Shown: one piece after another, positions 1 to 64,000 of the stretch
Layout: the number at the start of each line of letters is the position of its first letter
Position numbering within the stretch: position 1 is the stretch's first letter
Assembly (NCBI GenBank): GCA_963793305.1
Contig: CAWBZV010000005.1
Location: 480,001 to 544,000 of the forward strand
Reading direction: 5' to 3'
Source of the DNA: an uncultured Gemmatimonadales bacterium
GTDB taxonomy: Bacteria > Gemmatimonadota > Gemmatimonadetes > Gemmatimonadales > Gemmatimonadaceae
Length of the DNA: 64,000 nucleotides
Program-made: the position numbers and the translations under genes
Notes under the pieces: generated by a model
Seen by the model: only the letters and a program-made list of their open reading frames with translations
Databases searched by the model: none
What the model was told of the DNA's origin: nothing

Positions 1-10
1 ACGTCGGCCT

Positions 11-1375
11 ATGACAAAATATATCGCTCTCGGTCTCGGCCTCCTCGCGATTGCGGCCTGCAATCCGAACGCGGCCTTGAGGCCAAAAGAGAAGGGTGTC
101 GTGACGACGATCGGCGCCTCAGCGCTGCCGGGTCTGTACATTGGCGCGCTGAACGATTTCACCATCGCGTGGTCCGGAGCGGGAGACGGAGGGAACGGCT
201 CACACGAAGGCAACCTTGGCTTGTCGTCGATCTTCACCGATGAGATGACGTTGTTGTACCTGGATGAGTTCACGTTCCGCCGGGCCCTCGATACGGGCCA
301 GGCCACACCCCAGAACACGCAGCTCGCCGGGATCTTCAACGATCTCTCGGCGTCGCGTCACTCATCGCAGCAGGCCGCGGCGAGCTTCGCCACCATCGCG
401 CCGCACGACGTTGGCCGGGCAGAAATGCTCAGTATCGAGGGGTACACCTACATCATCTTTGCCGAGATGTGGTGCTCGGGCGTGCCGTTCGGCAGTCTCA
501 ATGAGACCACCGGCGCACCGGTCTACGGGCAACCGACGACGACCGGCGGCATGGACTCGATCGCGCTGGCGCTGTTCGACACGGCCAGCACCTTGGCCGC
601 GGCGGACACCACGACGGCGATCCTGGGCGCATATGCCACCAGCACCACCGAGATCCTGGCGCTCTCGGAAGTTGGACGCGCTCGCGTGTTGCTCGATCTC
701 GGCCAGTTCGCGGCCGCGCAAGCCGCCGCCGACTCGGCCGTGTTGAACGACCCCACGCTCAACTACCAGATGGAGAATTCGCTCAACTCGCCACGCCAAT
801 ACAATGGCATGTGGCAGTACACCTTTGCCGACGATGCGTGGGGCGTCGTCGATAAAAAGGGCGGCAATGGGCTCGATTTCGAGTCGGCCAACGACCCGCG
901 CGTCCTCTGGGTCGATGGGCAACAGAACGGCTCGCTCGGCGTGACGCCGTCTGGATTGGACACCATCTACTTCCAGCTCAAGTATCCCACGAAGGAGACC
1001 TCCGCCACCTTGGCCAGTGCCACCGAAGCGACGCTCATCAGCGCCGAGGCCGATTTGAAGGCCGGCAACATTGGGTCGTGGGCCAACAAGCTGAATATGC
1101 TCCGCGCCAACTCGGGGCTCGCGCTGCCCCCGATCACCGCGGACTCGACATCGCTCGCGTCGCAGGACATGCGGGTCGAGGTGCACTTCCGCGAGCGCGC
1201 GTTCTGGCTCTGGCTGACCGGGACTCGCCTCGGCGATCTCCGGCGGCTGATTCACCAGTACGGGCACAATGACTTTCCGGCGAACCCGACTCGTGATATC
1301 CGGTTCTCGATACCGGTCAGCGAGACGAATAACCCGAATTTCAAGGCGTGTCTGGACGTAGGACACGAGCAATAG
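11..1375 (+). CDS. RagB/SusD-family nutrient-uptake outer membrane lipoprotein
   Basis: Lipobox LAIAAC; SusD-like motifs 'GYTYIIFAEMWCSGVPF', 'DPRV' and C-terminal 'FRERAFWLWLTGTRLGDLRR...IPVSE'. Confidence 0.85.
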   Translation: MTKYIALGLGLLAIAACNPNAALRPKEKGVVTTIGASALPGLYIGALNDFTIAWSGAGDGGNGSHEGNLGLSSIFTDEMTLLYLDEFTFRRALDTGQATPQNTQLAGIFNDLSASRHSSQQAAASFATIAPHDVGRAEMLSIEGYTYIIFAEMWCSGVPFGSLNETTGAPVYGQPTTTGGMDSIALALFDTASTLAAADTTTAILGAYATSTTEILALSEVGRARVLLDLGQFAAAQAAADSAVLNDPTLNYQMENSLNSPRQYNGMWQYTFADDAWGVVDKKGGNGLDFESANDPRVLWVDGQQNGSLGVTPSGLDTIYFQLKYPTKETSATLASATEATLISAEADLKAGNIGSWANKLNMLRANSGLALPPITADSTSLASQDMRVEVHFRERAFWLWLTGTRLGDLRRLIHQYGHNDFPANPTRDIRFSIPVSETNNPNFKACLDVGHEQ

Positions 1376-1446
1376 CCAAGCCTTGCTTCATGGGCGAACT
1401 GACCCAGAAGTCGGATCGAAGCTCGCCACGGTCGCTCGCGTCGCAG

Positions 1447-1995
1447 TCACGGCGCCGCTGAGCGGCCGGGCGAGCGCGCCCGGTCGACCGTTGACGGGCG
1501 CGGTACACGCGCGCGCGCCGCGGGGAAATGGTGGTCTACCGTCTGGCGGACGGTGGCGCAACGGAGCTCGGTCCGAGTGCTCTCGGCGAGGTAGCTCACG
1601 AGTCCTTCGCAGATCGAGGGCCAGCTCCCGCGCATCATCCGACGGGTCGCCGGACACGACGCCAGTCCATCGTGCGTGAGCGTCAGCACCGTTCCCATTC
1701 CGCTGGGCGTCACGACCCACGCGATCGTTGACGCTTGTTCCTCGCGGAGGCGTCGATTGAACTGGAGGATGGCGGTCATGTGGAAGCGGCGGGGTGCCTC
1801 ATACTCCAGGACGCTCCCGGCCATGACGACGTGGCCATCGGGGAGTTGATAGGTGACGCGCGCACCCTCTCTCCAGGTCGACCGCACGGCCAAGTCGTAG
1901 AAATAGCGGCGCGTTTGGTTGGGGTCCGTAATGGACTCCCAGACCGTGGCGGGTCGGGCGGCGAGCGCGAGCGTGTAGATCAGTTGGTCGATCAT
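1447..1995 (-). CDS. SRPBCC/AHSA1 (START-like) domain protein
   Basis: 'PATVWESITDP...GSVLEYEAPRRF...TVLTLTHDG...GSWPSI' pattern; ATGA overlap with the upstream regulator. Confidence 0.8.
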   Translation of the reverse strand: MIDQLIYTLALAARPATVWESITDPNQTRRYFYDLAVRSTWREGARVTYQLPDGHVVMAGSVLEYEAPRRFHMTAILQFNRRLREEQASTIAWVVTPSGMGTVLTLTHDGLASCPATRRMMRGSWPSICEGLVSYLAESTRTELRCATVRQTVDHHFPAARARVPRPSTVDRARSPGRSAAP

Positions 1996-2759
1996 CCGAG
2001 CGGCTCAGATGGTGAGGGATCCGTGGGTCGGGGAACCATATATCCCGTATCGCGAACGGTCAGTATGTAGCGGGGCGCTTCGATATCCGGCTCGATCTTC
2101 TTCCGGAGGACCGACATGTGCTTGTCGATCGCCCGAGCGCCGATGGCCTTTGTTGCGGTCGCGGAAATGGCGCGGTACAACTCGGCGCGCGTGACGACTT
2201 GCCCCCGAGACCGCATCAACGCGAGGAGGAGCGTGAACTCGACGTGGGACAGTCGCAGGCGAGTCGAGCCGCGCCTCACGACACGCGCGGCGGGGTCGAT
2301 GACGAGGTCGCCCAACAGCTCCTGGCGATCAGCCCCTGGGAGCACGCGCATGTGCGGTCGACGCAGCAATGCGTACGTACGGGCGGCGAGCTCGCGGGGC
2401 GAGCAGTTGAAATCGGCCACCATATCGGCGCCGGCGGCAATGCAGCGCTCTGCGGCCTGGTCATCGCGCGGCGGAATCAGGACGAGGTAGCGAATGGGGA
2501 GCCCTTCATCGCACTGCTGCTGCATGGTCGCCAGCCATTCGGCATTCTGATCCGACCACCGCAGGACGATGGCGGCGGGGGTGTCTTCGCGGGCGCGATC
2601 GAGCGCGTGCAACGCGTCCGGCTGGATCTCGACGCGAAATCCGGCTTGCTCGAGCGCGAGACATTGTTCCGTCATGCGCGGTGCGCCGCGGTCGCCGAGG
2701 ACGATGAGGGCGCCCTGGTGGCGCGGCGCCAGGTGTTGCTCGGAGGGTGGCGGCCTCAC
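1992..2759 (-). CDS. OmpR/PhoB-family winged-helix response regulator with atypical receiver
   Basis: C-terminal 'LSHVEFTLLLALMRSRGQVVTRAEL...RAIDKHMSVLRKKIEPDIEAPRYILTVRDTGY'; GTG at 2759 overlaps the upstream TGA (GTGA). Confidence 0.8.
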   Translation of the reverse strand: MRPPPSEQHLAPRHQGALIVLGDRGAPRMTEQCLALEQAGFRVEIQPDALHALDRAREDTPAAIVLRWSDQNAEWLATMQQQCDEGLPIRYLVLIPPRDDQAAERCIAAGADMVADFNCSPRELAARTYALLRRPHMRVLPGADRQELLGDLVIDPAARVVRRGSTRLRLSHVEFTLLLALMRSRGQVVTRAELYRAISATATKAIGARAIDKHMSVLRKKIEPDIEAPRYILTVRDTGYMVPRPTDPSPSEPLG

Positions 2760-3472
2760 GCCATCATCCGACCGGCGGCCTTGACGTGGGCCGGATCGGC
2801 CCGGAACCCGTAGCCCGTCTTCCGTATCGAAAAGATGTAGTCGCCGCAGTCGGCGCGCCCGAGCTTGCCGCGCAGCGAGCTCACATGGGCATCGACGGTG
2901 CGTGAAGTGGCGCCGGCGGATGCGTCGGTGGCGCGCGAATACTGCCACACCGTGCGCAGGAGCTCGTCGCGCGGGACGGCGCGTCCGCGATTTCGGATCA
3001 ACGCCTGGAGGAGCTCGCATTCCTTCAGCGTAAGCTGCACGGTCTCCGCCCCTCCGCGGATGGACCGGGTCGGCGGATGGAATGCCAACTCGCCGAACTG
3101 CACCCATGAGGGCCCGCGGCGCTCGGGCGGATTGACCCGCCGCAGCATCGCCAGGATATGCGCTTTGATCCCCCGGAAGCTGACGGGCATCGAGAGCCAA
3201 TCGTCGGCGCCGCGCACCAAGGCCCGCAGCATCACCATTTCGTCGCGCGGTGGTGTCGCGACCAGCAGGAGCGGCACACCGGACCGACGACGCAGCGATC
3301 CCACGAGCCCTGGATCGTCCGCGATGATCAGGTCGGGTTCGGTGGGCTCGAGCCGATGCAGTACGTCGAGGGTGTTCGATGCGATTGGGCTCTGATACCC
3401 CTCGGCCTCGAGGTGATTGCAGAGCCACACGGCGTGTTGGCGATCGGACTCGAGAATGAGTAGCTGAGGCAC
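2756..3472 (-). CDS. OmpR/PhoB-family response regulator with atypical receiver
   Basis: Receiver 'LLILESD...PDLIIAD...GADDWLSMP' plus wHTH 'LTLKECELL...SRTVDAHVSSLRGKL...IRKTGY'; GTG start inferred. Confidence 0.82.
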   Translation of the reverse strand: MPQLLILESDRQHAVWLCNHLEAEGYQSPIASNTLDVLHRLEPTEPDLIIADDPGLVGSLRRRSGVPLLLVATPPRDEMVMLRALVRGADDWLSMPVSFRGIKAHILAMLRRVNPPERRGPSWVQFGELAFHPPTRSIRGGAETVQLTLKECELLQALIRNRGRAVPRDELLRTVWQYSRATDASAGATSRTVDAHVSSLRGKLGRADCGDYIFSIRKTGYGFRADPAHVKAAGRMMA

Positions 3473-3542
3473 GGGCAGTGAGCGTCGGCGGCATCGCGCC
3501 GGGTGGGTGATGCCTTCATTCTCCCACTGCCGCGCCTTCAGG

Positions 3543-3559
3543 TCTTGAACGATGTCAAC
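3543..3559 (-). promoter_or_regulatory. Recurrent TTG-N8-CAA site GTTGACATCGTTCAAGA
   Basis: Faces the OmpR pair; GAGAAT 19 nt downstream. Confidence 0.75.
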
Positions 3560-3569
3560 ATACGGCCGA

Positions 3570-4895
3570 CTAGTCCGCGAGCGCGTAGAGGTTTCCGTCG
3601 GCGCTGCCGACATACAGCACGCCATCGATGACCGTGGGTGACGAGATGATCGCGCCCAGCGAGTATTCTTGCTCGACTATGGCCACCATGTTGTCGTAGA
3701 ATGGCTCGAGGTGGGGGTCGGTGTAGAAATCGATCGTGCCATCCTTGTCGGTGTGCGCCGCCGCGTGCGCTCGGGATGCTTCCGTCGCGAAGACCCAGGC
3801 GGGCTTTGCCGTGGTGAGATCGACGGCGGTCACCGTCCCGTCCCAGTTCCCGACGTACAGCCAGTGGCCGGCCAGCGCTGGTGAGCTGAATGAGAAGAAG
3901 CGCGTGGGGATCTCGAATACGGGCGTTCCACTGGCCGCGTCGAGCGCCCATATGCGGTGCGAGTCACTGGTGGCGAAGTACACTTTGCCGTCACGGACGG
4001 CTGGCGACCCGACGACCCAGGATCCTTTGTTGTCGAAGGACCATTTCTTCTGGCCGGTCTTGGCGTCGAACGCGTAGAGTTGGGCATCGCGGCAACCGAC
4101 GTACACGACGCCATCCATGACCGCGGCGGAGCCCTGGAAACCGATCTGGTTGTGCATCTTGGGATCGTCCCCGGCTTGGTAGCGCCATTGGAGCGCGCCC
4201 GTCTTCGCGTCCAGCGCATAGAAGTACCTATCCCAACTCCCGATGTACACCGTGCCGTTAGCGATCGCTGGCGAGGCATGGACGACGTCGCCCGTCTGGT
4301 ACTTCCACTGGAGGTGCCCGGATTCGGCGTCGAGGGCGTACACGTTTCCGTCGCCGCTTCCGAAGTAGACGGTATGCTCCCAGACCGTCGGCGAGGAGAG
4401 GAAGACGTCGAACGGGTCGGGCATCCGCTCGGTGACCGGGACGGACCCGTGCAGGTGGGTGCCGGCGAAGCGACGCTCGCCTTGGGTCGCGAACTGCCAC
4501 TTGAGTTGCCCCGTGGCGGCCGTGACGGCATAGAGGTTTCCGTCATAGCTCTCGACGTAGACGACTCCGTCCGATACGGCGGCCGACGCGGTGATGCGGG
4601 CGTGTGTGGCAAACCGCCAGCGCTCCTTCCCGTCCGTGATGTTGATGGCGTAGAGGTAGCGGTCTGTGCTGCCGACGTACACGGTGTTGCCGCTTACGGT
4701 AGGCGACGCGATGACACGGCCGTCGGTGTGAAAGCGCCACTTGACGGCGGGCAACCGCGAGAGGCCAGGAGACTGATACACGCCGGTGTGCGCGGGATCG
4801 CCGCGGAACATTGCGGCGTCCTGGGCGCCCGCCGTGGTGGCGAGCGTCAGGCTCACGAGCATGGCGATGAGGCTACCGCGGTCCTTGATGATCAT
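3570..4895 (-). CDS. PQQ-like/BamB-type beta-propeller repeat protein, secreted
   Basis: Signal peptide; repeated 'SSPTV...VYVGS.DG.LYALDA.TG..KW.F' blades. Confidence 0.9.
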   Translation of the reverse strand: MIIKDRGSLIAMLVSLTLATTAGAQDAAMFRGDPAHTGVYQSPGLSRLPAVKWRFHTDGRVIASPTVSGNTVYVGSTDRYLYAINITDGKERWRFATHARITASAAVSDGVVYVESYDGNLYAVTAATGQLKWQFATQGERRFAGTHLHGSVPVTERMPDPFDVFLSSPTVWEHTVYFGSGDGNVYALDAESGHLQWKYQTGDVVHASPAIANGTVYIGSWDRYFYALDAKTGALQWRYQAGDDPKMHNQIGFQGSAAVMDGVVYVGCRDAQLYAFDAKTGQKKWSFDNKGSWVVGSPAVRDGKVYFATSDSHRIWALDAASGTPVFEIPTRFFSFSSPALAGHWLYVGNWDGTVTAVDLTTAKPAWVFATEASRAHAAAHTDKDGTIDFYTDPHLEPFYDNMVAIVEQEYSLGAIISSPTVIDGVLYVGSADGNLYALAD

Positions 4896-6195
4896 GGCTC
4901 GAGGGATTGTCGCTCCGGCGAATCCACTCGTCGACTATCGCGGCGAGCGGGTGGTGGTAGTGCCGCTCGCAGGCGGCGACGAAGTCCTGCTCAGATGCCA
5001 ATCCATAGGCGTGTGTCCGGACGTAGTCGGCCAGCGCGCCATCCATCGCGCGGGTGCCGATCAGCGCCTCCAGTGACACCAGCACCAGCGGTCCTTTTTC
5101 AAAAGTGAGATCGCCGAACATTGTCGCGAAGCCGCCGCTATCGGCGTGGGCCAAGCTCCCCTGATACACTTTGCCACGTGCTTCGTTGACGAGCTGGGCG
5201 AATGCCGAATCGCCGCGGTCGGCGCGAACCCAGCGCCACGCCATGTACTCGGCGAAGCTTTCGTTGAGCCAGATATCGCTCCACCGCGCCACGGTGACCG
5301 AATTTCCGAACCATTGGTGGGCGATCTCGTGGGCGATGATCTGGTCGTTTTCGTGCTTGCCGGTAATGAACGCGGCGCCGAAGCTGGGCAGGGTCTGGTG
5401 CTCGCGAAATGATTTTCGGGCGAATTCGGCGATGCCGTACTTCTCGCGCACGAACGGGTAGGGGCCCAAGATCGATTCCATGAAGGCCATGGCGCGCGGA
5501 ACCACGGTGAAATCGCTGTCGGCGTGCGTGGAGTCTTCCGGGAACACGAAGAACGTGAGCGGCACGGCCGTGCCCGCACGCGAGTGGAAGATGCCTTGGC
5601 GCACCACGTAGTCGGCGGCGGCGATCGAGATGACATCCGAGTAAATGGGGTAGCGCACGGACCAATGGGTGGTGGCGGTGCCATTGTCGTGCTGCACGCG
5701 GGTCACGAGGCGGCCATTGCTGGCGACTTGCAGCGCGCCGGGGGCGGTGACTTGGATGTCCGCCGAGTCGGCCTTCTCGGAGGGGTCATCCAGCGTCGGC
5801 CACCATTCGCGGGCGGAATTCGGGAGACCGTAAGACGCGATGCGGATGATCCCGGCGTGGTCCGTGAAGGCCAGCGCACGGCCCGAGGGTGTGCCGTGAT
5901 ACCAAATATGGATGGCGCCCTGTGCGGGTGCCGGGATATGCAAGGCGCCGGTGGTGCGTTGAAAGGTGCGGGTACTGACGCTGTCCACCGTCATGGAGTC
6001 GGACAGATCCAGCACCAGATCGCCGGGCGCGCCCGCCGTTGGCGTGATGAAGAGCTGTGCCTCACCGCGAATCGAATGCGTCTCGGGCAGGAGCGTGACG
6101 TGGAGATCGACGTAGCGGAGCCGCCACGCCGGAGGTGCGTGGTGGAAGACCGTCGCGGCACAGACGGCCGCGAGCGCGATGCGGAGGACAGGCAT
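4873..6195 (-). CDS. M1-family zinc aminopeptidase
   Basis: HEIAHQWFGNSVT...WLNESFAEY (HExxH-x18-E); signal peptide. Confidence 0.92.
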   Translation of the reverse strand: MPVLRIALAAVCAATVFHHAPPAWRLRYVDLHVTLLPETHSIRGEAQLFITPTAGAPGDLVLDLSDSMTVDSVSTRTFQRTTGALHIPAPAQGAIHIWYHGTPSGRALAFTDHAGIIRIASYGLPNSAREWWPTLDDPSEKADSADIQVTAPGALQVASNGRLVTRVQHDNGTATTHWSVRYPIYSDVISIAAADYVVRQGIFHSRAGTAVPLTFFVFPEDSTHADSDFTVVPRAMAFMESILGPYPFVREKYGIAEFARKSFREHQTLPSFGAAFITGKHENDQIIAHEIAHQWFGNSVTVARWSDIWLNESFAEYMAWRWVRADRGDSAFAQLVNEARGKVYQGSLAHADSGGFATMFGDLTFEKGPLVLVSLEALIGTRAMDGALADYVRTHAYGLASEQDFVAACERHYHHPLAAIVDEWIRRSDNPSSHDHQGPR

Positions 6196-6228
6196 GTCTT
6201 CGCAAGGTGAGTCGGTCGAACAGGGGGG

Positions 6229-6245
6229 TCTTGAACGATCGCAAC
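6229..6245 (-). promoter_or_regulatory. Recurrent site GTTGCGATCGTTCAAGA
   Basis: CACCTT at 19 nt; M1 ATG 33 nt downstream. Confidence 0.8.
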
Positions 6246-6261
6246 GTGAGGTTCAGCCGTT

Positions 6262-6278
6262 GTTGCATCCGTTCAAGA
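6262..6278 (+). promoter_or_regulatory. Recurrent site GTTGCATCCGTTCAAGA
   Basis: CACGTT at 19 nt; ATG 31 nt downstream. Confidence 0.8.
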
Positions 6279-6309
6279 TCGTTCGAACGAGGTGTCGCAC
6301 GTTGGAGCC

Positions 6310-7245
6310 ATGGTCAATGTAAGCCTGGGTCACGTCGGGATTGCACTGCTGCTCGCGTTCGCCACGTCGGCCTGGGCCCAGACACCGGTCAGGCCAGCCG
6401 CCCGGTGTACGGCCACCGGGGATCTCGAGATTCATGAGCTCACGAGCGCCGTCTTTCACAACACCCGCAAGCTTCGGGTCCTGCTGCCGGCGGGGTATCG
6501 GGATCCGGCGAATGCCTCGCGGCAGTATCCGGTCCTCTATTTGAACGATGGCCAGAATCTGTTTGATGTGTGCACGGCCATCTTTGGCCCGAAAGAATGG
6601 CAGGTCGATGAGAGCGCGATTCGCCTGATTGCGGAGGGTCGAGTCGAGCCACTGATCATCGTGGGCATCGACAACGCGGGTCGGCACGAGCAGGCGCGAT
6701 TGCAAGAGGAGAAACGCGTGGGGTCGCGGCCCAACGAGTATTTGCCGTGGCCCGATAGCGGCTTGGAGCCCTTTATACCGGTTGTCCATGGCAAGGACTA
6801 TCCTCGGTTTCTGACGGGTGAAGTCATGCCGTTCGTCGAGCGCCACTATCGCGTGAAGACGGGGCCGGCCAGCACTGGGCTCGGCGGTTCATCTTACGGC
6901 GCGTTGATCACACTCTACGTCATCGAGCACACGCCCGGCGTGTTCGGCCACGTGCTCATCGAGAGCCCGTCGGTGTACGTTGACGATTACCACGTTCTGC
7001 AGGAGGCTGCAGACGACCACGACTGGCCGGCGCGGCTCTACTTCGGCGCGGGAACCGAGGAGACGCCAAGCGATTCTCCGCTCCAACTGCCGGCCGATAT
7101 CAAGAAGGTCGTCGAGCTCCTCGAACGGAACGGCGTGAACCAGGACCGGATTCTCGTGAATATCACGGCCGGTGAGCACAACGAGGACGCGTGGGCCAGG
7201 CGCTTTCCAACGGCGCTGACTTTTCTGTTCCCGCGCCAGCACTAG
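6310..7245 (+). CDS. Alpha/beta hydrolase, IroE/Fes-like esterase
   Basis: 'YPVLYLNDGQNLF', nucleophile GSSYG, C-terminal 'GEHNEDAWARRF'; signal peptide. Confidence 0.88.
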   Translation: MVNVSLGHVGIALLLAFATSAWAQTPVRPAARCTATGDLEIHELTSAVFHNTRKLRVLLPAGYRDPANASRQYPVLYLNDGQNLFDVCTAIFGPKEWQVDESAIRLIAEGRVEPLIIVGIDNAGRHEQARLQEEKRVGSRPNEYLPWPDSGLEPFIPVVHGKDYPRFLTGEVMPFVERHYRVKTGPASTGLGGSSYGALITLYVIEHTPGVFGHVLIESPSVYVDDYHVLQEAADDHDWPARLYFGAGTEETPSDSPLQLPADIKKVVELLERNGVNQDRILVNITAGEHNEDAWARRFPTALTFLFPRQH

Positions 7246-7271
7246 CCGGGTGGGTGCGGGTGGGCGCCGAT

Positions 7272-7288
7272 GTTGTGTCCATTCTAGA
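7272..7288 (+). promoter_or_regulatory. Recurrent site GTTGTGTCCATTCTAGA
   Basis: CAGAAT at 18 nt; M13 ATG 32 nt downstream. Confidence 0.7.
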
Positions 7289-7320
7289 CATGATCCGCGC
7301 GTGATTCAGAATTCCGGCGC

Positions 7321-9375
7321 ATGACTGCCTCATCTTGGCGTTGGTTATCGATTGCCGTCCTCGCGATCCCCGGTGGCCAGGTGGAGTCGCAGACGACGGT
7401 TCCCACGGTGCTCAGGGTGATCGACCCGGCGTACATGGATACGACGGTTAACGCGTGCACGGACTTTTTCGCGTTCGCCAACGGGCATTGGCTCAAGACT
7501 GATACGATCCCGGCCATCTACGCAGCGGACGGTATCGGCAGGGACATGGTCGATCAGAATGAGCGCGTCACGCGCTCGCTGGTCGACGATGTGGTCGCGC
7601 ACCGCCAGGGCGCAGCCGAGGGGGGCACGGAGCGCAAGTTGGGCACCTTCGTCGCCTCGTGCATGGACTCCACGGCGGCGGAAACTCAGGGGCTGGCGCC
7701 GATTCAATCCTTCCTCGATCACGTGGCGGCGATCCGCTCGCGCGACGCGCTGGTGCCGGAGATCGCCGAGCTTCAGCTGCAGGGCGTGAACGCGTTGTTC
7801 TCGATCTCGCCGAACTCGGCGGTGCACGATGCGGGGCATTACCAGGAATGGTTCACCCAAGCGGGACTGGGCCTGCCGGACCGCGCCTACTATACGGACT
7901 CTGGGCACGCGGCGGATTCCGTCCGCGACGAGTACGTGGCGCACGTCGCGCGCTTGCTGGTGCTTGCCGGCGCGACGCGGGCCCAAGCGGATGATGACGC
8001 GAAGCGGGTCATGGCGCTCGAGACCGAGCTGGCGAAAGCGTCGACTACCGTCGAGGCATTGCGTGAGCCGCGGGAGACCGACCACCCGATGTCCCTCGCC
8101 GCGCTGGGCGCGCTGGCGCCGAACGTCTCGTGGCCGGTGTACTTTCGAGCGGTCGGACTGACGAAGCCACTCGGGCGTGTCAATGTCGCTGAGCCAGGGT
8201 TTTTCCGCAGGATGAGTACGTTGCTGGCGACAATACCGCTGGCAGACTGGCGGGCCTATCTCCGGTTTCACGTTCTCGCGAGTGCCGCGCCGTGGCTCAG
8301 CTCGAGCTTCGTGCAGGAAGATTTCGCGTATCAGCGCCTGTTCACCGGCGCGACCGAGATCTTTCCCCGTTGGAAGCGGTGCTTGAACGAGACTGATGCC
8401 GATGTCGGTGAAGCGCTGGGCCAGGCGTACGTCGCCAAGACGTTCCCGCCCGAGGCCAGGACGCGGGCACGACAGATCATCGATGACATTCGAGCCGCGT
8501 TCGGCCAGCGACTGGCGCATCTGACGTGGATGTCCGACGCGACGCGGACAGCGGCGCTCAACAAGCTGGCGCATATGCACGAGAAGATCGGCTACCCCGA
8601 CCACTGGCGCGACTACTCGCGGCTCCGGGTCGGCGATGGCGCATTCGTGTTGAACGTCTTCTCGGCGCGTCGGTTCGAGTGGGAACGCGTCAAGGACCGT
8701 CCGGGTACGCCAGTGGACACCACCGAATGGGTCCTGACCGCGCCGACCGTCGATGCGTACAACGACATCACGAAGAACGAGATGGCGTTCCCGGCCGGGG
8801 CGCTCGAGCCGCAAACCTTCAATGTCCACGCCGATGACGCGGCCAACTATGGGGCACTCGGCGCGAGCTGGGCCGGTCATGAGCTGACGCATGGCTTCGA
8901 TGATCAGGGGCGACATTACGACGAGCGGGGCAATTTGCGCGACTGGTGGGCGAGCGCGGATTCCGCCCGGTTCGTGCAGCAGGCTGATCTCCTCGTCCGG
9001 CAGTACGACGAGTTCATTCAGGTGGACACGCTGCATGTGAACGGGCGGCTGACGCTGGGTGAGAACCTCGCGGATTTCGGTGGGTTGCTGACCGGATATG
9101 ATGCGATGGAGCGGGCGCTCGAGCGGGATGGTCGACCGGGCCTCATCGACGGATATACGCCGGAGCAGCGCTTTTTCATTTCCTTCGCGCAGGGTTGGCG
9201 GGGACACGCACGACCGGCGTTGCTCCGTTCGACGCGGATGACCAACGTCCACTCACCGGACGAATGGCGCGTGATCGGTCCGATCTCCGATATGCCGCAG
9301 TTCGCGCAGGCGTTTCACTGCCATCCGGGAGATCCGATGGTTCGACCCGACAGTCTCGTGGCCAAAATCTGGTAG
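7321..9375 (+). CDS. M13-family (neprilysin/PepO-like) metalloendopeptidase
   Basis: 'CTDFFAFANGHW', 'KIGYPD', HELTHGFDDQG, 'GENLADFGG'. Confidence 0.95.
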   Translation: MTASSWRWLSIAVLAIPGGQVESQTTVPTVLRVIDPAYMDTTVNACTDFFAFANGHWLKTDTIPAIYAADGIGRDMVDQNERVTRSLVDDVVAHRQGAAEGGTERKLGTFVASCMDSTAAETQGLAPIQSFLDHVAAIRSRDALVPEIAELQLQGVNALFSISPNSAVHDAGHYQEWFTQAGLGLPDRAYYTDSGHAADSVRDEYVAHVARLLVLAGATRAQADDDAKRVMALETELAKASTTVEALREPRETDHPMSLAALGALAPNVSWPVYFRAVGLTKPLGRVNVAEPGFFRRMSTLLATIPLADWRAYLRFHVLASAAPWLSSSFVQEDFAYQRLFTGATEIFPRWKRCLNETDADVGEALGQAYVAKTFPPEARTRARQIIDDIRAAFGQRLAHLTWMSDATRTAALNKLAHMHEKIGYPDHWRDYSRLRVGDGAFVLNVFSARRFEWERVKDRPGTPVDTTEWVLTAPTVDAYNDITKNEMAFPAGALEPQTFNVHADDAANYGALGASWAGHELTHGFDDQGRHYDERGNLRDWWASADSARFVQQADLLVRQYDEFIQVDTLHVNGRLTLGENLADFGGLLTGYDAMERALERDGRPGLIDGYTPEQRFFISFAQGWRGHARPALLRSTRMTNVHSPDEWRVIGPISDMPQFAQAFHCHPGDPMVRPDSLVAKIW

Positions 9376-9397
9376 GGCGGCCCCTTGGGCGGCGGCA

Positions 9398-9910
9398 TGA
9401 TAGTTGAGAGTCTCGTCAGGCATCTCCGTATCACCGCCCGCGGTCTCCGCCGGACGCCCGGCGCCACGCTTGTTGCCGCCTTGACCATGGCGCTGGGGAT
9501 CGGCGCTACGGCGGCTGTGTTCAGCCTGGTCGATGCGGCTTTCCTGCACGAGCTGCCCTACGCCGGCGCCAACCGCCTCGTCACGTTGTCGACGACTCGC
9601 AAAGGTGAAGACCTGTCGAATTCCTATCCCAACTTTCTGGACTGGCGCGAGCGCAACCACACGTTCATGTCCATCGCCGCTTTCGCCGGCACGAGCGTCG
9701 CGCTTGCGAGCGGGAACGGCAATGCGGAGCTGATTCGAGCACAGATCATCACACCGGATCTCTTCCGTACGCTCGGAGTACCGGTCGCGCGCGGGCGTGA
9801 CTTTGTTGACGCGGAAGGCCAGTGGGGAGCGCCGCACGTCGCGATCGTGGGTGATGGCCTTTGGAAGCGCCGGTTCGGCGGCGATCCCGCGATCGTCGGC
9901 CGGACCACGG
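9398..9910 (+). pseudogene. ADOP/MacB-type permease, N-terminal fragment only
   Basis: 'LRITARGLRRTPGATLVAALTMALGIGATAAVFSLVDA...SYPNFLDWR...LWKRRFGGDPAIVGRT' then homology ends abruptly. Confidence 0.8.
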
Positions 9911-10423
9911 CGCGAGTTCGCCACTGCGGGCGGCACGGTTGAGGGGCACCTCCCGCAGATGTACAGCCTGTACGAGCTCTACTTCGCCGCGGCATTGCAG
10001 CGCGCGGCGCTGTCGAAGCGACCGACGGGCGACACGGTGCAAATGCGGCAGTTTTACATCGACCGGGAGTTCGACCAGTTCCCGCTGGGTCATGGCGTGG
10101 TGCGACCGCTGCCGGGCGGTCGGGCGGAGATCGTGCACGACTGGCTGGCCGGGGTCGGAGTGGCGACGTTGGACTCCGCCAACCACCTGCTCAGCTACTC
10201 GGGCGCCCGGACGACGTATAAGGTGGACGTGAGTCGACTCGCGACGCCTCCCAACGTCCAGGCGGCCGCCGCGCGGCTCGAGGCCGCCGAGGCGAAGAGC
10301 GGCGTGACGGAGCTGAGCGTTCGGGATACCGCGCGCGCGAGCATCGGTCACGCGACCTTCACCATCGACTATGGGCGGCCACTCGTCCGCGGGCGCGTCC
10401 TGCTCGGAAACATGCGCGACTGA
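9910..10423 (+). pseudogene. DUF2911-like protein, internal fragment truncated at both ends
   Basis: Ends 'LSVRDTARASIGHATFTIDYGRPLVRGRVLLGN', the start of a DUF2911 domain, then stops; no own start codon. Confidence 0.6.
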
Positions 10424-11527
10424 CGCGCCGGTGATGCGAGTGAGGTCCGGGCTCAGGTCGAACCGCGTGACTCGCTCGGGTGTGGTGCCGTTCTGGATGG
10501 CGTAGAGGGCGTGGCCCACGAGGTACATGCCGTCGATTCCGTTGACCGCGACGGTATCCGGATGGGGGAGCCAGGTCACGGCGTGGGTCAATGGGTCGAC
10601 GGCCGCTATGCCCATCGCGTAGTCGGCGACGAGGATACGACCGTCGGGGGTGACGGCTGGTGTCTGGGGTGAGCGAAAGGTCCCCGGGTGGACCACCGTC
10701 TCGATCGTCCCGCGCCGGCGATCGACGCGATAGAGGCCGCCGCCCGTGCCATCGGACACGATCGGGTTGCCGTGGGCGTCGAGCGTCATGTCTCCCAGGA
10801 CGTGGCCGGCGTTGTCCAGTGGCAGCGGGTAGCGGCCGGTGACGCGGTGCGTGGCCAGATCGTATCGGAGGACGCCACTTCGACTCGAGTCGGCCGCGCG
10901 CCAGTGCCCGGCTTGTGGCATCGAGGCGGTCGTTGCCCAGAGCGTCTGGCGCTCGGGGTCGACGACGAGCGCGACCGGTGTGAGCAGCGTGTCATCCGAG
11001 ACGGCGAATGTCGTCGTGGTTCCCGATGCGGTAATCGCGATGATCCGCTGCGCGTGGATGCAGCTGATGTAGAACGTGCGCGTGGCGGGGTCGTAGGCCA
11101 CGTCTTCGGTCAGGAGGTCAGGATCCGACATCGCGGTCACGGGCGTGGCATGGCTAATGGGTGACCGGTTCGCTGCCATCGCCGCGAGCACTGCCTTGAA
11201 ATCGTCGCGCTCGTGTAATGCCGCGAACGTCGTATCGCGATCGGCGGGGTACGCGAGGCCCATCGCCGCGATCGTCCGCAGGTAGGCGACCGCGGTATCT
11301 GGTTGGCCTCGTCGCACGGCGTTCCGGGCGAGCAGATAGAAGACGTCGGGGTGGCCGTGCATGAGCGTGAGTGCCCGTTGCAGGTGTAGCACGGCGGACA
11401 TCGGATCACTGGCGCGGGCGGCGGCGAGGTGTTGGCGATAGGTCGAGTCTTGCTGCGCGCTGGCGGATGATGATGGCGTGGCCAGCGCGAGTACGGCTGC
11501 CACGGTCAGCGTGTCGCGGCCGATCAT
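10412..11527 (-). pseudogene. Secreted TPR + SMP-30/gluconolactonase-like beta-propeller protein, C-terminally truncated
   Basis: Signal peptide, TPR-like N-terminus, propeller 'EDVAYDP...GDMTLD...SPQTPA...GIDGM...AIQNG'; reading frame runs into the antisense of the DUF2911 fragment. Confidence 0.7.
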
Positions 11528-12846
11528 TGACTTCCGATCATCTGCAGCCGCCGGCCATCCGGTTGAATGACCTCGAGCTCGGTTGGGCGATCTGCGCGGT
11601 GGTGAAAGACGAACCGCATTGCGCCGCTGGCGAACACGGAGTCGGACAACGTGACGAGCGGTACCATCATCGTGTGACGGTTGTTGTACTGCAACTGTGC
11701 GCCGCGCAGTGCGATCGCCATCTGATCGTAGCGGCCGGTGTCCGCCATGAGCGCCGAGCGTGGCAGGGCGCGCGGGTGTTGCTCGGCGTCGAGCGCTTCG
11801 GCTACGCGTGTGAGCGTGGCGAGCTGGACGCCGGTCGCGTGCTTGGCGAGCGATTGAACAGCTAAGGCGTGCGCCGTGGCCAGCGCCTGCTCGGGGTCGA
11901 CCTCGATGTCCGGCTGCACCCCGATGTGTTCCCACTGACGTCCAGTCCGCGGATCCATGACCTTGCTGTACGAGATTGACGTGGCGAACCCATGTCCGGA
12001 GTCGACGATCTCGTTGTTGTGGCCGGCGCCGACCGTGCGTATTCCGACGAGCGTGGCGCGGCCGAGGTTGTGGAGGACGAACGCGAAGTCTTCCGCCGCC
12101 GACGCGGTACCGTGGCTCGTGAGTACGTAGAGCGGAACGTCCAGGCGCCGAGGCCCGGGGACGGTCGCGAGTGTGTAGCGGTCGAGCGTGTCGTGGGAGG
12201 AGCGGTCGACCAGGCGCAGTGACAGGATCGCGTCCGGCCCGACGAAGTGGCTGATGAGAAAGTTCGACAGGTCGCCATCGCCGCCGCCGTTTCGGCGCAG
12301 GTCGATGATGATCGCGTCGGTCGATTCGAGGTAGCGCAGGGCGGCGACCAGGGCATCGCGCGCCAGCGCGAGGCGCGCGAATCCGCGCATCTCCAGGTAG
12401 CCGACGTTGCCATCCAGGATATCGATCCGGCCCAGTTGATGGTGCGCCGCGCGATCGGCGGCGATCTCTCCCGGGGTCGGCGGTGGGTCGTCGCCACGGA
12501 TCGACACGCCTTCCGGGCCGACGTGGGCGCCCGGTGCGTCAGGGGTGAACTGGACGTACAAGTGCTGATCGTCATTCACGGCATGGAGGTCGATCGAGAG
12601 GTGTCGAGCGAAGGCGACGGGGTCGCGGTCGGCATCGTATGCGCCGGCGGCCATCCGTTGGCGCAGATGCGCCGCGATCATTCGTCCGGTGTCCGCGTCT
12701 TGATAGACGCGTTCGAGCTGGGCGGCGATCGTGTCGACCACGTCGCGGCGGGTGTGTTGGTCGAGTGGAGATTGCGCCCGCGCCGGTGTCCAGGTGACTA
12801 GCGGCAGCATCAAGAGCATCGTGGCGATCGTGTGGCTCATGCGCAT
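11524..12846 (-). CDS. S41-family peptidase (IRBP/tricorn-like)
   Basis: 'GNVGYL', 'IIIDLRRNGGG', 'TASAAEDFAF', 'WEHIGVQPDIEV'. Confidence 0.92.
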   Translation of the reverse strand: MRMSHTIATMLLMLPLVTWTPARAQSPLDQHTRRDVVDTIAAQLERVYQDADTGRMIAAHLRQRMAAGAYDADRDPVAFARHLSIDLHAVNDDQHLYVQFTPDAPGAHVGPEGVSIRGDDPPPTPGEIAADRAAHHQLGRIDILDGNVGYLEMRGFARLALARDALVAALRYLESTDAIIIDLRRNGGGDGDLSNFLISHFVGPDAILSLRLVDRSSHDTLDRYTLATVPGPRRLDVPLYVLTSHGTASAAEDFAFVLHNLGRATLVGIRTVGAGHNNEIVDSGHGFATSISYSKVMDPRTGRQWEHIGVQPDIEVDPEQALATAHALAVQSLAKHATGVQLATLTRVAEALDAEQHPRALPRSALMADTGRYDQMAIALRGAQLQYNNRHTMMVPLVTLSDSVFASGAMRFVFHHRADRPTELEVIQPDGRRLQMIGSQ

Positions 12847-12877
12847 CGTGCATCGTATCGCGACGCGTCACGGCTCG

Positions 12878-12894
12878 TCTTGCACGATTTCAAC
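12878..12894 (-). promoter_or_regulatory. Recurrent site GTTGAAATCGTGCAAGA
   Basis: TACGAT at 20 nt; S41 ATG 31 nt downstream. Confidence 0.78.
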
Positions 12895-13019
12895 ATTGAT
12901 GATGGACGTGATCGCAGTGACGCGCGCGTTAACAGCGTGGGAGTTGACGTGCGTGCATCACGACGCCATCCTCGCAGTGTGACGAACATGAGCCGGACAC
13001 CTCGCGTCCGTCGTGCGAC

Positions 13020-13739
13020 ATGAGCGCCGAGGTATTGCACGCACTCGTCGTCGGTGGGAAGCCAGCGCTGCGCCAGGTCGTCAAGGACCATCTGGCTTAC
13101 CATCCCGACATCCGCGTCGTCGGCGAATGTCACACCGCGACGTTGGCGCAGGCGGCGGTGCGGGAGCTGCGTCCCGAGTTGTTGTTGCTCGACCTGCAGC
13201 TGTCGGGGGCTGACGCGCTCGCGTCGGCCGATGGGATTGGCGCGCGGGCGCTGCCAGTCATCATCACGACCAGTTATCCGATGGCGGCGCTGCGGGGGTA
13301 TGACGGCGGACGGGTGTCGTACCGGATCCGACCCATGAACGACGAGGGGCTGCGCGCACTCTTGGGCGACGCGCGGGTGTTGATCCGCGGGCGACTCGCG
13401 ACGCCGTACGCGAGCAGCGTCACGGTGCGTGTGAGCCATGGCGTGATGGTCGTCAATGCAGCGGACATCCACTGGATCGAGGGCGACGATGGCCAGGTCC
13501 AACTGCACGCGAACGGGGGACCGCAGTCGGTGTACGAGACCTTACGCGACCTGGAGCGCCTGCTCGATCCGCGGCGGTTCGTCCGCGTCCATCGTTCGGC
13601 GATCGTGAATATGGATCGGGTGTCGGCGGTGCAGCCGCATCGCAAGGGGCGGTGCGTGCTGGTGCTGGATAACGGAGCGCGCATCATCACGAGTGTGGCG
13701 CGTTCATCGATCGCGGACGCGTTGCGCCGGGCATTCTGA
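13020..13739 (+). CDS. LytTR-family response regulator (orphan, degenerate receiver)
   Basis: C-terminal LytTR 'LERLLDPRRFVRVHRSAIVN'; receiver lacks the acidic pair (VVGGKP). Confidence 0.88.
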   Translation: MSAEVLHALVVGGKPALRQVVKDHLAYHPDIRVVGECHTATLAQAAVRELRPELLLLDLQLSGADALASADGIGARALPVIITTSYPMAALRGYDGGRVSYRIRPMNDEGLRALLGDARVLIRGRLATPYASSVTVRVSHGVMVVNAADIHWIEGDDGQVQLHANGGPQSVYETLRDLERLLDPRRFVRVHRSAIVNMDRVSAVQPHRKGRCVLVLDNGARIITSVARSSIADALRRAF

Positions 13740-13923
13740 CAACGCCGGGAGCGGACGCGTTGATACGGGGCGCCGCTTCGGGTTCGTAGTCGCTCTGGTG
13801 CGGGGCGCCATCTCCCCGGCAAGGGGAATCGCGAACAGTGGGTGCGTATTCGCCCCGTACGTACGGTGCTGGGTCCGCGCGTCTTATAGGGATGCGGGAC
13901 AACTGGTGCTTGCCATCGCTGTC

Positions 13924-14235
13924 ATGCGACTCGTCGGGTCCGCCGATGCGGTCTGTGCTGCCGACGGCGTTTCCCGCTCGACTGTGGATCCATTAACCCG
14001 CGCGTTGGGGCGCATCGTCGCGCGTCACCGGCGGGCGCGGGGGTATTCCTGGCGACGCCTTGGCGAATCGTCCGGGGTGAGCGGGAATACCGTGCGCAAT
14101 TTGGAGCGCGGCGAGCGTAGCAGCCGAGTGAACGTTGTGGCGGCGATCGCGCAAGGGCTGGGGATGCCGGTCTCGCGACTGTTGCGGGAGGCGGAAAGAC
14201 TGGCGGCAGCGGCGCGGCGTCGGGCGGGGCACTGA
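13924..14235 (+). CDS. XRE-family helix-turn-helix regulator
   Basis: 'RHRRARGYSWRRLGESSGVSGNTVRNLERGERS...IAQGLGMPVSRLL'; start uncertain (alternative GTG 13984). Confidence 0.8.
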   Translation: MRLVGSADAVCAADGVSRSTVDPLTRALGRIVARHRRARGYSWRRLGESSGVSGNTVRNLERGERSSRVNVVAAIAQGLGMPVSRLLREAERLAAAARRRAGH

Positions 14236-14319
14236 CGAGGACGTGGATGGCGCGACGTGGGCGCCAATGAGGCGACGAGCGCGAGCAACCTACATCTATA
14301 GTAGTGCGCCGCAGGGCTG

Positions 14320-14336
14320 GATTGAACGAACGCAAC
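14320..14336 (-). promoter_or_regulatory. Recurrent site GTTGCGTTCGTTCAATC (orphan)
   Basis: TATAGAT 19 nt downstream; faces the 3' end of the XRE gene. Confidence 0.65.
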
Positions 14337-14411
14337 ATGCCCTTGCCCATGATGTCACACCGCCGCTCCTGCGTTGACAGTGCGGGCACGGCCGTGCATG
14401 ATGGCGCGACC

Positions 14412-15425
14412 ATGACATCACTTCTGAACGTGCTATTGGCGTTGACGCTCCACGGGACCGTCGTCGTCGCCAACATGAACGACAACACGGCGTCGGTTAT
14501 CGATCTGGCGAGTGGCCGGACCATGGCCACGCTGAGGACGGGTGACGGACCGCATGAAGTCGCGATCTCGCGGAATGGCCGTTGGGCCGTCGTCTCCAAT
14601 TACGGACCCGGGAAAGTGCCTGGTCATTCGCTGACGGTCATCGACTTGTCGGTGCGGGTTCCGGTGGTGGTGCGCACCATCGAGCTCGGCGCGGCCAACG
14701 CGCATCCGCACGGCTCGGCGTTCCTGCCGGGGGATTCGACGATGCTCGTGACGGTGGAGAAGAGCCAAGCCGTCTTGGTCGTGAATATTCTGCGTGGTGT
14801 GGTGGAGGCGTCGATTCCGACGCACGGCCGCTTCACGCACATGATCGCGCTCACGGCCGCGGCGGACCGCGCGTACACGAGCAATGTCGGCGACGGCACC
14901 ATATCGGAGCTCGACATCACGCGGCGCGCGTTCGTGCGCACGATTGCGGTCGCGCCGGTGGTGGAAGGCATCGGGGTAAGCCCCGACGGGTCTCAGGTAT
15001 GGGTGGGGAGCGACAGCCTCAAGACGGTGAGCATCGTGCCGACGGGGTCGGGGACCGTGGCGCATGTCATCAGGGGCTTCGGCTTTCCGTACCGGATGGC
15101 GATCACGGCCGACAATCGGACGGCCATCGTGACGGATCCGGCTCACGGCGAGCTCCGGTTCTTGGATGTGGCGACTCGGGTGGAGATCGGGCGTACGTTC
15201 TTTCCTGGCGGTACGGTGGTCTCGACGTCGGAGTTCCCGAACTCGCCGAGTCCGGAGGGGATCAGTTTGGCGCCGGATGGGAAGACGGTGTACGTGACGT
15301 TGCAGGGGAAGAATGCGGTGGTCGCGGTCGATGTCGCGACGCGGACGGTGCTCCTGACGCTGCCGACCGGCGTGTGGCCCGACGGCCTCGCGTACACGCC
15401 GGTGGAGCACGTACTTAACCGGTAA
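14412..15425 (+). CDS. YncE/YVTN-family beta-propeller protein
   Basis: 'VVANMNDNTASVID...TGDGPHEVAIS...VSNY', repeated PEG/PHG blades. Confidence 0.88.
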   Translation: MTSLLNVLLALTLHGTVVVANMNDNTASVIDLASGRTMATLRTGDGPHEVAISRNGRWAVVSNYGPGKVPGHSLTVIDLSVRVPVVVRTIELGAANAHPHGSAFLPGDSTMLVTVEKSQAVLVVNILRGVVEASIPTHGRFTHMIALTAAADRAYTSNVGDGTISELDITRRAFVRTIAVAPVVEGIGVSPDGSQVWVGSDSLKTVSIVPTGSGTVAHVIRGFGFPYRMAITADNRTAIVTDPAHGELRFLDVATRVEIGRTFFPGGTVVSTSEFPNSPSPEGISLAPDGKTVYVTLQGKNAVVAVDVATRTVLLTLPTGVWPDGLAYTPVEHVLNR

Positions 15426-15555
15426 TCCGCGGTGCGGCCCACGAGGGACATCATCCGCCGAAATCGCTCACTCGACGCTATTGGTCATGACGCGCCAGGA
15501 TTTCCATTGCTCTCCTGCTCTTCGGAGCACTTCGAGCACTCGGCACCGCGTCGCG

Positions 15556-15572
15556 TCTTGGATGGACGCAAC
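15556..15572 (-). promoter_or_regulatory. Recurrent site GTTGCGTCCATCCAAGA (orphan)
   Basis: Lies between convergent genes. Confidence 0.7.
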
Positions 15573-15604
15573 GCGGCTTGCCAGGGATTTGTGATGTTTT
15601 CTCC

Positions 15605-17065
15605 TCAGGTCATCTGCTTGGCTTTAGCCCTCACCAGCATGTACGGGACGTTGGGCAGGATATCCATGTCGGCGCATCGGGCGGCGAACGTCTTCGCGTT
15701 CGCGGCGTCGCCCTTGCCCTTGTAGGCCAGCGCCATCTCATAGAACACCTCCGGATTCTGCTGGTTCGCCTTCGCGAGCTCGGCCAAGACCGTGTCGAAT
15801 TGCTTGTCGGCCAGCGCGACCAGGCCATTCAGCTCGTGCGCTTGTGCGATCAGAAAGGCATTGTGTAAGGCCTCCGTGCCGCTCATATACATGGCGGCCT
15901 CGGTGTGCGCGGTCGCCCGATCGTTCGCCGCGAGCGCGACGCGGGCGCGATTGAAGTGGTCGTTGAGCTTCGCCAGATCCTTGGCGGCGGCCGACGCGGT
16001 CGACGAGTTGACCACGAGCGCGAGCGCGTGAGCCCACCTCCGGGCGGCGTCCGGAGCGCGTCCGGAGCCCAGGAGGATGAGGCCGGTTGTTTGCTCGTCG
16101 ACCGACATGTTGCCGGAATCGCCATTCGCGCGATCGAGGACGAGCTCGGAGTCGGCGCGTTGGACCGCCTGATCGATCTCGTGCGCGTCAATGTGCACCA
16201 CCGCCTCATTGAACAGCGCCAAGCGCTGCTGGCCAATGTCGCGCGCGCCGGCGTAAACCTTCTGGGTCTCGGCGACCGCGGCGTCGTGCTCGCCCTTGTA
16301 GAGATGGTCGGCCGCGATCCCCACGTGCGAGCTCAAGAACGTTGGATCGAGCGCCAAAGCCTTCGTGTATTCGGCGATCGACTCGTCGAACCGCCCCATG
16401 CTCATCAGCAGCTCGCCATAGGAGTCGTGCGGGTTCGGGTCCTTCGGCACGAGTGCGACGTACTGCTGGAACGCGGATTCCGCCGCCGGCTTGTCGCCGA
16501 CCCCGCGATACGCGTACCCGAGCGTGTTGTACGCCGTCGTGAGGTTGGGGTTGATCGCCACGGCCTTCTTGAGCACCTCTATGGTCTTGTCGTTCAACTG
16601 CTGAGCGAAGTACGCATTGCCGAGTGTGTTCAGGGCGCGCTCGTCCTGCGGATAGCGCGCGACCAGGCTCTCGGCGTATACCTGCCCCGTGGTCGGATCG
16701 CCGTTGTTGAGCGCCAGCAGCGACAGGATCGTCAGGCGCTCTCCGTCGGAGGCCTTGTTCGCCAGTGCGACGGCTTTGCCCAAGTGATCGTTGAAATCCT
16801 TCGCCGTCGCCGACGACATCGCGAGGCCGTACTCGGCCATCGCGAAGCTCGGGTCTTTCGCCACGGCGTGTTCCCACGTCGCGTACGCGTCGTGGGCCTT
16901 GAGCTGCTCGAACAGATCCCGGCCTTGCAAGTACAGGGCTCGCGCGTCGGGCGATGTCGTCGTGATGGGTACTTTCCCTGATGCCGCGGTCGTCGTCGCG
17001 TCCGATGATTTGATGTTGCACCCGGTCGCGATCGCCAACAGCGTGAACGACACGAAGTAGCGCAT
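15605..17065 (-). CDS. Tetratricopeptide-repeat lipoprotein
   Basis: Lipobox IATGC; multiple TPRs ('AYNTLGYAY', 'NPHDSYGELLMSMGRFDESIAEYTKALALDP'). Confidence 0.88.
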   Translation of the reverse strand: MRYFVSFTLLAIATGCNIKSSDATTTAASGKVPITTTSPDARALYLQGRDLFEQLKAHDAYATWEHAVAKDPSFAMAEYGLAMSSATAKDFNDHLGKAVALANKASDGERLTILSLLALNNGDPTTGQVYAESLVARYPQDERALNTLGNAYFAQQLNDKTIEVLKKAVAINPNLTTAYNTLGYAYRGVGDKPAAESAFQQYVALVPKDPNPHDSYGELLMSMGRFDESIAEYTKALALDPTFLSSHVGIAADHLYKGEHDAAVAETQKVYAGARDIGQQRLALFNEAVVHIDAHEIDQAVQRADSELVLDRANGDSGNMSVDEQTTGLILLGSGRAPDAARRWAHALALVVNSSTASAAAKDLAKLNDHFNRARVALAANDRATAHTEAAMYMSGTEALHNAFLIAQAHELNGLVALADKQFDTVLAELAKANQQNPEVFYEMALAYKGKGDAANAKTFAARCADMDILPNVPYMLVRAKAKQMT

Positions 17066-17112
17066 GGTGAAGCTCCGTTGCAGGAGAGAAGGCAGCATGC
17101 CCGGTGAGCTCC

Positions 17113-18282
17113 TCACGGAGCGCCGGACCGAGATGGTTGGTCGAAGCTCGCCATGAAGCCCCACCCGGCGGTGGCCTCGCTCACCGCCAGCAACAATTCG
17201 TTCTTTCCCTTCTTGAGCGGCACGAACACCGCCTCCGAGTACGGATAGAAGTATCCGAGCGCCGCGGGGTCGCGATAGGACATGGCGTTACGACCTTCGT
17301 AGAGGGGGCGGCCGTTGAGATAGACGACAATGTCGTCGCTGTAGCCGATCCACATTTTGCGCACGGTGTCCCGATCGGAGACGATCGTGTTCCGCGCGAA
17401 CACGACTTCAGAAGCGGGAGGCCGCGCCGCCGGGCCGTCGCGGACCCGTCGCTCGGGCTCGACGCTCGGATCTTTCCGGTAGCGGCCGATCATGATGATC
17501 CCCTCGCGTTCCGCGTCGACGGGCTGCCACTGCAACGAGCGGACGTCCGGATAGATCCCGGGATCCTGCCGCGACACGAGGAACGATTGCGACAGGGTCC
17601 AGCCGGCGGTGATCGCGCCCGGCGCGAAGGTGTGCTCGGGGGTAAGCGCGTACGTCGTCGTGTCTGGTCGATACGTCAGGTTCGAGATGTAGGCGCCGCC
17701 GACCCGGCCCCAGATCCCGATCGTGCCGCCGCCGCCGCCGAGCCCCAGATCGTGCACTTCGAGGGTGGGCTTGGTCGCGGTATCGACATAGATCGATGCC
17801 ACGAGACCTTTGACCACGATCCGCAGGTGCACCCACCGGTCTGGTGGGAAGTCCGGTGACCTCCCGTACTGGGGCGCCGGGTAAAACTGCCATGCGTTCA
17901 TGTCGTAGAACGATGGCGTGTACTGCAACGTCGGGTCGGCCCCCGGCGGGCGGAAGAACACGATCTCGTAGCGCTCGTGTTGGCTCGCGACGTGGAACGC
18001 GATGCCGTAGAACGCACTGGTCGAGTCGGTCGCGATGTCCGCGTCGATCGTCCCATTGCGGAAATCCACGCCGCTTGCGTATGCGAGGCCGCTCGGCACG
18101 ACGATGCTCGGGCGCCCGAGATGCGTCTCGAATCGCACGCTCTTGTCGCGCGGCCGCGGCTCGCGCTGGAAGAGGATGTACGAGGTCCATCGGTCAGGCG
18201 TCAGCGGGATCGTGATGTCCTGGGCCGCGGCTCGCGCGGCCGCGACTTGGCCAGCCAAGGCGCACAGCAGGATGAATCGCAT
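17113..18282 (-). CDS. Secreted protein with ConA-like/DUF1080-type domain
   Basis: Signal peptide; 'FRNGTIDADI...GIAFH...YEIVFFRP...QYTP...WVHLRIVV', C-terminal 'GYSDDIVVYLNG...LKKGKNELL'. Confidence 0.6.
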   Translation of the reverse strand: MRFILLCALAGQVAAARAAAQDITIPLTPDRWTSYILFQREPRPRDKSVRFETHLGRPSIVVPSGLAYASGVDFRNGTIDADIATDSTSAFYGIAFHVASQHERYEIVFFRPPGADPTLQYTPSFYDMNAWQFYPAPQYGRSPDFPPDRWVHLRIVVKGLVASIYVDTATKPTLEVHDLGLGGGGGTIGIWGRVGGAYISNLTYRPDTTTYALTPEHTFAPGAITAGWTLSQSFLVSRQDPGIYPDVRSLQWQPVDAEREGIIMIGRYRKDPSVEPERRVRDGPAARPPASEVVFARNTIVSDRDTVRKMWIGYSDDIVVYLNGRPLYEGRNAMSYRDPAALGYFYPYSEAVFVPLKKGKNELLLAVSEATAGWGFMASFDQPSRSGAP

Positions 18283-18434
18283 CGGGAGACGGTGGGGTTG
18301 GGTGATGGCGAGCGATTGGATAAAACGGCCACTGCCTGGGCGCGATCTGCGTACGACGATGCGGGGGCGAAGCGGAGCGCCATCACGGCCGTCGTGCTCC
18401 AAGGTGAGCTAGCTACCTGCGTGCAATGGAGATG

Positions 18435-18451
18435 TCTTGTATTAATGCAAC
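18435..18451 (-). promoter_or_regulatory. Recurrent site GTTGCATTAATACAAGA
   Basis: Upstream of the gene starting at 18282. Confidence 0.7.
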
Positions 18452-18704
18452 ATCGTATGCGCACCGTCTTCCGCGCCGGTCAGGGTCCATCGGCGACATG
18501 AGCGGCGAAGGTATGCGCCGGCGCGAGCGCGTTCCACCGCGTCGCGCATTCGGCTCGGCGAACGGTGTTGGAGGGTCGGTGAATCGTTCTTTACCGAACG
18601 GCCAACGCCTCACCCGGCCGAGCCCTTGACGTCGTCACGACCTCGCGAGTGCGTGGTCAGCGAAATGTTGGTTGCGGCGCGGGGGCAGTATATTCGCGGT
18701 CGTG

Positions 18705-19735
18705 ATGGTTCCACGCCTCGCATTGTTGACCGCTGTATGGCTTGTCGCGCCACTGCGGGCCCAGCTGTTTCCGGCGGGACCGCATCCCGTTGGTCTGCGC
18801 GTCATGTCGATCGATGTGCCTCGCCGCATGCGTGTCATCCTGTGGTATCCGATCGCGACCTCATCACCCGCTGCGCGAGCAACGCTCGCGACCTACGTCG
18901 CGGTTATTCATGATACGTCGTTCACCACCGAAGCGGCTGCATTCGCCCACACGACGCTGAGCGAACGGGCGATCGCCGCGATGCTCACAACGCCCAGTCA
19001 TGCGGTGTTGGGCGCCGCACACGCGCCGGGCCGCCATCCGTTGGTGTTGCTCGGCAACGGATTCGGCCCTCCATACTTCGTGCACTGGGCGCTCGCCGAG
19101 TATCTCGCCGGTCGCGGCTATGTCGTGGCGGCGCTGGCGGGGTCAGAGGGTGACGAGAACCGTCCTTTCAACCTCTCAGGGGTAACGGCGATCGCGGAGG
19201 ACATGAAGACAGCCCTGACGTCGCTGTCGGCGCTTTCCTTCGTCGACGCGCGCCACGTCGGCCTGGTTGGATTGAGCGTCGGCGGGTTGGCGCAGGCGTT
19301 CGTCGCAGCGACGACGAGGAACGTCGGCGCGATCGTGAGCCTCGATGGCGGGACGGTTATGCCTATGGCGCACAGATGCTCGACAGCGCGACCTGGCTCG
19401 ATCGCTCGCGCTTCACGATCCCCTATCTTCACCTGACGGGCGATGGCGTGCCGTCTATCGTCGTGGCCAAGAGCACGGTGTTCTACGATTCGCTCGCCCA
19501 GGGTCCCGCGTACCTGCTGCACGTCAAGCACCTGACGCACGCCCAGTTCACATCCTTAGGCATCCTGGTCGCGTGGATGGCGGACTCCACGGCTGCCGGC
19601 CCGATGCTCGAGGAGTACGCGCACGTCGCGCGCACGACGGCTTGGATGCTCGATACCTACGTGGCGAGCAGGTCGAGCTCGACCGACGCCTTGAACGAAC
19701 GCAACATCGTCAAGCGAAGAGCGTTCACGCATTGA
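18705..19735 (+). CDS. Secreted alpha/beta hydrolase (PAF-AH/dienelactone hydrolase-like), frameshifted near 19360
   Basis: 'GPHPVG...VILWYP...EYLAGRGYVVAA...GLSVGG...VSLDGG'; continues in another frame 'IPYLHL...HLTHAQF'. Confidence 0.75.
19689..19705 (-). promoter_or_regulatory. Recurrent site GTTGCGTTCGTTCAAGG
   Basis: In the hydrolase tail, ~90 nt before the ADOP start, in reverse orientation. Confidence 0.6.
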
Positions 19736-19797
19736 CGGGCGGACGTGTTGGTGCCACTCTGCGATAACGCAACTATCCGCGCGATGCCGGTGTCCCA

Positions 19798-22187
19798 ATG
19801 CACATGCCGATGATCGTTCAAGAGCTTCGCTACGCGTTCGACGGTCTGCGTCGCCGACAAGCATTCGCGGTCACGGCGATCCTGAGTGTGGGGCTGGGCA
19901 TAGGCGCGGCGACCACGGTGCTCAGTGTGTCCATTGGTGTGCTGGCGCGCCCATTGCCGTACCGGGCGCCGGAGCAGCTGGTGGCGATTTGGCCCGGGCG
20001 CGCGCTCGCCGGACGAGAGGTCAATGCGATCGAGCAACAGGCGACGAGCCTGACGGCGGTCGCTAGCGTCAGCCCCGGTTGGCTCATGACGCTAACGCAC
20101 GTGATCGAGCCCCGCCAAGTCGATGTGGGCCGCTTGAGTGGCGATCTGTTCGGGTTGCTCGGCGTCACGCCTTTCATCGGTCGAGCGTTCGGGAGAGAAG
20201 CCGACGTGACCGGCCGGGATCATGTGGCCGTACTGAGTTACCGCCTCTGGCAGTCCGTGTTCAGCGGCGACCGATCGATCGTCGGGCGATCGATCGTGCT
20301 CGGCGGTGAACCGTACACCGTGGCTGCGGTGATGCCGCCGACGTTCCGCGTGTTCAGCTTTACCTCTGACATGTGGGTGCCGTTGCCCGACGATCGTTCC
20401 GCGTGGTGGTGGACCGGAGCGCAGATGTTGGCGTTCGGCCGTTTGCGGCCAGGCGCGACCGCGCACGCGGCATCGGTGGAGCTCGCAACGATCGCGCCGC
20501 GTGTCGAGAGCGAGTTCCATCTGGAGACCGACTGGGCGGCCGGTGCTCGGGTCGTCGGATTGGCCGAGAGCATGGTTGGCGCGGTCGCGCCTATCGTCAC
20601 GCTGCTGACCGGGGCGGTCGGACTGCTGCTCGCGCTTGCCACGGCCAACGTCGCCATTCTGCTGCTCGTGCGGGCTGCCGAGCGGCGGGCCGAGATGGCG
20701 ACACGCGCCGCGCTGGGTGCGACGCCAGCGCGACTCGTTCGGGTCACGCTGTCGGAGAGCCGGTCATCGGGTTGGTGGGAGGCGTGATCGGTATCGCGCT
20801 CGCTCGGTTGGGCGTGGCGCTCGTCGTGTCGATCCTGCCATCGGCGCTCCCGCGGATCGAAGAGATCCGCTTGCAGCCGCTCGTCCTACTGGCGTCCGCG
20901 GCGCTCACGTTGGTCACTACGCTGGTTGTCGGTTCTGTCCCGGCGTGGAAGGCCAGAGCCGAGGGATTGGCGATTCATCTGCGCGACGCCCGCACGGTAG
21001 CGACTGGCGGTGAGCAGACGCGCGGGTTGCTGATTTCGCTGGAGATGGCGCTCGCGCTCATCCTGTGCGTTGGCGCTACCCTCATGGGCCGCACATTGGT
21101 CGCCCTCTCGCGCGTGGATCCCGGACTCGAACGCGACCACCTGCTGACCATGAAGGTCGAACCATTCGCGCCCTCGAACGACGACGAGCTGCGCGCGTAC
21201 TGGCGCTCCGTGCTGTCGCGGGTCGAGGCCGTCCCGGGCGTCAGTTCCGCGGCAACCATTCTGCATTTGCCGACGATCGGGCGGAGTTGGGATGCTCCCA
21301 TTCAGATCGAAGGGCAGCCGCTGGCGGCGGACGCGTCGCCGCCGCTCGCGCACTGGCAGGCGGTGTCGGTCGGGTACTTCCACACGGCGGGTGTGAAGGT
21401 GCTTCGAGGGCGGGCCTTCGAGGCATCCGATGGGCCAACGTCGCCCCGTGTGATCGCGGTCAACTCGGCGTTCGCTGCGCGACTGTTCCCCAATGTCGAT
21501 CCGATCGGCCACCGGATTCGAGCCAAAAATGCGACCAACGACTCCCTGGCGACCATAGTCGCCGAGGTCGCCAGTGTTCGGCATGACAGCTTAACGGGCC
21601 CCCCGGGACCCGAGGTGTATGTGCCATTCGCGCAGCATCCGGTGGGCGCGACGGGTCTCATCGTCCGGACACGCGTGCCTCCGTTGTCGGTTGCCGCGTC
21701 TATCCGCGATCAAATTGCCTCGGTCGATCGCGACACGCCCATCTCGGATGTGCAAACGATGGACAGCCTCCTTGGGGCTTCGGTCGCCCGAGAGCGTATG
21801 ATACTGATCCTGCTCGGGGTGTTCGCGGGTATGGGGCTCTTGCTTGCCGCCATCGGTGTGTACGGTGTGGTCGCGTTCGGCGCCGCGCAGCGAGTGAAGG
21901 AGATCGGGATCCGGATGGCGCTCGGGGCCAATGCCCCGGCGATACGGAGACTGCTCCTCGGGCATGGGTTGCGGTACACGGCACTGGGCGCCGCGGTCGG
22001 TGTGTGCGTGGCGCTGGCGGCGTCGCGCGTCATGCGGGCCGTCCTGTTCGGCGTGCCGAGCATTGACGCTGTGTCGTTCATTGCGGCGCCCATCATTCTC
22101 GCGGTCGTTGCCGCGGCGGCGAGCTGGATTCCGGCACGGCGGGCTGCCGCTATCGCACCGACCGTGGCCCTCGCCAAGGAGCAGTGA
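19798..22187 (+). CDS. ADOP-family duplicated MacB_PCD/FtsX ABC permease, frameshifted near 20760
   Basis: Two MacB_PCD+FtsX halves; 'ANVAILLLVRAAERRAEMATRAALGA' and 'GVYGVVAFGAAQRVKEIGIRMALGA'. Confidence 0.9.
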
Positions 22188-22230
22188 GATCGGCTGGCGC
22201 CGCGCGGCTTCCCGTCGTGGCGGTGAGCGC

Positions 22231-23116
22231 TCATTGAGACGGCCGACGTATCGCCAGTCCGTACGTTCGCGTTGCGTCAATCGGGGCGAGCACGCTATCG
22301 GATGGTGTCGTCGCGAACAGGAGCCAGTTGGTTTCCCGGCCGTTCGCGGTCACGTGATCGCGTCGCACCACGGTGCCGCGATCGTAGTGAAGGTACACGT
22401 AGTCGGCGACCGGGCGAACGCGAGTGCTGCTGAATGGCGAGCCCGTCCCAGTCACATACTCGCCAACGGGAAACCGAGGGTTCAGTCCGAACGAATCGCG
22501 TATCGTCGGCTCGTCGAGGTAGGACCAAGCCTTCGGCCCACCGGTGCTGCCCGAGGCCATGTACTGCAGCGCCCCATCTGCACCGTAGTTGGCCATAACA
22601 GTCCGGTTTCCGTAGGGCCCTGCGACCGTGCGCGACACGCTAATGTGATCGAGGACGAGTCGTGCGCCCTCGGGTGCGGCGTCCGACTCGGTCGGAGGTT
22701 CGTTCAGCGTCATCCCGGGGTATAGGACCGTCTCGACCCGGATCACGGTCCCGTACTCCGGATCGTATGGGTAGAACGTGTGGACGAGTATCGAGTCCGG
22801 TCCAGTCGCTGAGAGCAATTGGTACTTCTCGCGGTACATCAAGATGGTATGCGGTGTCGCAATAGAGGTCATCGTAGAAGTACGGCTGGTCGGTGCCGCT
22901 CCGGTGCACGGTCGCTGACCGTCGACCCCAAAAGTCTGGTTTTTCGGCGTAGTAGAACTCGCCTTTGGGTGGGGGAGACCACATGCGATCCTCGAACGTG
23001 ACCTTGCGGGTCGCGACATCGATCGACATGTGCCGATACAGATGGTCGTAGAAATTCATCTCATCGGAGCAGGCCCAGAGCATGAGGGCGGCGATGCCGA
23101 TCAGTGCAGCGCGCAT
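22231..23116 (-). CDS. Hypothetical lipoprotein, frameshifted near 22850
   Basis: 'MRAALIGIAALMLWAC' lipobox; Tyr-rich coding-like sequence continues in a second frame to 22231. Confidence 0.55.
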
Positions 23117-23279
23117 GCACTCCTGACGACGGCGGGCCGGCATCGACACGCGCGTGGTCGCCGCGCCGTAGGCCATCCGTCCGAGCGGGGGGGCCGCGCC
23201 GCCTCGGGGCAAAAGAGACGACGCGGTTGACAACCCCAAAACATCGAACCCTGAAACGTTCGTGCGGCGCAGCGAGATG

Positions 23280-23296
23280 TCTTGAATGAATCCAAC
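23280..23296 (-). promoter_or_regulatory. Recurrent site GTTGGATTCATTCAAGA
   Basis: AACGTT at 19 nt; faces the lipoprotein gene at 23116. Confidence 0.78.
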
Positions 23297-23344
23297 GTGG
23301 CGAGCGTGCGTGTCCTCGTGCACATTCCGAACCACGGAGGGGTG

Positions 23345-25781
23345 ATGATGCTAGGTGACGTACTGACGCAAGATATCCGATTCGCGATGCGCCAACTGGT
23401 GCGGTCGCGGTCGTTCGCAGCCACGGCTATCGCGACGCTCGCCATTGGCGTGGGGGCGACCGTGGCGGTTTTTTCGGTCGTCGATGCGGTGGTCTTGCGA
23501 CCGTTCCCGTTTCAGGACGCGGATCGCGTCGTCAACGTGCACCCGGCGCACGATGGTGCGCCGCAGCCGATCTCGTCGAATCTGGAGTTCGCCACCTGGC
23601 GCGCGCTGCCGCGGACGTTCGACCAGGCGGCAGCGCTCGTGCCGCTCGCCTCGTTCATCTTGACTCGCGGTGATGCGCCGGAGGTGCTCACCGGCACCCG
23701 CAGTACATCGGCGCTCACGGAGGTCTTCGGGGTCAACCCAGAGGTCGGGCGTGGATTCGGGCCGGCGGACGATCAACCCGGCGCGCCGCATGTCGTGCTG
23801 CTGAGTCATAGCCTCTGGATGCGTGACTTCGACGGCGCGCGGGCGATCGTCGGACAATCGATTCGCCTCGACAGTGTCTCGTACGAGGTGATCGGCGTGA
23901 TGCCGGCGTCGTTCGACGTCGTGTACCCTGGCAGCGCGGTGTGGGTGCCGCTCACCTTGTCGTCGACCGATCTCCTCGATTTCAAGCAGCGGAACCTGCT
24001 GGTGGTGGCGCGCCTCGCCCCCGGGGTCTCGGTGCGTCAAGCCGCGTCGGCGGTGGATGGCGCCGAACAGCGACTCCAGTCGCAGTATCCGACGTGGGGC
24101 AGTGGGTACACGGGTCAAGTGACGCGATTCGCGGACGACGCGATCGGACCGGTCCGGAGCCGACTCTTCATCCTGCTGGGCGCGGTGTCGTTCGTGTTCC
24201 TGATTGCGTGCGTGAATGTCGCCAACCTGCTGTTGGCCCGTGGGAGCACGCGCGCGCGGGAGATCGGCGTTCGCACGGCTCTGGGCGCAGGGCGCGAGCG
24301 GATCATCGGGCAGCTTCTCACCGAGAGCGCGCTGTTGTGCGTGGTGGCCGCGGCGGTCGGGGTCGCGCTGGCGTTCGGTCTGGTGCGGGCGCTCGTCGCC
24401 CTGAGCCCTCCTGGTGTCCCACGAATCGGCGAGTCGCATATCGACGCCCGCGTACTGCTGGTCACGCTTGGCGTTGCCGCGCTCTGCACCACGCTGGTCG
24501 GGCTCTTTCCCGCCGTCCGCGTTGCCGGCGCCACGATGCTCGCGGCGCTGCGCGAAGGTGGGCGGGGGTCGGGCGAGGGACGTACGCGCGGACGCGCGCG
24601 CAATGTGCTGGTCGCGGGCGAAGTCGCGCTCGCCATGGCGCTTCTCACGGGCGCGGGCTTGCTGATTCGGACGGCGTGGGCGATCAGTCACGTCGACCCC
24701 GGGTTCGATAGCGGGCATCTGCTCACCGCGCAGCTTTTGCCGCCGCCCGCGCGGTATCCTGATCTCCGGTCTGGTGGCGTGGTGTATCGGGCGATTCGCG
24801 AGGGCCTGTCGCGAACGCCGGGTGTCGAAGGCACCGCACTCGCATCGTCGCTCCCGTTCCAAGTGCCATTCCGCGCGGGCGTGGGGGCCGAAGGGCGGCC
24901 GTTCACCGATGGGGAGCGACAGATAGCCGATCTGCACATTGTGTCGCCCGATTACTTCGCGACGATGAAGATGCGGCTCCTCGAGGGGCGCGATTTTGCG
25001 CCGACGGACAACGCGGATGCACCGAACGTGGCCATCATTAGTGAGGCGTTGGCGCGCAAGCTGTGGCCGGGTGAGCGCGCCGTCGGCAAGCGCATGGAGG
25101 GCATGGATCCGAGTCACCAACACTTCATGACCGTGGTGGGTCTCGTCCGGGATCCGCGCGATGCGGCGGTCGACCAGTTGCCGCACCCGGAGTTCTACAT
25201 CCCGTACGAGCAGAACGTCGCCGGCGCTGTGGGCGAGTTTCCAGGGGTCGTTGGCGGTCGTAGCGCGCACGGCGAGCGATCCGGCGACAATGGAGCGAGC
25301 GCTGCGCGGCGCCGTGGCCGCCGTCGATCCGAGTCTGCCGCTTTCATCCGTCTCTACAATGGATCAATTGCTGCGCGGATCGCGGGCCGAGGCGCATTTC
25401 AATACGCTCCTCCTCTCGGTGCTGGCGGCGGTTGCGCTCCTCTTGGCGAGTGTTGGTGTCTACGGTTTGGTTGCATATGCGGTGGCGCAGCGCACGCGTG
25501 AGATCGGACTCCGCATGGCGCTTGGGGCGACGCCGCCCATGATCGCGGCGCTGGTAGTGCGCCAGGGGCTCTTGCCGATCGTGGCTGGCGCGGTAGCCGG
25601 TGGGGCGCTCTCCGTCATGACGACGCGTCTGCTTCGCGAGCAGCTGTACGGCGTAGCCCCCGGCGATCCGACGACGATTCTGGCGATCGCAGTGCTGCTC
25701 GTGATCGTCTCGCTCGTCGCGGCTGGTGTCCCGACACGCCGGGCGATGTCGATCGCGCCGGTGACCGCATTGGCCTCATGA
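23345..25781 (+). CDS. ADOP-family ABC permease, frameshifted near 25215
   Basis: GGAGG RBS; 'QDIRFAMRQL...LIACVNVANLLLARGSTRAREIGVRTALGA...QRTREIGLRMALGA'. Confidence 0.92.
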
Positions 25782-27124
25782 TCGCTCGCGTGGCTTTGGC
25801 GTTGGCACTTGTGGCGACGCCGGTGCCCGGCCGATATCGGGCCGTTCCGATCACGTCCTATCACTTGGCGAACGGTCTCAAGGTCGTGTTGGCGCCGGAC
25901 TCGACGACCTCAGTCGTTGCCGTCGGGGTGTATTATGGCATCGGACAGCGCACCGAGCCGGTCGGTCATGAGGGGTTCGCGCACTTGTTCGAGCATCTCA
26001 TGTTCGAGGGGTCGGCGCATCTGGCGCCCGGTGAGTTGATTCGGCTGATTCAGGCGAACGGTGGGACGTTCAACGGCAATACGCGGTTCGACTTCACCGA
26101 CTTCTGGGAGGTCGTGCCGCCGGCGGCCGTGCGCCTCATGTTGTGGGCGGAAGCGGATCGGATGCACACGCTCGTCGTCGACGATTCGGCGCTGCGGCGC
26201 CAGAAGGAGATCGTCAAGACCGAAGTGCGCCTGTCGTACATCGACGTGCCCGACGGGGGCTTTCCGTGGTTGGACGTGCCCCGCGTCGCGAACCGCAACT
26301 GGCAAAACGCGCATGACTTCCGGGGCCGGCCGTCCGAGCTCGACTCGGCGACGCTCGACGAGGTGCGCCGATTCCATCGGCGGTACTACGTGCCCAACAA
26401 CGCGGTCGTCGTCCTGTCCGGGGCATTTCGGTTGGCGGACGCGCGCCGGTGGATCGACGAGTATTTCGCGGGCATTCCGCGTGGGGAGGCGATCCAACTG
26501 CCGGATACGCGCGAGCCGCCGCAAACCGCGGAGCGACGCGGGGAGCGGATCGACTCGCTGGCTACGTCGCCGGTGCTGGCGGTCGCGTTTCATATGCCAC
26601 CCCGCCACACGCGGGCGTTCTTCGCCATGGTACTCATCGATCAGCTGGTCTTGCAGGCGAGCGACAGCTGGTTGAACACGGCGTTGGTGCAGCGCGGCAA
26701 GCTCGCGACGGCGGTCTTCGGGGGTGCGAATCTCCAGGGCAGCCTCTTCGACTACAACGGGCCGATGCTGTGGACGGTCGGTGCGCAGTACTCGCGTCTC
26801 GACCAAGCCGATACGATCACGGCGGTCATTCAGGCTACGCTGGACCGCCTCGGGCGCGAGTCAGTCGACACGACGGCGTTGCGCGTCGCCCGGCAGGAGG
26901 CGTTGTCGACGCTGTACGATCTCTCCGATGATCGTGGTGGGTTCGGCCGGTTGAATCTGCTGGCGTCGTTCGCGCTCTTCGACGACGATCCGACACAGAT
27001 CGACCGACTCGAGTCCGAGATCGAGGGGGTGACGGCGGCGGACATTCGCGAGACGGCGCGGCGCTACCTCTCGACGGCGCAGCGAACGGTGTATGTGCGA
27101 CGCCCGCCTCGCGTGACGCCATGA
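25778..27124 (+). CDS. M16 (pitrilysin/insulinase) peptidase, catalytic subunit
   Basis: Inverted zincin HLFEH ('GFAHLFEHLMFEGS'), 'LANGLKVVL', 'YYVPNNAVVVLSG'. Confidence 0.93.
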   Translation: MIARVALALALVATPVPGRYRAVPITSYHLANGLKVVLAPDSTTSVVAVGVYYGIGQRTEPVGHEGFAHLFEHLMFEGSAHLAPGELIRLIQANGGTFNGNTRFDFTDFWEVVPPAAVRLMLWAEADRMHTLVVDDSALRRQKEIVKTEVRLSYIDVPDGGFPWLDVPRVANRNWQNAHDFRGRPSELDSATLDEVRRFHRRYYVPNNAVVVLSGAFRLADARRWIDEYFAGIPRGEAIQLPDTREPPQTAERRGERIDSLATSPVLAVAFHMPPRHTRAFFAMVLIDQLVLQASDSWLNTALVQRGKLATAVFGGANLQGSLFDYNGPMLWTVGAQYSRLDQADTITAVIQATLDRLGRESVDTTALRVARQEALSTLYDLSDDRGGFGRLNLLASFALFDDDPTQIDRLESEIEGVTAADIRETARRYLSTAQRTVYVRRPPRVTP

Positions 27125-28479
27125 AGCGTCTTCCGGTCGTTGCACTTTGCATCGCGGCGCTCGCATCTCTCGTGTCGTCATCTCTCGTAGGTGCGCAGCC
27201 GTCGGCGATGCCCGCGGTGGGTGCCATCGCTCCCGGGCGCACCGTTCTCCGACGGGACACGGTGTTGGCGGATGGCGTTCATGTGACACTCGCTCACGTC
27301 GGTGCGTCGCCAAAGGCACTGGTGCGCGTCGTGCTGGCGACCGGTGCGGAGCCCGCGAGTGTATGCGGCGCGACGGCCGCGTTGGCGCACGCCATGGAAG
27401 GCGTGGGCCTCGGGGATTCGATCGGCCACATGGGTGGGCAGCTCGTCACATTGGCGCGGGCCGAGCGAGTCGAGCTTACCGTCGAGGTGCTGAGCGCGTT
27501 CGCGCCGGTGGCGGTGGACCTCGTCGCTGGTCTCGTTCGCGCGCCGGACTCGGGCGCGGCGCGTGCGATTCCAACATCATCAGGCAGCGCTGATAGCGTG
27601 GCTATGGAGGCGCTGCGGCAGGCATTTTTTCCCGCGGGGCAGTTCGGATCCACGTGTCCCGCTGGCGGGGAGCCGAGCGAAGGGCGGGCGGCCGACGTCG
27701 AGCGGTTCTATCGCGCACGGGTCGGGCCGACCGCGACGCGCGTTCTGGTCGTGGGTCGGTTCGATGACCGTGACGTACTTCGCGAGGTCGACCGTGCCTT
27801 TGGAGACTGGCCACGGGATCGAGTGGTGAGCGATTCAGGCGGGGTGACTGCTGGCGCGGCGCCGCCGCTCATCATCGTGCATCGCGCGGGGGTGCGGCAG
27901 AGCGCCATCGTGATCGGTGCGGCGGTGCCGGGTGCGGCGGATTCGGACTTCGCGGCGCTCCGGGTGATGGACGTCCTCTTGGGTGGCAATGTTGCTTCGC
28001 GCATTACGGTGAACATCCGGGAGGCGAAGGGCTACGCTTATGGGCCGGGTAGCGTGTTGGTTGCGGCGCCATCCGGTGCGGCGTATTGGGCGGAGCTCGC
28101 CGACGTGAGCACGCCGGTCACGTGGCCGGCGATTCGGGAGATTCTGGCGGAGATCGCCCGCTTAGGGGCCTCGGAGCCGGACAGCGCGGAGCTCGAGGGG
28201 AGTCGTCGTTATCTCCTCGGTCGCACGTTGGTGCAGACGGCGACGAGGCGCGGTTGGGCGGAGCACGATCACCTTGTCGCGCTCATGTCGCGTAGGGGGG
28301 CGGCGTCGGACGGTTCGGGCGATCGGCTGCTGGCGGTGAGCCGCGGCGACATTCGCCGCGTGACGGCGGCGTATTTGGTGGCGCGAAGGCTGACGATTGT
28401 CGTGGTTGGCGACACGGTCGCGATTGGGGAGCAGTTGGGTGCCATTCGCCAAGCGGCGCGAGCGTTGCGGGGCGAGTAG
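27121..28479 (+). CDS. M16 peptidase, non-catalytic partner subunit
   Basis: No HxxEH; 'LLGGNVASRITVNIREAKGYAY' R/Y motif; ATGA-coupled to the catalytic subunit. Confidence 0.85.
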   Translation: MKRLPVVALCIAALASLVSSSLVGAQPSAMPAVGAIAPGRTVLRRDTVLADGVHVTLAHVGASPKALVRVVLATGAEPASVCGATAALAHAMEGVGLGDSIGHMGGQLVTLARAERVELTVEVLSAFAPVAVDLVAGLVRAPDSGAARAIPTSSGSADSVAMEALRQAFFPAGQFGSTCPAGGEPSEGRAADVERFYRARVGPTATRVLVVGRFDDRDVLREVDRAFGDWPRDRVVSDSGGVTAGAAPPLIIVHRAGVRQSAIVIGAAVPGAADSDFAALRVMDVLLGGNVASRITVNIREAKGYAYGPGSVLVAAPSGAAYWAELADVSTPVTWPAIREILAEIARLGASEPDSAELEGSRRYLLGRTLVQTATRRGWAEHDHLVALMSRRGAASDGSGDRLLAVSRGDIRRVTAAYLVARRLTIVVVGDTVAIGEQLGAIRQAARALRGE

Positions 28480-28527
28480 CACGCCATCCGGTCTCCCACG
28501 CGTGCCCGCGCGACCGGGTCGAGTCGT

Positions 28528-28544
28528 GTTGCATCCATTCAAGA
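28528..28544 (+). promoter_or_regulatory. Recurrent site GTTGCATCCATTCAAGA
   Basis: CAAGTT at 19 nt; upstream of 28624. Confidence 0.8.
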
Positions 28545-28623
28545 TCGGATCACGCGGGCATCCCAAGTTCGACTTGGAATAACGCGCCGGCGTTCTTGCT
28601 GCGCCCCCCAATTGCACCGACTC

Positions 28624-29898
28624 ATGAGGCCGAACCTGCAACGCGCCTGGTCCGTAGCGCTTGCCTTGTTGACGCTGGCTGCACCGCTGAGTGCCCAGCC
28701 GCACACCACGACCGTCGCGTCGTTTGCATTGGCCGAGGTGCAGCCGGGGGAGCCATCGTGGATGCCGGTCTTCCGCCTCCGCGCCGGCGAGGCCAGGTAT
28801 CGCGGCGGCACATGGTGGGAGACCTATGCGCAGATGCGGGCGCAAGCGGAAGCCCGCATCGGCAACGATGCTGGGGCCATGGCGTTCTTCGATCGGCTCC
28901 TTCCGCTGTCCACCCAGACGATCGTGTTCCCGCCGGGGGTCCGAGCCGTTCCGGCACTCGACGTGCTCGCGGCCGCGGCCGATACGGCGCGGGTGATCAT
29001 GGTGAATGAGCAGCACCACGTCAGCGCCAGTCGCTTGCTGACGCTTCGGCTGTTGCCGATCCTCTGGGCGAAAGGCTTTCGCTATTTGGCGGCGGAGGCG
29101 CTGGCGGTGGCGGACACCGGACTGGGGCGGCGTGGGTACGCGATCGAGCGTGTCACTGGCTACTATACCGACGACCCGGTCTTCGGCGAAATCATTCGCC
29201 AAGCGCTGCGCATTGGTTATCACGTCGTGCCGTACGACGCGGAGGAGTCGCAGGAGGATTCGACGGACGGGCTCAAACCGCAGCTGCGCCGCGACAGCAT
29301 CGAGGCGTTGAACCTCTACGATCGCATCTTTCGCGAAGAGCCCAACGCCAAGGTCCTCGTCCACGCCGGCATCGCCCACATCAAGGAATCGGTGACGGCG
29401 TCGTGGTCGCCGATGGCCGCGTATTTTCGGAAGCTCAGCGGGATCGACCCGGTGACCGCCGACCAAACAACCCTGAGCGAGCACAGCGCGCCGGAATACG
29501 AGCATCCGGCGTATCGAGCGGCGATCGCGGCTGGGCTGCTCCGAGACGTTCCGGTCGTGCTCGTGGATTCTGCCGGAGCGCCCTATCTCCCGGCCCGATT
29601 CGGCGCGGACCTGGAGATTCTCAACCCGCGCACAACTCATGATCATGGGCGGCCGATGTGGATGGCGCTCTTCGGGACACGCGTGGGCGTTGACGTCCGC
29701 GTCGCCGAGTGCGTCGCGCGTCCGTGCGTCGCCGAGGCCGGGCTCGCATCGGAGCCGGACAGTGCTGTCGCGCTCGACCGGGCCGAGCTCTCGGCGGGGG
29801 CAGTGCGCCTCTTCGTGCCGGCCCGCCAGCGCGTGCGTGTGCGCGTCACGGACGCGTCGGGTCGGCCAGTGCGCACGCTCATGCTCCGCGCGCGCTGA
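28624..29898 (+). CDS. Secreted hypothetical protein, possibly EreA/ChaN (Tiki)-fold
   Basis: Signal peptide; 'VIMVNEQHH...GFRYLAAE...RRDSIEALNL...KVLVHAGIAHI' resembles the EreA/ChaN pattern. Confidence 0.6.
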   Translation: MRPNLQRAWSVALALLTLAAPLSAQPHTTTVASFALAEVQPGEPSWMPVFRLRAGEARYRGGTWWETYAQMRAQAEARIGNDAGAMAFFDRLLPLSTQTIVFPPGVRAVPALDVLAAAADTARVIMVNEQHHVSASRLLTLRLLPILWAKGFRYLAAEALAVADTGLGRRGYAIERVTGYYTDDPVFGEIIRQALRIGYHVVPYDAEESQEDSTDGLKPQLRRDSIEALNLYDRIFREEPNAKVLVHAGIAHIKESVTASWSPMAAYFRKLSGIDPVTADQTTLSEHSAPEYEHPAYRAAIAAGLLRDVPVVLVDSAGAPYLPARFGADLEILNPRTTHDHGRPMWMALFGTRVGVDVRVAECVARPCVAEAGLASEPDSAVALDRAELSAGAVRLFVPARQRVRVRVTDASGRPVRTLMLRAR

Positions 29899-29913
29899 TG
29901 TGGTGATCTCAGG

Positions 29914-30265
29914 GTGAGCGCGCTTTACGCTGAGACGCCTATGGCAGCACGCATCGACACGGTGCACGAGAAGGAAGCGCTCGGCGACGGCATCTACCTG
30001 TTTCGCGCGCCGTCGGACCTCGAGGTCTGGACCCAGACGAATACGGTGGTGATCGTCAACGACGAGGACGTCACGGTATTCGACGCGCGCCCGCGTCGAC
30101 CGCGCGGAACGTGATCGCCGAAATCCGGACGATCACCAACAAGCCGGTGCGCACCCTGATCAACTCCCATTGGCACATGGATCACTGGTCCGGGAACGAG
30201 GCGTATGTGAGCGCCTACCCGGGCGTCCAGATCATTGCGACGACCGAGATGCGCGACTTTATGAC
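29914..30265 (+). pseudogene. MBL-fold (cyclase-like) hydrolase N-terminal fragment, frameshifted and truncated
   Basis: 'LGDGIYLF...NTVVIVNDEDVTVFD' then 'IRTITNKPVRTLINSHWHMDHWSGNEAY'; homology ends ~30262. Confidence 0.75.
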
Positions 30266-30299
30266 GTGCACACACCGTTATTCGAAGACGCGTTCACGC

Positions 30300-30937
30300 A
30301 GGTGTTGGACTCGCGTAGCGTGCGCTGGCGCATGCGACGCACGGCCAGAGTGTCACTCGGGTCGTACCCCAGACGTTCGCGGCTCAGGTGGATGACATGC
30401 CGGACCAGCAGACCGGCGGATATGAGCAGTGTAACGGACATCGCGATCTGACTCACGACGAGCGCGTCGCGCACCAGTCCGCTCCGGCGGCGCCCCGGCG
30501 TGATGCCACCGCCTGATCGGAGCGTTCCGGCGACGGCATGCGTCGTCGATCGCAACGCCGGCAGCAACCCACTGAGCAGGCCAGTCAGGAGCGAGATCCC
30601 AGTGCTGAAGGACAGCAGCCAGACGTTCGGGGAGAGTGGGCCCAGGAACGAACGCAGGTTGACGTTGCCGGGCGCCGTCGTCCAGCTGATGGTCACGAGC
30701 TCGATGATCCAGGCTGCGATGGCGATGCCGAGCACCCCGCCGGCCACGGCCAGGAGGCCGCTCTCCACGAGGTGCTGCTGTATGAGGCGGCGACGACTGG
30801 CGCCGAGTGCGCTGCGCAGCGCGATCTCTCTCCGCCGCTCGATGCCGCGGGCGAGCAGCAGGTTGGCCACGTTGGCGCAGGCGATCAATGTCACGAGGCC
30901 CACCGTGGCGGCGCACACGAACAGGGGTCGCCGGCGT
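30300..30937 (-). pseudogene. Internal ADOP permease fragment, near-identical to part of 37876..40266
   Basis: 30421-30900 aligns without gaps to 38971-39450 (offset 8550) with ~24 mismatches by hand count. Confidence 0.9.
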
Positions 30938-31073
30938 CGGGATGCCGGTCGCCACCACGCGGTTGCGGCGATGGGTGTCTCCGGTGAAGTGTACGAAAAC
31001 GGTGTGCAGTGCGTCGCGTCCATCCGGGGCCAGAAACTTCGCGGCTCCGGCCAATCAGAAAAAGGAGGCCACG

Positions 31074-31968
31074 TTGCGTTATCTCAAGTTCATTTTCCCA
31101 CTTTGGACGCTCAACAGCGCCCGTGTGGCCGCGCAGGATAGTGGAATAGTATGCCGTCAGCAGTTCAAGACTTCGAACAACTGCTATCACCTCTTCAGGC
31201 CGGCCGATTCTGCTCGAGGGCTCGTCGTCCTACTTCCATATTTCGGATCGAACGCCAACGAGTTTTCGTCTGCCGCTCTGCCGAGACTACTCGTGCAGCA
31301 GCACGTGGCCGCGATGGCCGTGAGCGCCAGCGGTTACCTCACGGACGATGACCTCCTTACGCTGAGGGGATTGATCGGAGCGGTCGTTCGGGAGCTGAAC
31401 ATTCCGTCAGGGCGTGTGGATGTCGGAGGCATTTCCGCCGGAGGAACGGGCGCGCTCCGGTATGCAGAATACTGTATGGCCGGTCACTGCGATGCGCGTT
31501 CCGAGCCCGTTGCCGTTTTCTCCGTCGATGCGCCGTTGGATTTCGAGGCCTGGTGGAACAGAGAGACACTGAATTTGCGGCGCGGGAATCCGACATCTTC
31601 CTTGGAGGAATCGCAAGCGATTCTGAACGCATTGCGTTCGGCTCTTGGCGGTTCGCCGAATCAGGTCCGCCAGGTCTATCGCCGCCGGTCGCCCTTCCTC
31701 GTCTCGGACAAAGACGGAGGGAATGCGCGGTTGCTTAAGAACCTGCCCATCCGACTTTATACGGAGCCAGACGTTATTCTGGACGGTCGAGAATATCGGA
31801 CGCGACTACTACACCACGAACGCCGTTGACCAAGCAGCCTTAGTTCTTCAACTGCGAATGCTCGGCAACATGAAAGCCGAATTAATCACAACGACCGGCA
31901 GGGGGTTCAGGCCGCCAGGGACACGCAATCCGCATTCGTGGACAATAGTCGATGAACCAGAGCTGAGA
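31074..31968 (+). CDS. Alpha/beta hydrolase-fold protein, frameshifted near 31780 and probably C-terminally clipped
   Basis: AAGGAGG RBS + TTG; 'GGISAGG' nucleophile elbow, 'VDAPLD', 'RNPHSWTIVD'; visibly lower GC than neighbours. Confidence 0.65.
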
Positions 31969-32082
31969 AAGATCCCACATGCGGGGAGCCGTGGGCGTCG
32001 TCGAACTTTGCGCCTTGATGGGTGCCAATGCCACGAGTGACACCGCGAGCCCGACGAGCGAGATGCCATCGCTCCGAATCAT
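31968..32082 (-). pseudogene. 5' remnant of a secreted-protein gene
   Basis: GGAGG RBS + 'MIRSDGISLVGLAVSLVALAPIKAQ' signal peptide, then runs into the antisense of the hydrolase. Confidence 0.45.
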
Positions 32083-32278
32083 AGTTGCCTCCATCCATAG
32101 GCATGTGCGGTCCAGCTGTCTGAGGCAACGCTCTCGCGGCGAGTGACGCGATATCCGCGACCAACGGTACGCGTGCCGCCGGTGATTCCACGCGATTTCG
32201 CCTGACCGCTCACCGCGCGGAACGCACCGCTTGTCGCGATGTTGTTGCCTGCGCTCCGGGAATCGCCAATCGTCGCCA

Positions 32279-33382
32279 ATGCCACTCTTGCCCCTGGTTC
32301 TCGCAATCGCGGTCCAAGACTCCGTGGGCACGACTTGGACATATGACACGCCAGACGGGCGCGTGCGCATCGAAGTCGTGGCGACTGGCCTCGCGGCGCC
32401 GGTCAGCCTCTCGTTTCTTCCCGACGGACGGCTCTTGATCGCCGACCGTCCGGTCGGCGTGCTCAGCGTGCTCGATCTGGCGACGCGGACGCGCATTCCG
32501 ATCGACGGCGTGCCGCCGGTGCACGGCAAAGTCGACGGGGGATTGCTGGAGGTGCTCGTATCGCCGGACTACGCGCGCACCGGTTGGGTCTACTTCGCGT
32601 CCGCGATCGAAGTGCCTGGCGGCAACACGACGGTGGTCGACCGCGCACATCTCATCGACGGTCACCTCGTCGGCCGCGAACGGTTGTTCATGGCGCAGCC
32701 CATGATACCGAACAGCAACGAGTTCGGGGCGCGTCTGGTGTTCGACCATGGATTCTTGTACGTGTCGCTGGGCCAGCGCAACCTGCCCGAGCATGCACAG
32801 AACCTGGGCTCCGATCTCGGCAAAATCATTCGGCTCTTGGACGACGGCCGCGTTCCGCGATCGAATCCGTTCGCTCGCACGCGTGGCGCCCTGCCGGAGA
32901 TCTGGAGCTACGGCCACCGAAATCCCGTTGGTCTGGCGTTCGACCCGGCGACCGGCACGCTGTGGGAGCACGAGCACGGCCCGCAAGGGGGCGACGAGAT
33001 CAACATCGTCCGGCGTGGCCGCAACTACGGTTGGCCAGTGATCACGTACGGCGTCGAATACGGCGGCAAGCCGGTCGGCCAGGGTCTGACGCATCACGCG
33101 GGGATGGAACAGCCCGTGTTCTACTTCAATCCCGACATTGCACCGAGCGGCCTAATGTTCTATACGGGCGACCGGTTTCCGCACTGGAAGGGGAGCATGT
33201 TCATCGGCGCTCTCGTTGGCCGATGCCTCGATCGGCTGGTCGTCGAGAACGGGCGCGTGATGCACGAGGAGCGACTGTTCGAGGATCGTCACTGGAAGGT
33301 CCGCGCGGTGCAGCAGGGGCCGGACGGGGCCATCTACGTGGGCGTGGACGGCGGCATGGTCCTTCGCCTCACGCCCGATTGA
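32279..33382 (+). CDS. PQQ-dependent glucose/sorbosone (aldose sugar) dehydrogenase
   Basis: 'GKIIRL...EIWSYGHRNPVGLAF...EHGPQGGDEIN...NYGWP...APSG'. Confidence 0.93.
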   Translation: MPLLPLVLAIAVQDSVGTTWTYDTPDGRVRIEVVATGLAAPVSLSFLPDGRLLIADRPVGVLSVLDLATRTRIPIDGVPPVHGKVDGGLLEVLVSPDYARTGWVYFASAIEVPGGNTTVVDRAHLIDGHLVGRERLFMAQPMIPNSNEFGARLVFDHGFLYVSLGQRNLPEHAQNLGSDLGKIIRLLDDGRVPRSNPFARTRGALPEIWSYGHRNPVGLAFDPATGTLWEHEHGPQGGDEINIVRRGRNYGWPVITYGVEYGGKPVGQGLTHHAGMEQPVFYFNPDIAPSGLMFYTGDRFPHWKGSMFIGALVGRCLDRLVVENGRVMHEERLFEDRHWKVRAVQQGPDGAIYVGVDGGMVLRLTPD

Positions 33383-33438
33383 TGGTGAACCGCCCAAGGG
33401 GCTTGCGCGGCGCGAGGCGATGCCACATGGTCTCGCGC

Positions 33439-34314
33439 ATGAAGGCGTACGGGAAAGGGTTCTGGCTTTTCCAGGCCGCCGGATGGACGGCGTTCGCCGG
33501 TGCCTTGCTGCTGCCGTGGCTGGGATCGTATCCCATTGGTCCGATGCTCGCCCGCAAGATTCCCATCGCGTGTGTCGGGCTATTGACGACGCTCGGTCTT
33601 CGAGGGTTGTACGGGGCTGTGAGACGCCGAAGTAAGCCGGCCTGGGTCGTGGGCGCGGCAGCGATCGCCGGGTCGGCCGCCGGCGCGTGGGTCTGGGCGG
33701 CTGTCGTTGAGCGCCTCGAGCCGGAGACCTTGATTCGTGCATCGCTCGATCGCGTTCCGGGAACCGCATACTATGCGTTCGTGCTCGCCGGGTGGAGTGC
33801 GCTGTACTTCGGCCTCATGCACGTGCGCGCGCTCGCCGTCGAGCGCGCACGCAGCCTGCATGCCGAGGCGATGGCGAGCCGCGCGCGACTGCAGGCGCTT
33901 CGCTATCAGCTCGACCCGCACTTCCTGTTCAATACCCTGAACGCGATCTCGACGCTGGTCGTCGAGCAACGCACGGAGGAGGCGGAGCGGATGATCGCCC
34001 GTCTCGGGGAGTTCCTGCGCCTCACCCTCGAGGGCGGCCAGGCCGACGAGATTCCGCTTGGCGAGGAGCTGGAGTTCGTCAGGCGCTACCTCGAAATAGA
34101 GACGGTGCGATTCTCGGATCGGCTCGCGGTCGAGATTGACGTCGAGCCAGCGGCGCTCGGCGCCCGGGTGCCGGCGATGATTTTGCAGCCGATCGTCGAG
34201 AATGCACTCCAGCACGCGGACGGGCGCATCACCGTCACGGCGCGGCGTCAGGACCGTATGCTGCAGGTGTCGGTTACGGATAACGGGCCGGGATCCGCGC
34301 GCGACTGGCGTTGA
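33439..34314 (+). pseudogene. LytS-type sensor histidine kinase, ATPase domain truncated
   Basis: TM helices, 'LRYQLDPHFLFNTLN', 'LQPIVENALQH', 'DNGPG' then lacks the GxGL box. Confidence 0.85.
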
Positions 34315-34946
34315 TGGCGGACGTGTCGGTCGTTGGCGAATGTGAAGACGGACGACAGGCGGTCGATGCCATTCGACGACTGGAGCCGGCGCTCGTGTTC
34401 CTCGACGTGCGGATGCCGGACATGAGTGGCTTCGACGTCATTGAGCGTGTCGGCGCGGGGCGAATGCCGGTGGTGATCTTCGTCACGGCCTACGATGTCC
34501 ATGCGATTCGGGCGTTCGAGGTCGAGGCGCTCGATTACGTGCTCAAGCCGATCGACAGCGGGCGTCTGGCGCACGCCGTCGCGCGTGCCCGGCGCCGCCT
34601 CGGGAGTGACCGCCAGGCGCGGCTCGCGGTTCGTGATCGCGGGCGGATGGTGCTGCTGGACCCGAACGACGTGACGCGCCTCGAGGCGGATGGCGACTAC
34701 GTCCGCGTCTATGCGGAGGGGGCGACCTACCTCGTGCGGGAGACCCTCACGGGGATGGAAGCGCGGCTCGATGGGGCGCGGTTCGTGCGTGTGCACCGCT
34801 CCACGATCGTACAGTTGCGGTACGTGAGACAGTTGCGGCGGCAGCATGATGCTCGGTTCGTCGTGACGCTCGCCGACGGTACGCGCGTCAGAACGAGTCG
34901 GCGGTACCGCCATCGCCTGCAGGCCCTCATCGAATCGCTCGCCTGA
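34289..34946 (+). pseudogene. LytTR response regulator lacking the first receiver strand
   Basis: Frame starts 'GIRARLALMADVSVVGECEDG...FLDVRMP...DYVLKP...FVRVHRS'; no N-terminal 'LIVDDE'. Confidence 0.85.
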
Positions 34947-34989
34947 CGATGATCGCCGAATAGACCCCCGGAGCCGCGACAGCGCGTGA

Positions 34990-36085
34990 TCACCGCAAGC
35001 TGATCTCTTGGTAGACGAGGCCAACCAGCGCTTCCGCCATATTGTCAAATTCCTTCGAGAGATCCTTGTCATTTCCGGCAAATCGTTGCCGGAACGGCGT
35101 GAGATCCACGCTTCCCTTGACCTCGTCGAAGTTGGCGAACTTGCCGTGGCCGGATTTCCCTAGCGCGTCGTTCATTTGATCCACCGCGCTCTTCATGAAA
35201 TCTCTGATCAGGTAGATGTGCGTCCTGTCGTGCAGCACCGGTCCGTGACCCGGCACGAACGCGGTCGCATCCAGCTGGGCGAGCTTGTCGAGCGTTTGGA
35301 TCCACTCGCCGGGATAGCCGTCGTACATGGAGGTCAGCGGATACCCCACGAGATCGCCCGTCATCACGATGCGTTCTTTGGGGAGATAGGCCACGGCGTC
35401 ACCCGCCGTGTTGCCGCGTCCCAGGAACTTGACCTGGACCTCTCGATTGCCCAAGTCAATGCTGAAATCGTGATCAAAGGCGAGCGTGGCGCTCTGGAAC
35501 CGGGTCTTCGCGATCTCCGCCATAATCGGTACGCGTTGGGCGAGATAATTCTTGATCTCTGTCTTCCGGGCGTCCGTCAAGGGCTTGCCGTCGAAACCCT
35601 TTCCGCTGTCCAGCCGTTGTTGATACTCGGCGTTGGACTGTTTCTCACGCAACTCCGACGTCGGCCCGTAGCGGTCCATGTCTTTCTTCGCTTCCACCGT
35701 GGCGATGAAGGTCGTCGCGGGAAAGGCATCCATGTAAGCGCGGTTCGCGAAGTTGTGGTCGTTGTGGAAGTGCGTCGTCAGCACGAAGCTGACCGGCTTG
35801 TCCGTCCACTGGCGGATTTGGGCGATGTCTTCCCGGGCATCCGAGGGCATAAATCCGGCATCGACCACGAAGACCTGCCGGTCGCCGATGATCACCGTCG
35901 TGTTACTGCTCCCGACGCCAAGCTGCTCGATCTTTGTGCTGGATCTCATAGACGCCGTCGGCGAGCTTCGTCACTTTCCGTTCCGCTTGGCCGGACAGCG
36001 GCTGCGCCGCCGCGCCGAGTCCGAGCGCCATCATACACAGGTATGGGCGGAGCGAATTGCCGAGCGAATTGCCGCGAAACGCCAT
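34990..36085 (-). CDS. Secreted MBL-fold (cyclase-like) hydrolase, frameshifted near 35930
   Basis: 'VTKLADGVYEI' then 'THFHNDH', 'GNTAGD', 'GDLV', 'VPGHG'. Confidence 0.85.
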
Positions 36086-36166
36086 TGGGTCTCCGGAAGC
36101 GGATGGCAGGGTGTGGAGCGGTTGAGCCCACTGCAGTAGCTACGCTAGGGGGGGCGAGCGTCCGTG

Positions 36167-36183
36167 TATTGAACGATCCCAAT
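36167..36183 (-). promoter_or_regulatory. Recurrent site ATTGGGATCGTTCAATA
   Basis: TAGCGT at 19 nt; upstream of the MBL gene at 36085. Confidence 0.65.
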
Positions 36184-36259
36184 GCGATGGTCGAACGAAC
36201 CGGCACGAAATAGTCGGTCCGTGCACAGACAGTCGTGGCCGGCCGAAGCCGGAGAACAG

Positions 36260-36276
36260 GTTGCATTCATCCAAGA
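36260..36276 (+). promoter_or_regulatory. Recurrent site GTTGCATTCATCCAAGA
   Basis: CAACGT at 20 nt; only an 11-codon ORF follows. Confidence 0.75.
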
Positions 36277-36772
36277 CGGCTTGGTTTGTGGAAGTCCAAC
36301 GTGGAGATGACCACGTGTCGGCCCATCGTGGTACCAGCCTAACCACACGAGCCATCGGCTCAGGACATTGCGCCCGCTGCGGCCGCCCGCCGGGCGGGAA
36401 GCCAAGATGCCAGTACCGCAACGGACGTTGCGGCCTTGGTGGCGCCTGAGTGGCCCTACGGTTGCTTCGGCCAGTGTGAACACGAGGTGTCCGGCGGCGT
36501 GCCTTGAACGATCCGCACATTGCGCCGTGTTCGCGGCTGGTCTGCGGCCATTGATCGTTTGCGATGGGCTGATCACCAATCGTGAGACGTACACTACCGT
36601 CCCCGGTCCGACGCACACCCCGATCCATCCATGGTCTCGCTGCGTGGGGGAGTGACGCGGATTGCAACCTGAAGTAGCGCCTCGTCGGCGTCGCACGCCT
36701 CGGGGCGCAGGCTCCAACGCGCCCTGGCCGTCGTGAGAAACCAAGCGGAGGGGGCGTGTTGTCCTACGATGC

Positions 36773-37778
36773 GTGACGCGTATACTCGCACTCGTCGTGC
36801 TCGCGTGCCCGGCCTTCGCCCAGGCGCCGGCATCGACTCATGATCCGAATGCCGCCCGGTTCATATCGGGGGACATCGCCCGCTTCTGGCACGTCTTCGA
36901 TGGCGTGCCACACGACAGCGCTTCGCTCGCCAAGTCCGGGGCCGTCTTCCAGCGCGACTACATCGACAGCGGAAGCAGTGGCGTCCACGACTTCGTCGAT
37001 CGAACGTCTCAGGAGTGGCGATCACTTGGCGGGCGTGGTGGCGGCGCACGCCCGATATTACGCGGCGATTCGGCGGAATACGCTGGCGGTCGACACGGCC
37101 ACGAGGGTCAAGGAGACGATTCGCCGAAGTTTCCGCCGATTGGCCGCACTCTGTCCCGAGGCCGTATTCCCGGACGTTTACTTCCTGATCGGGGCAATGA
37201 GTTCGGCCGGCACCGTGTCACCGCACGGTCTGCTCATCGGTGTCGAGATGAATGCGCGCGACAATGCGACGCCGATCGAGGAGCTGGACGCGTGGCATCG
37301 CGCGGTCATTGGCCGGATCGCGGATCTGCCATCGATCGTCGCCCACGAGCTGATTCACATCGAGCAGCCGCCGATGGACTCGGAGCCGACGGTCCTCGAC
37401 GTAGCGCTCCACGAGGGCGGCGCGGACTTCGTCGGCGAGCTTATCTCTGGTGGGTTGATCAATCGCGTCCAGCACGCGTACGGGGATGCCCACGCAGCCG
37501 AACTGTGGGCGGAGTTCAGTCGGGCGCGTGATACGCAGCAGCTGGCCGATTGGTTCTATCAGGGCGACAAGGCGAAGGATCGTCCGGCCGATCTCGGGTA
37601 CTATGAGGGATACAAGATCGCGGAGGCGTTCTATCGCCGAGCGCCGGATAAGGCGGTGGCGGTCTGTCGGATCATGCGCGGGACAAACGCGCGCGAGCTG
37701 CTCCGCCAGAGCGGCTATAGCGTGCCGCCGCGCTCACACGCAACCGATCCTGGGGGCGGTGTGTCTCACGAGCCGTGA
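36773..37778 (+). CDS. DUF2268/GldB-like predicted Zn-dependent protease, frameshifted near 37005
   Basis: Signal peptide, 'DIARFW', AHELIH...EGGADF, 'RPADLGYYEGYKI'. Confidence 0.8.
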
Positions 37779-37875
37779 CCGAGACTCGCACCGCGCAGGC
37801 TGCGGCCGACCGGGAGGTTGATCTCGTCACGGACTCTATCTGCCGCTCGTTTGGATGACCGGCTTCGGATCGCGG

Positions 37876-40266
37876 TCACTCCTCCCGCATCGTGCGCGCT
37901 GGGTCTATCCGGGTCGCGCGGCGGATCGGTGTCAGCGAGGCCACGCCGGCCACCGCGACGACCACGCTCGCGGCGATCCCGAATGCGAGCGGGTCGCGCG
38001 GATCTACGCCGGTCGCGAGATGCGCGACGAACCGCGATAGTGTGAGTGCGGCCGGCAAGCCGATCGCCAGGCCGAGGCCGGTGAGCACGCCGCCGTGGCC
38101 GGCGATCAGGCGACGGATGTCGCGTCGCGTAGCGCCGAGGGCGATGCGCACGCCGATCTCGCGCGTGCGCTGGCCGACCATGAAGCTGACGACGCCATAG
38201 AGGCCGATGCCGCAGAGGGCCAACGCGACCACCCCGAAACCCACGAACAGCATCGTCGTGATCCGCGACGTGACGGTGTGCTGTTCGACGAGGGTGGCGA
38301 CCGTCGTGATCTGCGCCAGCGGCACGAGCGGGTCGACACCCGTCACCGCCGTGCGAACTGTCGGCAGGACCGCCAGTGGGTTGCCTCGGGTTCGGACGAG
38401 GAGCCACTTTGGTTCACCCGACGACGAGGCATCATACATCTGCTCAGGGAATCGCACGCCGGCCTCCGGCAGTGCGACATCCGCGGTGACACCGACGATC
38501 GTCCACCACGGGCCGATGCTCGCCATGCGCAGGCGGTGTCCGAGCGCGCTCTCCTGTGGCCAATACCGGTGCGCCATGCGGGCGTTGATCACGATCTCGT
38601 TGTTCGACGATGCCGTGTACGTCCGTCCTTCGAGGATCGGTAACTCGAGGACCGCGAAAATGCTGGGATCGGCGCTCATCTTCGACATGAATGGCGGCTG
38701 CTCGTTGGGCGCGAGTGACCGTCCGTCGATGGTGAGCGCGCCAAGGATTGCACCCGTGGTTGGTGGCGCCACCTCGGCGATGGCGGCGGCGGTGACCCGC
38801 GGGGAGCGGCGGATCACCTGCACCATCCGGGTCATCGCATCCGTGCGATCGACCGGATTCGCGTAGCGCGCGCCGGCGAATACGAGGCGCACGGCGAGAA
38901 TGTCGCGCGGTTCGTAGCCGAGGCGTTCACGGCTCAGGTGGATGACATGTCGGACGAGCACGCCGGCAGAGATGAGCAGCGTAACCGACATCGCGATCTG
39001 ACTCACGACGAGCGCGTCGCGCAGCAGTCCGCTCCGGCGGCGCCCCGGCGTGATGCCACCGCCTGATCGGAGCGTTCCGGCCACGGCATGCGTCGTCGAT
39101 CGCAACGCGGGCAGCAATCCACTGAGCAGGCCAGTCAGGAGCGAGATCCCAATGCTGAAGGACAGCAGCCAGGCGTTCGGGGAGAGCGGGCCCAGGAACG
39201 AACGCAGGTTGACGTCGCCGGGCGCCGTCGTCCAGCTGATGGTCACGAGCTCGATGATCCAGGCTGCGATGGCGATGCCGAGCACGCCGCCGGTCACGGC
39301 CAGGAGGCCGCTCTCGACGAGGTGCTGCTGTATGAGTCGGCGACGGCTGGCACCCAGTGCGCTGCGCAGTGCGATCTCCCTCCGCCGCTCGATGCCGCGG
39401 GCGAGCAGCAGGTTGGCCACGTTGGCGCAAGCGATCAATAGAACGAGGCCCACCGCGGCGGCGCACACGAACAGGGTGTCGCCGGCGTACAGCCGGACGA
39501 ACTCCGCGGGACGTTGCAGCAACGGCACCATGGTACCGAGTGACACGCGCACCGCCGACTGGGGCGTTGCCGCCGCCAGATCAGAGGTCGCGGCCTTGAG
39601 CGTGACGCCGCGACGCAGCCGTCCAATCGCGGCCGCCATCTCGACGGTGTCACGCACCGATGCCGGCAGATACACGCTCCATCCTCCGATGGTCGCGTGC
39701 GCGATATCGAGCTCGGGCGGCGCCACCCCGATCACCGTCCGGCTCGATCCGTCGAGCGTGAGGCTTTTGCCGATCGCCGAACGAGGCTCGCCGAAGTGAT
39801 TGATCGCGAAGGTCGAGCTCACGATCGCCACCGGGCCGGCGCCGGCGGCGGCGTCCGCATCGGTGAAGCTCCGCCCCAGCGTGGGCGGCGTGCGGAGCAC
39901 CGCAAACAGGCCGGGCGTGATGCGTATGCCCGGAATCACTTCGGGCGTGCCGGCCCCCGTCAGCGTCAACTCCTGTTCCCGATACGCCTCCAACGCCTCG
40001 AACGTGCGCGCCGAGCGGCGCCAGGCATCGAGCGTGGCATTGGACGCCGACAGTTGGAAGGTATGGGTGTCATTGGTCATCGACACGAACACGAGGCCAC
40101 GGGTGTCGAACGGCACCGGATGCACGAGCGTCTGCTCCAGCAGCGAGAAGATCGCGGTGTTGGCTCCGATGCCGAGCGCCAGCGTGAGGATCGCGGTGGC
40201 CGCGAAGATGGGTCGCGCGCGCAGCGCCCGTACGGCGTATTGGATATCCAGGCCGAGCTGAGACAT
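37876..40266 (-). CDS. ADOP-family ABC permease (intact)
   Basis: 'DIQYAVRALRARP...LALGIGANTAIFS...LIACANVANLLLAR...GLYGVVSFMVGQRTREIGVRIALGA'. Confidence 0.95.
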   Translation of the reverse strand: MSQLGLDIQYAVRALRARPIFAATAILTLALGIGANTAIFSLLEQTLVHPVPFDTRGLVFVSMTNDTHTFQLSASNATLDAWRRSARTFEALEAYREQELTLTGAGTPEVIPGIRITPGLFAVLRTPPTLGRSFTDADAAAGAGPVAIVSSTFAINHFGEPRSAIGKSLTLDGSSRTVIGVAPPELDIAHATIGGWSVYLPASVRDTVEMAAAIGRLRRGVTLKAATSDLAAATPQSAVRVSLGTMVPLLQRPAEFVRLYAGDTLFVCAAAVGLVLLIACANVANLLLARGIERRREIALRSALGASRRRLIQQHLVESGLLAVTGGVLGIAIAAWIIELVTISWTTAPGDVNLRSFLGPLSPNAWLLSFSIGISLLTGLLSGLLPALRSTTHAVAGTLRSGGGITPGRRRSGLLRDALVVSQIAMSVTLLISAGVLVRHVIHLSRERLGYEPRDILAVRLVFAGARYANPVDRTDAMTRMVQVIRRSPRVTAAAIAEVAPPTTGAILGALTIDGRSLAPNEQPPFMSKMSADPSIFAVLELPILEGRTYTASSNNEIVINARMAHRYWPQESALGHRLRMASIGPWWTIVGVTADVALPEAGVRFPEQMYDASSSGEPKWLLVRTRGNPLAVLPTVRTAVTGVDPLVPLAQITTVATLVEQHTVTSRITTMLFVGFGVVALALCGIGLYGVVSFMVGQRTREIGVRIALGATRRDIRRLIAGHGGVLTGLGLAIGLPAALTLSRFVAHLATGVDPRDPLAFGIAASVVVAVAGVASLTPIRRATRIDPARTMREE

Positions 40267-40418
40267 GGCCTGTTCGATGGTAAGATCCATACCAGCGATC
40301 GGCCCATGTCAACTACGTGGTGCATCGGCGCTTTCGTCTGGTGCGAGGCGGTCGTGGTGTTCGCCGGCGGGACCGCCTGCTCGATTACGAGACCAGTGGA
40401 TCGCGTGAAGAGGCAGTG

Positions 40419-40435
40419 TCTTGAACGAATGCAAC
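40419..40435 (-). promoter_or_regulatory. Recurrent site GTTGCATTCGTTCAAGA (consensus)
   Basis: Upstream of the ADOP at 40266. Confidence 0.8.
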
Positions 40436-40532
40436 GCGTCCTTGGTGACGCGGGTGACGATCACTCCCTCTACACCCATCCGGCCGGCCTTGGTGGCGCG
40501 TGACCATCTGGCGGTGGATTCCGTCGCCGCGT

Positions 40533-40955
40533 TCATACCGTGCCCAGGGCTTGCACGCGGGAGTGATCCCCTGTCGGCACAATGCCGGCGGTTTCGATCA
40601 TGAGGATCACCGAGCGTTCTGGCGCTCGGGTGCGGTGGCGGATGCCTTTCGGCACCACGAACCCCTCGCGTGGGCGCAGCGACACGACACGGCCGGGCGT
40701 GGTGCCGTCGGCCTGCGGTTCGAGATCGATCAGGAAGAGACCCTCGAGGACGAAGAAGAACTCGTCGTCCTGGGCGTGCTCGTGCCAGTGGTACTCGCCC
40801 TGCATGACGCCGAGTCGGACGACGGACTCGTTGACGCGGGCCAGGGTTTGATTGTACCAGGCGTCGCGGACCGACGCGACGAGCGGGTCGAGGGCGATCG
40901 TCTCCAGGGGATTGAAGAGGACGTTGAGATGCGTCGCGTAGGGGAACTCTGGCAC
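40533..40955 (-). CDS. Cupin domain protein
   Basis: 'GEYHWHEH...DEFFFVLEG...GFVVPKGIRHRT'. Confidence 0.9.
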   Translation of the reverse strand: MPEFPYATHLNVLFNPLETIALDPLVASVRDAWYNQTLARVNESVVRLGVMQGEYHWHEHAQDDEFFFVLEGLFLIDLEPQADGTTPGRVVSLRPREGFVVPKGIRHRTRAPERSVILMIETAGIVPTGDHSRVQALGTV

Positions 40956-40958
40956 GCG

Positions 40959-42314
40959 TTACCTCCGGGCGATGCGGAGCATGGCGGCGATCGATTGCTC
41001 GACGTCGGCATCGGTCGTGGCCCAACAAATCACACTGACGCGCATGGCGGTTTTGCCTTGCCACACCGTCGGGCCGCACCAGCAGGTCCCGTCGGCTTGA
41101 ATGGCCGAGACGATCTCGCGCGTGCGCTGGGCGTCCCCGAACGACACGAGGACTTGGTTGAGCACGACCTCGTTCAACACCTCGAAGCCAGCGGCGCTGA
41201 AGGCGTCGGCGAAACGCCTCGCCTGCCGGCAGTGTCGCTCGACCATCTCGGCGAGGCCGGAGCGACCGAGCGTGCGCAGCGCGGCCCAGGCATCGACACC
41301 GCGGGGCCGTCGTGAGACTTCGGGCGTGTACTCTGATGGGTTGGCGTCGTCGCTCGGGAGATAGTCGGCACGGATCGTCATCGACCGACGCAGCGCGTCG
41401 CCATCTCGCACGATCACCACACCGCAATCGTATGGCACGTTGAGCCACTTGTGCGCGTCGGTTGCCCCACGAGTCGGCGAGCTCGACGCCATCGGCCAGG
41501 TGTGCGCGCGCTGGCGCGACGCGAGCCCAGATGCCGAAAGCGCTGTCGACGTGGATCCATACCGGGACGTTCGAACCCACGGACGTGGTCGGCGATGTTC
41601 CGAAACGGATCGAACGCGCCGGTGTTCACGTTTCCGGCTTGCACGCATACGATCGTGGGCGTGGTGAGGCGGGGAATGGCCTCGGCTCGCATGCGGCCCT
41701 GCGCGTCCACGGGAACTGTGCTGACGCGCGTGCGGCCCAGGCCGACGACGCCGAGCGCCTTGAACAGGGTGGAGTGGGCTTCGCCGCCCACGACGACCGT
41801 CAGCGGTGGGGCGCCGAATAATCCATCGGCGCGCGCGTTCCAGCCTACCTGTTGGAGCAGCGTGTCGCGGGCGGTGGCGAGGGACGTGATGTGGCCGGCG
41901 GTGGTCCCGGTGACGAACGAGCCGCCGGAGGTTGGGGGGAGTCCCAGCAGGGCGATTGTCCAACGCAAGGCGATCTGCTCGAGGCGTGTGCTGCCCGGCG
42001 AGCCGACTTGGAAGGCACCGTGCTGTTCCCACACGGTCGATAGCCAATTTGTGGCAAGGGCTGCCGGAAGCGCGCCGCCGTTGACGAAACCGAAGTAGCG
42101 AGGTCCGGCGATCGCCACCGTTGCGGGAGAGGCATAACGATCGAGCTCTTCGACGATTGATTCGGGGGATCGGGGCTCATCCTGGAGCGGGACGTTCGAG
42201 CGCATCCAAGCCCGCGAGCGCCTCCGGCGTGGGTGCCACGGCGCGCTCGCCGAGCATTCCGAGGAAGCGCCGGGAGCGCTCCGCCACGTCGGCCAGTACG
42301 TGCCAGTTCGTCAT
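40959..42314 (-). CDS. Group II PLP-dependent (aromatic amino acid-type) decarboxylase, ~3 frameshifts
   Basis: 'GPRYFGFVNGG', 'QAGNVNTGAFDP', 'WIHVDSAFG', 'TDAHKWLNVPYDCG' spread over frames. Confidence 0.88.
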
Positions 42315-42478
42315 GCGGTATTATGGAGCGGCACGAGCGTGAATGGCGAGTGAATTTCGGGCCATGTGCGCCATGCGATGCGGTCTATAGGATGCGACAT
42401 GCGCCACAGGGTCGGGGCCCACGACCGTTACTCCGAACGCATGGCTCAGGTTCCGTTCCGGATCAGCGCCATCCTCGG

Positions 42479-43412
42479 CTATCCGGTGTTCGAGGCGCTC
42501 GGCCGCCTCGCCATGGCGTACACGGCGCGACCGTTCCCGATGAGGATGCCATCGACGAAGTACGCGGTACAGTCGCCATAGGACATGAGCGTGCTGGGAC
42601 CCCGATCCGGGTACACGCGCAGCACGTTGTTGTGATCCAGCCGTACCTGCACTCCGGGGATGCCTCGGAACAACTGCGGGGTGTCGCTGTCGTGCCGGTT
42701 CGCGATGTCGTCGGCGGTCATGAAGTGCCCGTGCCCGATCTCCTTGCGTGTGGTGAAGCCGATGGCGTTATACACGGGCGCCATGCGGATGCGATCGGCG
42801 ACGACATTCACCGCGGGCAGCGTCGTGGGTGCACGCTGCATCGTCACGTTCAGCGAACGCGGCTCCTTCGCCGAGAGGTCGACGGGAATAACGGCCGCGC
42901 CGAGTCCGATGCGGCGAACCACGAGCACTTGCGTGCCGGCAGGGGCGCGGAGGCCGAAGCTGCCGTCACTCGACGTCGGAATCTCCAGGTGGCCGCCGAG
43001 GATCGTCACCGTCGCGCTGCCGACCGGCGTGCCCGCATCCGATACGACGCGGCCCGTAACGGTCGCGCTGCCAGTGTCGCCCTCGACAGCGTAGACGCAG
43101 ATCGGCCAGCGTGCTGTCGGCGCTCGGCGTCACGATCGAGAGATAGGCAGTCGTCGCTCCCCGCACCGCTTCGAGCAGTGCGGATGAGGCGCGTTTGAGG
43201 CAGAGCCGGTAGTGTCCGGTCGAATCGCTCGTGATGTGGCTCGTGGTCTGGACTCGGTCTTGGTGCATCGCGGACCAGGCAGCCGAGATCGCGGCGCCAG
43301 CGACCGGTTGATTGGACGCGGCATTGACGACACGTCCCGTGACGCAGACCTGGCCCCAGCCGAGGCTGGGAATCACGATGAGCTCAACGGTTAACGCGCG
43401 AGTCCATTTCAT
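42479..43412 (-). pseudogene. Carboxypeptidase-regulatory-like domains + TonB plug-like domain protein, frameshifted and C-terminally truncated
   Basis: 'VTGRVVNAASNQPVAGAAI...SDSTGHYRLC', 'VRRIGL', 'GFTTRKEIGHGHFMTADDI...C..YFVDG'. Confidence 0.7.
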
Positions 43413-43508
43413 ACCGGAACGCTAGGAAGAAGAAGTCTCCGGGCGTGGTCGAGCGGCGTCGCGCTCGTGACCGCACGATCTCAATCTGATGGCCCCAGCG
43501 ATCGTCAG

Positions 43509-43525
43509 TCTAGAACACACGCAAC
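43509..43525 (-). promoter_or_regulatory. Recurrent site GTTGCGTGTGTTCTAGA
   Basis: CAGATT at 20 nt; upstream of 43412. Confidence 0.6.
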
Positions 43526-43546
43526 GTTCTCGTGGCGCAGGGCCAG

Positions 43547-43563
43547 GTTGGGTTCCTTCAAGA
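43547..43563 (+). promoter_or_regulatory. Recurrent site GTTGGGTTCCTTCAAGA (orphan)
   Basis: Faces the 3' end of the convergent ADOP. Confidence 0.7.
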
Positions 43564-43632
43564 CGGCGTGGTGAATGAGCGCGGCGCGGCTCGATGGGCA
43601 CTTCGTGGGTCGCGCGCACTGAGAATCGCTGA

Positions 43633-46209
43633 CTAATTCGTTTGAAGCGCCAGCCTCGGATCGACGGTCGTGGCGCGTCGCACGGGGAAGTACGCCGCGG
43701 CGGTGGCGACGAGCAACATGAACAGTACGGCGCCGGCGAGCACCCATGGATCGAGCGGGCTCGTGCCGAAGAGCAGCGACGCAATGAGGCGCGACAGCGT
43801 GATCGCGCCGAGCAAGCCGAATGCGATACCGATCGCGGTCACCGCGAGGCCGTGGCGGAGCACCAAGGCGCGAATCGACCCGCGATCGGCGCCCAGCGCG
43901 ATGCGGATGCCGATCTCTTTCCGTCGCAGGGTGACGACGTACGACAGGATGCCGAAGAGGCCGACGGCCGCCAGCGCCAGTGCGACCGCGGCGAACGCCG
44001 TGAGGAGGCGCATGATGAACACGCGTTGCGCCGTGCCGCGTCCGATCGCATCGTCGAGCGCCATCGGTTGGTCGACGACGAGTCGCGGGTCGAGCGCGGC
44101 CAACGTGCGCCGAGCCTGGGGGAGGAAGTCGAGTGGTGGACCGTCCGTGAGCACCACCTGTGTCAGCTCCCAGTTCCACGAGGCGAACTGGCGGTGCGGG
44201 TGGTAGATGTACGCGTCCGCGTGCCCGGTGGCATCGACTGCAACGTCGCCAACGACCCCGATGACGACGAGCGGGGGCCCTCCGCTCGATAGGCGTTGGC
44301 CAATGGGGACGATGCCGCGAAAGAACCGTTGCGCGGCGCTCTGGCTGATCACGACATGGCGGGGCGCGCCGGAGTCGGTGAGCGGTTGTTCGCGGTCGTC
44401 AAACGTCCGGCCAGCGATGAGCGGGATGTGCGTGGCGGCGAAGTAGTTGCCCGACACGACGCGGTTTTGCGCCATGTAGTGATAGTTGCTGTCGGCCCCG
44501 CGCGGTCCGCTCAGGATCCGCACGCCCCACGAGTTGAAGTCGCCCGTGGCCGGCAGCTTGGTGACGCCGCCCGCGGCGCGCACGCCGGATTGTTCGGCGA
44601 GCCGGTGCGCGAGCGCCTCGTAGAACTTGGCGCGCGCGGTCGAATCGTACATTGCCTCGGGGAGCGCGACGCGGAACGTGAGCACGTGATCGCCGCGGAC
44701 ACCGAGAGGCAGGTCCCGAAGCCGGGCGAGGCTCGCCAACAACAGGCCAGCGCCGACGAGGAGCACGAACGCGAGCGCGACTTGGATGACGACCAGTCCA
44801 GCCCTCAGCGTACCTTGCCCGGCGCTTGCCGTGCCCGCTGCGCCGCGCGTCTGGTTACCGATCCGCGCCGCGCGCAGCGCGGGCGCGAGGCCGAACATGA
44901 TGGCGCTGAGCGAGGAGATCGCGAGGCAGAACAGCAGCATGCGCGGATCGAGCGTCAGCTGATCGAGTCGCGGAATCGACTCCGCGCCCAGCCAAACGAG
45001 GCCGCGCATGACGACCCACGCGACGCCCAAGCCGGCGATGCCGCCCCCCAGGGCAAGCGTAGCGCTCTCCGTCAATAGCTGCCGCACGATGCGGCTTCGG
45101 CGTGCGCCGAGCGCGGCGCGCAGCGCCAATTCGGGTCTCCGCTCCGACGCCCGGACGAGCAGCAGGTTCGCGACATTCACGCAGACGAGCAAGAGCACCA
45201 GTCCGACGGCGCCGAACACAAGTTTAAGGGCCGAGCCAGCGGATCCGACAACGTCGGCCTTGAGCGGATCCAGCAGCGCCTTGGCGTTCTTCGTCCGCGG
45301 CTCCTGAACGGCCAGCGACTGTTGGAGCGCACTGATCTCCGCCTGCGCCCGCACGAGCGACGTGCCCGGTTGCAATCGCGCGAGCATCGTGAGCCAGAAG
45401 TTGCCCGGATTGTCGGGCTGCGAGAGGTCGATCGGCACCCACGCGTCGACATCGCCCATGATCGGGTCACGCAGGCCATCGGGGCCGACACCGATCACCG
45501 TGTACGGGGCGCCGTTGAGTGTCAAGGAGCGGCCGAGGACCTTGCGATCACCACCGAAACGGCGCTCCCAAATGTGATGGCTCAGCACGACCACGTGCGC
45601 CCCGTTCTCTTCGTTCTCCGCGAACGGTCGCCCGAGCGGCGGCAGCGCGCGCAACATCGCAAAATACCCGCTGCTCACGGGCAGCAATCGAATCCGCTCG
45701 GCTCCAGCGCCCAGGTCAACGTCCGCGCCGACCAGATCGTACGTAAAGAGCGCGGCGACCGACTGGAACAACGTCATGTGGTCATGGTACGCTTTGAAGT
45801 GGAACGTGCTCACGAACGTGCGCTCGGCCGGACTGCCATACGATGTATAGACTCGGACCAGTTGCGCGGGCTCGGCGTACGGCAATGGCTTGAGCAGCAC
45901 GGCGTCAACCACGCTGAACACGGCGGTGGTGCCCCCAACGCCTATCGCGAGTGTCGCGATGGCGAGCAAGGCGAATTGGGGTCGCTTGCCGAGGGTTCTC
46001 AACGACCAGGCGACATCGGCGACGGTCTCCTCGATCACCCGCGTGCCGCGCGCATCGCGCACGTCCTCCTTGTAGCGCTCGATGTCGCCGAACGCCTTCC
46101 GCCCCGCCATCTCCAGGTGGAATCGCATCTCCTCGGCCATGTCCCGCTCTTCCTGGCCGCGAAACACGAGCGCGTGGAGCCGCTCCCGGAGATCTGACCA
46201 GAGGCTCAC
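43633..46209 (-). CDS. ADOP-family ABC permease with N-terminal prefix domain (intact)
   Basis: 'EERDMAEEMRFHLEM...KEDVRDARG' prefix; two MacB_PCD/FtsX halves. Confidence 0.95.
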   Translation of the reverse strand: MSLWSDLRERLHALVFRGQEERDMAEEMRFHLEMAGRKAFGDIERYKEDVRDARGTRVIEETVADVAWSLRTLGKRPQFALLAIATLAIGVGGTTAVFSVVDAVLLKPLPYAEPAQLVRVYTSYGSPAERTFVSTFHFKAYHDHMTLFQSVAALFTYDLVGADVDLGAGAERIRLLPVSSGYFAMLRALPPLGRPFAENEENGAHVVVLSHHIWERRFGGDRKVLGRSLTLNGAPYTVIGVGPDGLRDPIMGDVDAWVPIDLSQPDNPGNFWLTMLARLQPGTSLVRAQAEISALQQSLAVQEPRTKNAKALLDPLKADVVGSAGSALKLVFGAVGLVLLLVCVNVANLLLVRASERRPELALRAALGARRSRIVRQLLTESATLALGGGIAGLGVAWVVMRGLVWLGAESIPRLDQLTLDPRMLLFCLAISSLSAIMFGLAPALRAARIGNQTRGAAGTASAGQGTLRAGLVVIQVALAFVLLVGAGLLLASLARLRDLPLGVRGDHVLTFRVALPEAMYDSTARAKFYEALAHRLAEQSGVRAAGGVTKLPATGDFNSWGVRILSGPRGADSNYHYMAQNRVVSGNYFAATHIPLIAGRTFDDREQPLTDSGAPRHVVISQSAAQRFFRGIVPIGQRLSSGGPPLVVIGVVGDVAVDATGHADAYIYHPHRQFASWNWELTQVVLTDGPPLDFLPQARRTLAALDPRLVVDQPMALDDAIGRGTAQRVFIMRLLTAFAAVALALAAVGLFGILSYVVTLRRKEIGIRIALGADRGSIRALVLRHGLAVTAIGIAFGLLGAITLSRLIASLLFGTSPLDPWVLAGAVLFMLLVATAAAYFPVRRATTVDPRLALQTN

Positions 46210-46303
46210 GCCACCAGCCAGTTGACGGCGGTCGACGTGCGCCGCTTCATGCGTCGACGAGCGTGCACAGGACGAGCATCTCGAGCGTGTCTGGAAGGAT
46301 CAT
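46206..46303 (-). pseudogene. padR: Acidobacterial-type PadR regulator with a large internal deletion
   Basis: 'MILPDTLEMLVLCTLV' (cf. LLPGTLEMLILKTL) joined out of frame to 'STAVNWLVA*', whose stop overlaps the ADOP start (GTGA). Confidence 0.7.
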
Positions 46304-46306
46304 GCT

Positions 46307-46325
46307 CCTGTAGATTGTCTACAGG
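46307..46325. promoter_or_regulatory. Perfect inverted repeat CCTGTAGA-ttg-TCTACAGG, probable PadR operator
   Basis: 8-3-8 palindrome overlapping the RBS of the padR remnant. Confidence 0.65.
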
Positions 46326-46398
46326 TAGCAGCGCTGTCAAGCGATTTGAGCGAGCGACCGTGTCAGGACACCGCGGCCGTAGTCGTTCACAGCGGCAG

Positions 46399-46415
46399 GT
46401 TGGATTCATGCAAGA
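46399..46415 (+). promoter_or_regulatory. Recurrent site GTTGGATTCATGCAAGA
   Basis: CAACTT at 19 nt; upstream of the oxidoreductase. Confidence 0.78.
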
Positions 46416-46599
46416 CGGCGTGGTTGCGGAAGTGCAACTTCGGCCGCGTTGGATGTGCCCCACGTGGAGGTGGCCACGTGTTGCTCTGTCGCGTGGGGTG
46501 ACGTCGCGCGCGCGGCCGCTACGCTTTTTCGCGTACAGGGTCCTAGGTCACGGCCGGTGTCAGCACCAGATAGCCGCGGACCGCAATGGAGCCTGTGTG

Positions 46600-48582
46600 A
46601 TGGACGGGACAGACCATGATGCTCCGGTGCCTGACTCGTCCTTGAGCGCGGAGGAGCGCGACCTGGGGATGGGCGCCGACATCACGCGGCGCGATTTTCT
46701 CAATGCGGTCGTGCTGGGAACGGGTGCCGCGCTGCTCGGGGCTCCGGGGCCTCGGGCGGATGCGCCGCCTGATCCGTGGCATCCGTGGACGGGATATGGC
46801 GGTGTCGGAGACTACGCGAGCTCAAACGGCAACACCTGGGATGTCGTCACCGCCGGACACGGCATACGCGACGATCTCTACGAGCGTCGCATCGGCGCGG
46901 CGCCGTCGACCGGCGAGCAGTACGATCTCGTGATCGTCGGTGGTGGATTCGCTGGTGTTATGGCGGCGTACACGTTCCTTCGGGCGACGCATCGACAGCG
47001 GTCCGTTCTCATTCTCGACAACCATCCGGTTATCGGGGGCGAAGCCAAGCGCAACGAGTTTCTGGTGCGCGGCCAACGGCTGGTGGGACCGCAAGGCTCG
47101 AATCAGATGGCGTTGTTCGCGGCCGACGGCGGCACGACGTGGTGGAAAGACGTCGGGCTTCCCACCGCGTTCGAGTTCGGCACGATGCCGTCTGGTCGCC
47201 GGTCCATGGAATTCCCGTTGGACAATTATCTGTATCAGCTGTGGGCCGATGAGTTCGAGCAGCATGGGTACTTCTTCGAGACGTCCACGCCGCAGTGGGT
47301 GACGAATCCCTGGGGGCACGATCTCGAGGGGACGCCGTGGCCGGCCGAGGTGAAGCGAGACCTCCTGCGCTGGCGGAGGGAATCGGCGCAGCCGTTTCAG
47401 GGCGACGAGACGCGTCTCAGGGAATGGCTGGACGGCATGACGTACGATCAGTACTTGACGAACGTCCGTGGCTTTCATCCGGAGGTCGCGCGCTTCGTGG
47501 ACCCGATCGTGGCATCGGCGTTCGGTCTGGGGAGTGATGCCATCTCCGCGTGGCTCGCGTCGTTCGATTTTCCGGGATTTCATGGGCTCTCCGCGAGCCG
47601 CGATGCGGCAGGCCTCGACACGCCGGGCAATCGGCTTTCCGCCAACGTCACGGGGCGTCGAGAGATCTTTTCCTTTCCGGGTGGGAACGACGCGGTGATG
47701 CGCGCGCTCGTCAAGGCGATCAATCCCGACGCGATCGAGGGTAGCGCTGCGTTTGCCGATGTGCACAACGGTCGCATTCGCTTCGAGGCGCTGGACCGTC
47801 CGAACATCCCGTGCCGGATGCGCGCAGGCGCCACGGTCGTGCGCCTCGTACACGATCCCGACCACCCAAGCGCGGGCGCGACTATTACGTACGCGCGTGG
47901 CGGGACACTCCAGTCCATCGCGGCGCGCACGGTCATCTGGGCGGCGGCGAGCTGGAGCGGAAAGCACGCCGTGGAGCGACTGCCGGAGGACTATCGCGCG
48001 GCGATGGACCGCTTCCCGCGCTCGCCGATGCTGGTCGTCAATGTGGCGCTGGATAACTGGCGCGCGCTGTACCGGCTGGGATATACGGCGTGCTCGTGGC
48101 GGGGCGGATTTGGATACACGGGGAACCTGCGGGCGCCGATGTACGTCGGCGACTATCGCCCGCCGCTCGACCCGGATCAGCCGACGTTGTTCACGCTGTA
48201 CGTGCCGTTCAATCAGTATGGACTGGCGCTCGTGGAGCAGGGGAAAGCGGGTCGGGCGAAACTGTACGCGACGACGTATCGAGACTACGAGGCGCAGATT
48301 CGTCGCCAACTCACGGCGATGTTCGGTGGCGCGGGATTCGATCCGGCGCGGGACATCGCGGGCGTCGTGCTCAATCGGTGGGGACACGCCTATGTGAACG
48401 CGGGACCGGGCTTCTTCACGAATCGGGACGGGCAGTCCTCGCCAGGGGATGTGCTGCGACGGCCGCTCGGGAACCTGACGTTCGCGCACTCCGAGCTCGG
48501 TGGTGCGCAGACGGCGCCGGCGGCTTGGGCTGAAGGTCGGCGGGCGGCGCAGCAAGTCGTGGACTTGCTGGCGAGCGCGTGA
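46600..48582 (+). CDS. Tat-exported FAD-dependent oxidoreductase, spermidine dehydrogenase-like
   Basis: 'ITRRDFLNAV' Tat motif; 'YDLVIVGGGFAG...ILDNH..IGGEAKRNEF', 'FPGGND', 'RDIAGVVLNRWGHAY'. Confidence 0.85.
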   Translation: MDGTDHDAPVPDSSLSAEERDLGMGADITRRDFLNAVVLGTGAALLGAPGPRADAPPDPWHPWTGYGGVGDYASSNGNTWDVVTAGHGIRDDLYERRIGAAPSTGEQYDLVIVGGGFAGVMAAYTFLRATHRQRSVLILDNHPVIGGEAKRNEFLVRGQRLVGPQGSNQMALFAADGGTTWWKDVGLPTAFEFGTMPSGRRSMEFPLDNYLYQLWADEFEQHGYFFETSTPQWVTNPWGHDLEGTPWPAEVKRDLLRWRRESAQPFQGDETRLREWLDGMTYDQYLTNVRGFHPEVARFVDPIVASAFGLGSDAISAWLASFDFPGFHGLSASRDAAGLDTPGNRLSANVTGRREIFSFPGGNDAVMRALVKAINPDAIEGSAAFADVHNGRIRFEALDRPNIPCRMRAGATVVRLVHDPDHPSAGATITYARGGTLQSIAARTVIWAAASWSGKHAVERLPEDYRAAMDRFPRSPMLVVNVALDNWRALYRLGYTACSWRGGFGYTGNLRAPMYVGDYRPPLDPDQPTLFTLYVPFNQYGLALVEQGKAGRAKLYATTYRDYEAQIRRQLTAMFGGAGFDPARDIAGVVLNRWGHAYVNAGPGFFTNRDGQSSPGDVLRRPLGNLTFAHSELGGAQTAPAAWAEGRRAAQQVVDLLASA

Positions 48583-49179
48583 CCTGGTCTGTGGCATCGC
48601 CGCATCCGGCACCTGACAACGGGCGAGCTCCCGAGCCGATTCTGGTGGCGCGCATTCGCGCTGGGGACGTGCGTGCGTTCGAAACGTTGTTCCGCACCCA
48701 CTTCGCATCGCTCTGTTCGCTGGCGTTTTCGTTCGTGCGCGCTCCGGACGCGGCGGAGGATGTGGTGCAGAACGTGTTCCGGGTCGTGTGGATGCGCCGC
48801 CGCCTGTGGCATGTGCATGGCGCCGTGGGCGCGTATCTGCGCCAGGCCGTGCGACACGAGGCGTTGAACGCGCTGCGGGGCGCGCGTCGGGAACGCGACG
48901 CGGTGCTGCGCGCGAGCCGGGATGCGAGTGTCACGGATGTCGAGCGCGATGCCGGCGTCGAGGACATGGTGGCCGCCGCGGAGTTGGCGCAAACCGTCGT
49001 GGAGGCGGCCTACGGCCTGCCCCCACGATGCCGCGCGGTGTTTCTGCTCAAATGGGAGCGGGGCCTGACGTACCGGGAGATCGCGGATCGGCTCAACCTG
49101 TCGATCAAGACGGTCGAGATGCAGAATGACGCGTGCACTCAAGTCGATTCGCGCGCGCGTCGGCGATCCGCGATGGTAA
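48579..49179 (+). CDS. ECF sigma-70 factor (FecI-like), frameshifted near 49125
   Basis: 'AFETLFR...AEDVVQNVF..VW' (region 2), 'LPPRCRAVFLL...GLTYREIA..LNLSIKTVEMQ' continuing as 'MTRALKSIR'. Confidence 0.88.
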
Positions 49180-49271
49180 CATGGGTTGGGGGGCGGCGCC
49201 GGCGGATCGCCGATACAGGGTGCTTGGCTCGTCCCGGTGTCTTACTGGCGCATGCGTCACGACGCCGCTCG

Positions 49272-49690
49272 ATGCTGACCGATGCCGATTGGACGCGCCT
49301 CACGCGCTATGTCGTTGGCGAATGTGCGCCCGCCATCGGCGATCGGGATCGGGCGTGGATCGACGCCGATCCCGATCGGCGCGCCATTGCCGACGCGTTA
49401 CTCGAAGTGCGCTCGGCATCGCCAGGCCCCGCGCCGGAGTGGAACGCGCATCGAGTTTGGGCGCGGTTGTGTGACTCCGTCGGCGTCGGCGCTGGCGGAG
49501 TCCGATCCGTTCGGTCCATCCGGCGCACCTACCCGTTGGTCTTTCCGAGCCGGGAGCGCACGTGGCGCCGCTGGTGGGTGAGCCGGGTCGCGGCCGTGAT
49601 GCTGGTCCTGGCTGGCGGCGTCGCCGTGTATCGGGTCAGTCGTGGGACGCGGGCTCCGGTGACGCGGCAGCTCGTGACGACGCGCCCTCA
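49272..49690 (+). pseudogene. FecR-like anti-sigma factor, N-terminal part only
   Basis: 'DWTRLTRYVVGEC...AWIDADP', TM 'RVAAVMLVLAGGVAVY', ends at 'QLVTT' where the FecR domain should start. Confidence 0.65.
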
Positions 49691-49921
49691 CCGATTCCGA
49701 TCGTGTGTTGATCATCCCGGTGCGTGCGGAGGTGCGGCGCTGCGGCCGCTACCGGCGACTCAGGAGAGCAGCGAGGAGGATTGCGCGATCACCATTCGCA
49801 TGTATGGCCTCCCGGATGCGCCGGACACGACGTGGGCGATCGCCGATTTGCGGATGACCCTCTTCACGTTGCCGAGGATCGAGTTGACCGGTCGCATGGG
49901 CAGCCTGATACCGGTCTGCCA

Positions 49922-50572
49922 ATGAACGGGCGACGCGTCGGTCTCGTCGTCGGAGTACTCAGTATCGTCTTTCTGTTTGCCGTGATGGCTCGGTGGACGG
50001 GAGATGTGCTCTTTGGCCCGATAGGCGTAGTGGTCGCCGCCATCACCGCGTGGTCTGTGGCTGGGCCTGGGACGGCGGGACTCCTTCGCTTAGGCCTTGG
50101 ACGCCCGCGATCGTGGGCGATGACTCTCATCTCAGCCGTGATCACGGCCGTCGTCGGTCAACTGGCCGTGAGTCTGTGCACGCCGCTCGTGATTGGACTG
50201 TGGGGCGCACCGAACTTCTCGGCGCTCGGCGCGATCAAGGGACATCCGTGGGCGCTGGCCAAATTCCTGGTAATCATTTGGACGAGCGCGGCGTTCGGAG
50301 AAGAGATCGTCTTTCGCGGTTTTCTCATTCCGCAGATCGCGCAGGCGTACGGGGACACGCGGCTGGCGAAGCTGGGGGCGATCGTCGTGGCGGCGATCTT
50401 CTTTGGCGCCGCTCACGCGTATCAGGGACCATCAGGAGCGGTGCTCACGGGCGTGATTGCGCTGGTGTACGGCACGGCGTTTGTTGCCGGCCGCGGCAAT
50501 CTGTGGCGGACGATCCTGGCGCACGGTCTCTACGATTCCACCGCATTCATTCTCCTCTATTTCGCCAAATGA
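49922..50572 (+). CDS. CPBP (CAAX/Abi) intramembrane glutamic endopeptidase
   Basis: EEIVFRG, FFGAAH, HGLYD motifs; multiple TM helices. Confidence 0.92.
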   Translation: MNGRRVGLVVGVLSIVFLFAVMARWTGDVLFGPIGVVVAAITAWSVAGPGTAGLLRLGLGRPRSWAMTLISAVITAVVGQLAVSLCTPLVIGLWGAPNFSALGAIKGHPWALAKFLVIIWTSAAFGEEIVFRGFLIPQIAQAYGDTRLAKLGAIVVAAIFFGAAHAYQGPSGAVLTGVIALVYGTAFVAGRGNLWRTILAHGLYDSTAFILLYFAK

Positions 50573-51522
50573 GGCGTGCACTCTCGATTCTCGGCCTGCT
50601 GGCGCTGTCGCAGCTCGCCGCCCGGCAGCCGACTCAGGGGTACTTGTCCGGTGCCGATGGGGTGCGGTTGTATTTTCGCCAGGTGGGTTCTGGCCCCGAC
50701 ACGGCCGTCCTGCTCCACGGGGGCCCGGGGCTCAGCATCGGCGTGTCGTGGCCCGATCTGGCGCCGTTGGCCGAGCACGCGGTCGTACTACTATATGATC
50801 AGCGGGGCGCGGGGCGTTCCGAGATCATCAAGGACTCGGCGCGACTGCGGGCGTCCGACCATGTGCGCGATCTGGAGGCGCTGCGCCAGCACTTTGGTTT
50901 GGCGCAGATGACGCTGATCGGGCAGTCGTGGGGCGGCGGACTGGCGATCCTCTATGCGGCTGAGCATCCCGGAGCGCGTCAAGCGCGTCCTGTTGGTCGG
51001 GCCGATGCCGCCGACGGCGGCGCTGTATGCGCTCCGTCAGAAGAAAATCACGGCGAAGGATTCGGCGTCGGGCGCGACGGTTGCGCGGCTGATCGCGGCC
51101 ATTCCGACGGCGGCCGACCCGGCGCCGGTGTGCCGCCAGCTGTTCGCTACGTATTTCACGAGCTATTTCGCCGATCGGGCGTCGGCGGTGCACCTGAAAG
51201 CGGATCCGTGCGACGTGCCGCCTCAAGGGATCCGCAACTTCCCGCTCGTGTCGAATGCGACGATGCAATCGCTCGGGGCGTGGGATTTCACTCCGCTGCT
51301 CGCGCGCCTGACGATGCAGGTGCTCGTCGTCGATGGCGCGCTCAGTGTCGCGACGGTCGATGGCATGCATGCGTTGGCCGTGGGTTGCCGAACGGGCGAC
51401 TGTTGCTGATCCCGGGCGCGGGTCATTATCCGCAAATCGAGCAGCCCGATCGATTCTTTCCGCCGGTTGCGGTGTTTCTGCACGGTGCGTGGCCGGCGGA
51501 CGCGACGACCGAGCATCGGTAG
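50569..51522 (+). CDS. Proline iminopeptidase-like alpha/beta hydrolase, two compensating frameshifts (~50970, ~51385)
   Basis: LHGGPG, YDQRGAGRS, GQSWG, GAGHYP. Confidence 0.85.
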   Translation: MRRALSILGLLALSQLAARQPTQGYLSGADGVRLYFRQVGSGPDTAVLLHGGPGLSIGVSWPDLAPLAEHAVVLLYDQRGAGRSEIIKDSARLRASDHVRDLEALRQHFGLAQMTLIGQSWGGGLAILYAAEHPGARQARPVGRADAADGGAVCAPSEENHGEGFGVGRDGCAADRGHSDGGRPGAGVPPAVRYVFHELFRRSGVGGAPESGSVRRAASRDPQLPARVECDDAIARGVGFHSAARAPDDAGARRRWRAQCRDGRWHACVGRGLPNGRLLLIPGAGHYPQIEQPDRFFPPVAVFLHGAWPADATTEHR

Positions 51523-51538
51523 AGGCGAAGGCGTCATC

Positions 51539-52654
51539 GTGGATCTGTCGCGCAGGCAGCTACTGCACGTCGCGAATGCCGTCGCCGGTGCGGCGCTGCT
51601 TGGGGATCAGGCGGCGGCTGGCGCGCGACTCAACCTGTTCGATTTCGAGCCGGCGGCGCGAACGCGACTGAGCCCGGATGTGTACGCCTTCATCGCGGGC
51701 GGTGCCGGTGACGAGCTGACCACGCGGTGGAATCGAGAGTCGCTGGATCGCATTCGGCTGTGTCCGCGCAACCTGGAGGATGTGTCGGATGTCGACCTGT
51801 CCGTCAGTCAACCGGGGCTCGATCTCCCGCATCCGATCCTGCTCGCTCCCATTGGGTTTCAGCGTCTCATGCACGTCGAGGGAGAGACTGGGACGGTGCG
51901 TGGCGCGAGCGCGGCCGGTGCGACGACGGTCGTGAGCATGGGGACGACGACGCCGACGGAAGCCCTCGTGCACGCGGCCACGCGACCGATTTGGTCGCAG
52001 ATGTACATGCTCTATAGTCGCGTGTTCGTGCAGGAGTTCGTGGAGCGCGTCCACGCGGCGGGCACGCAGGCCATCGTCGTGACGATCGATACGGCGTCGA
52101 ATGGCCCGCGGAACCGCCAGGAGCGGGCGAAGTTCGGCGTTCCCGCCGATCTGGTGCTCCCGCACATGACGCCCGGCGTGGGCGAAGCGGCCGATCCGAA
52201 GTTCGTGGAGCGCGTGACGTGGACGGATCTCGAGTGGCTGCGGTCCATCGTGCGCCTGCCGTTGTGGGTCAAAGGCATCCTCAATCCGAAGGAAGCGGAT
52301 CGGGCGATCGGATTGGGTGTCTCCGGGCTCATCGTCTCGAACCACGGTGGCCGCAATCTCGATGGGAATCCGGCGACGATCGATGCGCTGCCGTGGGTGA
52401 TCGAAACGGTCGCCGGCCGGGTGCCGGTGCTCATGGATGGTGGGATTCGCCGGGGCACCGACGTGCTCAAAGCGCTGGCGTTGGGTGCCAACGCCGTGCT
52501 GATCGGACGTCCCTACGTATACGGACTCGCGGTCGCGGGGGCGGCCGGGGTGAGCGCCGTGCTCGAGATCCTCAAGACGGAGCTTCGCATGGCTATGATG
52601 CTCACGGGACGTCCGACGGTGGCGTCCATCGATCGGTCCGTCCTGTGGCAATGA
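51539..52654 (+). CDS. FMN-dependent alpha-hydroxy acid oxidase with Tat-like signal
   Basis: VSNHGGRNLD, DGGIRRGTDVLKALALGA; N-terminal 'LSRRQLL'. Confidence 0.93.
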   Translation: MDLSRRQLLHVANAVAGAALLGDQAAAGARLNLFDFEPAARTRLSPDVYAFIAGGAGDELTTRWNRESLDRIRLCPRNLEDVSDVDLSVSQPGLDLPHPILLAPIGFQRLMHVEGETGTVRGASAAGATTVVSMGTTTPTEALVHAATRPIWSQMYMLYSRVFVQEFVERVHAAGTQAIVVTIDTASNGPRNRQERAKFGVPADLVLPHMTPGVGEAADPKFVERVTWTDLEWLRSIVRLPLWVKGILNPKEADRAIGLGVSGLIVSNHGGRNLDGNPATIDALPWVIETVAGRVPVLMDGGIRRGTDVLKALALGANAVLIGRPYVYGLAVAGAAGVSAVLEILKTELRMAMMLTGRPTVASIDRSVLWQ

Positions 52655-54912
52655 ACCGGACAGTCGGCGTGTTCTTCGGTGCACTCGTGCTGCTGGCCGC
52701 GAGAACGACGGATCCGCGGCCCTTGGTGGGGTACTCGTCGTCGGCCGCGGGTGTCGAGCGAGACTGGGAGTTTCGCTTCCAGGCGTTGCCATTGCCAGAT
52801 CGGTTGCGCGATGCCATGCGGCGGCTCAGCGCTCGCCCGCATCATGTGGGATCGCCGTATGATCGCGACAATGCGGAGTGGTTGCAGGCGCAGTTTCGAT
52901 CATTCGGGTGGGACGCGCACATCGAGACGTTCACGGTGCTGTACCCGACTCCGAAAGAGCGCGTGGTCGAGCTGGTGGCGCCGACCCACTTCGTGGCGGC
53001 TCTCCGGGAGTCACCCATCGCCGGCGATCCGACGAGCGTGCAGGCGAGCGAGCAACTGCCGACGTACAACGCGTATGCCGCCGATGGCGACGTGACGGCA
53101 CCGCTCGTCTACGTGAACTACGGCATGCCGGCTGATTATGAGGAGCTGGCCCGACACGGGGTGTCGGTCAAAGGGGCGATCGTGATCGCGCGGTACTGGG
53201 GCGGGTGGCGCGGGACGAAACCCAAGGTCGCGGCGCAGCACGGGGCCCTGGGGTGCTTGATCTACTCGGATCCGGCCGATGACGGCTACGCGACGGGCGT
53301 CGTGTACCCGGCGGGGCCGAAGCGTCCGCGCGATGCGGTGCAGCGGGGCAGTGTGATCGATCTGGCAGTCGAGCCGGGGGATCCGTTGACGCCCGACGTT
53401 GGCGCCACGGCCGACGCGAAGCGGCTGCCTATCTCCGAAGCGAAGACGATCATGCCGATTCCCGTCTTGCCGCTTTCGTCCGCCGATGCGGAGCCGCTCT
53501 TGGCCGCGCTCGGCGGCAGCGTCGCGCCAGACGGTTGGCGGGGTGCCCTGCCCATCACGTATCGCATTGGGCCGGGGTCGGCGCGGGTGCACTTCCGCTT
53601 GCGATCGAACTGGACGATGACGCCGATCTACGACGTTGTCGCGCGGCTCGAGGGATCGACGGCGAGCGACGAGTGGGTGATTCGGGGCAACCACCATGAT
53701 GCGTGGGTGAACGGGGCGGGTGATCCGATCTCGGGTCTGGTCGCCGAGCTCGAGGAAGCGCGGGCGCTCGGGTTGCTCGTGGCCCAGGGTTGGAAGCCGC
53801 GCCGCACACTCATTTATTGCGCGTGGGACGGAGAGGAAGCGGGGTTGTTCGGGTCGACGGAGTGGGTCGAGGCCCATGCCGATGAGCTGCGAGCGCACGC
53901 GGTGGCGTATCTCAACTCCGACAACACCGACGTTGGGTATTTGTCGCTCTTGGGGTCTCCCGTGCTCGGGGCTTTGCTCGACGACGTGGCGCGTGAGATC
54001 ACCGACCCGGAGACGCACGGGACGCTGTGGCGGCGGATGCAGGCGCTCGTTGTGCGCACGGGCACGCCGGAGCAGCGGGCCGACGCGCGGACCCGCGGCC
54101 AGCTGCGCATGGACGCGCCGGGCTCGGGGTCGGATTTTTCCCCCTTCGTGCATCATCTGGGGATTCCGGCTGCGCATATCGCGTTTGGGGGGGAAGGGGA
54201 CATCTTTGGGGTCTATCACTCGATCTACGATGATTTCGCGTTCTATACGCGATTCGACGATACGAGCTTCGCCTATGGGCGGGCGTTGGCGCAGACGATC
54301 GGCACGGCGAGTATGCGGCTCGCGGACGCGGAGCTCATTCCGTACGATTTCAGCGGTCTCGCGGAGACCAGCCAGCATTGGGTCAACGAGCTTACTGGGC
54401 TGGCAGAGGCGGAGGCGGGCTCGATCGCTGAGCAGAATCGGGAGATTCGGGATAGTGTGTTCGTGTTGACGGCGGATCCGCGGGAGACGTTCGTGCCGCC
54501 GGACACGGTGGCCGCGCCGCCGCATTTGAGCTTCGCGCCGCTCGAGAACAGCGCGGACGCGCTGACGCGCGCGGCTACGGCGTACGATTCGGTGCGCGCG
54601 TCGCTGGCTCAAGGCGACGGGAGCCGGCTCGACTCACCGGGCGTCAAGGCGGTGAACGCGATCATCATTCAGAGCGAGCGGGCGCTGACGTTGCCGGACG
54701 GGCTGCGCGGGCGGCCGTGGTACAAGCATCTCTTGTACGCTCCCGGTTTATACACGGGATATGCAGTGAAGACGGTGCCCGGCGTCCGGGAGGCGATCGA
54801 GCAGAAGCAGTGGACGGAGGCGGACGCCGAGATTGTTCGGGTTGCGGCGGCGCTCGATGCGGAGGCCACACTAATACGCCGGGCGACGGCGGAGTTGGCG
54901 GCGGTGCGGTGA
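52651..54912 (+). CDS. M28B glutamate carboxypeptidase II-like peptidase (PA + TfR dimer domains)
   Basis: 'YVNYG', 'GNHHDAW', 'WDGEEAGLFGSTEW', 'GSGSDF', 'YHSIYD', 'RPWYKHLLYAPG'. Confidence 0.95.
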   Translation: MNRTVGVFFGALVLLAARTTDPRPLVGYSSSAAGVERDWEFRFQALPLPDRLRDAMRRLSARPHHVGSPYDRDNAEWLQAQFRSFGWDAHIETFTVLYPTPKERVVELVAPTHFVAALRESPIAGDPTSVQASEQLPTYNAYAADGDVTAPLVYVNYGMPADYEELARHGVSVKGAIVIARYWGGWRGTKPKVAAQHGALGCLIYSDPADDGYATGVVYPAGPKRPRDAVQRGSVIDLAVEPGDPLTPDVGATADAKRLPISEAKTIMPIPVLPLSSADAEPLLAALGGSVAPDGWRGALPITYRIGPGSARVHFRLRSNWTMTPIYDVVARLEGSTASDEWVIRGNHHDAWVNGAGDPISGLVAELEEARALGLLVAQGWKPRRTLIYCAWDGEEAGLFGSTEWVEAHADELRAHAVAYLNSDNTDVGYLSLLGSPVLGALLDDVAREITDPETHGTLWRRMQALVVRTGTPEQRADARTRGQLRMDAPGSGSDFSPFVHHLGIPAAHIAFGGEGDIFGVYHSIYDDFAFYTRFDDTSFAYGRALAQTIGTASMRLADAELIPYDFSGLAETSQHWVNELTGLAEAEAGSIAEQNREIRDSVFVLTADPRETFVPPDTVAAPPHLSFAPLENSADALTRAATAYDSVRASLAQGDGSRLDSPGVKAVNAIIIQSERALTLPDGLRGRPWYKHLLYAPGLYTGYAVKTVPGVREAIEQKQWTEADAEIVRVAAALDAEATLIRRATAELAAVR

Positions 54913-54967
54913 CGGGTGCATAGGGGTCGAGTCGGCGGTCGTCGGATCCCGTTTTGCGAGAGTCTGC

Positions 54968-54984
54968 GTTGCGTCTGTTCAAGA
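54968..54984 (+). promoter_or_regulatory. Recurrent site GTTGCGTCTGTTCAAGA
   Basis: GACCTT at 18 nt; upstream of 55154. Confidence 0.78.
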
Positions 54985-55153
54985 CATTGGCGGCTCCTCG
55001 ACGACCTTACGGTCGTATGCCGCAATTGCGCGCGCGCGCGGGCACCGTCCTTCGCCTGCCGACGGCAGCTGAGCACCATGTGCTCCGGGTCTTGTGGACG
55101 TACGGTCTCCGCACGCCGTCCACGGTACCGTCAACCCCCACGTATACTGGGAC

Positions 55154-56008
55154 ATGATTGCACTCCATCTCTTAATGATCTTGGCCCAGGCCCAGGCGCC
55201 AGACTCGCTCCTCACGACCGTGCGCGGGCTCAGTCGCGTTATCCCTGGCGAATTGCCGACCGCGGTGAGTTACCTGAGCGCCTACGAAGACTCCCTGGTC
55301 ATCGGGAGTGCGGTCGACGGCGCGGGATCATCCAATGTCTTCATGGTCACGGGCGTCTTCCAAGTGCGATTCAAGCACGGCTGGATCATGGTCGACGCCG
55401 CCATGGACTCATCGACCCAACATCAGATCCGCTCGTTCAAGGCCGACAACTTCGCGAGGATCGAGACGGCGCTCGAGAAGGCGAACTTGATCGTCATCAC
55501 GCACGAGCACGCGGACCATGTTCAGCCGTTGGTCAAGTCGCCGATCGCTGACCAAGTCGCGCCGCATACATTGCTCACCAGGGAGCAAGTCCAGACTCTG
55601 GTCACGAAGCCCGAAGTCGCGTTCACCTCAATGGACTCATCGCAGGTGGGCCGGTACATTGTCGTCGCTTACGACCGGGCGCTGCCGATCGCGCCCGGGG
55701 TTGTGCTGATCAAGGCGGCCGGGCACACACCGGGATCGCAGATGGTCTATGTGAAGCTCGCGTCGGGGCGAGAAATGATCCTCGCTGGCGACGTCGCGTG
55801 GTTCGTGCTCGGCATCGATACGCAACGCCAGAAGCCCGACTCGACGAGCCGGTTCATGGGCGAGGATCGTACGGCCCTCGGCAAGGAACTCGCCTGGCTC
55901 AAGGACGTGCGAGCGCAAGGGGTCACGGTCGTGGTGAGTCACGACGGGAGCCAGCTCAAGTCGCTCGCCAAGAAGGGTGTGCTCAGCGAGGGACTGGTAG
56001 TCCAGTAA
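55154..56008 (+). CDS. MBL-fold metallohydrolase
   Basis: THEHADH, AGHTPG, GDVAW, VSHD. Confidence 0.9.
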   Translation: MIALHLLMILAQAQAPDSLLTTVRGLSRVIPGELPTAVSYLSAYEDSLVIGSAVDGAGSSNVFMVTGVFQVRFKHGWIMVDAAMDSSTQHQIRSFKADNFARIETALEKANLIVITHEHADHVQPLVKSPIADQVAPHTLLTREQVQTLVTKPEVAFTSMDSSQVGRYIVVAYDRALPIAPGVVLIKAAGHTPGSQMVYVKLASGREMILAGDVAWFVLGIDTQRQKPDSTSRFMGEDRTALGKELAWLKDVRAQGVTVVVSHDGSQLKSLAKKGVLSEGLVVQ

Positions 56009-56260
56009 GGCGGATCGCGGAACCGACGCTTTTACCGCCGCGGAACGCGAGGTAGGCTCAGAGCACGTCGTGATTGGCAACGGTCACGGTCGTGCCGCTC
56101 CGGCGAGGCAGATGGGGGCAGGGGTGGCGCTCCCCGGCGAATGGGGGTCGAGGTTCGGGTCTGGATCCGAGCGGTCGCATACTCCTGTTTTCCCGTACAA
56201 TTGGGGCCAGTTTGTTCGGAATTGGCAGCGGGAGCTCAGGCTCGACGACATGTTCGGACT

Positions 56261-57469
56261 ATGACACATCACCATTGGCCAACCCGGCTCGCGGCGGCTT
56301 TACTGTGCGTTGGCTGCAACCAGGCCGCCTATCCACTCACGCAGGATGTCACGATCCCGATTGAGCTGGCGAACAACAACGTGTATCTCAAAGTGCGCGT
56401 CGACGACTCGCCACCGGTGTGGTTTCTGCTCGATACTGGTGACAAGTACGCTCTCGTCGACCTGGCCATGGCGCAATCACTCGGCGTGGCGCTCACGGGC
56501 GACATCGATATCCACGGCGGAAGCGGCGGCAGCGTACCCGGCCGGTTCGTCGGCGGTAGCCGGTTCTCGCTGGTCGGATTGGACGGATTTTCTCAGCCGC
56601 TCTTTCTCGCCCTGCCGCTCGGGGACCTCGCCAAAGCCACCGGACACGAACTCGATGGCATTCTCGGATACAATTTCTTGAGTCAATTCATCGTCGAGGT
56701 CGACTACGTCGCCCGCACCGTGACACTGCACGACCGCAATCGGTTTCAGTACCATGGCTCTGGCGAGATCATCCCGATCACATTCGACGCGTCCGACAAT
56801 CCGCGCGTGCACGCTCGCGTCACGATCGCCGGGCATGAGCCGATCAATGGAACGTTCTTCCTTGACATGGGTGCCTCCGACGCCTTGCTGTTGGATGCGC
56901 CGTTGCTGGATCGGGCGCGCCTGTTGCCGCTCGCGACGCCGAGCATCTCGCGGCCCCGCCCGACGAGCGTTGGTGGTGCCGTCGGCGCGTTCGCGATCGG
57001 GCGCATCGAGGCGCTCACGCTTGGGACGAGCGTCATCCAGAGACCCGTCGTGGCGTTCGCGGAGACAACCGGTGGGCACCCTCCGTCGCATGGGGCCAAT
57101 GGAACGATCGGCGGTGAGGTGCTCCGACGATTTCACGTGTTCCTCGATTACGGCCGCAAGCGACTGATCCTCGAGCCCAATGTGCGCCTGGGCGATCCCA
57201 TCGAGCTCGGCATGAGCGGGCTGCAGCTGACCGCTCTGGGGCACGACTATCGAACGTTGACCGTCGATACGGTTTTTGCGCGCTCACCCGCCTCCGAGGC
57301 CGACATCCAAAAGGGGGATTCGGTCATTGCCATCGATGGCCGTGGCGCCGGTGAGTACACGCTCTCGGAGATTCGCGATCTCTTCCGGCGCGAAGGGTCA
57401 CACAATATGACCCTCGCCCGTGGCCAGAGACGACTTACCGTCACGCTTGCGTTGCGTCGGCTCATTTAA
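56261..57469 (+). CDS. Lipoprotein aspartyl protease (two retropepsin-like domains) + PDZ
   Basis: LLDTG...GILG and FLDMGA...GTIGG; C-terminal PDZ 'SPASEADIQKGDSVIAIDG'; lipobox CVGC. Confidence 0.9.
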   Translation: MTHHHWPTRLAAALLCVGCNQAAYPLTQDVTIPIELANNNVYLKVRVDDSPPVWFLLDTGDKYALVDLAMAQSLGVALTGDIDIHGGSGGSVPGRFVGGSRFSLVGLDGFSQPLFLALPLGDLAKATGHELDGILGYNFLSQFIVEVDYVARTVTLHDRNRFQYHGSGEIIPITFDASDNPRVHARVTIAGHEPINGTFFLDMGASDALLLDAPLLDRARLLPLATPSISRPRPTSVGGAVGAFAIGRIEALTLGTSVIQRPVVAFAETTGGHPPSHGANGTIGGEVLRRFHVFLDYGRKRLILEPNVRLGDPIELGMSGLQLTALGHDYRTLTVDTVFARSPASEADIQKGDSVIAIDGRGAGEYTLSEIRDLFRREGSHNMTLARGQRRLTVTLALRRLI

Positions 57470-57480
57470 ATGTCGTCGGC

Positions 57481-57560
57481 GCAGAGGAGCCGTCGGCGCG
57501 CACGATGAAGAGGTCTCGTGTGGAGCCCGCTTTGCTCGTGAAGACGAGCTGGGAATCGTC
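57481..57560 (+). repeat. ~80-bp direct repeat, copy 1 (TolB/PD40 remnant)
   Basis: Matches 58501-58581 with 4 substitutions and 1 indel. Confidence 0.9.
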
Positions 57561-57607
57561 AGGCAGGCGCACACCGGGGTGACCGAGAGGGCGGAGTCTA
57601 GGGGTTC

Positions 57608-58249
57608 CTAAGGGTTCTTCTTGATCCCGAGGATTATGCCGTTAAGTGCCTGAGCATATATGCTGACATTGTCGTTGCCCGGGAACGTGACTTCCGTAAC
57701 CACCATGAACGTTCGGAGCTCGCAGAAGCCGCCGGCGGTCCAGGCCGGGACGGTTGTGTAGCGCAGCGTTGGTGAGTTGGTGCACTGACGGGGGATGGAG
57801 TTCGCTTCGAAGTAATCAGCCGAGTCGGTTGCGAGCAACGTAGCTGTGGTATCGTAGAGACGCTCCCTCAGGCCTGGACTCACGAGTATCCCCGAACTCA
57901 CATTCGAATCACTGAACGTCATCAACGTGAACGATCGGGCCGTGATGGCGCCCTGTGCATCCAACGAATCGATCTCGAGAATGAATCCTTGCGACGTATC
58001 CACTCGCATGCCGTCTTGGATCGCCAAGGGAGAGGGTGCGGCGCCAAACGCCGGCGGGAGTGCGAAGTTCGTCAGAAACGTGCATCGCGCTGCTTGGTTG
58101 CTGTTGTTACATGCTGATCCCAGGAGCTGGTCGAAGTGGACGGCTTCGAGGGCGAGTGTAGCCTTGGGTTCAGAAATCCCGGTATCGCTGCCGCAGGCGA
58201 TTGCGGCGGCAACCAGTGACACCCAGGCGGCGATACGAGCACCGTTCAT
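57608..58249 (-). CDS. Hypothetical lipoprotein
   Basis: GGGGAGG RBS; lipobox AIAC; four additional Cys; lower GC. Confidence 0.7.
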   Translation of the reverse strand: MNGARIAAWVSLVAAAIACGSDTGISEPKATLALEAVHFDQLLGSACNNSNQAARCTFLTNFALPPAFGAAPSPLAIQDGMRVDTSQGFILEIDSLDAQGAITARSFTLMTFSDSNVSSGILVSPGLRERLYDTTATLLATDSADYFEANSIPRQCTNSPTLRYTTVPAWTAGGFCELRTFMVVTEVTFPGNDNVSIYAQALNGIILGIKKNP

Positions 58250-58357
58250 AACACCGAACCTCCCCTAGGGGAACGGTTCTTTAACTCAGGTCGTTCGGTC
58301 GCGGTTCAACTGTCCCGACGATACCCCATCATATGGTATGGCGTGGAAGTATTGCCG

Positions 58358-58374
58358 TCTTGAACGAACGCAAC
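58358..58374 (-). promoter_or_regulatory. Recurrent site GTTGCGTTCGTTCAAGA
   Basis: TACCAT at 19 nt; upstream of the lipoprotein at 58249. Confidence 0.8.
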
Positions 58375-58479
58375 TCGGCGCGTGGTTAACCGACCTTGGG
58401 CACGGTGGGTTGCCTCTCTTCGCTGACCGGCAACTTCAAGTCGCGTCCGAGCGCCTCGTCGGGGCCCAGGGAGTTTCAT

Positions 58480-58730
58480 GAGTGCGAACCGATGCGATGC
58501 GCGGAGGAGCCGTCGGCGCGCACGATGAAGGAGGTCTCGTGTGGCGCCCGCTTTGCTCGTCAAGACGAGCTGAGAATCGTCCGGAGTCCACGCCGGAAGG
58601 CCCATGCTCTCCTTGGTGTGCGTCAATTGCACCGGGTTCGTGCCGTCGGCCCCCCATAATATAAATGTCCGATCCGAGGCGAACGCGATTGTTTTGTTGT
58701 CATGGAACCAGGCCGGCGTATGAGATCGCC
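58480..58730 (-). pseudogene. TolB/PD40 beta-propeller C-terminal fragment
   Basis: 'PAWFHDNKTIAFASDR...ADGTNPVQLT...PAWTPDDSQLVLTS'; no start. Confidence 0.7.
58501..58581 (+). repeat. ~80-bp direct repeat, copy 2
   Basis: Matches 57481-57560. Confidence 0.9.
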
Positions 58731-58738
58731 GCCGCGGC

Positions 58739-60241
58739 CTATGGGGCGGCCGCGATCCGGGCGTTGATCTCGTCGGACACTTTCTTCCAGTCGGTCGGCG
58801 GGAGGTGGCTGCCGACAATGGTGTCGACGGTGAGGCCGTTCTGCGCGATCAGGGCGGCGAGCTCGCTTTCGCCCTGCGTGGCAAAATTGACTTCACCACC
58901 GGGTGAGTAGAGATCGCTTACCCAGAGCACATGTCGATCGGGGAGGTAGGAGACGACTATACGGCGACCGTAGTCGGCCCCAGGGACGTTGACCGGGTAC
59001 AACTCGATGCGATTGGGTCCGTCGCCGAGCGTGAGCTTGGAAGCGACCGGGTGGAGCACCAGGCGCCGGCCGCTCTTGGCGAGCGAATCGGGGTGCGAAA
59101 TGTGCCGGGCACTCGTGACCGCGCGCAGGATGCGCTCGTTGCGGGCGTTGGCATAGACGGGTATCCCGCGGCCGACGTATTCGCGGACGCCGCCGAAGTG
59201 CGCCCACATGAAATCCGTCACCACCAGCGACTTGACGGACACGTCCGGGTACCGTCGTTTGATCTCGTCGAGAACGCAGGCGCTGTACGCGCTGGCGTAG
59301 GGACTGTCGATCACGACCACGCCGGTAGGCTGGCGGACGATCATGGTCGACCATCGTCCTGGGACCCAGGTGACGCCATCCGCCAAATCGATCGGCTTGC
59401 CGCGTCCGTTGCCCAGGATCATGGGCGGTGACGCGACGAACTTGGCGCGCACGGAATCGGGAATGGCGAACGAGTCGGCGGGGGCGGCGGGATGGAGATC
59501 GATGCGGAAGATGCTCACGCGTTGGGTGGGCACCCCGTTGCGATCAGTGGTCCAGGTGCGCGGATACCGGACGCCGCCGGGCTCGCGCGACCACGACGAG
59601 TACCAGGTACGGGTGTGCACGTCTCCCCACTGGGCCCAATCCGGGTCAGCATCGTCCTCCCCGAACGTATCGACGAGCGTGGGGAGGTGGGTCACCGCGC
59701 TCAGATACACGCGCGTCGCGCCACCCTGGATGGCGACCACGTGTTGCGGCACGTCTTGAATGGTCGTGTCTCCCGCCGCCGTGAGGTCGGGCGCGTCGGC
59801 CAGCGTCAACAGGAGGCGCTCGATCCCGTGACGGAGATCATCACGGCGCTGTCGCACGTAGAAGTCTGGCGCGGGGCCCAGGGGCGCGGTGTTGTTGCCT
59901 CTGCTGAACGCGATCGCCCCGACGGAATCCGTCATGATGTAAGTGATCGCGAAAGGGTCATTGGACAAGGGCGCCGCCTCCAAGAATGTTCGGCGCTCGC
60001 GAAGACCCACCAGATCGCGGAGGTCATCGAAGGTCTGCAAGTCCAGCCGTGGGTGGTCGATGTCGGGTGAGAATCCGATGCCGAATGTCTCGGTGGCCCC
60101 GCGGATCCGAACGACGGAGAGTCCGCGTAGGGCGGCTTCGCCGCCGGATGCCGCGATGGCGTCGGCCACCCACAGGCGCGCGTCCGCGGACGGTGTCGGC
60201 GCGGAGGCGACTGTCAGCGCGGCAAGGAGTATGGCGATCAT
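58739..60241 (-). CDS. Secreted protein with degenerate C-terminal MBL-like domain
   Basis: 'AIAASGG' N-terminal module; 'LADGVTWV...VVIDSP...LVVTDFMWAHFGG...SDLY...IVGSH'. Confidence 0.7.
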   Translation of the reverse strand: MIAILLAALTVASAPTPSADARLWVADAIAASGGEAALRGLSVVRIRGATETFGIGFSPDIDHPRLDLQTFDDLRDLVGLRERRTFLEAAPLSNDPFAITYIMTDSVGAIAFSRGNNTAPLGPAPDFYVRQRRDDLRHGIERLLLTLADAPDLTAAGDTTIQDVPQHVVAIQGGATRVYLSAVTHLPTLVDTFGEDDADPDWAQWGDVHTRTWYSSWSREPGGVRYPRTWTTDRNGVPTQRVSIFRIDLHPAAPADSFAIPDSVRAKFVASPPMILGNGRGKPIDLADGVTWVPGRWSTMIVRQPTGVVVIDSPYASAYSACVLDEIKRRYPDVSVKSLVVTDFMWAHFGGVREYVGRGIPVYANARNERILRAVTSARHISHPDSLAKSGRRLVLHPVASKLTLGDGPNRIELYPVNVPGADYGRRIVVSYLPDRHVLWVSDLYSPGGEVNFATQGESELAALIAQNGLTVDTIVGSHLPPTDWKKVSDEINARIAAAP

Positions 60242-60339
60242 GGGACCACGATGCGCAGCTGCGCCCATCGCCGCTCGTCCGGTGCGGGGAACGACCAATC
60301 GGGGTCGCGAACGGCCGCGCGCTCGCGGCCAGTGGCTGG

Positions 60340-61080
60340 TTAGAGTGGCTGGCCCAGCGCGCGCTCGAACTCGTCGCGGCGGCCGCGGGCGAGGACGACC
60401 TTCGACCCGCCGGTCAACAGCAAGATGTGGCGGCCGTGAAAGTACGACTGCACTTCGACCACCCGGGCGATATTGACGATCGCCGAGCGGTGGACTCGGA
60501 CGAATTGGGTGGCATCGAGTCGTTGCTCGAGGGAGGCGAGGGGCTCGCGTATCCGGAGTCGTTCCTCGCGCACGTGGAGGAGGGACTCGTAGTCGTCGGC
60601 CTCGACCCAGTCGATCGTGTCTACGGCGACAATACGCAGTCCGCGTTCCGTCCGGACGCCGATACGTTTGGCGAGTGGCCGGACGGGGTCGCCGTGTCCG
60701 GCGCGGAGCGCCAATTGTTGTTTGGCCCGGGCCACGCTGTCGAACAGGCGCGCGTCGCTGAACGGTTTGACGAGGTAGTCGACCGCCCGCGCCTCGAACG
60801 CGTCAATGGCGTACTGTGGGTGAGCGCTCACGACCACTGTCACCGGGGAGCAGTCGGAGGGGACGGTCGAGAGGCAGGAGAGCCCGTCCAGGAACGGCAT
60901 CTGGACGTCGAGAAACACGAGGTCCGGTGCATCGAGACGCAGTCGGTCGATCGTTTCCCGGCCGTTCCGGCATTCGCCGACGACGCGGATATCCGGGTCG
61001 GCTTCGATCAGCCGTCGCAGGCCGCGGCGCGCGATGGGCTCGTCGTCGGCGATCAGGGTTCGCCAGGGGCCGTGTCTCAT
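60340..61080 (-). CDS. LytTR-family response regulator (intact)
   Basis: LIADDEP, FLDVQMP, DYLVKP, FVRVHRSAIVN. Confidence 0.95.
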   Translation of the reverse strand: MRHGPWRTLIADDEPIARRGLRRLIEADPDIRVVGECRNGRETIDRLRLDAPDLVFLDVQMPFLDGLSCLSTVPSDCSPVTVVVSAHPQYAIDAFEARAVDYLVKPFSDARLFDSVARAKQQLALRAGHGDPVRPLAKRIGVRTERGLRIVAVDTIDWVEADDYESLLHVREERLRIREPLASLEQRLDATQFVRVHRSAIVNIARVVEVQSYFHGRHILLLTGGSKVVLARGRRDEFERALGQPL

Positions 61081-62183
61081 GGGCGCGGGCTCGCCGACTG
61101 ATAGGGGAGGTCGAGACGCACGCGTGTCCCCCGGACGGCGAGGGCGGCGATCTCGAGCCGATGATCGTTGGGGTACAGTCCCGCCAATCGCGCGCGCGTG
61201 TTCGTGAGGCCGACGCCTCCGGACGTGTCGGCGCGATCGCTGTCGTATCCTGGCCCATCGTCGACGATATCGATCGTGAGCCGATCCGCCTGGCGGTGGG
61301 CCGACACGCGTACACGGCCACGCCCGTCGGGGTCGCTCATCCCGTGACGCAACGCGTTCTCGACCAGTGGTTGGAGCAGCAACGGTGGCACGGCGGCGTC
61401 GAGTGCGTTGGCATCGGCGTCGATCGTGATCGCCACGGCGTCGTCGAACCGTGTGCGCTCGATGCCGACGTAGCGCTCGAGGAACGAGAGCTCGCGCTCG
61501 AGCGGGATGTGCTCGGTGTCCGTATCATCGACGACGCGGTGCAGGAGCTCGCTCAGGTCCAATACGACGCGGAGGGCCTCGTCGTTGTCGTGCCCGCGAA
61601 TCAGCATGGCGACGGTGTGCAGGGTGTTGAACAGAAAGTGCGGTTGGAGTTGGGCGCGGAGCGCGGCGAGCCTGGCCGAGAGGAGGTGGGTTTCGAGTCG
61701 GGCGGTCCGCTGTTGGTGGTCGACCGCGGAGCCGATCGCGATCACGCTCAGGTAGATGAAGAACTGGAACACCGTTCGCTCGAGCGACCAACCGATGAAG
61801 GAGGCGGCCGTGTCTCGGGTCACCCAACCGATCAGGATATTCTCGCCAAATCGCAGCACATTGAACGCGACCGTGAGCGCGAGCCCGATGGCGATGTGGA
61901 GGCCGAGCGTGCGGCGCCACTGGGGTCCAATGATCGGGAAGCGACGGACGAGGCGGAGCAGGACGGGCGTGAGCGCGACCCAGAACCCCCACGTGGCGAG
62001 CTCGCGCAGCAGGAAGCGAGGCCACCAGGCGAGGTCGTGGTGACCGGCCATGACGAGGTATACGGACGTGAAGAGCGTCGAGGCGCCGGCGACGACGGCC
62101 CAGACGACACCGATGACGAGCCACGAGTGGGGCGTTGCGCGCTCAGTCGCGGTGTATTCACCACGTGTTGACGCTACCGACAT
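61077..62183 (-). CDS. LytS-type sensor histidine kinase (intact)
   Basis: TM N-terminus; LRAQLQPHFLFNTL, LQPLVENALRHG, DDGPG, GVGLTN. Confidence 0.95.
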   Translation of the reverse strand: MSVASTRGEYTATERATPHSWLVIGVVWAVVAGASTLFTSVYLVMAGHHDLAWWPRFLLRELATWGFWVALTPVLLRLVRRFPIIGPQWRRTLGLHIAIGLALTVAFNVLRFGENILIGWVTRDTAASFIGWSLERTVFQFFIYLSVIAIGSAVDHQQRTARLETHLLSARLAALRAQLQPHFLFNTLHTVAMLIRGHDNDEALRVVLDLSELLHRVVDDTDTEHIPLERELSFLERYVGIERTRFDDAVAITIDADANALDAAVPPLLLQPLVENALRHGMSDPDGRGRVRVSAHRQADRLTIDIVDDGPGYDSDRADTSGGVGLTNTRARLAGLYPNDHRLEIAALAVRGTRVRLDLPYQSASPRP

Positions 62184-62270
62184 AGTGCGCGGTCCAGAGG
62201 CATGGGTGCTAATATGCGTTGGCACCAGTCAGCCCGCGTCGTCTCCAGGTGAGCAGGCCGCCTGGCGCAC

Positions 62271-62287
62271 GTTGCGTCCGTTCAAGA
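62271..62287 (+). promoter_or_regulatory. Recurrent site GTTGCGTCCGTTCAAGA
   Basis: AATACT at 20 nt; upstream of the SRPBCC gene. Confidence 0.8.
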
Positions 62288-62464
62288 CTGGCCGAACATA
62301 CGTCGCCAATACTCAACTATACCGAAAACAGGGTCAAGCGCCGCGGTTGCGGTGACAGGCGACCTGCCGGGCGGGACGGCCACAACCATGGATAGGATGA
62401 GATCCTCACGCACTACGCGAAAGCGATCGTGCGCTCGTGTGACACCCTGGAGGAGGATGGTGCC

Positions 62465-63016
62465 ATGCTTTGTCTGACGATGGCCGTATTGCTGACGGTG
62501 AGACCGTCACCGCTACCCGAGCCGCTACCCGAACTGGCGGCGATCGACCTGACAACCGAGGTGGCCGCGCCTGTGGACTCGGTCTGGAGCGCGTGGACGA
62601 CGCAGGCTGGAGTCACATCGTTCTTCGCGCCCGCGGCGCATGTGGAGCTCCGGATGGGTGGGTCCTACGACATCTACTTTCATCCTGAGGCGGCGGCTGG
62701 CCAGCGTGGCGGCGAGGGACTCCGGGTTCTGAGCTACCTACCGCGTCACATGATGTCGTTCGAGTGGATGGCCCCGCCGGAGTTCACGCGGGTGAACGAG
62801 CACCGCACCTTCGTGGTCGTGACGATGGACTCGATCGGACCCCGACGCACCCGCGTGACGCTCTCACACCGCGGATGGTATTGGGATGACGCGGACTGGC
62901 GACAGGTGCACGGGTTCTTCGAACAGGCGTGGCCAATGGTGCTGCGCAATCTTCGTCACCGGTTCGAGGTAGGGCCCATCGACTGGAAGGACCCGAACTT
63001 CAACTACGGCGGGTAG
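62465..63016 (+). CDS. SRPBCC/AHSA1 domain protein with signal-like N-terminus
   Basis: GGAGGAGG RBS; 'VAAPVDSVWSAWTT...VLSYLPRHMMSFEW..PP...TRVTLSH.GW'. Confidence 0.88.
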   Translation: MLCLTMAVLLTVRPSPLPEPLPELAAIDLTTEVAAPVDSVWSAWTTQAGVTSFFAPAAHVELRMGGSYDIYFHPEAAAGQRGGEGLRVLSYLPRHMMSFEWMAPPEFTRVNEHRTFVVVTMDSIGPRRTRVTLSHRGWYWDDADWRQVHGFFEQAWPMVLRNLRHRFEVGPIDWKDPNFNYGG

Positions 63017-63159
63017 CGTCTCGGCAATGTCCGTCTAGGTCGTGCCTGCCGGTGCCAAAAAACACGACGCGGACCACCTGGAGAGGATAGGTGGCCCGCG
63101 CCGCGTCCTATGCAGCATTCGTGCAGACGGCTGTAGAATAGTGCCAGTCACCATGCCGA

Positions 63160-63176
63160 TATTGAATGAACCCAAC
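63160..63176 (-). promoter_or_regulatory. Recurrent site GTTGGGTTCATTCAATA (orphan)
   Basis: TATTCT at 19 nt; no intact gene follows on the minus strand. Confidence 0.65.
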
Positions 63177-63188
63177 ATCGATCTACCT

Positions 63189-63205
63189 GTTTCGTTCATT
63201 CAAGA
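63189..63205 (+). promoter_or_regulatory. Recurrent site GTTTCGTTCATTCAAGA
   Basis: TATGGT at 19 nt; ATG 31 nt downstream. Confidence 0.75.
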
Positions 63206-63236
63206 ACCGTTGGCCGTCCCGCAATATGGTGCTCGG

Positions 63237-64000
63237 ATGATGAAGAACGTGTTGCTGGCGGTACTGGCCGTTCTGTGCGGGCGCCCAGCGGCTGCGCAGA
63301 CGGGGTTTCTGGATCGTACGATCACCCTGGGTGGGGAGTCGTATCGCTACCAGGTGTATGTGCCGGCCGAGTATTCGCGGAGCACGACCTGGCCGCTGAT
63401 CGTCTCGCTGCATGGTGGCGGGCGGCAGGGGACTGACGGTCTCCAACCTACGCAGATAGCGTTCGCCAGTCGGATCCGTGACAACCGGGCGGCGTTTCCG
63501 GCGATCGTGGTGTTTCCGCAGGCGCGACCGAATACGCGGTTCATGTATCCGGAGATGCAGAATCTGGTGATGGCGGAGATGCGCCGGACGATCCAGGAGT
63601 ATCGCATCGACACACTGCGCGTGTACCTGAACGCGCATTCGATGGGGGCGGAAGGAGCGTATCGCATCGCCTATCGGTGGCCGGGGACGTTCGCGGCGCT
63701 GGCGCTGTCAGCCGGGCAAGTCGAGATCCCGAATCCTCCGTACCCGCAGTCTGACATCGACATCGACCATAAAGCGAACGCGTTCACGACGGCGAGCGAT
63801 CCGTTCGCCGCGCTGGCGGAACGGGTCAAGCGGATCCCGATCTGGCTCTTTCACAGTGACTCGGATGAGGCGATGCCGGTCGAGCAGTCGCGGCAGTTGG
63901 TGGCGGCGCTCAAGAAGGTTGGGGCCAACGTGCACTACACGGAGTATCAGGGGATCAAGCACGACGAGGCGGCGCGACGGGCGTGGGGCGACAGCACGGT
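63237..64000 (+). CDS. Secreted predicted peptidase/esterase (alpha/beta hydrolase), partial at window edge
   Basis: Read manually: 'MMKNVLLAVLAV...QTGFLDRT...YQVYVP...WPLIVSLHGGG...VVFPQ...RVYLNAHSMG...IWLFHSDSD'. Confidence 0.85.
   Translation, partial: MMKNVLLAVLAVLCGRPAAAQTGFLDRTITLGGESYRYQVYVPAEYSRSTTWPLIVSLHGGGRQGTDGLQPTQIAFASRIRDNRAAFPAIVVFPQARPNTRFMYPEMQNLVMAEMRRTIQEYRIDTLRVYLNAHSMGAEGAYRIAYRWPGTFAALALSAGQVEIPNPPYPQSDIDIDHKANAFTTASDPFAALAERVKRIPIWLFHSDSDEAMPVEQSRQLVAALKKVGANVHYTEYQGIKHDEAARRAWGDST

What the first reader, a model, noticed from the sequence alone, without database searches (positions are those of the whole stretch)
3543..63205. About 20 copies of a 17-bp cis-element define a dense regulon with class II CRP/FNR-type geometry
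Seen: GTTG(C/G)(A/G)TYC(A/G)TTCAAGA(C) occurs at 3543, 6229, 6262, 7272, 12878, 14320, 15556, 18435, 19689, 23280, 28528, 36167, 36260, 40419, 43509, 43547, 46399, 54968, 58358, 62271, 63160 and 63189. Nearly all copies are intergenic and most point at the next gene. The core is a pseudo-palindrome TTG-N8-CAA. Most copies have an NAnnnT hexamer 18-20 nt downstream (TACGAT, TATGGT, TACCAT, TATTCT, TAGCGT, AATACT, GAGAAT). Known: FNR boxes are TTGAT-N4-ATCAA and class II activators sit at about -41.5, overlapping the -35. Inference: the asymmetric AAGAC tail is the overlapped -35, and one trans-acting activator, not encoded here, co-regulates these secreted peptidases, hydrolases, ADOP permeases and regulators. 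I know of no described regulon like this for the group.
Basis: partly seen in the sequence, partly recalled or inferred. Interest (0 to 1): 0.9.

Follow-up and report, generated by a model that had tools for sequence, protein, structure and literature searches.

The report
Island-wide AraC-type promoter box array
A soil bacterium carries about 59 copies of one 20-base box, all inside a single strain-specific island of about 180 kb, each placed as the upstream half of a predicted promoter; the box is likely the docking site of an AraC-type activator encoded in the same island, which would switch the island's peptidase, hydrolase and transporter genes on together.

Summary
In detail: all 22 listed copies exist and are far beyond chance. 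The array is larger and stranger than reported. There are 59 copies of A(T/C)GTTG(C/G)RTTCRTTCAAGAC. All lie in C5:435-610 kb, an accessory region missing from a same-genus genome. None is credible in the other 5.5 Mb. 430 relatives have 0-5 matches each, against 40 here.

The box has no conserved flanks. It sits in intergenic DNA and points at genes. It lies exactly 18 nt upstream of a -10-like NANNNT. No start codon lies closer than +48, and nine lie at +48 to +57, the leaderless geometry seen genome-wide.

The CRP/FNR reading does not. Only 3-bp arms are complementary, the centre is conserved, and no CRP/FNR gene is in the island.

In five other genomes and two metagenome contigs, the same box plus -10 lies directly beside a homologue of one island gene. 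That gene is a cupin plus two-HTH AraC/XylS regulator, 43 kb right of the window.

Best reading: a class II AraC-type activator site, marbox-like in logic, whose regulon has expanded massively within one island. There are no transcript or binding data.

The parts
3542..3561 (-). box copy (25.6 bits), GAGAAT at +36; points at operon of two OmpR/PhoB-type regulator genes (2756-3472, 1992-2759) and an AHSA1 gene
6228..6247 (-). box copy (31.3 bits), CACCTT at +36; start codon of M1 peptidase gene (4873-6195) at +50, then PQQ propeller gene; divergent partner of the next copy
   Evidence: kept in metagenome relatives with changes only at the two R positions
6260..6279 (+). box copy (24.1 bits), CACGTT at +36; start codon of esterase gene (6310-7245) at +48 (predicted leaderless)
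7270..7289 (+). box copy (28.5 bits), CAGAAT at +35; ATG of M13 peptidase gene (7321-9375) at +49 (predicted leaderless); this promoter segment is missing in a metagenome relative
12877..12896 (-). box copy (25.5 bits), TACGAT at +37; S41 peptidase gene (11524-12840) starts at +54
14319..14338 (-). box copy (29.0 bits); no called gene downstream (target unclear)
15555..15574 (-). box copy (22.3 bits, weakest in window); faces the 3' end of the beta-propeller gene 14394-15425 (orphan or antisense)
18434..18453 (-). box copy (28.5 bits); points at unknown gene 17113-18282 and TPR gene 15605-17098
19688..19707 (-). box copy (29.1 bits); lies in a weakly called ORF (19376-19735); possible target is the minus-strand ORF 19118-19540
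23279..23298 (-). box copy (33.4 bits), AACGTT at +36; points at unknown gene ending 22231
28526..28545 (+). box copy (24.9 bits), CAAGTT at +36; unknown 424-aa gene 28624-29898
36166..36185 (-). box copy (23.1 bits), TAGCGT at +36; 60-aa ORF 35903-36085 and metallo-beta-lactamase-fold gene 34990-35895
36258..36277 (+). box copy (26.5 bits), CAACGT at +37; next called gene (DUF2268/GldB-like, 37026-37778) is 766 nt away
40418..40437 (-). box copy (32.7 bits); MacB/FtsX-type (ADOP) permease gene 37876-40290
43508..43527 (-). box copy (24.4 bits), CAGATT at +37; unknown gene 42479-43009, 516 nt away
43545..43564 (+). box copy (26.7 bits); orphan, faces the 3' end of the permease gene 43633-46209
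46397..46416 (+). box copy (27.0 bits), CAACTT at +36; operon of FAD-oxidoreductase-like gene (46600-48582), ECF sigma gene (48645-49925) and Rce1-like gene
54966..54985 (+). box copy (26.9 bits), GACCTT at +35; metallo-beta-lactamase-fold gene 55094-56008
58357..58376 (-). box copy (29.7 bits), TACCAT at +36; unknown gene 57608-58249
62269..62288 (+). box copy (29.7 bits), AATACT at +37; AHSA1-family gene 62465-63016
63159..63178 (-). box copy (28.2 bits), TATTCT at +36; orphan, faces the 3' end of 62465-63016; divergent partner of the next copy
63187..63206 (+). box copy (23.9 bits), TATGGT at +36, ATG at 63237 (+48): predicted leaderless start of the esterase gene that runs off the window

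Best explanation
The 20-bp box is the upstream half of about 59 predicted promoters confined to one accessory island of about 180 kb. It is likely bound by the island's own AraC/XylS-family regulator (C5:586,758-587,684, window coordinate 106,758-107,684), which would activate transcription from a class II position centred near -41.

Shown by the sequence:
- The box is asymmetric, with two near-invariant blocks, GTTG and TTCAAGA, about one helical turn apart.
- It is followed after exactly 18 nt by a -10-like NANNNT.
- Its 3' end (AAGACa) lies where a -35 hexamer would lie, 17 bp from the -10, but lacks the TTG of a good -35.
- Start codons never lie closer than +48 and cluster at +48 to +57. 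This is the leaderless geometry of this genome.

Inferred:
- RNA polymerase with the housekeeping sigma uses these weak core promoters only when one two-HTH domain of the regulator sits on the box and touches sigma region 4 and/or alpha-CTD, as MarA/SoxS/Rob/RamA do at class II marboxes.
- The regulator's N-terminal cupin domain, with conserved His residues, would sense a small ligand or metal.
- One signal would therefore turn on some 44 or more transcription units. These encode secreted peptidases, esterases and beta-lactamase-fold hydrolases, MacB/FtsX-type permeases, TonB-dependent receptors, DinB/YceI-type proteins and several secondary regulators.
- A reverse-oriented copy about 160 nt upstream of the regulator gene, kept in a metagenome relative, would give autoregulation.

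How the box came to stand in front of so many unrelated genes in one place is not explained.
For: Promoter element:
- 47 of 55 genome-wide matches (<=2 mismatches) lie in C5:435,376-609,650. The 8 elsewhere fit the chance rate.
- With the matrix, 51 of 51 hits >=24 bits and 58 of 66 hits >=20 bits are in the island.
- 43 of 47 copies are intergenic against 84% coding DNA. 35 of these 43 point at a gene start.
- NANNNT starts at +36 in 28 of 59 and at +35 to +37 in 39 of 59, against about 2 per position on the control side.
- Of 44 assigned units, none has its start codon nearer than +48 apart from one gene-call artefact. Nine lie at +48 to +57.
- Outside the island, TANNNT peaks at -12 from start codons (23 against about 3). 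Leaderless starts are therefore native, and -10 at +36 plus ATG at +48 is the same geometry.
- Flanks are unrelated in 1707 of 1711 copy pairs.
- In relatives held in soil metagenomes, the copy at 6229-6245 changes only at its two R positions. The 16-nt spacer next to it takes 3 substitutions and 3 indels.

Link to the AraC-type regulator: the box plus a -10 at +35 to +37 lies beside a homologue of the island gene in each of these.
- G220: 38% identity; three boxes of 27.9, 16.6 and 26.7 bits flank the gene.
- G105:C37: the box overlaps the stop codon; a YceI gene follows.
- G409:C145: the box lies in the last 30 nt of the gene; a beta-lactamase gene follows.
- G227: 17.4 bits, CAGGTT at +36.
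- G005, same genus: 68% identity, 24.2 bits, 70 nt after the stop; a TonB receptor gene follows.
- Two metagenome contigs with a 93-96% identical regulator.
- In G000 itself, a weaker box sits at the 3' end of a second, unrelated AraC-family gene on C2.

Chance estimate: about 110 strict matches in 400 genomes and 72 homologue places give about 0.01 expected adjacencies (my arithmetic). Four were seen (two in G220, one in G105, one in G409).

No LytTR, OmpR-type or sigma gene was found among the genes I annotated around the boxes in G220, G105 and G409. In G005 and G227 the neighbours were not fully annotated.

The protein:
- Pfam HTH_18 6.4e-23.
- Best solved relative by sequence is RamA 7bef_G, E 2.8e-10.
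- The model (pLDDT 84.6) is a cupin barrel plus a two-HTH domain. Its full-length matches are ToxT, Rns, CsvR and CuxR. Its DNA-binding domain fits the AdpA-DNA complex at rmsd 1.9.

Known logic: MarA binds as a monomer with two HTH motifs in adjacent major grooves, and RamA's class II site on micF is at about -41 (PMC8811837, passages read). Class II marboxes overlap the -35 in forward orientation (PMC12052159, passage read).
Against: - No transcript, start-site or binding data exist. No RNA run holding this DNA was listed.
- Of 29 loci of homologues (31-39% identity) scanned with the matrix, 25 have no hit >=12 bits and 3 have only weak hits. The link therefore holds for a subset only. The DNA-binding helices are similar in homologues with and without the box, so specificity cannot be read from the alignment.
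- In G000 the intact regulator gene has no forward box after its stop codon, unlike in the other genomes. Its paralogue (C5:573,810-574,731), which is preceded by a strong box, is frameshifted inside the DNA-binding domain. This may be an assembly error.
- Adjacency shows linkage, not which partner binds.
- Three other island regulators are also preceded by a box and lack close orthologues in the genus.
- 13 of 59 copies have no assigned target. About 5 face the 3' end of a gene.
- Only 44 of 98 putative unit starts in the island carry a box (from my own crude gene calls).
- Activation rather than repression is inferred only from the poor -35.
Confidence: 0.62

Rival explanations
1. Same promoter element, different reader. 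The box would be bound by another island-encoded regulator. Candidates are one of the five LytTR-domain proteins (for example C5:575,823-576,554, whose start codon lies at +52 of a box), the pair of OmpR/PhoB-type proteins at window 1992-3472 acting as a heterodimer on two unlike half-sites, or the ECF sigma at window 48645-49925.
For: - Each of these genes or operons is preceded by a box in the right orientation.
- None has a close orthologue in four same-genus genomes (G001, G002, G003, G005) that lack the array: best identities 39%, 31% and 48%.
- The core CGTTCGTTC resembles the AlgR site as I recall it. This is recalled and not tested.
- LytTR genes are many in this genus: 25 in G000.
Against: - In the five other genomes where the box occurs beside a gene, that gene is an AraC-type regulator. 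No LytTR, OmpR-type or sigma gene was seen among the annotated neighbours in G220, G105 and G409.
- No second direct repeat about 21 bp upstream is conserved, as LytTR dimers would need. Positions -40 to -3 carry <0.25 bit.
- The two blocks are unlike each other, against an OmpR-type homodimer.
- A 20-bp element reaching -51, combined with a housekeeping-type -10, does not fit recognition by an ECF sigma alone.
Confidence: 0.15
2. One reading: a CRP/FNR-family dimer, encoded elsewhere in the genome, binds TTG-N8-CAA at -41.5 and co-regulates these genes.
For: - TTG and CAA are spaced as in an FNR box and are nearly invariant.
- The predicted centre is near -41.
- The genome has 8 HTH_Crp_2 hits.
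Against: - 0 of 59 copies have 5-bp complementary arms. Pairs (4,11) and (7,8) are complementary in 5 and 2 of 59.
- The centre is conserved and the flanks are asymmetric.
- No CRP/FNR gene lies in the island.
- A global regulator would not have all its sites in 3% of the genome and none in 430 relatives.
- The box co-locates with AraC-type genes elsewhere.
Confidence: 0.04
3. The box is first of all a boundary or recombination site of shuffled gene modules, or the conserved core of a small mobile promoter cassette. Its promoter activity would be secondary.
For: - A metagenome relative has only about 11 nt between the esterase and M13 peptidase genes where G000 has 75 nt with box and -10. This is a 64-nt indel that carries exactly the promoter.
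- In contig L184 a gene's stop codon is joined directly to the box beside the regulator gene, with 6.4 kb of G000 missing.
- Three roughly 90% identical paralogue pairs share only the coding sequence plus ribosome site. Their homology ends at the stop codon.
- Island gene order is not kept in any relative examined.
Against: - No recombinase or transposase gene was found inside the 175 kb by Pfam.
- No terminal repeats or conserved flanks exist.
- The fixed spacing to the -10 and to start codons is what a promoter needs, not a crossover site.
- The same box occurs singly beside AraC-type genes in distant genomes without any array.
- There are only two or three breakpoint cases.
Confidence: 0.08
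4. The box is an operator for repression. The same AraC-type or another protein would sit over the -35 region and shut the island off until a signal arrives.
For: The site overlaps the -35 region, where repressors also act. A silent default state would suit a large accessory island.
Against: The -35-like hexamer AAGACa lacks TTG in all copies, so the core promoters look too weak to need repression. AraC/XylS proteins at sites overlapping the -35 are typically activators (PMC12052159 and PMC8811837, passages read).
Confidence: 0.08

Closest known systems
MarA/SoxS/Rob/RamA regulons with class II marboxes (AraC/XylS family)
   Same: An asymmetric site of about 20 bp is read by one two-HTH domain in adjacent major grooves. 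The site overlaps the -35 and is centred near -41. Tens of promoters belong to one regulator. Reverse-oriented copies lie further upstream at some promoters (PMC8811837 and PMC12052159, passages read). RamA is the best solved sequence relative of the island protein's DNA-binding domain.
   Different: The island regulator is 308 aa with an N-terminal cupin domain. The box sequence is unrelated to the marbox. It is far less degenerate, at 28 bits. All copies sit in one strain-specific 175-kb stretch instead of being scattered over the chromosome.
ToxT, Rns and CsvR: cupin plus AraC regulators encoded in mobile or accessory DNA
   Same: The overall fold is the same (top full-length matches). From my own knowledge, each is encoded within accessory DNA and activates several promoters there through asymmetric boxes near the -35.
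   Different: Those regulators serve about ten promoters or fewer, with degenerate AT-rich boxes (recalled). Here there are 59 well-conserved GC-context boxes. Sequence identity is 10-14%.
FNR/CRP class II promoters
   Same: The TTG-N8-CAA spacing and the predicted centre near -41.
   Different: There is no dyad beyond 3 bp, the centre is conserved, the ends are asymmetric, and no family member lies in the island.
Element-wide master activators such as SetCD/AcaCD of SXT/IncC elements (recalled, not looked up)
   Same: One activator encoded on an accessory element serves a conserved box next to the -35 of many of that element's promoters.
   Different: Those are FlhDC-type activators that drive transfer genes. 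No conjugation genes lie in the box-bearing region here. The integrase/relaxase modules at tRNA-Pro lie outside it.
Promoter reuse and mobile promoters in prokaryotes (PMC3575422; search listing and start of abstract only)
   Same: Near-identical promoter sequence stands in front of unrelated genes.
   Different: Here only the 20-bp box and the -10 are shared, not a longer homologous segment.

Membership tests
AraC/XylS-family activator with class II (marbox-like) site | The regulator has the C-terminal domain of about 100 aa with two helix-turn-helix motifs | tested here: met
   Pfam HTH_18 6.4e-23 and HTH_AraC 7.5e-13. PDB RamA, Rob, SoxS, AraC and MarA hits over residues 179-279. The model's domain fits the AdpA-DNA complex at rmsd 1.9.
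AraC/XylS-family activator with class II (marbox-like) site | Asymmetric site of about 17-20 bp with two recognition blocks about one helical turn apart | tested here: met
   Blocks GTTG (0-3) and TTCAAGA (10-16). No dyad. 28.3 bits over 20 nt.
AraC/XylS-family activator with class II (marbox-like) site | The site overlaps the -35 at a fixed distance from the -10, in one orientation relative to the gene | tested here: met
   An 18-nt gap to NANNNT in 28 of 59 (39 of 59 within +/-1). 46 of 59 oriented towards an assigned gene. The start site itself is only predicted.
AraC/XylS-family activator with class II (marbox-like) site | This protein binds this box and activates transcription | not testable with these tools
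   Only genomic linkage in five other genomes and two metagenome contigs.
CRP/FNR-type class II site | Inverted repeat of two 5-bp half-sites with a free centre | tested here: not met
   0 of 59 copies have 5-bp arms. Centre positions carry 0.9-1.5 bits.
CRP/FNR-type class II site | Centre at about -41.5 | tested here: inconclusive
   The predicted centre is about -41, from the -10 spacing and leaderless starts. No mapped start sites.
CRP/FNR-type class II site | A family member whose presence tracks the sites | tested here: not met
   8 HTH_Crp_2 hits in the genome, none in C5:435-610 kb. Whether relatives share them was not tested.
LytTR-regulator binding site | Two direct 9-bp repeats about 21 bp apart (as recalled for AgrA, ComE and PlnC) | tested here: not met
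   No conservation at -40 to -3 upstream of the box.
Repeat element or MITE end | Similarity extends into flanks; terminal inverted repeats | tested here: not met
   4 of 1711 pairs share flank similarity, and one of these is an overlapping tandem pair.
Integron cassette array | attC sites at 3' ends, one orientation, intI nearby | tested here: not met
   Boxes are at 5' ends on both strands. The only integrase found is at tRNA-Pro, outside the array.

The most novel reading that the evidence does not exclude
The island is a gene-capture and expression platform. Coding sequences copied or imported from elsewhere, with homology that stops at the stop codon, are each fitted with a standard AraC-dependent promoter module of about 65 nt. 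Modules and genes are gained, lost and reshuffled between near relatives. A single ligand-sensing regulator thereby recruits new genes into its regulon wholesale. This would be a promoter-based counterpart of an integron.
Probability: 0.15. Interest if true: 0.85.

Novelty: new variant of a known kind. Interest (0 to 1): 0.62.

Why it matters
AraC/XylS regulators with a sensor domain usually serve a handful of nearby promoters. Here one appears to own about 59 well-conserved sites, roughly half the transcription units of a 180-kb accessory region, and nothing elsewhere. Relatives carry one to three such sites beside the regulator gene.

If the link holds, this is a rare snapshot of a local regulator growing into the master switch of a genomic island. 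It would be a case where regulon growth can be traced site by site between close relatives.

It also yields a first predicted promoter architecture for Gemmatimonadaceae, a family name taken from an earlier unchecked note of this scan: weak -35, NANNNT -10, frequent leaderless starts. And it gives a ready-made, testable set of promoters for a phylum with almost no genetics.

Tried and rejected
- RNA evidence: no RNA holder was listed for window 3000-9500, so start sites could not be checked.
It is uninformative on other arrays.
- Covariation between the two R positions (5 and 9): none (GG 25, AG 13, GA 7, AA 7).
- Composition: GC and tetranucleotide profile of the island do not differ clearly from the rest of C5, so this gives no sign of a foreign origin.
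- A giant element integrated at tRNA-Pro: rejected. The repeats of the tRNA's 3' part lie at 618,061 and 621,497. They bound two small integrase/relaxase modules to the right of the array.
- A clean insertion point from G005: not obtained. That region is mosaic there too.
- Presence or absence of candidate regulators in the genus did not discriminate. The OmpR-type, LytTR and ECF candidates all lack close orthologues.
- Matrix hits >=18 bits outside the island: 13 of 14 lie inside called ORFs and 12 of 14 lack a -10, so they read as chance. The exceptions are C5:1,031,000 and C2:758,879.
- The second read-laying run could not judge the copy at 6262-6278, because the contigs were too short.
- Earlier notes of this scan hold nothing on this feature.
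- Literature searches for a Gemmatimonadetes promoter or AraC regulon, or for start-site maps, found nothing relevant.
- Supplementary files of papers were not opened.

Full report
**1. The observation.**
The pattern GTTGSRTYCRTTCAAGA has 18 matches with up to 2 mismatches in the window, against 0.11 expected. None of 100 shuffles reaches 18. All 22 score 22.3-33.4 bits with a weight matrix.

Aligning the copies shows 20 conserved positions, A(T/C)GTTG(C/G)RTTCRTTCAAGAC, 28.3 bits in all. Nothing is conserved further upstream.

**2. Where the copies are.**
The window is G000:C5:480,001-544,000 of a 5.72-Mb, 26-contig, 65% GC assembly. An earlier unchecked note of this scan places it in Gemmatimonadaceae.
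- Genome-wide there are 55 matches with up to 2 mismatches, and 47 of them lie in C5:435,376-609,650. The 8 others are what the chance rate predicts for 5.5 Mb.
- With the matrix, 51 of 51 hits of at least 24 bits, 58 of 66 of at least 20 bits and 59 of 73 of at least 18 bits are in that stretch, which is 3% of the genome.
- Of the 14 outside hits of at least 18 bits, 13 lie inside called ORFs and 12 lack a -10.

So this is not a dispersed regulon. It is an array of 59 copies in about 175 kb.

**3. The stretch is an accessory island.**
- In same-genus genome G001, contig C94 joins the LysR-side flank (C5:432,106) to C5:618,029 within about 6 kb. About 186 kb is therefore extra in G000.
- Genes of the island have homologues scattered over the relatives' genomes, without synteny.
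- Many are paralogues, 65-91% nucleotide identity, of genes elsewhere in G000.
- For the three pairs near 90%, homology covers only the coding sequence and ribosome site. It stops at the stop codon, and the outside copies have no box.
- To the right of the array lie two small integrase/relaxase modules at tRNA-Pro(GGG), bounded by repeats of the tRNA's 3' part. They are not part of the array.
- GC and tetranucleotide composition are unremarkable.

**4. Other genomes lack the array.**
With one mismatch allowed, G000 has 40 matches. Thirty relatives, five of them of the same genus, have 0-2. Four hundred genomes sampled over the class have at most 5. These tallies include G012, an unpublished genome with no match.

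Contigs of soil and peat metagenomes hold near-identical or roughly 90% identical versions of window 3000-9500. The island therefore exists in a small clade, not in one assembly only.

**5. It behaves as a promoter element.** Gene calls are my own (a codon-usage caller) and are crude.
- 43 of 47 copies are intergenic against 84% coding DNA, and 35 of these point at the start of the next gene.
- Copies between co-directional genes run in the genes' direction (for example 7272, 28528 and 54968).
- A NANNNT hexamer starts at +36 in 28 of 59 copies and at +35 to +37 in 39 of 59, against about 2 per position on the control side.
- The box's last six positions (AAGACa, +13 to +18) lie 17 bp from that hexamer, where a -35 would be. 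They lack TTG.
- 46 copies could be assigned to 44 of 98 putative transcription-unit starts. No start codon is nearer than +48 apart from one artefact, and nine lie at +48 to +57.
- Outside the island, TANNNT peaks at -12 from start codons (23 against about 3). Leaderless mRNAs are therefore native to this organism, and the island's '-10 at +36, ATG at +48' is the same geometry.
- The predicted start site is about +48 and the box centre about -41.
- Flanks of different copies are unrelated in 1707 of 1711 pairs. This excludes a repeat or transposon end.

**6. Limited footprinting from metagenomes.**
In relatives in runs X7 and X9, the copy at 6229-6245 differs only at its two R positions (G to A twice). 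The 16-nt spacer to its divergent partner has three substitutions and three indels.

In X7 the 75-nt spacer between the esterase and M13 peptidase genes, which carries the copy at 7272 and its -10, is reduced to about 11 nt. The promoter segment is thus present or absent between relatives.

**7. Not CRP/FNR.**
Only TTG/CAA are complementary (59, 46 and 55 of 59). The next pairs are complementary in 5, 20, 15 and 2 of 59, and no copy has 5-bp arms. The centre, free in FNR boxes, carries 0.9-1.5 bits per position, and the ends are unlike. The genome has 8 HTH_Crp_2 hits, none in the island.

**8. Who reads it.**
The island encodes many regulators:
- five LytTR proteins;
- two OmpR/PhoB-type proteins;
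- an ECF sigma;
- BlaI, GntR and PadR types;
- an AraC-family protein (C5:586,758-587,684);
- a frameshifted paralogue of that AraC gene (C5:573,810-574,731).

Presence or absence in the genus did not discriminate between the first three kinds. The lead came from the few strict matches in other genomes.
- In G220, three boxes (27.9, 16.6 and 26.7 bits), each with a -10 at +35/+36, flank an AraC-family gene 38% identical to the island one. They point at DinB, DJ-1/PfpI and hydrolase genes.
- Cross-checking the class-wide motif matches with the class-wide homologue places gave two more cases. In G105:C37 the box overlaps the regulator's stop codon, CATCCT is at +36, and a YceI gene follows. In G409:C145 the box lies in the gene's last 30 nt, CAGCTT is at +36, and a beta-lactamase gene follows.
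- G227 has a 17.4-bit box with CAGGTT at +36, 90 nt after its homologue.
- Same-genus G005 has a 68% identical orthologue with a 24.2-bit box 70 nt after its stop, ahead of a TonB receptor gene.
- Two metagenome contigs with a 93-96% identical regulator carry the reverse box upstream of it and two forward boxes downstream, in a gene order different from G000.
- In G000 a weaker box sits at the 3' end of a different AraC-family gene on C2, ahead of a glyoxalase gene.

From about 110 strict matches in 400 genomes and 72 homologue places, I expect about 0.01 chance adjacencies. Four were seen.

Against this reading: 25 of 29 homologue loci scanned have no hit of at least 12 bits. The recognition helices look alike in homologues with and without the box.

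**9. The protein.**
It has Pfam HTH_18, and no curated NCBIfam model passes its cut-off. RamA is the best solved sequence relative.

The AlphaFold model (pLDDT 84.6, pTM 0.81) shows a cupin barrel, a helical linker and a two-HTH domain. Full-length structural matches are ToxT, Rns, CsvR and CuxR. The DNA-binding domain fits the AdpA-DNA complex. Invariant His residues in the barrel (H44, H46, H84) suggest a metal or ligand site. That is inference.

**10. Mechanism proposed.**
One two-HTH domain would read GTTG and TTCAAGA in adjacent major grooves and help RNA polymerase at a weak -35. This follows the logic of class II marbox promoters. MarA binds as a monomer, RamA's site on micF is at about -41 (PMC8811837, passages read), and forward marboxes overlap the -35 (PMC12052159, passage read).

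The spacing, asymmetry and linkage are shown. Binding, activation and the signal are inferred.

Target families include secreted peptidases of at least seven families, esterases, beta-lactamase and metallo-beta-lactamase folds, an erythromycin esterase, MacB/FtsX permeases, TonB receptors, DinB, YceI and Rce1-like proteases. They suggest scavenging and/or defence against xenobiotics. That is speculation.

**11. What stays unexplained.**
- Why are all copies in one island?
- How did the box come to stand before so many unrelated genes?
- Why do homologies end at stop codons and rearrangements at box edges?
- What do the orphan copies that face gene ends do?

Promoter reuse is a known idea (PMC3575422; search listing and abstract start only). 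Here, however, only 20 nt plus the -10 are shared.

**12. Verdict.**
The class II geometry is supported in silico. CRP/FNR is rejected in favour of an island-encoded AraC-type regulator, with moderate confidence.

It is a new variant of a known kind: an ordinary type of regulator with an extraordinary, island-bound regulon.

Noticed in passing
C5:432,842-432,915 (window coordinate about -47,100), minus strand: A tRNA-Ile gene with anticodon TAT, unusual for bacteria, sits at the left edge of the island between an intact RibD_C gene and a RibD_C fragment.
   Followed up: no
C5:618,061-629,578 (right of the window): Two tandem small mobilisable modules lie at tRNA-Pro(GGG). They carry integrase, excisionase-like HTH, MobA/VirD2 relaxase, NikA and FtsK genes, with TIR and RES genes just left of them (C5:614,523-616,199). 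Repeats of the tRNA's 3' part lie at 618,061-618,108 (48/48) and 621,497-621,566. G001 has another element at the same tRNA.
   Followed up: partly
C5:476,980-481,376 vs C3:222,121-226,520; C5:567,944-570,389 vs C5:1,208,555-1,211,000; C5:577,773-580,136 vs C5:1,198,181-1,200,544: Three paralogue pairs are about 90% identical, yet their similarity covers only the coding sequence and ribosome site and ends at the stop codon. Orthologous DNA of G001 at the same divergence aligns through the intergenic regions. Gene conversion or coding-sequence-precise copying are both possible.
   Followed up: partly
C5:456,517-459,798 (L002:11717-14998): A 1093-aa protein fuses a Ser/Thr protein kinase domain to a MacB_PCD/FtsX (ADOP-type) permease.
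   Followed up: no
window 30307-30937 vs 38855-39488: A 219-aa FtsX fragment gene is 92.6% identical to part of the full-length permease gene 8 kb away. It is a partial duplicate or a remnant.
   Followed up: no
window 35785-36102 vs C5:570,683-570,998: A 320-bp segment, 93% identical in two places, holds a 60-62-aa ORF just downstream of a box copy. One copy lies ahead of a metallo-beta-lactamase-fold gene and the other ahead of a permease gene.
   Followed up: no
C5:573,810-574,731: A second copy of the AraC-type regulator (72% identical over residues 1-239) changes frame near residue 236, inside the DNA-binding domain. It is preceded by a 33-bit box. This could be a pseudogene or an assembly error.
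   Followed up: partly
C2:758,165-759,360: An unrelated AraC-family gene (DUF6597 + HTH_18) has a box-like sequence (18.1 bits) with TAGGTT at +36 in its last codons, ahead of a glyoxalase gene. A target promoter at the regulator's 3' end seems to be a habit of this lineage.
   Followed up: partly
whole genome, sample C3:1-800,000: TANNNT peaks 12 nt upstream of start codons, so leaderless mRNAs are probably common in this organism.
   Followed up: partly
genus-wide: LytTR-domain regulators are very numerous in this genus: 25 matches in G000 and 5-20 in same-genus genomes, against 0-5 in the other genera searched.
   Followed up: no
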